Virus record (IMG/VR): IMGVR_UViG_3300033407_000001 | Coordinates: 117,276 to 149,275 of that record | Strand: one strand, 5' to 3' | Origin: a virus | DNA: 32,000 bases | In this document: one piece after another, positions 1 to 32,000 of the stretch | Position numbering within the stretch: position 1 is the stretch's first letter | Layout of the letters: every line of letters begins with the position of its first letter | The notes under the pieces: generated by a model | The model's input: the letters and a program-made list of their open reading frames with translations, nothing else | What the model was told of the DNA's origin: nothing | Databases searched by the model: none | Translations under genes and position numbers: made by a program

Positions 1-1
1 C

Positions 2-439
2 ATGAAGGGGAGTAATCATCTGGCATTTGCTGAGATGAACTTTAGATGGCGTGGTCCCGTCAATAATGACGACGCTCTCAGGAGCGTTGTTATGCCAGAT
101 GGATTCACTCTCGATGAAGTTAGCGGAGAACTGTTTGAGATCAGGGATGAAAAGCTTTATCCACGGGCAGTGGTTCGAAGCCCCTTGGATAGAGATAGAA
201 AGCCTTCGATCGTTCCATTGAAGAGATTTTCCGCCGACACAGAGCAGGTGGCGGATGGTTGGAAGATGCTCATAAGAGAATGGGGCCGAGTAATTATTCG
301 CGGTGAGATCTTCTCTTCCAGTGAGGAAGCCGTAGACAGCGCCAAGAGGTGGCTTGATTCCAATAAGGTTGGGTGGGAGAGCTATACTGCCAGAGTCAAC
401 TTCAGGGGTAAGCCGCCCGAGTGGAAGCTATTTGAATAG
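2..439 (+). CDS. hypothetical protein (145 aa)
   Basis: Long ORF from the track with ATG at the window edge. I recognise no motif. The next + strand gene follows 20 nt later. Confidence 0.55.
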   Translation: MKGSNHLAFAEMNFRWRGPVNNDDALRSVVMPDGFTLDEVSGELFEIRDEKLYPRAVVRSPLDRDRKPSIVPLKRFSADTEQVADGWKMLIREWGRVIIRGEIFSSSEEAVDSAKRWLDSNKVGWESYTARVNFRGKPPEWKLFE

Positions 440-459
440 CCGTGTATAACTAAGCGACG

Positions 460-825
460 ATGAGAGTCGCCATTGTTGGATCTAGAGACTATTCCCCTTT
501 GAGTGATGTTGTGGACTACGTTCGCTCATTACCGGATGACACTGTCATTATCACCGGGGGCGCCCGTGGCGTTGACCAGATAGCAGAGAGCGAAGCCCTG
601 GCTAGAGGCCTGGAAGTGGTCGTGCATCTGCCGGATTGGGCCAAATATGGAAAGTCCGCAGGTATGATCAGAAATAGAGTTGTTGTTGACGACTGTGAGA
701 AGTTGAAAGCATTCTGGGATCAGGTGAGCCCAGGCACGAAGGGTGTCATTGCTATGGCTGCCAAAGCCGGCAAGCTTGAGAAAGTATCCCGATGTGGCAA
801 CCCTAGACAAGGTAGCCTCTTCTAA
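460..825 (+). CDS. SLOG-superfamily / DUF2493-like (DprA/YspA-like Rossmannoid) protein
   Basis: VAIVGSRD first strand and the ITGGARGVDQIAE glycine loop are typical of SLOG/DprA-like domains that are frequent in phages. Confidence 0.65.
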   Translation: MRVAIVGSRDYSPLSDVVDYVRSLPDDTVIITGGARGVDQIAESEALARGLEVVVHLPDWAKYGKSAGMIRNRVVVDDCEKLKAFWDQVSPGTKGVIAMAAKAGKLEKVSRCGNPRQGSLF

Positions 826-833
826 GGACTATA

Positions 834-862
834 TTGACAATAGTCATATATAGGTCAACAAT
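834..862 (+). promoter_or_regulatory. sigma70-like promoter giving a leaderless start at 869
   Basis: TTGACA (834-839), a 17 nt spacer, then AACAAT (857-862). The ATG at 869 lies 7 nt after the -10 element. Confidence 0.45.
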
Positions 863-868
863 GTTACT

Positions 869-1087
869 ATGAAGTATACTGATTCTGATATGGCAATAAT
901 GGCTATCGGTGAAATTGGAGCTGATCTCATGACAGTCATGGTGGCTGTGGTAGCATTCATCTACCTGAATGATCTGCCATATCTCATACAGTTGCCATTG
1001 TGCTGCTTACTATGTGTAATAATCAATCGATTGGCACTCGGTTTTGTTCATCTTGGGTACGATCCAAACGAACAGTCCACTCACTAA
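869..1087 (+). CDS. small hydrophobic (membrane) protein, 72 aa
   Basis: ORF with two long hydrophobic stretches. It sits at the predicted transcription start of the 834-862 promoter. Confidence 0.5.
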   Translation: MKYTDSDMAIMAIGEIGADLMTVMVAVVAFIYLNDLPYLIQLPLCCLLCVIINRLALGFVHLGYDPNEQSTH

Positions 1088-1155
1088 TACTTGTATTGGC
1101 CAAGTATTGAATGATAGGACTTACTTAAACTGTCCTATAGGGACAAGGAGATCTT

Positions 1156-1491
1156 ATGAGCAACGATGTAAATGGAATTATCGAAAATGCAATCGGCCAG
1201 GTCCGATTGATTCTCACACAGGCCGTTCAGAACGCTAACGAGGAGACTCGCGCTGAGTTGATCCAGCAGTTCAATCATGCCGTCGGCGGAAAAACTATTA
1301 CTACAGTTAAGGCAAGCAGAGCCGCTTCCTCAAAGACGAAGGCGGCCTCAGTCAAGGACAAGCCGAAGCGCAAGGTGTCCCCTGAGACCAGGGCCAAATT
1401 GGCAATGAATCTCAAAAAGGCGAGAGACGCTAAAGCCAAGAAGTCCAAGGCGCCGGCCAAGAAAAAAGTCAAAGCAGAAGCAAAGCAGTAG
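1156..1491 (+). CDS. Lys/Ala-rich basic protein (histone H1-like, nucleoid-associated candidate)
   Basis: AAGGAG lies about 7 nt upstream of the ATG. The C-terminal half is K/A/P-rich low complexity (..KKSKAPAKKKVKAEAKQ). Confidence 0.6.
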   Translation: MSNDVNGIIENAIGQVRLILTQAVQNANEETRAELIQQFNHAVGGKTITTVKASRAASSKTKAASVKDKPKRKVSPETRAKLAMNLKKARDAKAKKSKAPAKKKVKAEAKQ

Positions 1492-1524
1492 GCACGCAAG
1501 CGCTTGCGCTGCACAAAAGAAAAA

Positions 1525-1548
1525 AGCCCGGTGCAATTGCTCCGGGCT
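1525..1548. terminator. bidirectional intrinsic terminator between convergent genes
   Basis: AGCCCGG (1525-1531) pairs with CCGGGCT (1542-1548). It is flanked by an A-run upstream (a U-run on the - strand) and TTTCT downstream. Confidence 0.7.
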
Positions 1549-1550
1549 TT

Positions 1551-2348
1551 CTACATTAGGGATTGTCCTGGTTTCCAGCCATCCGGGAGAACGTAGTGCT
1601 CTTTGTGCGCATCTACGTAAACGATATGCACTGTATACGGATCTGTCTCAGGTTGATCTTCTACGATCATGGCCGTTAGCCGACCTCCGAATACGCATCC
1701 GGTGTCTATTCCGTAGCATGAGTATCCACCATGGCAGTCAATCCGGGGCTTCGCAAGGCTGTGTACGGCATGCCCATAAATGACGCTCTCCGGTCCAGCC
1801 CAGCGAGTCCCCCATGGTGCAGCGCCTTCTACAGGCTTAAGGGGGTTCTTATGGTCAGCTGCCATCTTGCCGTCATCCCCGACATCCCGAACTCGGCATA
1901 TTTTACTTAGCTTTTGATTCTCAGGGGGAGTGCCGTCTGTCTCAAAGCCAGCATGAACAACCAGCCAGTTTTTGTCGAGGCGGAGAAATGGCGGGAGATG
2001 ATTGAGCCAGTCCATATCGTCATCTGAGAGAGCAATATGCTGAGCCAACCTTGCCTCATCAAACGGGCGCATGGGATTCTTGTCTGCCTTCCCGGTTGCC
2101 ACCTTGTGCATCCATGCTCGCCAGCGAATGTGTTTCTCTTCGTGGTTTCCAAGAACAGCCTCAGCGTCCAGTTCCCTGGCCCGTCGAACGACGCCAACTG
2201 GATCCGGTCCACGGTCAAGTAGGTCTCCAGCAAACACGAGCCTATCGCCCCTGCTGCGGCCCTGGTAATCGACCAAAAGTAAAAGTTCGTCCAGTTCATC
2301 CAGACAGCCGTGGACATCGCCCACAATAATACATCTTTGATAGTTCAT
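1551..2348 (-). CDS. PPP-family metallophosphatase (lambda-phosphatase/ApaH-like Ser/Thr phosphatase)
   Basis: GDVHG, GDLLDRG and GNHE motifs occur in the canonical order. Confidence 0.85.
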   Translation of the reverse strand: MNYQRCIIVGDVHGCLDELDELLLLVDYQGRSRGDRLVFAGDLLDRGPDPVGVVRRARELDAEAVLGNHEEKHIRWRAWMHKVATGKADKNPMRPFDEARLAQHIALSDDDMDWLNHLPPFLRLDKNWLVVHAGFETDGTPPENQKLSKICRVRDVGDDGKMAADHKNPLKPVEGAAPWGTRWAGPESVIYGHAVHSLAKPRIDCHGGYSCYGIDTGCVFGGRLTAMIVEDQPETDPYTVHIVYVDAHKEHYVLPDGWKPGQSLM

Positions 2349-2608
2349 AAGTCATTTGATCTTGATTGGCGCTGAGGCTTATTAGGCTGGTGGCTTTCGA
2401 TAAAGTCAACGACAAAGGCTATAGCCTCCAGCTCGCGCATCTCCCCACTGTTCCTAACCTCGTACCAGCCACCATGCTCTTTCGCGAGCTTCTCAACTCG
2501 CTTCGTGAGCCATGCAGATCTCCTGGCCAGGGTGCCGAGAACCTTGTGAAGGCTCGGCTTTTTGGCACCCCTGACCAGCTCTATAGTGTGATCTTCAGGG
2601 AAGTTCAC
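2345..2608 (-). CDS. hypothetical protein (87 aa)
   Basis: ORF overlaps the downstream gene by 4 nt, which suggests translational coupling. Confidence 0.55.
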   Translation of the reverse strand: MNFPEDHTIELVRGAKKPSLHKVLGTLARRSAWLTKRVEKLAKEHGGWYEVRNSGEMRELEAIAFVVDFIESHQPNKPQRQSRSNDL

Positions 2609-2611
2609 ACA

Positions 2612-2977
2612 TCACTCGGCGAATTCTTTGCCAACATATCTGTACATGCCGATAGTAGCATTTCCAGGCTGGATCTTCTCGCCGTGGATCTCATACCAGT
2701 TCTCACCATTGGAATGAGCGTAGATAATCTCAACCTCGTCGTTGTTGCTGAGCATCTTCAGCGCGTTTTTGACAACCTGCGCCGCTGAATGGTGACTACC
2801 GGCACCCTTGCCAGGAGGACCATGGTCGGCTACGAGAGTGGCGTAGCCCAGCGCACTGATCCTGCTCAGAACATTGTAGCTCGAAATATATAAATGGGCT
2901 CCATTGCTGCCATTGCGAGCCTTCGCCATGATGGCACGAACTTCATCCAGGATCTCTTCAGCTGTGATTTTCGACAT
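2612..2977 (-). CDS. hypothetical protein (121 aa)
   Basis: ORF tightly packed in the - strand operon. No motif recognised. Confidence 0.6.
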   Translation of the reverse strand: MSKITAEEILDEVRAIMAKARNGSNGAHLYISSYNVLSRISALGYATLVADHGPPGKGAGSHHSAAQVVKNALKMLSNNDEVEIIYAHSNGENWYEIHGEKIQPGNATIGMYRYVGKEFAE

Positions 2978-2989
2978 ATCAATTGCTTT

Positions 2990-3787
2990 CTAGGCGGCTC
3001 TCCGCCTTCTGATGGTTTTATTGGCAATCCGAAGAAATTCGGGTTCATTTGCCTCAAGGAGTAGCTTCTGAGCAAGCATCTGATCTTCGTATGGGAGCCG
3101 GCTATCCGAGTGAATGCAGTAGCTACTGTCAACCTCGCCATCGGCACCGAGTAGTTTCACGTTGCCCTGGAAGCCATAGTCAATGCGATAGACCCGCATG
3201 GACCCATCTTGGCTATGGACAGTGAGATGGAAGCGGTTATCATTCTCCATCTCCTCACGCTGCTGCTCGTTGAGCATCCTGAGAAGTAGCCCGCGAGCCC
3301 TCTGCTCGGCAGATTCCTTGAAGCGCTTCTTGCGGGCATTGTCGCGAACCAGCAGTTGTCGCTTGCGCTCGTACTCGGCTGCCTCCCTAGCAATTTGCTC
3401 AGGTGACTTTTGAGGCCTGCGTGCATACCTCTCAGTGAGGTGCTTATGACGGCATTGAAGCCATCCAGGAGTAGCCCAGACATCATCGCTAGCCCGCGTA
3501 TTTCCAGTATAGGAAACCGTGTAATGGTCCCCGGTACTAGTCGTGACGACAGGGTCAAGCCATCCAGTTGGCCAGTGATCACCCGTCACCGACGTCGTGG
3601 AGCAGGTCTGTGACCAATACCCAAAGCATTTGTCCTGGATATAGCGGATCTTGGCATAGGTCTGATTGGTCAATGGCTGACCAACAAGGTCATTCAGCTC
3701 GCTAGTGGCAGTTTCAACGATGCTTCCAGGAGTCTGAGTACCCTCGTATATGGAGACTATGCGGGATTGATCTATCGGCGGCATCAA
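2990..3787 (-). CDS. hypothetical protein (265 aa)
   Basis: Long ORF with a central R/E/K-rich helical segment. No motif recognised. Confidence 0.65.
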   Translation of the reverse strand: MMPPIDQSRIVSIYEGTQTPGSIVETATSELNDLVGQPLTNQTYAKIRYIQDKCFGYWSQTCSTTSVTGDHWPTGWLDPVVTTSTGDHYTVSYTGNTRASDDVWATPGWLQCRHKHLTERYARRPQKSPEQIAREAAEYERKRQLLVRDNARKKRFKESAEQRARGLLLRMLNEQQREEMENDNRFHLTVHSQDGSMRVYRIDYGFQGNVKLLGADGEVDSSYCIHSDSRLPYEDQMLAQKLLLEANEPEFLRIANKTIRRRRAA

Positions 3788-4089
3788 CCCCCCGCCATTG
3801 GCGGGATGAGAATCATCTTCCCGGCCTGCGCGTCGAATTCGCGAATCTGGTCGCCTTTTTCGCCATTCTCCTGAACCTTGAAGGCCAGGTACTTCTTGTC
3901 TTTGACAAGATGGTTGAAGCTCCGGCGAGCGTCCTCGACTTCGTCCTCATTGGCGGCGTTCCAGACCTTTTTCAAGTCTCCGTAGCCGTTGATTGTCGAG
4001 ATGGCAATCATGCCTGGCATCGGCGCGTCAAAATCGATATCGGGCGACCAACCCTCTTTTGTGAGTTCCCAGCCTAGCGGTTGTTCCAT
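3784..4089 (-). CDS. hypothetical protein (101 aa; start trimmed)
   Basis: The internal ATG at 4089 is preceded by GGAGAAUUAAAU. The longer start at 4158 would lie inside the promoter-like motif at 4160. Confidence 0.5.
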   Translation of the reverse strand: MEQPLGWELTKEGWSPDIDFDAPMPGMIAISTINGYGDLKKVWNAANEDEVEDARRSFNHLVKDKKYLAFKVQENGEKGDQIREFDAQAGKMILIPPMAGG

Positions 4090-4123
4090 ATTTAATTCTC
4101 CATCAGTGCGTCTATAGACGCCA

Positions 4124-4366
4124 TCAATCAGACACCACTCTCGCCTGCGGTGTTTCAATTGTCAAGATTTGCCGCCTGATACGCTCAACATTATCCTGGG
4201 CTTCCCTGAACTCACTGGTGTCCCAGCATCCAACAATACCGGATTCCTTTTCGGCAAGCTCTATAGTTCTGGCGTGCAGTCCAGCTGACCTCTGCCATTG
4301 ACCAAGCTCTCTATACAGCTTCCTATATCTGCGCATACGCAGATACTCTCTAAAATGCTCAAGCAT
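4124..4366 (-). CDS. hypothetical protein (80 aa; start trimmed)
   Basis: The internal ATG at 4366 directly follows the stop of the HAD gene (4368). The longer track ORF would overlap that gene by 130 nt. Confidence 0.45.
   Translation of the reverse strand: MLEHFREYLRMRRYRKLYRELGQWQRSAGLHARTIELAEKESGIVGCWDTSEFREAQDNVERIRRQILTIETPQARVVSD
4137..4165 (-). promoter_or_regulatory. TTGACAAT promoter-like motif
   Basis: - strand AUCTTGACAATTG with the -35 element at 4160-4165. The -10 is weak (GAGAGT). Confidence 0.3.
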
Positions 4367-4367
4367 C

Positions 4368-4952
4368 CTACTCAGCCGTTTCTCGAATAGCCTCCATTCG
4401 GTCTCGGACCTCCGATAGATTGGTGCCATCGTAGCGGACGACATTTGGGTGCGAAAAGCCATCGTTCCACCTGTGGGCTGGCATGATACCAAGTCCACGA
4501 GGGCGCCATTCTAGCCATCTGACCATATATCTGGGCCAGTCATCAGTGAGCATTTTGCCATACATAAGGCCCTTGTCCATACCGACAGTGACAAGGCAAT
4601 CCGGAACTTCCCGGCGACACCAAATGGCCTTCTCCGTCCATGCGCTAACCGTATTGGTTGGCCCTTTAGTCAGGATGTGATTGATGAAGTTCAGCTCACG
4701 GGCGATTTCCAGAACATCGAAGCCCAATTTAAATCTCTCCAGGTTCTCCCAGAATCCGGGCTGAGACTTGATCATAGCCTTGCGAGCTTCCATCCAGTCG
4801 GGAGTGGTTCCTGTCTCGAAAAGATCTGCGACATCAGTAAATTTTTCTTCTGGACTAGCTATCAGCGTGAGCTTCCCCCTCATAGACTTGTCGAAGTCTG
4901 CGAGGGTTCCATCTAGATCGAACAGAGCGATTGCTTCGTGTGGTTTTGTCAT
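4368..4952 (-). CDS. HAD-superfamily hydrolase (5'-nucleotidase-like)
   Basis: N-terminal FDLDGTLADF (DxDxT motif I). The ATG at 4952 follows the CCA of the upstream tRNA with no gap. Confidence 0.8.
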   Translation of the reverse strand: MTKPHEAIALFDLDGTLADFDKSMRGKLTLIASPEEKFTDVADLFETGTTPDWMEARKAMIKSQPGFWENLERFKLGFDVLEIARELNFINHILTKGPTNTVSAWTEKAIWCRREVPDCLVTVGMDKGLMYGKMLTDDWPRYMVRWLEWRPRGLGIMPAHRWNDGFSHPNVVRYDGTNLSEVRDRMEAIRETAE

Positions 4953-5030
4953 TGGTGACTCCGAGAGGACTTGAACCTCTGACCTTTGCTTTAGGAAAGC
5001 ACTGCTCTGATCCTACTGAGCTACGGAGCC
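4953..5030 (-). tRNA. tRNA-Arg(CCU)
   Basis: Cloverleaf read by eye: acceptor GGCUCCG/CGGAGUC, D arm GCUC..GAGC, anticodon loop UUCCUAA, T-loop UUCAAGU. CCA is encoded. Confidence 0.85.
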
Positions 5031-5341
5031 GTAAGTCTATTTGGTATCACAAGGGTGCCAAGGAAATGGCACCTGTCGTCCCTTGAAAGGCTTAGTACAG
5101 GGGTTTGATCACGATTGCGTACAAAGCGCCATCTACCGTTGGTGCAACGGTATGAATAGTCTCCAGACTCGAAGGAGTCAAATTCCAGGTCCCATAGTCG
5201 GCCTTGGATATCTTTGATAATGTCGTGTATCTGTCTGTCGTAGGCTTTGAGCTGTTTCGATAGGGCTATAGCACGACGGATGGATGCAACCATTTCCTTT
5301 TTGGAGGGCAATTTCTCTTCACTGTTCATTCGACCTACCAT
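5021..5341 (-). CDS. hypothetical protein (106 aa)
   Basis: Track ORF. Its UAG stop is formed by U8-A9-G10 of the downstream tRNA-Arg. Confidence 0.6.
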   Translation of the reverse strand: MVGRMNSEEKLPSKKEMVASIRRAIALSKQLKAYDRQIHDIIKDIQGRLWDLEFDSFESGDYSYRCTNGRWRFVRNRDQTPVLSLSRDDRCHFLGTLVIPNRLTAP

Positions 5342-5893
5342 CTAGTCCATCAGCATATCTGCGAGCCTATGATACTTGTCTCTATCCTCGATTGTCTGGG
5401 CCAATGTTTTTTGAAGATCGGCGATAACTGCAACAGAGAGCATGAGCACGGGTATCGTCACCGTGTGGGCATACTTGGCCTTCTTCTTGTGATCTTCGCT
5501 GGATTTTGAAGAGGCAATGGTTCCTTCGAGTATTTTTCCTAGCCATTGCGACGATTCTATAATCTCCTGACCCAGAAATGACCTCATGAGGGCCAGCTCA
5601 TCATCGGATGGGTTATCCCTTTCCATCACCCGAGTCGTGCGACACGGCAGGCATAGCTCATTCGTGCAATTGGTGGCCTTCTCAGCCTTCTCGATTATGC
5701 CGGTCATGATCTCACCTATGAGGTCACGATTTCCTTGCATTGATGCAGATATCGCAGATGCAGTTTCTGCCGGATGAGTCTTGGCGTAGCTGGTCAACTC
5801 GTCCAAGCATATCTCAATGGAGTCGGTGCAGATCCTTCCTGAGTAACATTGCGAGAATATCCGCCTGAAGGTATCTCGCAGTGGATCAATCAT
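5342..5893 (-). CDS. hypothetical protein (183 aa)
   Basis: ORF abuts the next gene with no gap. No motif recognised. Confidence 0.6.
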   Translation of the reverse strand: MIDPLRDTFRRIFSQCYSGRICTDSIEICLDELTSYAKTHPAETASAISASMQGNRDLIGEIMTGIIEKAEKATNCTNELCLPCRTTRVMERDNPSDDELALMRSFLGQEIIESSQWLGKILEGTIASSKSSEDHKKKAKYAHTVTIPVLMLSVAVIADLQKTLAQTIEDRDKYHRLADMLMD

Positions 5894-6435
5894 TCTTCGC
5901 TCTTCACATTCAAGAGTGGGCCACGCTCAAATCCTGGCCCCTTTTCATGGGGGAGCAGCTCTTGCGCCTTACTCCCCCATATGACGTAGGCTGGCAGCTT
6001 AAGCTGGCGAGATTCGTTTGTAGCATGGGCACCATCCCGGAATGGGACAGTGATTTGCGGACCACCCTTAGCATCAGGATGGAACTCGGCCTCCAGCCTT
6101 CCAGTGCTCCTAGTCAGTCCCAGCGGGACCTTGATGGTCTCACCGCATAGGTGTTTGAAGACGAGGTAGTACCAGCATCGGGTCTGGTAATGATAATCAT
6201 CCAGAGATTCCCATTGAAGCTCAAGACGAGGAATGGGGAGGCCAACAATGTCGTCTTCCTCCATGATGACATGCTCAGTCCATGCCCACCGATCCTCATT
6301 CTCAGCGAGCCTATCCTTGGTCTCGTACCTATCAAGCTTACCGTGCAGGGTCGTAAGCTCGACGTCTTTCATCTCCAGCAGCTCCTCCATCCTGGATAGT
6401 GCCGTCGATAGTGTTTCCTCTTCTTCTTTGTCCAT
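5890..6435 (-). CDS. hypothetical protein (181 aa; start trimmed)
   Basis: The ATG at 6435 (MDKEEEE..) lies 3 nt after the tRNA CCA. The longer track ORF overlaps that tRNA. Confidence 0.6.
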   Translation of the reverse strand: MDKEEEETLSTALSRMEELLEMKDVELTTLHGKLDRYETKDRLAENEDRWAWTEHVIMEEDDIVGLPIPRLELQWESLDDYHYQTRCWYYLVFKHLCGETIKVPLGLTRSTGRLEAEFHPDAKGGPQITVPFRDGAHATNESRQLKLPAYVIWGSKAQELLPHEKGPGFERGPLLNVKSEE

Positions 6436-6438
6436 AGT

Positions 6439-6516
6439 TGGCACCTCCGGCAGGACTCGAACCTGCGACAACACCGGGTAGAAGCCGGTTGCTCTAATCC
6501 TCTGAGCTACGGAGGC
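6439..6516 (-). tRNA. tRNA-Arg(UCU)
   Basis: Acceptor GCCUCCG/CGGAGGU, anticodon arm ACCGG-CUUCUAC-CCGGU, T arm GCAGG-UUCGAGU-CCUGC. CCA is encoded. Confidence 0.85.
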
Positions 6517-6534
6517 ATTAACCTCTCACCTTTA

Positions 6535-6563
6535 TTTTTCTCGTCGATACCGGCAATTGTCAA
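6535..6563 (-). promoter_or_regulatory. TTGACAAT promoter-like motif upstream of tRNA-Arg(UCU)
   Basis: - strand CAUCTTGACAATTG with the -35 element at 6558-6563, followed by an A/T-rich -10 region. Confidence 0.35.
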
Positions 6564-6949
6564 GATGAGCGGAATCTCTTGCGCACGACATTCTGGAATC
6601 CACTCCTTTGAAAGAGAGTTTCCATGCTCTGTGCGCCATAATCATTCCAGGAATGAATGAGTACCCGATCGGGTCTCTTATCCTTATCGAGGTCCTGGCA
6701 GATAAAGAGAGCGATATGATACCCACTGACATACGGGAGCCCGACTTTATCGGCTATCTCCGAATTCCCGGTACCAAGGTCATGATCTAAGAAGACGATG
6801 TCGAACTTAGGTCCGAAGGTCATCTCCCTAATTACTTCATCGAAGTTGTAGCAATGAACAACCTCCTCATTCCTGAGGATTGAAGCAAAGACATCATGTC
6901 GTTCCTGCTCGTCATCGAGAACGAGGGCTCTCTTCTTTTGCCGGCTCAA
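6560..6949 (-). CDS. CheY-like receiver (REC) domain protein, stand-alone
   Basis: ALVLDDE followed by DIVFLDHDLG, spaced as expected for a receiver-fold acidic pocket. Confidence 0.5.
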   Translation of the reverse strand: MSRQKKRALVLDDEQERHDVFASILRNEEVVHCYNFDEVIREMTFGPKFDIVFLDHDLGTGNSEIADKVGLPYVSGYHIALFICQDLDKDKRPDRVLIHSWNDYGAQSMETLFQRSGFQNVVRKRFRSS

Positions 6950-7185
6950 TTTTTCTTCGGCTTAAGAACCCTGACCTTCAGGGCCCTAGGATCAAAGGAT
7001 CCCCTGTGCAGGTTATGATCTTCATCAAACCAGGCAACCTCAGTTGTTACACCTATGGTTATGGCTCCCTTCTCATCGCTTATGACCGACGGAGAGTTAC
7101 CGGTAACTGTCATCAGCAATTCCTTCGATGATGGAAGGTAGACGATAGCTCCAACAGGGATGGTAGTACTTTTCTTCTTACTCAT
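6946..7185 (-). CDS. DUF2158/YodC-like small protein (79 aa; start trimmed)
   Basis: ..LMTVTG..VAWFDEDHNLHRGSFDPRAL resembles the YodC family. The A of its ATG is A76 of the tRNA-Ser CCA. Confidence 0.5.
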   Translation of the reverse strand: MSKKKSTTIPVGAIVYLPSSKELLMTVTGNSPSVISDEKGAITIGVTTEVAWFDEDHNLHRGSFDPRALKVRVLKPKKN

Positions 7186-7274
7186 GGCGGAGAGAACGAG
7201 GGTCGAACTCGCAAGGACTGTTAAGTCTCGTCCGCTTTCCAAGCGGGTGCCATCACCAATTGGCTTGCCTCTCC
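7185..7274 (-). tRNA. tRNA-Ser(GGA)
   Basis: Class II tRNA: acceptor GGAGAGG/UCUCUCC, 3-bp D stem, anticodon loop UUGGAAA, long variable arm. CCA is encoded. Confidence 0.85.
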
Positions 7275-7520
7275 AAATAGCTTCTCGTGAATATCATAGC
7301 TTGTGACGCCATCTTCATCTTCAAAATGGGCACAGAAATGATCCAATTCACGGCCACACGATGAACAGTCTTGGCCGAATTCGAGATTCTCCCATTCGTA
7401 TTGGGTGATCTCAAATTCACCAGACCCAAGACACTCATCCTGATCTAGATGCCAATCAGGATGACGCCGCCAGGTCCTGGGCCCAACCGGATTTCCGCAG
7501 GTCCAGGTGATCTTTACCAT
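7221..7520 (-). CDS. hypothetical Cys-rich protein (99 aa; start trimmed)
   Basis: The ATG at 7520 overlaps the RF gene's UGA (UGAUG). The last 54 nt overlap tRNA-Ser. Confidence 0.45.
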   Translation of the reverse strand: MVKITWTCGNPVGPRTWRRHPDWHLDQDECLGSGEFEITQYEWENLEFGQDCSSCGRELDHFCAHFEDEDGVTSYDIHEKLFGEASQLVMAPAWKADET

Positions 7521-8186
7521 CACCAGTTCCCCTTCATGTAATCCTTCAGATTCCATTGCTTACCTAAAATATGGTCTACCACGGAACCATCCTGAACCCG
7601 AATTGTTCTGCGCTTGTCAGCTCTCATTCCTGAGCCAATCTGAGATCTCCTATCATTGGCCCTAGAGCTGGCAGCTCTCTCCCTCTGGGCCTCCATAAGC
7701 CTGGCCCGGAGAAGCTCCATGGCCGTCTCCCGGTTGAAATGCTGAGACCTCTCAGACTCACAGCGGACAGAGACCCCGGTTGGAATGTGCGTCAACTGGA
7801 CAGCACTGTCTGTCACGTTGCGATGCTGACCACCAGCGCCTGAGCCTCGACAGGCTTTCCAGGAGATGTCTCTATCACAGATCTTAAGCTCTGAGTGAGT
7901 CGGGATAGACATAACGGCAACCGTGATGGTGCTCGTCTGCCTTCTCCCTTTCTTCTCCGTTGGCGGAACCCGCTGCCAACGATGACCGCCAGACTCATTC
8001 GCAAAAGTCTTCTGAGCCTGCTTGCCTGTTGCCTTGAAGATCAGTAATCCAGGTCGTTCCGTAAGGATTTCGTAGCTAAAGAGATCTCCGTGCTCCAACC
8101 TTCGCGTAGATTGCGAATTGATCCTGCACGAGTAGTTTGGCGTCGTTGCCGCCTTCGGCTGCTCTTATTTCTACGATCACTGACAT
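7520..8186 (-). CDS. RF1-like peptide chain release factor lacking domain 1, with a putative programmed +1 frameshift (join 8186..8079, 8077..7520)
   Basis: Frame A (ATG 8186, with GAGGAGAGG SD) encodes MSVIVEIRAAEGGNDAKLL..YAKVGARRSL and then UAG. Frame B continues SYEILTERPG..ESGGHRWQRVPPTE..SGAGGQHRN... Together they align to RF1 domains 2-4, including the PxT-type loop and GGQ. Confidence 0.75.
8075..8089 (-). promoter_or_regulatory. candidate +1 frameshift site GGAG-AUCU-CUU-UAG-C
   Basis: The - strand reads CGG AGA UCU CUU UAG CUA CGA. E. coli prfB has AGG GGG UAU CUU UGA CUA CGA. Here there is an SD-like GGAG 4 nt before CUU. Confidence 0.6.
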
Positions 8187-8187
8187 A

Positions 8188-8421
8188 TCAACCTCTCCTC
8201 TTTTTCTTTTTCTTATCCGGGAGCGGAATTAGTGCGCCAATTGCCCTGGGCTCCACACCACCCTGAATAAGTCTGAGTTCACGCTGCTCTTGCGTCCATC
8301 TCTGTCGATCTTCTTCTCTCTTCTCAGATGTTTCATTTCCACAATTTTGACAGTACGTGACCAATGAATCGCGGGTCCTGTGTACATCAACGTCGTCGTA
8401 TCCACAAGCTATGCAGCCCAA
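8188..8421 (-). CDS. zinc-ribbon protein with a poly-Lys tail (77 aa)
   Basis: Contains CxxC..CxxC and ends in KKKKKRRG. Its stop lies 1 nt before the RF ATG. Confidence 0.55.
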   Translation of the reverse strand: MGCIACGYDDVDVHRTRDSLVTYCQNCGNETSEKREEDRQRWTQEQRELRLIQGGVEPRAIGALIPLPDKKKKKRRG

Positions 8422-8433
8422 TCGATATGCCTA

Positions 8434-14784: not shown

Positions 14785-15324
14785 TCACTCTTCGTCTAGC
14801 TCTCCGGTCCAGTATAGGTAAGAAGCCCATGCTGAAGGCGCAGTTGTCTTGCTGATTGTGATCGTCAATGACGGCACCCAGTTAGGCTGTGATGGCTTGC
14901 ACTTAAGATGCATGCCAGACTCATTCGGAGTCCTGTCTCTCTTCTTTGAGTTACAGTCATAGCAGCAAGTGACGATGTTCTTCCACGTTGTCTTTCCGCC
15001 TCGTGACTTCGGAATAACGTGATCGTACGTCAGGTCCGACATCTTCTCCTTGGTGCCACAGTATTGGCATTTGTAATTATCACGACCAAAGATATTGATC
15101 CGAGAGAACTTCACCTTCTTCTTATGCCTTTTGAAGGCGGAAAGAAGGCGCACCACTGCTGGCATCTTGATAACCATGGAGGTTGATCGAATGTCGTGAT
15201 CGTACTCCTCGATCACTTCAATCTTGCCCAGGAAGAGAAGGGTTATAGCCCTCTCCCATGAGATCACTTTCAATGGTTCGTAGCCTTGAGATAAGACCAG
15301 TGTTCTAGTTTCTGTAGCAGACAT
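14785..15324 (-). CDS. HNH endonuclease (McrA-like family)
   Basis: CQYCG..DHVIPKSRGG..WKN..CCYDCNSKK. AAGGAGG SD upstream. Confidence 0.85.
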   Translation of the reverse strand: MSATETRTLVLSQGYEPLKVISWERAITLLFLGKIEVIEEYDHDIRSTSMVIKMPAVVRLLSAFKRHKKKVKFSRINIFGRDNYKCQYCGTKEKMSDLTYDHVIPKSRGGKTTWKNIVTCCYDCNSKKRDRTPNESGMHLKCKPSQPNWVPSLTITISKTTAPSAWASYLYWTGELDEE

Positions 15325-15359
15325 ATCAGCAACCTCCTTTCGTTATGATTATAGCTTAG

Positions 15360-15442
15360 TACCGAAGATGGGAGTCGAACCCACACGCCCTTGCGGGCAC
15401 CGGCTTTTGAGACCAGCGTGTCTACCATTCCACCACCTCGGC
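15360..15442 (-). tRNA. tRNA-Leu(CAA)
   Basis: Class II tRNA: GCCGAGG.., GGUGGAAUGGUAGACAC D region, loop CUCAAAA, variable arm UGCCCGCAAGGGCGU. No CCA is encoded. Confidence 0.8.
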
Positions 15443-15515
15443 GTATGCGACGGGACTCGAACCCGCAACGACCCGATTGCTTAAACGGGCGCTCTACCAA
15501 TTGAGCTACGCAAAC
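15442..15515 (-). tRNA. tRNA with an enlarged or bulged anticodon arm (CCCG-UUUAAGCAAU-CGGG); identity unresolved
   Basis: Normal acceptor (one U-U mismatch), GCUC..GAGC D arm and GCGGG-UUCGAGU-CCCGU T arm. Its last nucleotide would be G1 of the next tRNA. Confidence 0.55.
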
Positions 15516-15556
15516 AGAATCAGACAATCTCAGGTACTCCTGCGATTGTCTAGAGT

Positions 15557-15584
15557 TGGTGCTCGGATGAGGAATCGAACCTCA
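15557..15584 (-). other. tRNA 3'-half-like minihelix (T arm, acceptor 3' strand, A, CCA)
   Basis: UGAGG-UUCGAUU-CCUCA-UCCGAGC-A-CCA. The complementary GCUCGGA lies at 15634-15640 inside the upstream CDS. The intervening 49 nt do not fold into a cloverleaf. Confidence 0.4.
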
Positions 15585-15596
15585 CTTTTCTGGACA

Positions 15597-16259
15597 TCAT
15601 GCATGAGGAGCAGTTGCATCTTCAATCAATGCTTCCGAGCGTAATTTCTTCCCAAGCTCTTCAATGTTAAAGCTCTGGGCGCAGGCGATCTGTATCACCG
15701 GGCAATCTTTCTCCCACCACTCTATGTCGATAGCCGACTTGAGTGAGCTGGAGTTGGGTAGCTCGATATAGCCAAATCTATCGTCGCGGATGAGGATTCC
15801 TTCGCTGATTTTACTCAGGTCCAGATATTGAATCTTCCAAGAGCTATCATCTCCCCAGACGCAGCCGGCGACAAAGCCGAAACTTCCGTCGGGGTCGGAT
15901 TCGGTTCCAAGCTCACTTTTGCATCCTACGGTGGGAACGTAGAAGTCGGTCGGGCAAAACCCAAATCCATCCCGGTCTTCGCCACAGATGTCTTTGCAAG
16001 CAGGCAGGGACATCACTCTGGTTGCAGTGTAATCCCTGGAGTAGAGAGCGTATTCCTTGCCACCCTGCACGAAAGGCACAAACGTGTTGTACATCGAGCT
16101 GTAGTTGCGGTCGTATTCTCCAATCTCGACCTTGGAATCACCTTCCACGCGGAAGATCTTAACCTTGAGAACATTCCAGCATCCAGGTTTACTAGCGATG
16201 GACTCGGTCTCAGTTACGTATTTTTCTGAAAGTTGCATGATGTCTTCTCCGTTTTTCAT
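15597..16259 (-). CDS. hypothetical protein (220 aa)
   Basis: The ATG at 16259 abuts the tRNA CCA. An alternative ATG at 16238 has a GGAG SD. Confidence 0.6.
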   Translation of the reverse strand: MKNGEDIMQLSEKYVTETESIASKPGCWNVLKVKIFRVEGDSKVEIGEYDRNYSSMYNTFVPFVQGGKEYALYSRDYTATRVMSLPACKDICGEDRDGFGFCPTDFYVPTVGCKSELGTESDPDGSFGFVAGCVWGDDSSWKIQYLDLSKISEGILIRDDRFGYIELPNSSSLKSAIDIEWWEKDCPVIQIACAQSFNIEELGKKLRSEALIEDATAPHA

Positions 16260-16337
16260 TGGCGCAGAGGAATGGAATCGAACCACTGACCTTCCGACTC
16301 CGAGAAGCCGTCTGCTCTACCACTGAGCTACCTCCGC
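16260..16337 (-). tRNA. aberrant tRNA: G3:U70 acceptor with a UCU-type anticodon loop and a 3-bp anticodon stem
   Basis: Acceptor GCGGAGG/CCUCUGC gives G3-U70. Anticodon region is GAC-GGCUUCUCGGA-GUC. There is an 8-nt variable region. CCA is encoded. Confidence 0.6.
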
Positions 16338-16339
16338 AT

Positions 16340-16448
16340 TGGTGCGCGGCAGTGGAATCGAACCACCTACCCTATCGCTTCCGCAATGCGCCCCGGTACC
16401 AAGACACATGCTTCCACGATAGACCTCCCCCAGAATGGGCCACCGCGC
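16340..16448 (-). ncRNA. 109-nt tRNA-like gene (canonical acceptor, T arm and CCA; interior unresolved)
   Basis: GCGCGGU/GCCGCGC acceptor, GGUGG-UUCGAUU-CCACU T arm, then A and CCA. The interior contains a 6-7 bp stem CUAUCG/CGAUAG enclosing 39 nt. Confidence 0.5.
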
Positions 16449-16455
16449 GAATTTA

Positions 16456-16866
16456 TCATCTGATCAAAGGCAGTTGAGATACCTCCTTTCGGATACTAGC
16501 GCGGTCGCATGGAGCGATGCCAATGGCCATAAGTTGACCACACCAAGGATTATCAGGTTCCCTGATCGAGGCATGAGGAATGCCTTTTAAGATCAACATC
16601 TTCTCTATGCTTAGAAGATGGATCTCACTCTCGGCGGCGAGAACTACCGCGTGAGTTCCAGATGGGATATCCCCATCACTCGACTCGCCTGCGGCATGAA
16701 CTAATTGAGCTGACATCAACCCAATGGGGAGGTCGGCTCTTACGATGCAATAGTGATATTGCGTCTTGGGACTTACGGGACCACTGGTCGCCCGATGGAC
16801 TTCCGAAGTGTCAAGCTCGTGAGGACATGACTCCAAGGTAGAGACGCATTCCCAGGCTGTCAACAA
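16456..16866 (-). CDS. Pth2-type (archaeal/eukaryotic-type) peptidyl-tRNA hydrolase-like protein
   Basis: ..YCIVRADLPIGLMSAQLVHAAGES..AVVLAAESEIHLL..GIPHASIREPD..MAIGIAP..QLPLI follows the Pth2 pattern. The start codon is uncertain (TTG at 16866). Confidence 0.6.
   Translation of the reverse strand: MLTAWECVSTLESCPHELDTSEVHRATSGPVSPKTQYHYCIVRADLPIGLMSAQLVHAAGESSDGDIPSGTHAVVLAAESEIHLLSIEKMLILKGIPHASIREPDNPWCGQLMAIGIAPCDRASIRKEVSQLPLIR
16835..16863 (-). promoter_or_regulatory. TTGACA motif near the Pth2 start
   Basis: - strand GTTGTTGACAGCC, 17 nt spacer, TACCTT. It conflicts with the TTG start at 16866, so one of the two calls is wrong. Confidence 0.25.
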
Positions 16867-16993
16867 CTATTTTTTTAAAAGCAACACGAATCCCTGTAGC
16901 GACAGCGAAGGCACGTCATGTGTGCATGCTCTGGAACGAGCGGTATCTGGCAGGTGGGGCAAGAGATATCCGGATCACAGGATTTTGAGCCAT

Positions 16994-17299
16994 CTACTTC
17001 TCGACCTTCACGCACTTGCCGTAGATCTTGTTTCTTCCGATCCATCCGTTCCTCCCACCTCGATTGTTGCCAATGAGGTATCGATCTTGGATGACCGACT
17101 TTATCAGATGCAGATACTCAGCACCCTTGACCTTGCAGAGAACGATATCCTCCGTCACCAGCCGCGACGATTCCGATATAGGCTCTACAGTGACAAGGTC
17201 TCCGTTATTGACTCTGCCAGTCATTGAGTGACCTCGCGGTCTGAATTGGACCGTTTCACCCTCAATGAGTTTGTCTATGTAGTCTTTAGCCCATCCCAT
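16994..17299 (-). CDS. S24 (LexA/UmuD-like) peptidase domain protein
   Basis: RPRGHSMTGRVNNGDLVTVEP (the G-x-S-M Ser motif) and a downstream Lys in ..HLIKSV... Confidence 0.6.
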   Translation of the reverse strand: MGWAKDYIDKLIEGETVQFRPRGHSMTGRVNNGDLVTVEPISESSRLVTEDIVLCKVKGAEYLHLIKSVIQDRYLIGNNRGGRNGWIGRNKIYGKCVKVEK

Positions 17300-17304
17300 A
17301 ATAG

Positions 17305-17387
17305 TGCTCAGAAGGGGAGTCGAACCCCTACGCCCTTGCGGGCACTGGCTCCTTAGGCCAGCGTGTCTGCCATTCCACCACCTGAGC
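17305..17387 (-). tRNA. tRNA-Leu(AAG)
   Basis: Class II tRNA and a near-paralog of the one at 15360-15442. Perfect CUGGC/GCCAG stem with loop CUAAGGA (A34). No CCA is encoded. Confidence 0.8.
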
Positions 17388-17389
17388 AG

Positions 17390-17518
17390 TTAAATTTTAC
17401 CCCAGAGCCATCCGCCAGCTTCCCAGCCAACCCTGGCTAGAGCGGAACAGCATACCCAGGCTACGATCCAAACGATCGTCCCTGATACTGAACTTGGAAG
17501 ATCTGGTAATTTTGACAT
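17390..17518 (-). CDS. possible small membrane protein (42 aa)
   Basis: Its ATG overlaps the upstream UAA (UAAUG). It has a hydrophobic core GTIVWIVAWVCCSAL. It falls below the ORF track threshold. Confidence 0.3.
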   Translation of the reverse strand: MSKLPDLPSSVSGTIVWIVAWVCCSALARVGWEAGGWLWGKI

Positions 17519-17730
17519 TAGCTTGCATATCCCTTGGTGACCCGGTCTCGGACTTTGTCGTATTCGCCTTTGCGAATTTTGATCTTGTTACCCTGCCGGC
17601 GGAGCTTTGACGTCCGCTTCTTGGTGAACTTGTTGCCGGAGCTACCGCGCCGAGCCCACTTGTCGAGCTGATCGACGGTGCCCTCGCCTTCGACAACGCT
17701 ACGAATACTCTCGATAAGTTGGCCAAACAT
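17518..17730 (-). CDS. small basic protein (70 aa; start trimmed)
   Basis: The ATG at 17730 lies 7 nt after the -10 of the 17738-17766 promoter. The C-terminus is K/R-rich. Confidence 0.45.
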   Translation of the reverse strand: MFGQLIESIRSVVEGEGTVDQLDKWARRGSSGNKFTKKRTSKLRRQGNKIKIRKGEYDKVRDRVTKGYAS

Positions 17731-17737
17731 AAGATCT

Positions 17738-17766
17738 AGCCTATTCCACTGAGATCTGACTGTCAA
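17738..17766 (-). promoter_or_regulatory. TTGACA promoter giving a leaderless start at 17730
   Basis: TTGACA (17761-17766), 17 nt spacer, TAGGCU (17738-17743). Confidence 0.45.
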
Positions 17767-17787
17767 TCCTCAGTGGAATCGCATATT

Positions 17788-17872
17788 TGGTACTGCCGGG
17801 GAGACTCGAACTCCCACACCCGAGGATACCAGATCCTAAATCTGGCGCGTCTACCAATTCCGCCACGGCAGC
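17788..17872 (-). tRNA. tRNA-Leu(UAG)
   Basis: Class II tRNA: CCAGA-UUUAGGA-UCUGG, GGGAG-UUCGAGU-CUCCC. CCA is encoded. Confidence 0.85.
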
Positions 17873-17876
17873 ATAT

Positions 17877-18104
17877 CTACTCTAGTCTATTTCCATTGCT
17901 GGAATTCAATTTCATATCACACAACGAGCAATACCCACTGTCGTAACGACACTCGTTGTCGCAAGTGTCTGTGCGGCATTGAAGTGAAGCGATGATTCCG
18001 TACAAGTCCTCCAGGTAAATCATAGGCAAGTCGTCCTCGGCGAACTCAGTCATCTTTGATACCAGACGATCAAATCTGGCCATGTCGATTTGCAGTGTCT
18101 TCAT
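17877..18104 (-). CDS. hypothetical Cys-rich protein (75 aa)
   Basis: Track ORF that ends 5 nt before the tRNA. Confidence 0.55.
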   Translation of the reverse strand: MKTLQIDMARFDRLVSKMTEFAEDDLPMIYLEDLYGIIASLQCRTDTCDNECRYDSGYCSLCDMKLNSSNGNRLE

Positions 18105-18116
18105 GCTCTATCACCC

Positions 18117-18446
18117 TCAGTGCAATGATGATGATTTGGAGTTCTCGACAATGATAGATACGAGTTCATTATGGATTGGAGCAAGCTTGTCTCCGGTACT
18201 GCATTGGCAGCGGATATTGTCCGCACCCAGCGGTGGCTGTCTTGGGCACCCCTCCTCGTGAGGGATATCCCTACAGAGTTCACCCCACCTGGTGAGGAGA
18301 GGCTTATCCTGTTGGCTGGCGTCAGCGCGGAGCTGATCAATCATTCCGATGAGGATTGGGACGTGCATTGGATAACCCTCTTCCCTGAGTGTCGAGGCGA
18401 TTAGTTCTACGGTGTCGTCGATCTGTTTGTCACTGTATTTAGTCAT
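18117..18446 (-). CDS. hypothetical protein (109 aa; start trimmed)
   Basis: The ATG at 18446 lies downstream of the 18456-18484 promoter-like motif. The longer ORF overlaps the tRNA. Confidence 0.5.
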   Translation of the reverse strand: MTKYSDKQIDDTVELIASTLREEGYPMHVPILIGMIDQLRADASQQDKPLLTRWGELCRDIPHEEGCPRQPPLGADNIRCQCSTGDKLAPIHNELVSIIVENSKSSSLH

Positions 18447-18455
18447 CCGTGGATG

Positions 18456-18484
18456 GTCATGCCTCGAACTCGATTGATTGTCAA
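18456..18484 (-). promoter_or_regulatory. TTGACAAT motif directly after the tRNA CCA
   Basis: - strand ..GGCACCA-A-TTGACAATC. The -10 is weak (CAUGAC). Confidence 0.35.
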
Positions 18485-18485
18485 T

Positions 18486-18562
18486 TGGTGCCACAGGCGG
18501 GGTTCGAACCCGCAAAATCCTGATTTTAAGTCAGGCACCTATGCCAGTTAGATCACTGTGGC
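18486..18562 (-). tRNA. class I tRNA with anticodon UAA (Leu codons UUA/UUG by anticodon, but no long variable arm)
   Basis: GCCACAG/CUGUGGC, AUCU..AGGU D arm, CCUGA-CUUAAAA-UCAGG, 5-nt variable loop, GCGGG-UUCGAAC-CCCGC. CCA is encoded. Confidence 0.8.
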
Positions 18563-18747
18563 AAACTATTTGTATTTGATACCCTGCCTGAGGGTATCAA
18601 TTCGACAGCGAGCTGAGTCGGGGTAGTCCCCGTAGCCCGCTGCGATGGCCCGGATAACTGCCTCAACATCTGATGGGGGACTTCCATCTGGAATGTCCCT
18701 GAGCCCATCCTGAACCATTCTAACGACGTCACGCGCCACCTCTTCAT
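18553..18747 (-). CDS. questionable ORF (64 aa)
   Basis: The stop is U8-G9-A10 of the tRNA. The ORF contains a perfect 10-bp hairpin, so coding status is doubtful. Confidence 0.3.
   Translation of the reverse strand: MKRWRVTSLEWFRMGSGTFQMEVPHQMLRQLSGPSQRATGTTPTQLAVELIPSGRVSNTNSLPQ
18576..18600. repeat. perfect 10-bp inverted repeat (hairpin)
   Basis: TTGATACCCT-GCCTG-AGGGTATCAA, located just upstream of the tRNA 5' end. Confidence 0.6.
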
Positions 18748-18754
18748 TGTACGT

Positions 18755-18931
18755 TCAGAAGTTCGGAGGAACGCAGTTTGGCCATCTGAACTCATGTCCT
18801 ACTGGCCCAGCCCACCATACCTGAATCCTATATTGCCCCATGGCAAACGCCGACACCATCAGGGTGTACTGGCCGGATGTCCATTCACTGAGAGACTGTG
18901 GAGTCGTCAGTGATGCTAAGGTGAACTGCAT
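18755..18931 (-). CDS. hypothetical protein (58 aa; start uncertain)
   Basis: Track ORF 18755..18970, trimmed to the internal ATG to limit overlap with the upstream gene. Confidence 0.35.
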   Translation of the reverse strand: MQFTLASLTTPQSLSEWTSGQYTLMVSAFAMGQYRIQVWWAGPVGHEFRWPNCVPPNF

Positions 18932-19179
18932 TCCTCTGCCGTGACCTTGATGACGATATGCTTTGTCCATTCAACGTGAGGCTTACCCGCATCCTCGCAA
19001 GCGCCACAATAGAAGGTTAAATCTTCTATTTTATTGACTGATGGATACATGATGTAGGCGCCGTCGCCGCAAGCCATTATCTCCTTCCCACACCCTGGGC
19101 AGTCGTCGTAGACGCTGAATGGTGGATAGAAGCGTTTAATGTCTAGCTCTATTGGATCTTTACTGTGTGTAATTCGCAT
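18916..19179 (-). CDS. zinc-ribbon protein (87 aa)
   Basis: CPGC..CGAC pairs. The ATG abuts the CCA of tRNA-Ile. Confidence 0.55.
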   Translation of the reverse strand: MRITHSKDPIELDIKRFYPPFSVYDDCPGCGKEIMACGDGAYIMYPSVNKIEDLTFYCGACEDAGKPHVEWTKHIVIKVTAEECSSP

Positions 19180-19253
19180 TGGTCCCTCGACGAAGAGTCG
19201 AACTTCGGTCTATCGGTTATCAGCCGAGTGCTCTGCCATTGAGCTATCAAGGG
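19180..19253 (-). tRNA. tRNA-Ile(GAU)
   Basis: CCCUUGA/UCGAGGG, loop CUGAUAA, CGAAG-UUCGACU-CUUCG. CCA is encoded. Confidence 0.85.
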
Positions 19254-19259
19254 GTAAAT

Positions 19260-19532
19260 CTATAGGCGCGTAATCTTGCCATCGATCGTGCTATCGAGAA
19301 ACATGAAGGTCTTCCCGGTTTCGATGTCTTCAATCTTGGTGTGACTCCCGCCAGGACGGAGATCAACCTCCCACTCGCGCCCATGATCTATCACTCTAAC
19401 GATGATACCGTTGAATTCCTCTTCGATCACAGGAAATTCGACCTCTACGCACTTGCCAGCAGCATCCCATGCAGCATCCCAGTGATGCACTCCAGCGGGA
19501 ACGTGAACATGGGTATGGAGAGGGAAAATCAT
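19260..19532 (-). CDS. hypothetical His-rich protein (90 aa)
   Basis: Track ORF with a 1-nt overlap with the upstream gene. Confidence 0.6.
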   Translation of the reverse strand: MIFPLHTHVHVPAGVHHWDAAWDAAGKCVEVEFPVIEEEFNGIIVRVIDHGREWEVDLRPGGSHTKIEDIETGKTFMFLDSTIDGKITRL

Positions 19533-19810
19533 CAGTTCAGCATATCCCGTGGCACAACGTCGAATCCAAGCATCTGCAAGTTCTCACGTAACTTCCTGCA
19601 GTCTGGAGTCTTTGTCGTGACCGTGGAAGAGGCAATCGTAATGTACCCAAGCAGGGAGTGATTGCTCATCTCGTCAATGCGGTCTTCCGTAAAGAGAACT
19701 GCGTCGTGTAGCAGACTGAAGCAGTGCTGTTTGTGACGGTCGGGCTCGACCTGTCCCAGCTCGCTCATGGTTTTGCTTAGGCTGCGTACTTTTTCTTGTA
19801 TTGTCGTCAT
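19532..19810 (-). CDS. hypothetical protein (92 aa; start trimmed)
   Basis: The ATG at 19810 lies 5 nt after tRNA-Val. The longer ORF overlaps that tRNA. Confidence 0.6.
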   Translation of the reverse strand: MTTIQEKVRSLSKTMSELGQVEPDRHKQHCFSLLHDAVLFTEDRIDEMSNHSLLGYITIASSTVTTKTPDCRKLRENLQMLGFDVVPRDMLN

Positions 19811-19815
19811 CTTAG

Positions 19816-19887
19816 TGCCCCCAGATGGGATTGAACCACCGACCATCGCCTTGTAAGGGCGCCGCTCTCCCGCTGAGCTATAAGGGC
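19816..19887 (-). tRNA. tRNA-Val(UAC)
   Basis: GCCCUUA/UGGGGGC, GCGCC-CUUACAA-GGCGA, GGUGG-UUCAAUC-CCAUC. No CCA is encoded. Confidence 0.85.
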
Positions 19888-19920
19888 AGAATCTCAGGCA
19901 TGAAGCCTATTGTAAAGTTT

Positions 19921-20322
19921 TTAGCTTAGTCCCTTGGGGACGCATAGGAACATGGGAGTTCTTGCTCCCATCCAAGTATCGTCTACGTTGAATGAGAAGT
20001 ACTCTTCAGCTTCTTCCTCGGTCATGCCATCTCTGTTCATGAGAATCTCTATACAGAGCCTCCTGTCGTAGCAGGTAACGGGGCGCTTCCCTTTGCCATA
20101 CACGACTCCAACGAAGGCCTCCTCAAAGCCGTCGGCATGCAGGAACCTCTTTTCCGGCCATTCCTCTATAAGGAATCGATCGATCTCTTCTTTATCCATA
20201 GACTTCCGCCATCCGCAAGATCCATCATGTCCATCGTCGAGTAGGCATACTGAGTCCAAATCTGGACTTGGCTTCCAGCACATCCCCTCAACCTTGAATG
20301 AGGCTATCTGTTCTTTATCCAT
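19921..20322 (-). CDS. hypothetical protein (133 aa)
   Basis: Track ORF. The A of its ATG is A76 of the upstream tRNA (CCAUGG). Confidence 0.65.
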   Translation of the reverse strand: MDKEQIASFKVEGMCWKPSPDLDSVCLLDDGHDGSCGWRKSMDKEEIDRFLIEEWPEKRFLHADGFEEAFVGVVYGKGKRPVTCYDRRLCIEILMNRDGMTEEEAEEYFSFNVDDTWMGARTPMFLCVPKGLS

Positions 20323-20395
20323 GGTGGTAAAGGAGGGACTCGAACCCTCGCCGAATGCCTTATGAAAGCACCGTCCTAACCCGTAGGGCCTTACC
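20322..20395 (-). tRNA. tRNA(CAU), Met or Ile2
   Basis: GGUAAGG/CUUUACC, loop UUCAUAA, GAGGG-UUCGAGU-CCCUC. CCA is encoded. The D arm is irregular. Confidence 0.75.
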
Positions 20396-20396
20396 C

Positions 20397-20591
20397 TTAT
20401 GCTAAGCCTTCTTGCTCAGCAAATCGTTCAAGAATAACGAGTTCACCTTCCGTATCCTCATTATAGACTTCGGAATTTGCGTGAATCGCCCACTGAGGGA
20501 TCCAGACTTCCTCGCCCTCAATAAGACACTTGAGTGCTTTGCCGGTGTCGTGAATCACTGAGACATTATAGAATGATACTGTGCTTTCCAT
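20397..20591 (-). CDS. hypothetical protein (64 aa)
   Basis: Track ORF whose stop lies 1 nt before the tRNA 5' end. Confidence 0.6.
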   Translation of the reverse strand: MESTVSFYNVSVIHDTGKALKCLIEGEEVWIPQWAIHANSEVYNEDTEGELVILERFAEQEGLA

Positions 20592-20608
20592 TGTTTTTAT
20601 CTCTTATC

Positions 20609-20684
20609 TGGTGGGCCCACTTGGGATCGAACCAAGGACCAGTCAGTTATGAGCTGACGGCTCTAACCACTGAGCTATAGGCCC
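20609..20684 (-). tRNA. tRNA(CAU), Met or Ile2
   Basis: GGGCCUA/UGGGCCC, GUCAG-CUCAUAA-CUGAC, CUUGG-UUCGAUC-CCAAG. CCA is encoded. Confidence 0.85.
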
Positions 20685-20954
20685 TTAAACATCTGATACA
20701 TCGCGGTGATGCCTGCTGGCGTTCTCGTTTTTATGCAGCCATTCCGCGCTTCTTCGTCTATCCCCTACGGAGATAATTCTGAACTTCTTCTCAGGGGGTA
20801 CGCCGAACTTTCTCTCGCTGAAATAGATAAGCTTACCCACCTTAGCAAGCTTCTCTGGGATCCATGACTCATCCCATTGGGTGGTGCCGCCTTCTGGGAA
20901 GGCACTCTCGTATCGACATTGTCGATAGAATATCTGGCTGCTTGGCTTAGACAT
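20685..20954 (-). CDS. hypothetical protein (89 aa)
   Basis: Track ORF whose UAA abuts the tRNA 5' end with no gap. Confidence 0.6.
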   Translation of the reverse strand: MSKPSSQIFYRQCRYESAFPEGGTTQWDESWIPEKLAKVGKLIYFSERKFGVPPEKKFRIISVGDRRRSAEWLHKNENASRHHRDVSDV

Positions 20955-21232
20955 TAGTCTTCGAAGAATTCTTCTTCATTCTCTGGAGGTTCAACATCAT
21001 CACTTTCCTCGGAATTCATTTCAAGGTCAGTGACATCTAGCGGAAAGTCACCTTGGATTTTTCCGCAGTCCAGACAATGATCGAAGCGAATGTAGTCGCC
21101 TCCGCCGATGCCAAAATCGTCAGGGACATAATCATTGTCTATTTCCAAATCCCCAAGGGTAAGACCAAACATGTCTGAGCATTTACCGCTCAGACTGCAG
21201 ACCCGATCGCTTCCACAGGTGTCGCATTCCAT
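20954..21232 (-). CDS. acidic Cys-rich protein (92 aa)
   Basis: CxxC..C..CxxC with an E/D-rich tail. GAGG SD upstream. Confidence 0.6.
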   Translation of the reverse strand: MECDTCGSDRVCSLSGKCSDMFGLTLGDLEIDNDYVPDDFGIGGGDYIRFDHCLDCGKIQGDFPLDVTDLEMNSEESDDVEPPENEEEFFED

Positions 21233-21344
21233 TATTACTTACCTCGAACCCGAGCCATACACCAGCGGCATGCCTTGGCGATAGAGCCACCGATAATGAC
21301 GAGGAGTGTCACTTCGCCCACTCCTCCGCAGATGCAAAAAATCA
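21183..21344 (-). CDS. possible small membrane protein (53 aa)
   Basis: The ATG lies 7 nt after the -10 of the 21352-21380 promoter. It has a hydrophobic N-terminal half and overlaps the next gene by 50 nt. It falls below the track threshold. Confidence 0.3.
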
Positions 21345-21351
21345 TTTGCTG

Positions 21352-21380
21352 AAGCTATTTCCAGGTGAGGCAATTGTCAA
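21352..21380 (-). promoter_or_regulatory. TTGACAAT promoter directly after the tRNA CCA
   Basis: - strand CCA-AUC-TTGACAATTG, 17 nt spacer, TAGCUU. Confidence 0.45.
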
Positions 21381-21383
21381 GAT

Positions 21384-21459
21384 TGGTGCCACCGGCGGGG
21401 ATCGAACCTGCAATCTCTTCCTTCGGAGGGAAGCGCCTTATCCGTTTGGCCACGGTGAC
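21384..21459 (-). tRNA. tRNA-Arg(CCG)
   Basis: GUCACCG/CGGUGGC, CUUCC-CUCCGAA-GGAAG. One mismatch in the T stem. CCA is encoded. Confidence 0.8.
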
Positions 21460-21463
21460 AAAT

Positions 21464-21538
21464 TGGCACCTCCACCAGGGGTCGAACCTGGATTCCCGGT
21501 TCCGTAGACCGGTGCTCTATCCATTGAGCTATGGAGGC
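21464..21538 (-). tRNA. tRNA-Arg(ACG)
   Basis: GCCUCCA/UGGAGGU, CCGGU-CUACGGA-ACCGG, CCAGG-UUCGACC-CCUGG. CCA is encoded. Confidence 0.85.
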
Positions 21539-21545
21539 AAAAAAA

Positions 21546-21620
21546 TGGAGCCCACGGGCAGAATCGAACTGCCGTGCTCCGTCTTACCAAGACGGCGCTA
21601 AACCACTTAGCTACGCGGGC
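21546..21620 (-). tRNA. tRNA-Thr(GGU)
   Basis: GCCCGCG/CGUGGGC, CCGUC-UUGGUAA-GACGG, GGCAG-UUCGAUU-CUGCC. CCA is encoded. Confidence 0.85.
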
Positions 21621-21808
21621 TTATTGTGTCTCTTTACGATCATGTTTTGACATACGCGACATGTGACCTTGCCGATGTCGGATGTCCATTCATATCCCTG
21701 TATGGAGACCTTAGATCTGCACCAGAGTACATGTGGCTCAAAGATCGGCACACCGACATGCTCCAGCGGTCTGCCGTCTGGCCAATAATGGATCTTTCCT
21801 GGTCTCAT
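21611..21808 (-). CDS. hypothetical protein (65 aa)
   Basis: Track ORF whose UAG stop is U8-A9-G10 of tRNA-Thr. Confidence 0.55.
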   Translation of the reverse strand: MRPGKIHYWPDGRPLEHVGVPIFEPHVLWCRSKVSIQGYEWTSDIGKVTCRVCQNMIVKRHNKPA

Positions 21809-21966
21809 CGAATGACTGGTATTTCAATTACCACAGGTTGGTAGTAGAGATTGATCTTAGATGCCAGGCAGTAGTGGCACTTGTCATGTTCCACCCACTC
21901 ATTGCACTCCCAGCACATCACCTTGGCGTGTTCAAGGTCTTGAGGTAATCGGTAACGACATTTCAT
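21805..21966 (-). CDS. hypothetical Cys-rich protein (53 aa; start trimmed)
   Basis: The ATG at 21966 shares its A with the CCA of tRNA-Val. CWEC..C..HYC pattern. Confidence 0.5.
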   Translation of the reverse strand: MKCRYRLPQDLEHAKVMCWECNEWVEHDKCHYCLASKINLYYQPVVIEIPVIR

Positions 21967-22040
21967 GGTGCGCGAGAGAGGAATTGAACCTCCTACCTCT
22001 TGAATGTCAAACAAGTACTCTACCAGTGAGCTACTCGCGC
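21966..22040 (-). tRNA. tRNA-Val(GAC)
   Basis: GCGCGAG/CUCGCGC, loop UUGACAU, GGAGG-UUCAAUU-CCUCU. CCA is encoded. Confidence 0.85.
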
Positions 22041-22042
22041 AG

Positions 22043-22071
22043 TTGCTCAGATCTCCCACATGAGCTATAAT
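22043..22071 (+). promoter_or_regulatory. + strand promoter candidate
   Basis: TTGCTC (22043-22048), 17 nt spacer, perfect TATAAT (22066-22071). It would read antisense through tRNA-Glu into the + strand ORFs at 22240. Confidence 0.4.
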
Positions 22072-22161
22072 GGCACACAGATGAAGTGCCGGTTATCGGC
22101 CCTATGAACGCCCAGATTCAAGTGATTCCAGGGCTCTAGAAGACTGATGGGAAGCCTGAAT

Positions 22162-22236
22162 TGGTGACCCCAGAGAGGATCGAACTCTCGTTGCCGGCGT
22201 GAAAGGCCGGAATCTTAGCCACTAGACGATGGGGTC
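22162..22236 (-). tRNA. tRNA-Glu(UUC)
   Basis: GACCCCA/UGGGGUC, CCGGC-CUUUCAC-GCCGG, GAGAG-UUCGAUC-CUCUC. CCA is encoded. Confidence 0.85.
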
Positions 22237-22239
22237 GAA

Positions 22240-22416
22240 ATGACAGAATTGGAAATGATCCAAGTACTTAAAACATATGGAGATCACAAGGACAGCTGTG
22301 GAATCACCAAGGTTCTCAAGAACCCACGGGCGGCGACAGATTCTGAGGGGTATCGGATCTATCCTCAGTGCAGCTGTGGATGGGGTAAGATCATATGGGC
22401 GCTACATGGGAGGTAG
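22240..22416 (+). CDS. hypothetical protein (58 aa)
   Basis: ATG..TAG ORF just below the track threshold (MTELEMIQVLKTYGDHKDSCG..). It fills the gap between - strand tRNAs. Confidence 0.4.
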   Translation: MTELEMIQVLKTYGDHKDSCGITKVLKNPRAATDSEGYRIYPQCSCGWGKIIWALHGR

Positions 22417-22425
22417 GAGTCGCGA

Positions 22426-22578
22426 ATGAAAATCTTCAGGGAGAAGCCCGGCATTATAAGCGAGGATGCCTGCTGGGTAGGTCTGCACGACTGTTACCTG
22501 TATGTGGAGGATACGTTGGTTGAACTCCTCGTGACCATACTTACCGAGTGGAAGCATGACAGGCATCTAGTAGGTTAA
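22426..22578 (+). CDS. hypothetical protein (50 aa)
   Basis: AGGAG lies 8 nt upstream of the ATG (MKIFREKPGIISEDACW..). The ORF ends 1 nt before tRNA-Cys on the other strand. Confidence 0.4.
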   Translation: MKIFREKPGIISEDACWVGLHDCYLYVEDTLVELLVTILTEWKHDRHLVG

Positions 22579-22579
22579 T

Positions 22580-22653
22580 TGGAGGTTCAGGGCGGAATCG
22601 AACCGCCGATCCTGGAGTTGCAAACCAGTGCCTTTCCTCTTGGCTACTGAACC
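22580..22653 (-). tRNA. tRNA-Cys(GCA)
   Basis: GGUUCAG/CUGAACC, loop UUGCAAC, GGCGG-UUCGAUU-CCGCC. CCA is encoded. Confidence 0.85.
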
Positions 22654-22654
22654 G

Positions 22655-22730
22655 TGGCGTCCTTGAGGGGAATCGAACCCGCTGTCTCCGGCTTGAGAGG
22701 CCGGCGAACTTGCCGTTGTTCTACAAGGAC
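22655..22730 (-). tRNA. tRNA-Glu(CUC)
   Basis: GUCCUUG/CAAGGAC, CCGGC-CUCUCAA-GCCGG. One C-C mismatch in the T stem. CCA is encoded. Confidence 0.8.
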
Positions 22731-22752
22731 AAAAATGATCTAAGATCTACGT

Positions 22753-23349
22753 GTGACTTTGAAAGCTAGATTCATAAAAGAAGTGGGAACTCGCGCCAGC
22801 CTCCGTGTGTACTGGGGTAAAGACTGCCCTAGTTGCATCGGTGGTAAGAACAGAGGTTATCACAACGCTCAGATTCACCTGGGCGACTCACCGACCATTG
22901 GTGATTGGAAGCTCGGCGGCGAGATCTCCGACTACCAGGATAACCGGTGGCCTAAAAAATGCGACCACTGTGACGCAGTGGTGCCGGAAGAGGCTGAGAG
23001 GCAGGTGTTTCGTAAGAGAATCTATGACACTGCCTCTGGGTTCCCGGAGCCTGGAGATCTGTACTGGGCCGATTGGTACTCTAAGAGGGACGGTCCTGGG
23101 TGTGTGTTCCACGACAACTGCACTGGTAAGCATCTCCGGGCCATTCTCCCCAATGGGCTAGAGTGGGACATTGACGGCAAGGCTAGTAATTGCACTATGC
23201 CGAAGGATAGGCTGCATCGTTGCTGGGTGAGGAAGGGCGAACCGCCTAATGTTGATGTTGGCAAGGGTGGTAACACCTGCGCAGCAGGGGCTGGCTCCAT
23301 CGCAGTTGAGGGCTACCATGGATTTTTACGCAATGGCTCGTTCACGTAG
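22753..23349 (+). CDS. conserved-looking Cys-rich hypothetical protein (198 aa, GTG start)
   Basis: Long + strand ORF with multiple CxxC/HxC pairs and a C-terminal ..CAAGAGSIAVEGYHGFLRNG. I cannot name the family. Confidence 0.6.
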   Translation: MTLKARFIKEVGTRASLRVYWGKDCPSCIGGKNRGYHNAQIHLGDSPTIGDWKLGGEISDYQDNRWPKKCDHCDAVVPEEAERQVFRKRIYDTASGFPEPGDLYWADWYSKRDGPGCVFHDNCTGKHLRAILPNGLEWDIDGKASNCTMPKDRLHRCWVRKGEPPNVDVGKGGNTCAAGAGSIAVEGYHGFLRNGSFT

Positions 23350-23350
23350 T

Positions 23351-23428
23351 TGGCGCACCCCCTGGGGATCGAACCCAGCTAAAATCGGTTAACAGCCGAT
23401 CGCTTTCAACCAGAAGAGCTAGAGGTGC
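23351..23428 (-). tRNA. tRNA-Asn(GUU)
   Basis: GCACCUC/GGGGUGC, AUCGG-CUGUUAA-CCGAU, CUGGG-UUCGAUC-CCCAG. CCA is encoded. Confidence 0.85.
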
Positions 23429-23441
23429 AAATTTTTATCGG

Positions 23442-23660
23442 TCAACATCTCATCACTTGGTTATTGAGCGAGTGATGAGATGAGTGGATCGCGTTGAGCT
23501 TATCCTGCTTATCCTTATCGCCCATGGACGGATCGATGTCGTGTACAAAGACTAGGGCCAAGTGATTTTTCAAACACTCGGTTTGCTCAGCATTAAGCTC
23601 GGTCAATTGACCCATCTCTAAGCATCCTTGCAACCAAAAGCAAAAGTCTCGCGATGTCAT
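23442..23660 (-). CDS. hypothetical protein (72 aa)
   Basis: Track ORF. No motif recognised. Confidence 0.55.
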   Translation of the reverse strand: MTSRDFCFWLQGCLEMGQLTELNAEQTECLKNHLALVFVHDIDPSMGDKDKQDKLNAIHSSHHSLNNQVMRC

Positions 23661-23703
23661 TGTAATATGCTAGCAGCATGGGATCTGGTATGAAAGATCT
23701 GAC

Positions 23704-24039
23704 GTGAAACTTGTCATTATAGAATCACCGTATGCCGGCAACGTGTCCATGAACCTCCGATATCTCCGAGCCTGCCTACGAGACAGTCTTAATCGAGGGG
23801 AGGCTCCTTATGCCTCTCATGGCTTATATACGCAGGAGGGTGTACTCGATGATTCCATTCCAGAGGAGCGCATGCAGGGCATCCATGCTGGCTTCGCATG
23901 GCGACAGGTTGCGCATCTGACTGCTGTCTATGGAGATCTGGGTGTCTCCGATGGGATGCAATACGGTATAGATGACGCCGAGAAGAGATTGGTGCCTGTT
24001 GACTACCGCTCTCTTGGTGGCCATTGGTACGGTAGTTAG
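23704..24039 (+). CDS. DUF4406 / nucleoside 2-deoxyribosyltransferase-like protein (GTG start)
   Basis: VIIESPYAG..GEAPYASH..VYGDLGVSDGM pattern resembles that fold family. Confidence 0.5.
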   Translation: MKLVIIESPYAGNVSMNLRYLRACLRDSLNRGEAPYASHGLYTQEGVLDDSIPEERMQGIHAGFAWRQVAHLTAVYGDLGVSDGMQYGIDDAEKRLVPVDYRSLGGHWYGS

Positions 24040-24111
24040 TTCCAGGGGCAAGACTCGAACTTGCATTACCCTGCTTAACAGGCAGGTGACTTGCCTTTAG
24101 CCGACCCTGGA
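24040..24111 (-). tRNA. tRNA-Asn(GUU), second canonical copy
   Basis: UCCAGGG/CCCUGGA, CCUGC-CUGUUAA-GCAGG, GCAAG-UUCGAGU-CUUGC. No CCA is encoded. Confidence 0.85.
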
Positions 24112-24112
24112 A

Positions 24113-24187
24113 TGGAGCCCGTGAGAGGAATCGAACCACCAACCTACGCTTTACAAAAGCGTTGCTCTACCGTTGAGCTACACGGGC
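24113..24187 (-). tRNA. tRNA-Thr(UGU)
   Basis: GCCCGUG/CACGGGC, ACGCU-UUUGUAA-AGCGU. CCA is encoded. Confidence 0.85.
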
Positions 24188-24191
24188 AAAT

Positions 24192-24265
24192 TGGTTCGGG
24201 GTGAAGGAGTCGAACCCTCGTAGTCTGGTCCAAAACCAGAAGTCCTACCTTTAGACGAACCCCGA
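24192..24265 (-). tRNA. tRNA-Gln(UUG)
   Basis: UCGGGGU/ACCCCGA, UCUGG-UUUUGGA-CCAGA. CCA is encoded. Confidence 0.85.
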
Positions 24266-24287
24266 ATAAAAATGTAGTATCCACTGT

Positions 24288-24458
24288 ATGCAGCCAACAG
24301 ATAAGCGTAAGCAAAGCCTGTATTTTCCAGAAGATATCCTTGAGGAGATCAAAATGGAGGCGGAGCGCCAAGATAAATCAATGTCATGGATCGTCCAGAG
24401 GGCATGGATGATCGCTCGCGCCGAGATGGCAAAGATGCCTTCAGTTAACGATCTTTAG
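24288..24458 (+). CDS. ribbon-helix-helix (CopG-like) DNA-binding protein, 56 aa
   Basis: KRKQSLYFPEDILEEIKMEAERQDKSMSWIVQRAW matches the RHH beta-strand and helix pattern. It falls below the track threshold. Confidence 0.55.
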   Translation: MQPTDKRKQSLYFPEDILEEIKMEAERQDKSMSWIVQRAWMIARAEMAKMPSVNDL

Positions 24459-24529
24459 AGCCCCTGGGCAGAATCGAACTGCCATCGCCTGCTTACGAGG
24501 CAGGTGCGCTGCCATTGTGCTACAGGGGC
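24459..24529 (-). tRNA. tRNA-Thr(CGU)
   Basis: GCCCCUG/CAGGGGC, CCUGC-CUCGUAA-GCAGG, GGCAG-UUCGAUU-CUGCC. No CCA is encoded. Confidence 0.85.
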
Positions 24530-24530
24530 G

Positions 24531-24806
24531 TTAAACCTTAAGAGTCGTAATACTGGCCCGGACTCGATCGGAGACTCGTTGGCACTGCTGCTGCCACCAT
24601 TCATCATCGACCATGGCTAGTCCTGAGACTTCACCCTTGCATTCCCATGTCTCCGTGTTGACGTAGAAGCTGGCAAATTGGTTCTCCTTCCAGCCTTTCT
24701 CCTTAAATGGAGCCCATTGCGGACTGGCTGGAACTATGGCGGTGACCAAAATCTCCTTGATGGTTAGCTCTGGCCTATGTACGACTTCAGCTTCTTCTTT
24801 TTCCAT
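24531..24806 (-). CDS. hypothetical protein (91 aa)
   Basis: The A of its ATG is A76 of tRNA-Gly. Its stop lies 1 nt before tRNA-Thr. Confidence 0.6.
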   Translation of the reverse strand: MEKEEAEVVHRPELTIKEILVTAIVPASPQWAPFKEKGWKENQFASFYVNTETWECKGEVSGLAMVDDEWWQQQCQRVSDRVRASITTLKV

Positions 24807-24879
24807 GGAGCGGGTACGGAGAATCGAACTCCGGTCTACAGGATGGAAGCCTGCAACTCTACCATTGAGCTATACCCGC
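24806..24879 (-). tRNA. tRNA-Gly(UCC)
   Basis: GCGGGUA/UACCCGC, GCAGG-CUUCCAU-CCUGU, CGGAG-UUCGAUU-CUCCG. CCA is encoded. Confidence 0.85.
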
Positions 24880-25268
24880 CTATTGTGAGTTCTAATTGCG
24901 TGGCAGTTGGCGCATACGATCTCGCATTTTGCTGCCTCCCTGAGGATACGCTCTTTGCTCCCAAAGTAGGTCAACTTGCCAACGCCCATATCCTTGTCCC
25001 TGAGGTGATCAAACTGCATAACCCATGGTGGATATTCGATTTTACAGTCAAAACATGGAGTTCGCTTAAGGTCCCAGACAAAGTCTCTCAGCTTCTTCTG
25101 ACGTGATGATGACTGATCTACGTACCGTTGCTTGTTCTGCGCATAATGCATTTGGTGATATTCCCTCACGCACTCCTTGCAACGATTGCGATGACCATCC
25201 CTGGCCTTCTTGTTTCTGTGAAACTCTGAAATATCCTTGTCGTTTTTACACGATCCACATCTCTTCAC
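24870..25268 (-). CDS. HNH homing-type endonuclease
   Basis: CxxC..C..C N-terminal region, then FDHLRDK..CANCHAIRTH. The UAG stop is U8-A9-G10 of tRNA-Gly. Confidence 0.8.
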   Translation of the reverse strand: MKRCGSCKNDKDISEFHRNKKARDGHRNRCKECVREYHQMHYAQNKQRYVDQSSSRQKKLRDFVWDLKRTPCFDCKIEYPPWVMQFDHLRDKDMGVGKLTYFGSKERILREAAKCEIVCANCHAIRTHNRRV

Positions 25269-25579
25269 GCCTGATCCTTGATTGGTGTTGGCTTTTTAGT
25301 TGGTGGTCCATCCTCAGGAGCTACCGTCTGGGGACGGTACCCGACCCATCTGCCACCCATGAAGAGGTTCATTTGCATCTCTTCGATGCGACGTTTCTTG
25401 AACACAATCAGGATGCACCAGATGGGAACAGTGATTGGCCACAGTGGTATCGACAGGAGAAATGTCCAATCAGCTACTCGACCTCCGTCAGCTTCATCGA
25501 CCTGCATATTGGCAAACAGGCCCAATGACAGCCAGCCAATGACAGCTAGTGCGAGAATGAATACTGACACTATGTCCAT
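25265..25579 (-). CDS. membrane protein (104 aa)
   Basis: Two clear hydrophobic helices. 4-nt overlap with the HNH gene. Confidence 0.6.
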   Translation of the reverse strand: MDIVSVFILALAVIGWLSLGLFANMQVDEADGGRVADWTFLLSIPLWPITVPIWCILIVFKKRRIEEMQMNLFMGGRWVGYRPQTVAPEDGPPTKKPTPIKDQA

Positions 25580-25589
25580 TGGTTTTGAT

Positions 25590-25618
25590 CATAGTAGAGA
25601 TCAACAGACTATTGTCAA
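25590..25618 (-). promoter_or_regulatory. TTGACAAT promoter directly after the tRNA-His CCA
   Basis: CCA-A-TTGACAATAG, 16 nt spacer, TACUAU. The ATG lies 11 nt further on. Confidence 0.45.
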
Positions 25619-25619
25619 T

Positions 25620-25693
25620 TGGGGTGGCTGAGGGAAATCGAATCCCCATCACTCGGACCACAACCGAGCGCTCTACCATTGAGCTACAGCCAC
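25620..25693 (-). tRNA. tRNA-His(GUG)
   Basis: GUGGCUG/CAGCCAC, CUCGG-UUGUGGU-CCGAG. C73 and CCA are encoded. No G-1 is encoded (the preceding base is U). Confidence 0.85.
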
Positions 25694-25739
25694 ATCGTTT
25701 GGCGCTTAGCGCCGACAGATCTGCGTCTGCCATAAAGTG

Positions 25740-26624
25740 TTAAGCGGCCTGTACGGATTGCTCAGGCGAGACAACCATGCTCAGGTACTGCTTGAATTTC
25801 TCAACATCCTGCTGAGTACACTCGTCAGGTAGAACCAGCTCCCATGTTTTTCCGGCGAGGGTTACCTTATTGTAGTTCGGGCTGTCGGCTTTATTTTCAA
25901 GCATTACTGAATCGTATCCTGGGCTACTGGGGCCCACATCAGGCGGTGAGAATTCTACTCTTTTAAGATCTTCCGAGGTCAGATCTGCTAGAGGCAGAGA
26001 TATCTGAGGGGAGTCGAAGAAATCTGAATCATCTGGAATTTCTTCGACTGCCTCCTTGGCCTTTGGTTGTCCACCAATGCCTGCCAATTTGCAAGCATCC
26101 AAGAATAGGGCAGCCTTCTTCTTTGCTTCAGCAAATGGCTTAAATTGGAATGATATTACAAGTTTGTGCGCAATCGTATCCGCACTGGGAAGTCGATCTG
26201 CCCCATAGGTATCCCAAAGCTGTTTGAATATTTTTGGTTTGAGACAGGCTGCTGCAAGAGCTTCCCTGTCTTCTTCGACAATGATTTGAATGGCTAGGTC
26301 TGAGACCTTAGCCTCGCGTGTGCTACCGTTTTTGAAGTAGCTAATCAGCCCATATTGACCCAGCGTGCTCAACACCTGACTACCAGAGCTACTCGATGCA
26401 CTGTAGCCGACCATGTCAGCAAGTCGCTTCTTGTGGATAGGCGCAGTACCATCTATTTCGTAGATCTGCCGCACCATGGCGATAGATTCGGATAGACTCT
26501 TGGATGGAGCCATGGGATTCCTATGCTGCTTTTGCGTAGGATTATCATCATTTACAGTAGGTTTGTCGGCGGATTCGGCATTCATCACGATCTTCTTCTC
26601 CCCATTCGTTGCATGAGTGATCAT
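25740..26624 (-). CDS. hypothetical protein (294 aa)
   Basis: Long ORF whose ATG lies at the predicted start of the 26631-26660 promoter. No motif recognised. Confidence 0.65.
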   Translation of the reverse strand: MITHATNGEKKIVMNAESADKPTVNDDNPTQKQHRNPMAPSKSLSESIAMVRQIYEIDGTAPIHKKRLADMVGYSASSSSGSQVLSTLGQYGLISYFKNGSTREAKVSDLAIQIIVEEDREALAAACLKPKIFKQLWDTYGADRLPSADTIAHKLVISFQFKPFAEAKKKAALFLDACKLAGIGGQPKAKEAVEEIPDDSDFFDSPQISLPLADLTSEDLKRVEFSPPDVGPSSPGYDSVMLENKADSPNYNKVTLAGKTWELVLPDECTQQDVEKFKQYLSMVVSPEQSVQAA

Positions 26625-26630
26625 AGATCC

Positions 26631-26660
26631 ACTATGCGCAGGAAGATCTCATTCAGTCAA
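26631..26660 (-). promoter_or_regulatory. promoter giving a leaderless start at 26624
   Basis: TTGACU (26655-26660), 18 nt spacer, CAUAGU. The ATG lies 7 nt downstream. Confidence 0.4.
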
Positions 26661-26966
26661 CAGCGTTGATCGAAAAAAGTATTCGTCGTTTCGATGCTGA
26701 GTATCCGTGTGTATCCGAGATATGCAACTTGGTGTAGCGAGTTACATAGATATATCAGTGATTACCAAGTTATACCAACATTGCAGTTCGCCCTATGACT
26801 CTAGTTACTACGGCGAATTAAGTAGGTTAGCCACCAGAATGGCACGCGCTGGTGGCGCCGCGTTCTCCATCGGAACCAGATACACGCAGAATACGCGGTC
26901 GCGCTTGAATGGCGCGGGGTCTGTTCCCTTTGCCTTGTTGGGGAGGCAAATTCTCTCCCCAGACGG

Positions 26967-27039
26967 AGCGGCTGGCGGGAGTCGAACCCGCTGTCTCTTC
27001 GTTGGCAACGAAGCGTCTTACCAAATCGACTTCAGCCGC
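26967..27039 (-). tRNA. tRNA-Gly(GCC)
   Basis: GCGGCUG/CAGCCGC, CUUCG-UUGCCAA-CGAAG, GCGGG-UUCGACU-CCCGC. No CCA is encoded. Confidence 0.85.
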
Positions 27040-27072
27040 AAATGGTCGCCGAATCGCAACGACCTAATCACC

Positions 27073-27900
27073 CTACTTCCCTACTACGTAACTTCCCTTG
27101 ATTCGATCACTGATGGTTGCCCACCATTTGGCTTCCCCTTCGGTGAATTGCCTGCTACGTCGCCAGGCGCTCCAATCATAGTGCTCGTACTTGAAGCGGC
27201 GAGCCCACATTGGGATCTCCTTACCTTCTTCCTCGTATTTCTTCTTGATCCACGCCGCTGGCTCCGCTTCAAAGCTGCGATGATGCACGCTGTCAACGTG
27301 ACAGCGATCGACCTGCTGGCAGCTGTATTTACATGGGACCCAGTCTTTGTCTGCTGGGATAGCCCAGTACTGGGTCTCACCATCGTCAAAGACTCGACGA
27401 TTGCCAACCCTCTTCTTCACCCACTCTCGGCGAGGGCCTTTGTACTTCTCCATTTTGGAGCGCCAGTGCAACTCACCTCTGTCTCGAAGAATGTCGTTTT
27501 CGTCGATAAAGAAGCGCTTATGGCCCCAGCTATCCTTGCCGTCGTATTCAGTACGACCACCCTCGATCTCGGTCAGCATGTGCTGATTGACAACATGCCA
27601 GCTTGCGAGCGAGCGAGTATCGAACCTCTGCTTCAGCTCGGAGTGGACCTTACTCCAAGGCTGGCCACAACGAGATGCTAGCCAGCGGAAGGCCGGATTG
27701 AGCTTATCGGTGAAGCCCTTGTAAACCTTGTCCCGTGGGCGTAGTGCGGCTTCATCTGCGTGCTCAACGTCCTGGCGGACATTACTAAGCCACTCGCGGG
27801 TGCGAGAGCGCTCGTGTCGATGGGATGCGTTTCGTTCGGATTTATTGTGATTGTACCGTCCACCCTCCAGGGAGGATCGGCTGATGTTTTTGGTAGCCAT
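27073..27900 (-). CDS. hypothetical basic W/R/K-rich protein (275 aa)
   Basis: GAGGAG SD upstream. Preferred over the antisense 324-aa + strand ORF. Confidence 0.65.
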   Translation of the reverse strand: MATKNISRSSLEGGRYNHNKSERNASHRHERSRTREWLSNVRQDVEHADEAALRPRDKVYKGFTDKLNPAFRWLASRCGQPWSKVHSELKQRFDTRSLASWHVVNQHMLTEIEGGRTEYDGKDSWGHKRFFIDENDILRDRGELHWRSKMEKYKGPRREWVKKRVGNRRVFDDGETQYWAIPADKDWVPCKYSCQQVDRCHVDSVHHRSFEAEPAAWIKKKYEEEGKEIPMWARRFKYEHYDWSAWRRSRQFTEGEAKWWATISDRIKGSYVVGK

Positions 27901-28017
27901 TGATGCGGGTCTCCTCTATTCCATTGATAAATAACTGTGTATTTACAATGGTTTAGATTTGACGTTTGCATCTTAATGGTTCCTTGCCTGTGGACGTAAA
28001 AGTACGCCAGTTGAATG

Positions 28018-28046
28018 ACAATGCCTGTTGATGCGGGCATTGTCAA
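28018..28046 (-). promoter_or_regulatory. TTGACAAT promoter directly after the tRNA-Pro CCA
   Basis: CCA-AUC-TTGACAATG, 17 nt spacer, CAUUGU. Confidence 0.4.
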
Positions 28047-28049
28047 GAT

Positions 28050-28124
28050 TGGTCGGAGTGACAGGAGTCGAACCTGCGTTGACCTGGTCCCAAACCAGGT
28101 GGGTCACCGTTACCCTACACTCCG
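28050..28124 (-). tRNA. tRNA-Pro(GGG)
   Basis: CGGAGUG/CACUCCG, CUGGU-UUGGGAC-CAGGU, GCAGG-UUCGACU-CCUGU. CCA is encoded. Confidence 0.85.
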
Positions 28125-28131
28125 TAAAATC

Positions 28132-28341
28132 TTAATTTAGATGAGCATGACTGGAGATCCACTCCAAGATCACCTTACTGTCCTTCTCTGCAGTGCTTGT
28201 TGGAAATATCTTCTCCTCATCGCACATGCTGCACACAAGACGATGTCGCTGGGATGTCCCATCATCTGTGACTTCGAGAAAGTGTTCGGCCTTTCCGAGC
28301 TTACCCGGACCAACAATACTACTGTGATGCATGATCTTCAT
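28132..28341 (-). CDS. hypothetical protein (69 aa)
   Basis: Track ORF preceded by three short hairpins (28342-28400). Confidence 0.55.
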   Translation of the reverse strand: MKIMHHSSIVGPGKLGKAEHFLEVTDDGTSQRHRLVCSMCDEEKIFPTSTAEKDSKVILEWISSHAHLN

Positions 28342-28401
28342 AGTGAACTTTGTTCAAAGTTATGTTCCCCGTGGAACATGAGCGACGCAAGCGCTTGCGC
28401 G

Positions 28402-28494
28402 TGGCGGAAAGAACGAGGGTCGAACTCGCAAGGCCCTTACGGGCTCGCTTCTTTAGCAGAGAAGTGCCATCGCCGGCTATTGGCTTGTCTTTCC
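28402..28494 (-). tRNA. tRNA-Ser(GCU)
   Basis: Class II tRNA: GGAAAGA/UCUUUCC, CUUCU-CUGCUAA-AGAAG, long variable arm. CCA is encoded. Confidence 0.85.
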
Positions 28495-28890
28495 AGAATC
28501 CAAATTGATGTTGATCGAATCCAAGCTGAATCGATCAATCGTACCGTTCTCATCGGCGCGACCATGACCATTGAACGATAGGGATGCCATGTCATCCCCG
28601 CCGTTCTCAAGCATGGCTTTGATCTTCAGGCCTTCGGGAGTGTCCATGATGACTGCTGAAGCGATCACATCGTCTCCACTCATCTCGATATTGGTGACTC
28701 GATGAGTAATCTTGCCAAGACTGAGTGGTATGCCGTCCTCGACTACCCCGAAGCTGTCGCCGGCCTTCAGCTTCTCGCTGAATTCACAGACAGCCTTCTC
28801 AAGGACTTCGCGAGGGTAGATATGATTGTTTACGGTGACCTTTCCCGCTGTGAGAATTGTATTGGTGAGCGTTTTATCAGTGTCAGCCAT
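28477..28890 (-). CDS. hypothetical protein, distantly T4 gp21 prohead-protease-like (catalytic residues not evident)
   Basis: VNNHIYPREVLEKAV.. and ..THRVTNIEMSGDDV..DTPEGLKIKAML..SLSFNGHG resemble the gp21 family pattern from memory only. The 3' end overlaps tRNA-Ser by 18 nt. Confidence 0.45.
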   Translation of the reverse strand: MADTDKTLTNTILTAGKVTVNNHIYPREVLEKAVCEFSEKLKAGDSFGVVEDGIPLSLGKITHRVTNIEMSGDDVIASAVIMDTPEGLKIKAMLENGGDDMASLSFNGHGRADENGTIDRFSLDSININLDSGKTSQ

Positions 28891-28895
28891 GGTTA

Positions 28896-29279
28896 CTATG
28901 GTCTCACCTTGAAGGTCTGGGGAACATCCTCACGTTTGATATCCTCCACAGGCCCATAGGTGACATCGGTGAGAACAAGGCGTTCACTTGCATATTCGCT
29001 CTTGGTGGCATCCAGATCGATCGGAGACCATCTGCATCCTTTCCATTTAACGCCAATCCTACGGGAGTCTCCTTCTGTTCCTCGCTCAAAGAGGAAGACT
29101 TGTGCTAGCGAAACCTCGGAGAGGTGCTCAGCGAGTGTCGGTTCGTCTTTGATATGGGCTCTGATTACCCAGAGGTCGCCAGAGAATGGATCGGTATGAA
29201 TTGAAGTTGCCCCTATGAAGCAGTCCTTGCTTGGAATGTAGAAACCGAATCGGTAGGTGGTGTAGATCTGAAATGCCAT
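28896..29279 (-). CDS. hypothetical protein (127 aa)
   Basis: The ATG lies at the predicted start of the 29286-29314 promoter. Confidence 0.6.
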   Translation of the reverse strand: MAFQIYTTYRFGFYIPSKDCFIGATSIHTDPFSGDLWVIRAHIKDEPTLAEHLSEVSLAQVFLFERGTEGDSRRIGVKWKGCRWSPIDLDATKSEYASERLVLTDVTYGPVEDIKREDVPQTFKVRP

Positions 29280-29285
29280 GGACTA

Positions 29286-29314
29286 TGACTATATCCAACT
29301 GGAGGTATAGTCAA
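29286..29314 (-). promoter_or_regulatory. promoter giving a leaderless start at 29279
   Basis: TTGACU (29309-29314), 17 nt spacer, UAGUCA (29286-29291). The ATG lies 7 nt downstream. Confidence 0.45.
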
Positions 29315-29318
29315 CCGG

Positions 29319-29390
29319 TGGATCTGGAGAGGATTGAACTCTCGGCTTCCTGCATGCCATGCAGGCACTCTCCCACTGAGCTACAGACCC
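29319..29390 (-). tRNA. tRNA-Ala(GGC)
   Basis: GGGUCUG/CAGAUCC with G3:U70, CCUGC-AUGGCAU-GCAGG. No full CCA is encoded. Confidence 0.85.
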
Positions 29391-29398
29391 AAAAATAG

Positions 29399-29471
29399 TG
29401 GAGAAGACGAGAATCGAACTCGCCACAACCGCATTGCAAGTGCAGTTCGCCCCCTTGGAACATGCTTCCCC
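29399..29471 (-). tRNA. tRNA-Ala(UGC)
   Basis: GGGGAAG/CUUCUCC with G3:U70, CUGCA-CUUGCAA-UGCGG. The D region is irregular. No CCA is encoded. Confidence 0.75.
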
Positions 29472-29681
29472 GAAAATTTAACGACCCCTCGCGGAGTCGT
29501 GGGTTTTGTCTTCCTTCAGCGGGGTATCCCCCTCAGGACTCTATCCAGACGCAATCCGTTGCCCTCAGCTCCGTTTTGCTCCCGACCTTCACACCTCCGT
29601 GCAACATCAACTGAGGAGTTAGTTGCAGTGAGGCGACTATTGTGTCGGGCTATGGTTTTACCAGGTCCCACCCTGGATCAA

Positions 29682-29697
29682 TCGTTATTCATGAATA
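29682..29697. promoter_or_regulatory. palindromic operator-like site, copy 1
   Basis: TCGTTATTCATGAATA, whose core TATTCATGAATA is a perfect 12-bp palindrome. Confidence 0.45.
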
Positions 29698-29724
29698 TTC
29701 TCGTATAACCGTACCCTGCGGTGG

Positions 29725-29740
29725 TCGTTATTCATGAATA
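29725..29740. promoter_or_regulatory. palindromic operator-like site, copy 2
   Basis: Identical 16-mer TCGTTATTCATGAATA, 43 bp centre-to-centre from copy 1. Confidence 0.45.
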
Positions 29741-29745
29741 ATTAG

Positions 29746-29817
29746 CGCCCCTGAAGGGAATCGAACCCTCCTCGTCCGGTAGACAGCCGGATAGCCTCGC
29801 CAGATGCTTCCAGGGGC
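29746..29817 (-). tRNA. tRNA-Asp(GUC)
   Basis: GCCCCUG/CAGGGGC, UCCGG-CUGUCUA-CCGGA, GAGGG-UUCGAUU-CCCUU. No CCA is encoded. Confidence 0.85.
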
Positions 29818-30049
29818 AAAGTGTTGTAGAGTCGCAGAATGTTCCAGCAGTTGATCGAGGCCATCCGAATGGAGTCTGCCCAGGGTGGCGGCTCTCAACC
29901 TAGGGTCAAGCAGGCCCACTCTTACAAGGGTCGAATGCACCCTGCTGTTGGTAAGAAGGCACAGCTAAAAGCCTTGAAGGCAAAGGTTCGGCAACAGGGT
30001 AAGAAGCAGTCCCTGATGCCATCTGCAGAATCTCAGTATTGAGATGTAG

Positions 30050-30136
30050 CGGAAGAGAGGAGAGTTGAACTCCTAAGGGCTGTGAAGCCTCGACGGTTTT
30101 CGAAACCGCTGCCGTCGCCAATCGGCTAGCTCTTCC
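30050..30136 (-). tRNA. tRNA-Ser(CGA)
   Basis: Class II tRNA: GGAAGAG/CUCUUCC, GCGGU-UUCGAAA-ACCGU, AGGAG-UUCAACU-CUCCU. No CCA is encoded. Confidence 0.85.
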
Positions 30137-30329
30137 TGGATTGTACTACCAGGGCTACGACATAGGCATTGCTTCCATCATCATGCTCCATGAACTCTTG
30201 CAGATGTGCAGCGCAGGAGTTGTGGTAATCCTCCCATGATGTTGGATTTTCTGGGTGAACAGAGAAGACTGCATTGTCTTTGCAGTCGTGTTCAAAACAG
30301 TTGAGCACTTGAAGTTCTGACATTTTCAA
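30126..30329 (-). CDS. hypothetical protein (67 aa)
   Basis: Track ORF whose UAG stop lies at tRNA-Ser positions 9-11. Confidence 0.55.
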   Translation of the reverse strand: MKMSELQVLNCFEHDCKDNAVFSVHPENPTSWEDYHNSCAAHLQEFMEHDDGSNAYVVALVVQSRKS

Positions 30330-30350
30330 ATTTTAGCACAGCCATAGATG

Positions 30351-30869
30351 TCATCTGAGACGCTGCCTAACATCCATGATGGCAAATCCTAGGAGATTCC
30401 GCCCTCTCCATTGGAGAGGATTCGTTGCCCTGTGGTCATCTTCGGCAAGGCCGATTCCCCAGACTGTGTCGTATGGACTTGCTTCCACGAGGACGGTGTC
30501 AGCGGTGTCGAGAAGCTTAGATTTGAGTATCTCGTTTTGTGTAAATTTAGCCAGGTTGCCAGCAACCACTATCTCATATCTAACCCTGCTCCAGGCGGAG
30601 TCATCGTACAAGCGAACAGCGCGACCAATCTCCTTGGCACTCTTAGGATATGGAGTCGCTAAGACCTTCTCATATGCTACGTTGTCGCCAAAGAATTTAG
30701 CCTTCTCTGACATCATGTAATGTTCTGCCGTTGGGAAGCGAACTCCCTTGACCGAGAATGGGGATGGAGACCATTGGCTGAGAAATCCACCCCAAAACAA
30801 ATGGCAATCCGGTGGAGTCCCAGACCTGGATTCATCCTTTAGCTTTTCAAGAAACTCTTCTGGACTCAT
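30351..30869 (-). CDS. NADAR (YbiA/DUF1768) family protein (172 aa; start trimmed)
   Basis: FWGGFLSQWSPSPF..FPTAEHYMMSEKAKFF..W..KF.Q....LL.T....LVEASPYDTVWGIG..NPLQWRGRNLLG matches the NADAR pattern. ATGA overlap with the upstream gene. Confidence 0.8.
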   Translation of the reverse strand: MSPEEFLEKLKDESRSGTPPDCHLFWGGFLSQWSPSPFSVKGVRFPTAEHYMMSEKAKFFGDNVAYEKVLATPYPKSAKEIGRAVRLYDDSAWSRVRYEIVVAGNLAKFTQNEILKSKLLDTADTVLVEASPYDTVWGIGLAEDDHRATNPLQWRGRNLLGFAIMDVRQRLR

Positions 30870-31522
30870 TTCTTTACTCGGATGACCTCGACACGAACCT
30901 TCGGTGCAGCGATGAGATATTCGTTTTCTTTTGGTCGGAATGATTGGCCAATCGCCATTGAGTAGAACTCGTTGAACCATTTTTCAGTATGAGATGGCGG
31001 AGCAAGAATTGGCTTGATTCCTTTGCCGTCAATGAGCTTGACGATGATGCCTGTCTTCCCTTTTCCTCCGCCGGAGAAGCGATGAGTCGGCTCTTCGTTT
31101 GTTGACCAGGATGAGATACCTCTATTCCGTGTCACATTTAGTACTAGCTTGTCGCCTGGTGATAACTTGGCCATTGGATCATCGTTTGGGACTTTGAATC
31201 CTCTGTAGGATCCAACGGCATCGCTCGGGTCCAGTCGCATGAACTGGCTTAGTACATCGTTGTATTTTATCAGGTTCTTGGCCATCGTTTGGCCTGTGTA
31301 CCAACGCCGAATACTGTGCATGAGTTCGAAGAGATTCTCTTCTGACATTTTGCTTGCCAGTGCCAATACAGGCTTCCTGTGAGGACTATTCCAGTCATGG
31401 ATGGCATCCATGAAAGCGGCCAGATTGAGCCTTGTCGGAGCTGGCATCCGATCGTTACTCTTTATTTTTACTGCCTTCTTAACAGCTTCCAGTCGAAGCT
31501 CTTCTACGAGTGATCCGAACAT
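30866..31522 (-). CDS. candidate R-S-ExE ADP-ribosyltransferase (218 aa)
   Basis: SYRGF (aromatic-Arg), ISSWSTN (S-x-S/STS-like, 31 aa later) and KENEYL (ExE, about 50 aa later) occur in the spacing expected for C3/Alt-like ARTs. Confidence 0.55.
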   Translation of the reverse strand: MFGSLVEELRLEAVKKAVKIKSNDRMPAPTRLNLAAFMDAIHDWNSPHRKPVLALASKMSEENLFELMHSIRRWYTGQTMAKNLIKYNDVLSQFMRLDPSDAVGSYRGFKVPNDDPMAKLSPGDKLVLNVTRNRGISSWSTNEEPTHRFSGGGKGKTGIIVKLIDGKGIKPILAPPSHTEKWFNEFYSMAIGQSFRPKENEYLIAAPKVRVEVIRVKK

Positions 31523-31542
31523 GCGATCACTCTATCATTTAG

Positions 31543-31615
31543 TGGGCCCTGCGAGATTCGAACTCGCGTTTTGTTCGGTTAAGAGCCGAGTGCAATCCAA
31601 TTTTGCTAAGAACCC
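31543..31615 (-). tRNA. tRNA-Lys(CUU)
   Basis: GGGUUCU/AGGGCCC, GCAA..UUGC D arm, loop CUCUUAA, GCGAG-UUCGAAU-CUCGC. No CCA is encoded. Confidence 0.8.
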
Positions 31616-31616
31616 A

Positions 31617-31687
31617 TGGCAGGCAGCCGGGGAATCGAACCCCGCGAGACCGACTTTGGAGATCAGTCTGCTCCCAGAACGCTGCCT
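31617..31687 (-). tRNA. tRNA-Trp(CCA)
   Basis: AGGCAGC/GCUGCCU, compact D arm UCUG-GGAG-CAGA, CUGAU-CUCCAAA-GUCGG. CCA is encoded. Confidence 0.75.
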
Positions 31688-31694
31688 ATAATAG

Positions 31695-31767
31695 TGCCGC
31701 CCCTCGGTATCGAGCCGAGCCCTCTAGTTCTTCAAACTAGCGCTTCCACCTGGTTAGCTTGAGCGGC
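31695..31767 (-). tRNA. tRNA-Phe(GAA)
   Basis: GCCGCUC/GGGCGGC, CUAGU-UUGAAGA-ACUAG, T arm CUCGG-CUCGAUA-CCGAG (unusual T-loop). No CCA is encoded. Confidence 0.8.
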
Positions 31768-31774
31768 AATAAGA

Positions 31775-31794
31775 GGGGGCAGGCTAACGCCCCC
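31775..31794 (-). terminator. hairpin, weak terminator candidate
   Basis: GGGGGC-8 nt-GCCCCC followed by UCUUAUU on the - strand, after a possible 34-aa ORF (about 31806-31910). Confidence 0.35.
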
Positions 31795-31916
31795 GCATCG
31801 TAAACTATTTAATTATCAGAACTTTTTGCCTTGCCGGTGCGAGGTCTTTTTCTTGCCGATAGTGCCGTTCACCCTGGCTGCACGGTGGCTGCGCTCGTGT
31901 CACAAACATTTCAGCT

Positions 31917-31990
31917 TGGTTGAGGAGGAGGGATTTGAACCCCCGTAAATCGGGTCAGAGCCGATTATCTTGCCGCTAGATCACTCCTCA
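31917..31990 (-). tRNA. tRNA-Gln(CUG)
   Basis: UGAGGAG/CUCCUCA, AUCGG-CUCUGAC-CCGAU, GGGGG-UUCAAAU-CCCUC. CCA is encoded. Confidence 0.85.
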
Positions 31991-32000
31991 ATAGTGTTAG

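Follow-up and report, generated by a model that had tools for sequence, protein, structure and literature searches.

Start codons within a few nucleotides of tRNA 3' ends in a 200-kb phage and the possible release of leaderless mRNAs by tRNA processing

Results

tRNA-ORF junctions of the window

The window analysed is the whole 32,000-nucleotide stretch IMGVR_UViG_3300033407_000001:117276-149275 of a 200-kb phage genome, in which, as in its relatives, many genes open 2-6 nt past the end of a tRNA gene. ORFs alternate with tRNAs of the same orientation and are separated from them by short spacers or none, as in mitochondrial genomes. At ten junctions, all on the minus strand, an AUG lies within a few nucleotides of a tRNA 3' end. 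Seven of them contain no Shine-Dalgarno (SD) motif and none contains a promoter box. The CCA is encoded in eight of the ten junction tRNAs. Genes were called by us with a simple codon model, and the class sizes obtained with it are approximate.

At three junctions the AUG directly follows the encoded CCA. The tRNA-Arg(CCT) gene (4953..5030) is followed, 3 nt past N73, by the start codon of a HAD/NT5C-like 5'-nucleotidase of 194 aa (4368..4952). This start is validated: most of 120 homologues share the location of the DxDG motif at residue 12, and the same N-terminus is found in a 79% homologue. A tRNA with an 8-nt anticodon loop, probably of the Arg UCG type (16260..16337), precedes a conserved phage protein of 220 aa (15597..16259), the start of which is ambiguous, with a second in-frame ATG at codon 8 and GGAG upstream of it. 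The tRNA-Ile(GAT) gene (19180..19253) precedes a Cys-rich ORF of 87 aa (18916..19179), for which the gene caller picked the same start.

At four junctions A76 of the tRNA is the A of the AUG (CCAUG). The tRNA-Ser(GGA) gene (7185..7274), found only with a relaxed ARAGORN threshold and with an Rfam score of 34.7 bits, precedes a DUF2158-like ORF of 79 aa (6946..7185); the gene caller of the assembly picked a shorter form of this ORF, and a PHROG match from residue 2 favours the CCAUG start. The tRNA with a CAT anticodon (20322..20395) precedes a 133-aa ORF (phrog_13182; 19921..20322) that carries a 41-codon N-terminal extension ahead of a duplicated start, and its homologues start at the internal Met. 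The tRNA-Val(GAC) gene (21966..22040) precedes a weakly supported, zinc-ribbon-like ORF of 53 aa (21805..21966), which is not called by the gene caller of the assembly, has a codon score of -0.9 and gave no homologue in our searches. The tRNA-Gly(TCC) gene (24806..24879) precedes a 91-aa ORF (24531..24806), which needs the CCAUG start because its homologues align from residue 4-13.

The remaining three junctions have a short trailer. The 181-aa ORF at 5890..6435 starts 6 nt past N73 of tRNA-Arg(TCT) (6439..6516), after CCA-ACT, and the gene caller of the assembly agrees with this start; GGAGGUG in the 3' acceptor strand lies 6 nt ahead of the AUG, so that an SD may lead initiation at this junction, alone among the ten. 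The other two, which were absent from the original prediction, lie behind CCA-less tRNAs ending in CUA, with the AUG 5 nt past N73: tRNA-Leu(AAG) (17304..17387; CUAUU-AUG) followed by a 101-aa ORF (16994..17299), the homologue alignments of which begin at residue 1, and tRNA-Val(TAC) (19815..19887; CUAAG-AUG) followed by a 92-aa ORF (19532..19810), the orthologues of which adjoin tRNA-Val(TAC) in two related phages. A string check of the window located all the eight starts originally predicted, at 4952, 16259, 19179, 7185, 20322, 21966, 24806 and 6435. The starts at 21966, 16259 and 20322 (three of the ten) are weak or ambiguous, and in-frame downstream starts are plausibly available at the latter two.

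Frequency and spacing of the start codons

Of 31 non-tandem tRNAs, 10 are followed within 2-6 nt of the discriminator by an ATG that opens an ORF, as compared with 1.9 expected (Poisson P 3e-5). Such near-ATGs are found at 10 of 32 tRNAs and at 18 of 381 other phage loci (Fisher P 9e-6). The distances from N73 to the start are bimodal, with 19 starts at 2-6 nt and none at 7-13 nt. The original prediction proposed a comparison with other tRNA-rich phages; in one of these, T5, the distance is never below 13 nt. Thus, the pattern on the start side is real and beyond chance. It is not that of a single long precursor from which nearly all mRNAs are freed, since behind many tRNAs there is a separate TTGACA promoter or an antisense ORF.

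Conservation of the junctions

No close cultured phage was found; relatives were identified through proteins. In related phages the distance of the AUG from tRNA-Arg(CCT) and from tRNA-Val(TAC) stays at 2-5 nt, although the trailer, the CCA status and even the gene vary. After tRNA-Arg(CCT) the AUG lies 2-3 nt downstream in five lineages, in which the trailers are CCA, CC, CC, CGA and CUG and the genes are of two unrelated kinds, and its position is unchanged although the HAD protein acquired an N-terminal module of 28-33 aa. The distance from tRNA-Val(TAC) to the AUG is 5 and 4 nt in the orthologues of the 92-aa ORF from two related phages. The spacing is retained across lineages with 39-74% protein identity, and also through gene replacement. 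In five related phage sequences, with orthologues counted more than once, 22 of 27 near-ATGs open long ORFs after non-tandem tRNAs, as compared with 1 of 12 at tRNA-tRNA junctions. A 75% HAD homologue without a tRNA carries TTGACA-17-hexamer-7 nt-ATG, a promoter of the leaderless type. Likewise, the orthologue of gene 20591 adjoins tRNA-Met in one relative and is located 40 nt past TTGACA in another.

Character of the start regions

The fraction of A after the AUG is 0.53 at the junctions, 0.46 at promoter-made leaderless genes, 0.35 at coupled genes and 0.26 at internal ATGs, and the unfolding energy of the junction start regions is 1.75 kcal/mol, as compared with 2.2 and 4.6 kcal/mol. The junction starts are thus A-rich and unstructured, resembling the promoter-made leaderless genes of the same phage, and have the sequence character of leaderless mRNAs: an AUG without an SD, followed by accessible, A-rich sequence. 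SDs are scarce in the genome, which is, as originally remarked for the window, rich in promoter-made leaderless starts, with a peak of the TTGACA-to-ATG distance at 35-36 nt. A generic promoter and terminator scan did not rise above shuffled sequences, so that the promoter evidence rests on this spacing peak; a search for a phage promoter motif elsewhere gave single scattered matches only.

Stop codons at tRNA 5' ends

All the originally predicted stop coordinates were found in place. Stops coincide with tRNA position 10 at 5021, 18553, 21611 and 24870, and lie deeper at position 11 (30126), 18 (28477) and 54 (7221); the gaps to the tRNA 5' end are 0, 1 and 1 nt for the ORFs ending at 20685, 20397 and 24531, the last of which stops ahead of tRNA-Thr(CGT). 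An ORF of about 102-106 aa (5021..5341) has its stop at positions 8-10 of tRNA-Arg(CCT). The HNH endonuclease gene (24870..25268) ends 10 nt inside tRNA-Gly, with U8-A9-G10 as its stop, and its homologues end at varied positions relative to tRNAs. A prohead-protease-like ORF of 137 aa (28477..28890) extends 18 nt into tRNA-Ser(GCT), and a 99-aa ORF (7221..7520) extends 54 nt into tRNA-Ser; the latter overlap looks derived, because its homologues terminate earlier, at residue 83-86. The ORF that ends at 18553 probably represents a wrong frame and not a gene, its codon score being -9.4 as compared with +5.3 in the frame with its end at 18566; the latter frame (18566..18739) is likely to be the real ORF upstream of tRNA-Leu(TAA) and ends 3 nt before it. 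The 65-aa ORF ending at 21611 is weak, being uncalled by the gene caller of the assembly and having a codon score of -3.9.

The original prediction coupled mRNA 3' ends to RNase P cleavage. This coupling is not supported, because the homologues show no fixed register, T5 is alike and antisense ORFs are packed as tightly against tRNA 3' ends; a functional link of the stops at positions 8-10 with RNase P is rejected. The stop of the antisense ORF at 22753..23349 (plus strand) adjoins a tRNA 3' end, further antisense ORFs end beside tRNA 3' ends at 22578, 24039, 24458 and 30042, and these stops lie 0-7 nt from N73. A stop at positions 8-10 or 9-11 is offered in one frame by 22 of 39 tRNAs. Among overlapping ORFs, 4 of 6 stop at positions 8-11, as compared with 19% expected (P about 0.01, calculated by hand), which shows a favour for short overlaps, not coupling. 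All the stops of the window are full codons, located either ahead of the tRNA or within it in no fixed register, unlike in systems where RNase P defines the mRNA 3' end and poly(A) completes partial stops; UA|G overlaps are found only in relatives. The stop side is ordinary tight gene packing, with U8-A9-G10 as conserved tRNA sequence, and is nothing new. The stops would be a by-product of packing, with ORFs continuing to the nearest stop, often U8-A9-G10.

Discussion

Release of mRNAs by tRNA 3' processing

Geometry, enrichment, conservation and start-region character of the junctions, together with their lack of promoter boxes, make it rather probable that tRNA 3' processing creates leaderless mRNAs at these sites. 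We infer co-transcription in vivo and a cut between tRNA and ORF. TTGACA-type promoters would drive transcription of the tRNA array into messages that contain both tRNAs and ORFs, and initiation behind a tRNA would follow one of three routes: an own promoter right after the tRNA, an A/G-rich leader of 14-20 nt, or an AUG 2-6 nt past the discriminator. In the third route, a single cut by a host endonuclease would free the tRNA 3' end and create the mRNA 5' end. The product would be a monophosphorylated message with a leader of 0-5 nt, to be bound directly by the 70S ribosome. The conserved spacing, the leaderless-like starts, the missing promoter boxes and the wealth of promoter-made leaderless starts in the genome support the original proposal that tRNA processing yields leaderless mRNAs. 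Its framing around the CCA has to be revised, since some junction tRNAs have no CCA and cleavage behind A76 would take the A from four AUGs.

Precursors that bear a CCA are cut by known RNase Zs after A76 (PMC7479834). A cut at this position is rejected as a general mechanism: it would destroy the four CCAUG starts, and classical RNase Z would therefore fit less well than cleavage at C|CA or, by an enzyme of the RNase E type, at N|AU. All ten starts would be preserved if an RNase E/G-type enzyme cut at N|AU, with the AUG immediately downstream, or if the cut followed C74, which is present in 124 of 126 tRNAs of the clade, and the tRNA end would subsequently be trimmed or completed by a CCA-adding enzyme. 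The consensus of RNase E is RN|WUU (PMC5222698), and this enzyme cuts directly past the CCA, before AU, in E. coli proline tRNAs (PMC5291269); C|CA cleavage occurs in the Actinobacteria Streptomyces and Propionibacterium (PMC4681348, PMC3848588). RNase E/G exceeds the cut-off in five of five candidate host genomes and RNase Z in one of five, the host being assigned by inference, mainly from one gene. Of the candidate host tRNAs, 1 of 40 has the tRNA-AUG layout. The phage record, which is 92% complete, contains no gene for an RNase Z-like enzyme, a CCA-adding enzyme or a protein-only RNase P, and one relative has a PolyA_pol-family gene. It counts against a message made by cutting that RNA with a 5'-monophosphate is itself a good substrate of RNase E. 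Leaders of 1-5 nt, moreover, reduce leaderless initiation (PMC8459731).

We tentatively consider it possible that the phage lineage routinely exploits host tRNA 3'-end processing, probably by RNase E at N|AUG, with the start codon itself as the cleavage signal. The tRNA genes would then be plug-in translation-start devices for newly acquired genes.

Other explanations

Initiation on the uncut precursor, in which the ribosome loads immediately behind the tRNA at a start that is rich in A and free of structure, is unlikely. It may be aided sometimes by an SD in the acceptor 3' strand or by an upstream ribosome that terminates at the tRNA 5' end or within it, melting the acceptor stem, and processing and translation would be alternative fates of the transcript. 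SD-like motifs (GGAG, GAGG or GGAGGUG) are found in the acceptor 3' strand at 4952, 6435 and 19179, an upstream ORF stops inside or within about 7 nt of the 5' end of 6 of the 10 tRNAs, and, by simple classes, many genes of this phage have neither SD, promoter nor coupling. The folding energies of uncut and cut start regions do not discriminate between the two; the predicted accessibility of the uncut transcript is no worse than at coupled genes, and these models do not make a cut necessary for initiation. However, the other seven junctions have no such motif, no upstream ORF abuts the tRNA at 6435, 16259, 19810 and 21966, and the empty zone at 7-13 nt and the pull of the AUG towards N73 are left unexplained. 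T5, which initiates on leaders, does not approach this spacing.

Passive packing, by which deletion bias and AU-rich trailers bring ATGs beside tRNAs, with weak expression and no selected coupling, is quite improbable. An ATG is made likelier by the preference for AU in all tRNA trailers of this phage, spacers of tandem tRNAs often read CCAU-G or CGAAU-G, and packing accounts well for the stop side and for the antisense ORFs. Nevertheless, it supplies no initiation, and it is opposed by the long ORFs opened by near-ATGs after non-tandem tRNAs, by the spacing retained through divergence and gene replacement, and by start regions tuned like leaderless ones.

Cryptic promoters within the tRNA genes, read by host or phage sigma factors and starting leaderless transcripts at the AUG, are very improbable, because, although the phage has many promoter-made leaderless genes and TTGACA is present in the anticodon loop of tRNA-Val(GAC), 44 nt ahead of the ATG at 21966, the ten junctions lack both a -10-like hexamer at 4-9 nt from the AUG and a -35 box at 35-36 nt, do not contain the TGTTTA motif of this phage, and have no motif in common in their tRNAs apart from the T arm.

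Relation to known systems

Release of leaderless mRNAs at the junctions would be a bacterial counterpart, on the start side, of tRNA punctuation in animal mitochondria (PMC3790967, PMC4787750), in which the enzymes are RNase P and RNase Z/ELAC2. As in that system, the phage tRNAs lie among ORFs of the same strand, the AUG is a few nucleotides from the tRNA 3' end without an SD, and a nearly leaderless product is predicted. Unlike in mitochondria, the setting is a phage in a bacterium, about a third of the tRNAs are involved, many genes keep their own promoter, the CCA is often encoded and sometimes overlaps the AUG, C74 is almost invariant, which would disfavour classical RNase Z, and the window gives no sign of selected 3'-end definition or of stop completion by poly(A).

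T5 (NC_005859) likewise has small ORFs and HNH genes between its tRNAs, and, as in our phage, its ORFs run into the following tRNA, in T5 by 6-24 nt, or stop right beside it. In contrast, T5 leaves 13-34 nt after each CCA, mostly with an AGGA-type SD, whereas the phage starts lie 0-3 nt past position 76 or overlap it in ten cases, and an SD-bearing spacer of at least 13 nt between CCA and start is found at none of these junctions.

The junction starts resemble the leaderless mRNAs of Caulobacter, mycobacteria and lambda cI (PMC8459731, PMC9031893) in having an AUG, no SD and an accessible A-rich start. Those mRNAs are made by transcription initiation, whereas the phage 5' end would come from tRNA maturation. 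Bacterial leaderless mRNAs are usually attributed to transcription starts, and the proposed cleavage route through MazF is disputed (PMC9031893). RNase E (PMC5291269) and C|CA (PMC4681348, PMC3848588) tRNA processing provide an endonucleolytic cut at or near the CCA, before AU, but the trailer released there is a terminator or a decay product, whereas that of the phage would be an mRNA. A literature search of incomplete coverage found no report of the pattern in phages or bacteria.

Plant mitochondrial t-elements (PMC1920247) are similar in that tRNA-like folds mark mRNA ends. Two tRNA-like elements lie in the window at 15557-15640 and 16340-16450; unlike after the junction tRNAs, no ORF begins directly after them.

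Several independent genes with an AUG held against a tRNA end provide short, directly testable substrates for the question of a cleavage route, and they bear on the site of tRNA 3' cleavage in bacteria with an invariant C74. If the proposed release of mRNAs is correct, bacterial systems too can evolve the start side of the mitochondrial arrangement, and large phage tRNA arrays have one more use. For annotation, caution is advised, as starts that overlap the CCA can be right.

Start codons directly behind tRNA genes

ATG codons open ORFs of at least 45 codons directly behind ten tRNAs of the window (starts at 4952, 6435, 7185, 16259, 17299, 19179, 19810, 20322, 21966 and 24806). They are located 2, 2, 2, 2, 3, 3, 3, 5, 5 and 6 nt from the discriminator base N73, from which, and not from CCA, the spacing is counted. 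The original prediction, which likened this layout to mitochondrial tRNA punctuation, named eight of these starts, and all of its sequence strings and coordinates are found exactly where they were placed. The junctions at 17299 and 19810 are additional, and the tRNAs preceding them lack CCA and end with CUA. Ten junctions are observed as compared with 1.9 expected from the ATG rate further downstream (Poisson P 3e-5), and the same layout accounts for only 18/381 in other phage loci (Fisher P 9e-6), indicating that ATG starts close to N73 are enriched in the window. Homologues support the starts at 4952, 7185, 17299, 19810 and 24806, and the gene caller of the assembly also picks those at 6435 and 19179. 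Of the eight predicted starts, 4952, 6435, 7185, 19179 and 24806 are supported; further possible starts are located downstream of both 16259 and 20322, and support for 21966 is weak.

AU is located close behind N73 at 28 of 39 tandem tRNA junctions, where the spacer plus G1 often reads ATG. The junction ORFs are not a by-product of this trailer string, because near-ATGs open long ORFs in 22 of 27 cases after non-tandem tRNAs, but in only 1 of 12 at tandem junctions (P 3e-5, with orthologues not independent).

A Shine-Dalgarno (SD) motif of at least 5 nt is located upstream of 14% of the called genes, a proportion to which the phage promoter motif contributes, as compared with 4% of internal ATGs. 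About one third of the genes start directly at the preceding stop codon or overlap it. Many genes are made leaderless by a promoter, as predicted: a conserved motif ending with TGTTTA is located 6 nt upstream of ATG, and TTGACA peaks 35-36 nt upstream of it (16 hits at 132 sites). The ten junction genes have neither a promoter of the TGTTTA/TTGACA type at leaderless distance nor a stop codon at coupling distance, and the SD motif is absent at seven of them. The fraction of A in the first codons is 0.53 for the junction genes, 0.46 for the promoter-leaderless genes and 0.35 for the coupled genes (P 5e-4, junction vs coupled), and the correlated measure, the predicted unfolding energy of the start region, is 1.75, 2.2 and 4.6 kcal/mol, respectively. 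Thus, the first codons of the junction genes resemble those of the leaderless class, and not those of the coupled class.

Other small elements are located near tRNAs. A purine-rich GAGATAAG-like leader of 14-20 nt is present behind tRNAs at 20591-20608 (−) and at L146:9986-10000, with three occurrences in L146. Mini-ORFs (−) of three (31538-31522) and four (17782) codons start 4 and 6 nt from N73; the former ends 4 nt upstream of a 218-aa ORF, to which it could couple. The ORF at 19921-20322 (−) has a 41-codon Cys/His module added N-terminally, with its start duplicated, and relatives of HAD, a 5'-nucleotidase-like protein, have a comparable zinc-finger-like addition at a tRNA junction.

Comparison with related phages

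Syntenic phages are identified as L061, L143, G006/G007 and G008. The distance from N73 of tRNA-Arg(CCT) to AUG is 3 nt in the window (CCA), 2 nt in L061 and L143 (CC), 3 nt in G006 (CGA) and 3 nt in G008 (CUG). Three of them have a HAD gene behind this tRNA, two of these with 28-33 extra N-terminal residues; the ORF in the remaining two is unrelated and encodes 58-59 aa. An orthologous ORF starts 5, 5 and 4 nt behind tRNA-Val(TAC), with trailers that differ in all three cases, and L143 has an additional CCA-less junction, CU-AUG.

A HAD homologue (75%) without a tRNA has TTGACA-17-hexamer-7 nt upstream, and another (79%) is located 6 nt behind another ORF, so that the change is not always to a promoter. 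In the window, gene 20591 is preceded by an A-rich leader of 20 nt; its orthologue adjoins tRNA-Met in G008 and is located 40 nt past TTGACA in G006. Orthologues of 17299 have longer leaders. In this way, genes switch initiation routes between relatives. The pooled tRNA-to-start distances are 2-6 nt (n=19), 7-13 nt (n=0) and 14-20 nt (n=6), the remainder being at least 32 nt. In contrast to the 2-6 nt class, phage T5 (NC_005859) has a 13-34 nt spacer behind all 12 ORF-preceding tRNAs. An annotated CDS of Streptomyces phage Annadreamy (L012:20543-20817) begins 1 nt past the discriminator of tRNA-Leu(GAG) (C-AUG), and similar C-AUG junctions are present in L146 and L210.

Proposed formation of mRNA 5' ends

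The economical reading is that the cut at the tRNA 3' end makes the mRNA 5' end. RNase E favours RN|WUU, in which the second base past the cut is U (PMC5222698), and its cut in the proline tRNAs of E. coli is located between CCA and AU (PMC5291269). An RNase E-type cut just before the A of AUG would agree with this rule at every observed distance, and RNase E/G is above the cut-off in 5/5 candidate host genomes. Alternatively, a C|CA cut, known in Streptomyces and Propionibacterium (PMC4681348, PMC3848588), would give leaders of 1-5 nt, which lower leaderless initiation without abolishing it (PMC8459731). RNase Z cuts CCA-less precursors after N73, and C at position 74 inhibits it; any cut that it makes in CCA-bearing precursors is located after A76 (PMC7479834), which would destroy the four CCAUG starts (7185, 20322, 21966 and 24806); C74 is present in 124/126 clade tRNAs and 40/40 candidate host tRNAs, and a canonical RNase Z is above the cut-off in only 1/5 candidate host genomes. 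An RNase E-type cut, like a C|CA cut, would leave a 5' phosphate on the mRNA, which is required for leaderless translation (PMC9031893), and the tRNA end would be completed by the CCA-adding enzyme.

Stop codons at tRNA 5' ends

The predicted coupling of mRNA 3' ends to RNase P is not upheld, and the stop-side layout represents ordinary packing. The ORFs are located as described, but that ending at 18553 is probably in the wrong frame and that ending at 21611 is weak. U8-A9-G10 is a conserved tRNA sequence, and 22 of 39 tRNAs offer a stop codon at positions 8-10 or 9-11. HNH homologues end 24, 15 and 15 nt inside a tRNA or 5 and 12 nt before one. The overlap of the ORF ending at 7221 looks like a lost stop codon, because its homologues are shorter by 13-16 residues. 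T5 also shows stop overlaps, 6, 14, 23 and 24 nt into tRNAs, and one abutting stop. The stop codons of antisense ORFs are located 0-7 nt from N73 and often make use of the complement of CUA, in an orientation in which tRNA punctuation is impossible. Some stop codons would indeed be removed by RNase P, and tmRNA and the release factor could clear the stalled ribosomes; nothing in the comparisons with homologues, T5 and antisense ORFs shows selection for such removal or clearing. The TAG stops of the antisense ORFs at 22426-24458 and 29839-30042 (+) are often the complement of C74-U75-A76, as they are in G006 and G008. At UA|G stops (L061:5318-5564, L143:2738-3091 and 5468), the last G is the first tRNA base, and an RNase P cut would leave UA.

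The phage layout resembles mitochondrial punctuation in its start half only, for which the comparative evidence from sequence is solid; the stop half is ordinary. Unlike in mitochondria, there is neither a single precursor nor an RNase P-defined 3' end, and the nuclease is probably different. No published phage or bacterial case of this layout was found in the literature searched.

Phage, host and unusual tRNA-like elements

The virus record is 199.6 kb (92% complete) and contains about 45 tRNA genes and one tmRNA; 39 tRNAs are interspersed with small ORFs on the minus strand of the window. A database search with this record found no close relative among cultured phages. The host is plausibly a myxobacterium, because the TROVE/vWA gene shows 73-75% identity to genes of Kofleriaceae genomes and one HAD homologue is from Nannocystis. 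Besides tmRNA, the phage has a release-factor gene. An RF1-like release-factor gene at 7520-8186 (−) is split by an in-frame UAG in the context CUU-UAG-C, like the prfB +1 frameshift, and its downstream part has many relatives in metagenomes. The phage also encodes IF3 (G000:C1:13131-13388, L148), a known modulator of leaderless translation (PMC9031893).

A tRNA-like RNA at 16340-16450 (−), 2 nt upstream of the next tRNA, has an acceptor stem, D arm, T arm and CCA, with a long extended hairpin replacing the anticodon arm. A degenerate element at 15557-15640 (−) retains the acceptor stem, T arm and CCA, and a 220-aa ORF extends 44 nt inside it. The tRNA at 16260-16337 (−) has an 8-nt anticodon loop read as CTCG, and a type I tRNA at 15440-15515 (−), which overlaps the next tRNA, has a TAAG-like anticodon loop; comparably odd loops are present in G006 and G008. 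An array of tRNA-like T-arm repeats at 8700-9700 (−), with weak Y-RNA-like Rfam hits, is located downstream of the cluster of TROVE/vWA, ThiF and ubiquitin-like genes (12572-14491 and neighbours).

Follow-up and report, generated by a model that had tools for sequence, protein, structure and literature searches.

A prfB-like +1 frameshift cassette in a phage family of RF1-type release factor genes lacking domain 1

The programmed frameshift of prfB is the standard example of translational autoregulation and is regarded as unique to RF2. The E. coli cassette, AGG GGG UAU CUU UGA C, places a CUU codon in the P site and a stop codon followed by C (+4) in the A site, with a Shine-Dalgarno (SD) element 3 nt upstream. 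Across more than 12,000 bacterial genomes, the prfB cassette stop is TGA in 98.6% of cases and TAA in the rest, TAG occurring in none of 8,164 prfB motifs, and no programmed frameshift is present in prfA (Prince 2025, PMC12421855). This survey bears out a remark in an earlier note on the DNA described here, namely that prfA genes are not known to use such a device. PRFect and RECODE likewise list CUU-stop sites in prfB only.

Another relevant bacterial system is PrfH (RFH), a release factor paralogue without domain 1 that is paired with RtcB2; we know of no frameshift in prfH. Among viruses, huge and recoded phages encode RF1 or RF2 together with other translation genes, tRNAs and tmRNA (Al-Shayeb 2020, PMC7162821; Borges 2021, 10.1101/2021.08.26.457843). 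These factors have been reported as code-change modules or as part of a general translation kit, and neither account mentions a frameshift, an in-frame gate or a missing domain 1 for them. Closest in principle is a giant-virus release factor gene which, as summarized in section 29 of a review, is expressed via readthrough and frameshifting (cited in Atkins 2016, PMC5009743). As far as that summary goes, it resembles the present gene in that expression of a viral release factor requires recoding at stop codons, but it encodes a eukaryotic-type eRF1 of an amoeba virus and is related to the phage gene neither in sequence nor in signals. Literature searches returned no prior account of a frameshift in a phage release factor gene.

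The gene considered here lies on the minus strand of a 32,000-nucleotide stretch of DNA from a large phage, the whole of which was analyzed and is referred to below as the window. Its features are the following:

7520..8186, minus strand: whole release factor gene in two frames, with a 221-aa, domain-1-less RF1-type product (profile and PDB matches)
8192..8200, minus strand: Shine-Dalgarno sequence GAGGAGAGG for the ATG at 8186, read from the sequence; GAAGGAGAGG in relatives L084-L086 is the conserved form
8076..8186, minus strand: ORF1, frame 0, 36 codons plus UAG, encoding the start of release factor domain 2 with the helix alpha-5 tip EIRAAEGGNDA
8085..8089, minus strand: internal SD-like GGAG(A), 3 nt 5' of the slippery CUU
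8075..8081, minus strand: shift heptamer CTT TAG C, with P-site Leu CUU, A-site UAG and +4 C
7520..8077, minus strand: ORF2, +1 frame, residues 37-221, encoding the rest of domain 2, domain 3 (GGQ) and domain 4, and ending at TGA 7522-7520
7958..7966, minus strand: tripeptide "anticodon" P74-P75-T76 (RF1-type PxT) in HRWQRVPPTEKKGRRQTS, aligned with HRVQRVPVTESGGRIHTS of T. maritima RF1
7826..7834, minus strand: GGQ peptidyl-tRNA hydrolysis motif G118-G119-Q120, invariant in both alignments

Reading of the minus strand together with the ORF list confirms the layout that the earlier note had proposed. An SD graded as strong precedes the ATG (8186-8184), the 36 sense codons that follow translate to MSVIVEIRAAEGGNDAKLLVQDQFAIYAKVGARRSL, a TAG occupies 8078-8076, and the +1 frame shows no stop between AGC (8077-8075) and TGA (7522-7520), encoding SYEILTERPG...GGHRWQRVPPTEKKGRRQTS...GAGGQHRN...KGNW. 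Past the TAG, frame 0 holds merely 26 further codons, which are not release factor-like. The junction, which the note had given as CGG AGA UCU CUU UAG CUA CGA, is found exactly as written (GGAGAUCU CUU UAG C, or, spelled out, cGGAGAtct CTT TAG Cta cga). Its internal SD stands in the same register as the GGAGG of relatives and the AGGGGG of E. coli prfB, and is reduced in the window to the 4-nt core GGAG(A), one base weaker than the GGAGG of the closest relatives.

The likeness to prfB thus covers the P-site CUU, the A-site stop, the +4 C and the SD spacing, and it extends to an early position in the gene (codon 37 in the phage gene, codon 26 in prfB), to a product that is a class-I release factor, and to the existence of in-frame or unshifted homologs that lack the slippery codon. 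However, the phage gene is of RF1 type and phage-borne whereas prfB encodes RF2, and its stop is UAG, with any of the three stop codons occurring in the wider family, a range not seen in prfB. In addition, the phage site falls in domain 2 and the prfB site in domain 1. Since these positions are non-homologous, a prfB-like device has arisen independently in an RF1-type phage gene family that uses all three stops.

With regard to identity, the joined 221-aa protein scores 213.4 bits against the NCBIfam RF1 model, 137.6 against RF2 and 96.3 against PrfH, so that RF1 exceeds RF2 by 76 bits. The RF1 alignment runs in one unbroken stretch across the junction, pairing residues 2-220 with positions 105-330 of the 347-position model, and in Pfam the RF-1 domain is matched along with only positions 101-194 of the 194-position PCRF profile. 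A sequence search of the PDB agrees, with RF1 chains at approximately 150 bits, RF2 at most 95 and PrfH 59. An AlphaFold 2 (AF2) model built from database homologs (mean pLDDT 82.8) places the junction, L36|S37, in a confident region between helix 14-33 and strand 37-44, and Foldseek superimposes this model on free RF1 and RF2 with TM scores of 0.83-0.86. The decoding residues characteristic of RF1 are kept in the window, including the Gln of RWQR, PxT, Glu and Thr-Ser, as is GGQ; the tripeptide itself is PPT instead of the canonical P(A/V)T, and Gln stands where the RF1 loop has its His (GRIHTS). The window factor therefore consists of RF1-type domains 2-4 without domain 1. Comparison against the three models supports the view, put forward in the earlier note, that it belongs with RF1 rather than with RF2 or PrfH and that its N-terminal domain 1 is missing.

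The relation to bacterial RF1 is nevertheless one of type and not of equivalence. Although prfA products are the best HMM and PDB matches, share the C-terminal part of PCRF, the RF-1 domain, PxT, GGQ and the conserved Gln and Thr, and show approximately 40% identity over domains 2-4, the phage factor lacks about 105 N-terminal residues (domain 1), has PPT for P(A/V)T and carries short deletions past the junction. Because domain 1 is absent, the match beginning at position 105 of the 347-position model, and the score of 213.4 bits lies under the RF1 equivalog cutoff of 400, the phage factor does not qualify as a prfA equivalog. Nor is it an RF2, having a PPT loop in place of SPF and a higher score with the RF1 model than with the RF2 model. 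PrfH is similar in size, lacks domain 1 and has GGQ, but it matches the phage factor much more weakly (96.3 bits against a TIGR03072 cutoff of 166.65), and the phage factor keeps an RF1-type decoding loop and has no RtcB partner among the 20 window ORFs scanned. All 14 aligned relatives share the same start point without domain 1, which makes the truncation an ancestral feature of the family. Judging from the retained RF1-type residues, the window factor should read UAA and UAG. Decoding and hydrolysis can proceed without domain 1, but RF3 action requires it (Baranov 2006, PMC1586002); on this basis, its loss should free the factor from RF3 with decoding and hydrolysis retained.

Scans of IMG/VR gave 13 related loci and later 80, the second scan comprising 316 candidate stretches that encode a relative, and shift sites were located by script relative to the EIRAAEGG motif. 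A +1 shift is needed at 61 distinct sites in total, all of them at the identical codon, 26 codons past the E of EGG. Every one of the 61 has CTT-T completed by a stop codon, and the +4 position is occupied by C at 48 of them, by G at 10, by A at two and by T at one. An SD-like motif, defined as GGAG, GAGG, AGGA or GGGGG within 15 nt upstream, is present at 49 of the 61 frameshift sites, typically GGAGG-like and 3 nt upstream, versus none of 13 unshifted homologs; the latter are single polypeptides which retain the RRGL-D/N peptide and spell its Leu CTA, TTG or CTC. The family consensus, cGGAGGggtCTTTGAC, is nearly identical to the E. coli prfB cassette. The search for CUU UAG C with an upstream GGAG in homologs, suggested in the earlier note, has accordingly found a conserved prfB-style +1 cassette.

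Conservation is equally evident at close range. The closest relatives (P0001 and P0002, 81% and 76% amino acid identity) come from four independent assemblies that retain gcacggagGtGtCTTTAGctac amid many synonymous changes, and CTT TAG CTAC is kept by the clade of the window in all four. Relative to L084, substitutions at codon positions 1, 2 and 3 number 1, 2 and 16 in frame 0 of ORF1 and 8, 2 and 34 in the +1 frame of the first 50 ORF2 codons, the third-position bias switching at the site from frame 0 before it to the +1 frame after it. Purifying selection thus acts on both parts of the gene. In the nearest database record, LR745208.1 (a 485-kb uncultured phage), the match is also in two pieces, with CGG AGG GGT CTT TGA C at the same codon. 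The gene occurs in no cultured-phage record among known phage records, where the best matches are uncultured huge-phage assemblies; PHROGs contains only a full-length RF1-like family, and among the matches listed from a scan of GTDB species representatives only ordinary prfA appears, at no more than 46% identity.

With this architecture, its conservation, the selection for coding in two frames and the RF1-type identity established, the phage gene is probably best understood as encoding a class-I release factor of RF1 type, limited to domains 2-4, whose full length is reached via a prfB-type programmed +1 frameshift gated by termination. The slip, its competition with termination and the self-recognition of UAG are what we infer by analogy with prfB. 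After 36 codons, peptidyl-tRNA-Leu would occupy CUU in the P site, with UAG-C, a stop expected to be poorly terminated, in the A site. The GGAG three bases upstream would pair with the 16S anti-SD, the tRNA would re-pair on UUU, and decoding would restart at AGC in the +1 frame. Termination at UAG would rival the slip and release a 36-aa dead-end peptide, and output of the factor would rise when RF1-type activity is scarce and fall when it is plentiful. The activity sensed would be that of host RF1 and probably of the phage factor as well: since the latter retains RF1-type decoding residues, it should read UAG, which would place negative feedback on top of host RF1 sensing.

A likely role for such a factor would be to reinforce termination at UAA and UAG for a phage with its own translation kit and about one third of its genes ending in UAG. 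An RF1-type supplement would be sensible because 27 of the 72 minus-strand window ORFs of 40 aa or longer end in TAG and the phage carries at least 38 tRNAs (37 of them called by ARAGORN). The earlier note had observed that many ORFs take their UAG from tRNA positions 8-10; high TAG usage holds, but just five of the 27 TAG-ending minus-strand ORFs obtain it in this way.

The site codon complicates the question of autoregulation. TGA is used at 44 of the 61 sites (72%), TAG at 14 and TAA at three, and the three are interspersed on an NJ tree with many switches, UAG being retained throughout the clade of the window. Flips occur between close relatives, as between L005 (TGA) and L018 (TAG), and among L045 (TAG), L056 (TGA) and L065 (TAG), which have the same PPT loop. 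Site codon shows no correlation with the tripeptide loop (PPT, PPN, SPT, SPL, PPS or PET) and no link to the stop usage of neighboring genes, in which TAG accounts for 28% in the TGA class and likewise in the TAG class. In eight members covering all site types, the RF1 model beats RF2 by 55-95 bits. What the site codon does follow is residue 37 in the +1 frame, where GAC or GAG goes with UGA, AGC (Ser) with UAG and AAC with UAA; conservative D/N/S changes therefore shift the site codon one step at a time, and this coupling is a non-regulatory constraint on it. Because 44 of 61 sites carry UGA, which an RF1-type PxT factor is not expected to read, direct self-regulation is not the general logic of the family. 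The proposal in the earlier note that UAG had been chosen as the RF1-specific codon is consequently plausible for the UAG clade of the window, in which self-recognition can reasonably be imagined, and does not extend to the family. At that level the common principle appears to be a stop-codon gate that reports termination capacity, and a loop could be closed directly at UAG or UAA, indirectly by sparing UAA stops for RF2, or through relaxed specificity.

Several of these observations also suit other readings, of which the most serious is that the shift is real and the gate reports only the capacity of host factors (RF1 at UAG, RF2 at UGA), the phage factor being idle there. Any feedback might then be indirect, for example if extra RF1-type activity takes UAA stops and frees host RF2. 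We regard this as possible though not favored: it accommodates the varied site codons, their flips among close relatives with an unchanged PPT loop, the RF1 type of all members tested whatever the codon, and the equal stop usage of neighbors, but in the window a UAG site coexists with RF1-type decoding residues, and it is hard to picture how the factor would avoid its own site. Conversely, the factor could have relaxed or omnipotent stop specificity, in which case any stop at the site would provide true autoregulation family-wide. The interchangeable use of three stop codons, a tripeptide unusually variable for RF1 and the alternation of His and Gln at the RF1 loop His position would fit, while the RF1-like residues equivalent to Gln181, PxT and Thr194 do not, and to our knowledge no natural omnipotent bacterial-type release factor is known. 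We consider this reading, a matter of sequence inference, unlikely.

A PrfH-like ribosome-rescue factor, residing in an RNA-damage or translation-repair island, seems less probable again. Such a factor would also lack domain 1, and the gene sits within a tRNA array and adjoins a cREC_REC (cyclic-phosphate processing receiver) protein, tmRNA genes adjoin it in relatives, and the tripeptide loop is lost in a few members (L001, L018/19, L063 and L024), a hint that strict stop-codon reading is perhaps not always needed in the family. Against this stand the PrfH score of 96 bits (RF1, 213; PrfH cutoff, 166.65), the RF1-like decoding residues in the window, a cREC_REC neighbor that is syntenic in no other locus, and the lack of any RtcB match among the 20 window ORFs scanned; PrfH/RtcB-type pairing was likewise not seen at the loci examined for conserved partners. 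Barely credible, finally, are a pseudogene, a 1-nt assembly error, UAG read as sense in a recoded phage, or two separate polypeptides, despite the fact that gene callers give ORF2 alone and that a TTG at 8098 could start it. Given interruptions at the same codon and heptamer in 61 distinct sequences, four concordant assemblies and a third-position bias that switches frame under purifying selection on both parts, error or pseudogene can be set aside for practical purposes. Sense decoding of UAG would leave reading in the wrong frame, and the window combines genes well formed under the standard code with a stop anticodon, and hence a suppressor, in none of the 37 ARAGORN-called tRNAs. As for two polypeptides, the unshifted homologs are single chains, and ORF1 supplies the helix-alpha-5 tip, a part that RF1 requires for decoding.

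Beyond the termination-gated +1 shift preferred for the window, three relatives lack the frameshift and have an in-frame stop in its place, at the same codon (L006, TAT TAG ATG; L009, CTA TGA CTG; L024, CTC TGA CTG). With 10-kb flanks, the L006 contig has a standard-coded appearance: its 25 ORFs cover 82%, TAG terminates nine of these, and its 15 tRNAs include no suppressor. In-frame stops are absent from the flanking orthologs of L006 and L009, and divergence in the in-frame-stop relatives is biased to third positions in both gene halves. These genes look like a readthrough design for release factors, an arrangement predicted before prfB was sequenced and reported as never observed for release factor genes (Atkins 2016, PMC5009743). 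In L002, L074 and L078, in-frame TGA occurs at other points of the gene, and these members probably belong to TGA-recoded phages. Recoding was also considered for the window and rejected on the grounds of its well-formed genes and lack of a suppressor tRNA; neither a suppressor tRNA nor in-frame reassigned stops, the marks of a code-change module (which joins such a tRNA to a release factor and sometimes an aaRS), are found there, and the standard code reads the minus-strand genes without breaks, which sets the gene apart from the factors of recoded phages. Six-frame and greedy ORF coverage under alternative codes gave no discrimination in these short, tRNA-rich loci.

A wider reading, that the gene represents an undescribed large phage family of RF1-type factors without domain 1 and with a fixed stop gate at codon 37 in three interconvertible forms, is to us an evenly balanced proposition. 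The forms may be a +1 shift at CUU-UGA/UAG/UAA, in-frame readthrough of UAG or UGA (L006, L009 and L024), and no gate. If these readings hold, the family would supply the first case of programmed frameshifting for RF1-type genes and the first natural release factor gene with the long-predicted in-frame-stop design, and the gate would serve the infected cell as a general sensor of its termination capacity, possibly coupled to a factor of relaxed specificity. The family would also constitute a natural experiment on whether the cassette stop senses the factor itself or host factors. A compact, presumably RF3-independent RF1 and a UAG-responsive shift cassette are, moreover, potential tools for genetic-code engineering.

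The surroundings of the gene are poorly conserved, most flanking ORFs being common only to the closest clade or unshared, and the 77-aa ORF upstream matches nothing in Pfam or PHROGs. An NCBI annotation, for example, covers ORF2 alone, as a "peptide chain release factor-like protein" of 181 aa; database entries for the family are shortened ORF2-only proteins of this kind, which makes it a sizeable mis-annotated phage gene family.

Several homologs of the release factor gene carry an in-frame stop in place of the +1 shift. These genes are as follows, with the related phage locus and positions given first.

L006, 3001-3654: release factor gene with in-frame TAG (also contained in L168, the same contig with 10-kb flanks)
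L009, 3001-3657: release factor gene with in-frame TGA
L024, 3001-3651: release factor gene with in-frame TGA

In all three, the stop occupies the same codon as the shift site of the other homologs, without a frameshift, and coding selection acts on both halves of the in-frame-stop gene. The L006 contig looks to use the standard code, and no suppressor tRNA was seen on it or within its 10-kb flanks. The in-frame-stop gene may be a release-factor gene gated by readthrough.

The tripeptide decoding loop itself is deleted or rewritten in L001, L018/L019, L063, and L024 (release factor genes at about 3001-3660), where the sequences are HRVQRTSNGRIHSS, HRWQEKSGGRMQTS, HRWQHAPTGKVHTS, and HRWMRDRTGKVHTS; GGQ and a frameshift or stop gate are retained. 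Such changes suggest that canonical stop-codon reading has been lost in some members of the family.

Other translation genes occur close to the release factor homologs or elsewhere in related loci.

L021, 3675-4026: tmRNA gene adjoining the release factor gene, in a dense tRNA array
L016, 2212-2570: tmRNA gene adjoining the release factor gene, in a dense tRNA array
L083, 5500-5573: tRNA whose anticodon, CTA, is that of an amber suppressor
L078, 1490-1566: tRNA to which a 4-base anticodon, ccta, is assigned

The L021 array contains 25 tRNA and tmRNA genes within 6.6 kb. The CTA tRNA of L083 lies near a release factor homolog with an in-frame TGA, and both L083 and L078 are probably recoded phages.

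Within the window, a single strand carries the genes as well as all 37 tRNAs called by ARAGORN. The following tRNAs, with those of related loci, have unusual anticodons or anticodon loops.

Window, 15440-15515 (-): "tRNA-Leu(aag)", a 76-nt class-I tRNA
L003, 983-1060; L005, 510-587; L018, 1451-1525: its expanded-loop relatives
Window, 16260-16337 (-): putative tRNA gene to which ARAGORN assigns a 4-base anticodon, ctcg (Rfam tRNA, 47 bits)
Window, 15440-15515 and 17304-17387 (-): A34-anticodon tRNAs (Leu-AAG, Ile-AAT)
L003, 659-735; L014, 6378-6452: A34-anticodon tRNAs (Leu-AAG, Ile-AAT)

The anticodon loop of "tRNA-Leu(aag)" is expanded to 9-10 nt (TTTAAGCAA; CYTAAGCAA in the relatives), and for the L005 and L018 copies ARAGORN gives the anticodon as four bases, "taag". 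This expanded-loop tRNA is kept directly 5' of tRNA-Leu(caa) in the window, L003, L005, and L018. An expanded anticodon loop is characteristic of tRNAs that suppress +1 frameshifts, and an AAG anticodon reads CUU, the slippery codon of the release factor frameshift, to which this tRNA may be linked. A34 anticodons are uncommon among bacterial-type tRNA sets. Separately, a 58-nt tRNA-like match upstream of the release factor operon (8731-8788, minus strand) has a score of 29 bits, equal to the Rfam gathering threshold, and may be a tRNA remnant.

TAG usage is high on the minus strand of the window, where 72 ORFs reach 40 aa or more and 27 of them end in TAG (TGA, 28; TAA, 17). TAG is present at positions 8-10 in 21 of the 37 called tRNAs, and only five window ORFs draw their TAG stop from these positions.

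Two further genes lie downstream of the window's release factor gene.

7185-7274 (-): tRNA-Ser(GGA), CCA encoded (aragorn -ps90)
6560-6949 (-): cREC_REC protein, 129 aa (PF20274 match, E = 1e-11)

The tRNA-Ser(GGA), separated from the release factor gene by 246 nt, was missed at default ARAGORN and Rfam gathering thresholds and detected with aragorn -ps90. It shows ~83% identity to Streptomyces phage tRNA-Ser and overlaps a 111-aa ORF (7221-7556) at that ORF's 3' end. In L003 and L018, a tRNA-Ser(gga) lies at the equivalent position. The cREC_REC gene follows ~570 nt downstream of the release factor gene, with two small predicted ORFs and the tRNA-Ser(GGA) in between; this adjacency was not found in any other locus.

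The window's closest relatives, L084 and L086, are 7-kb NCBI contigs binned into two Planctomycetota MAGs. This assignment either points weakly to the host or is a binning error; their gene is annotated as "peptide chain release factor-like protein". Phage origin is supported by a capsid gene located ~550 nt from the release factor gene in another related contig.

L087, 7180-8337: T4-type major capsid protein (PF07068, Gp23)
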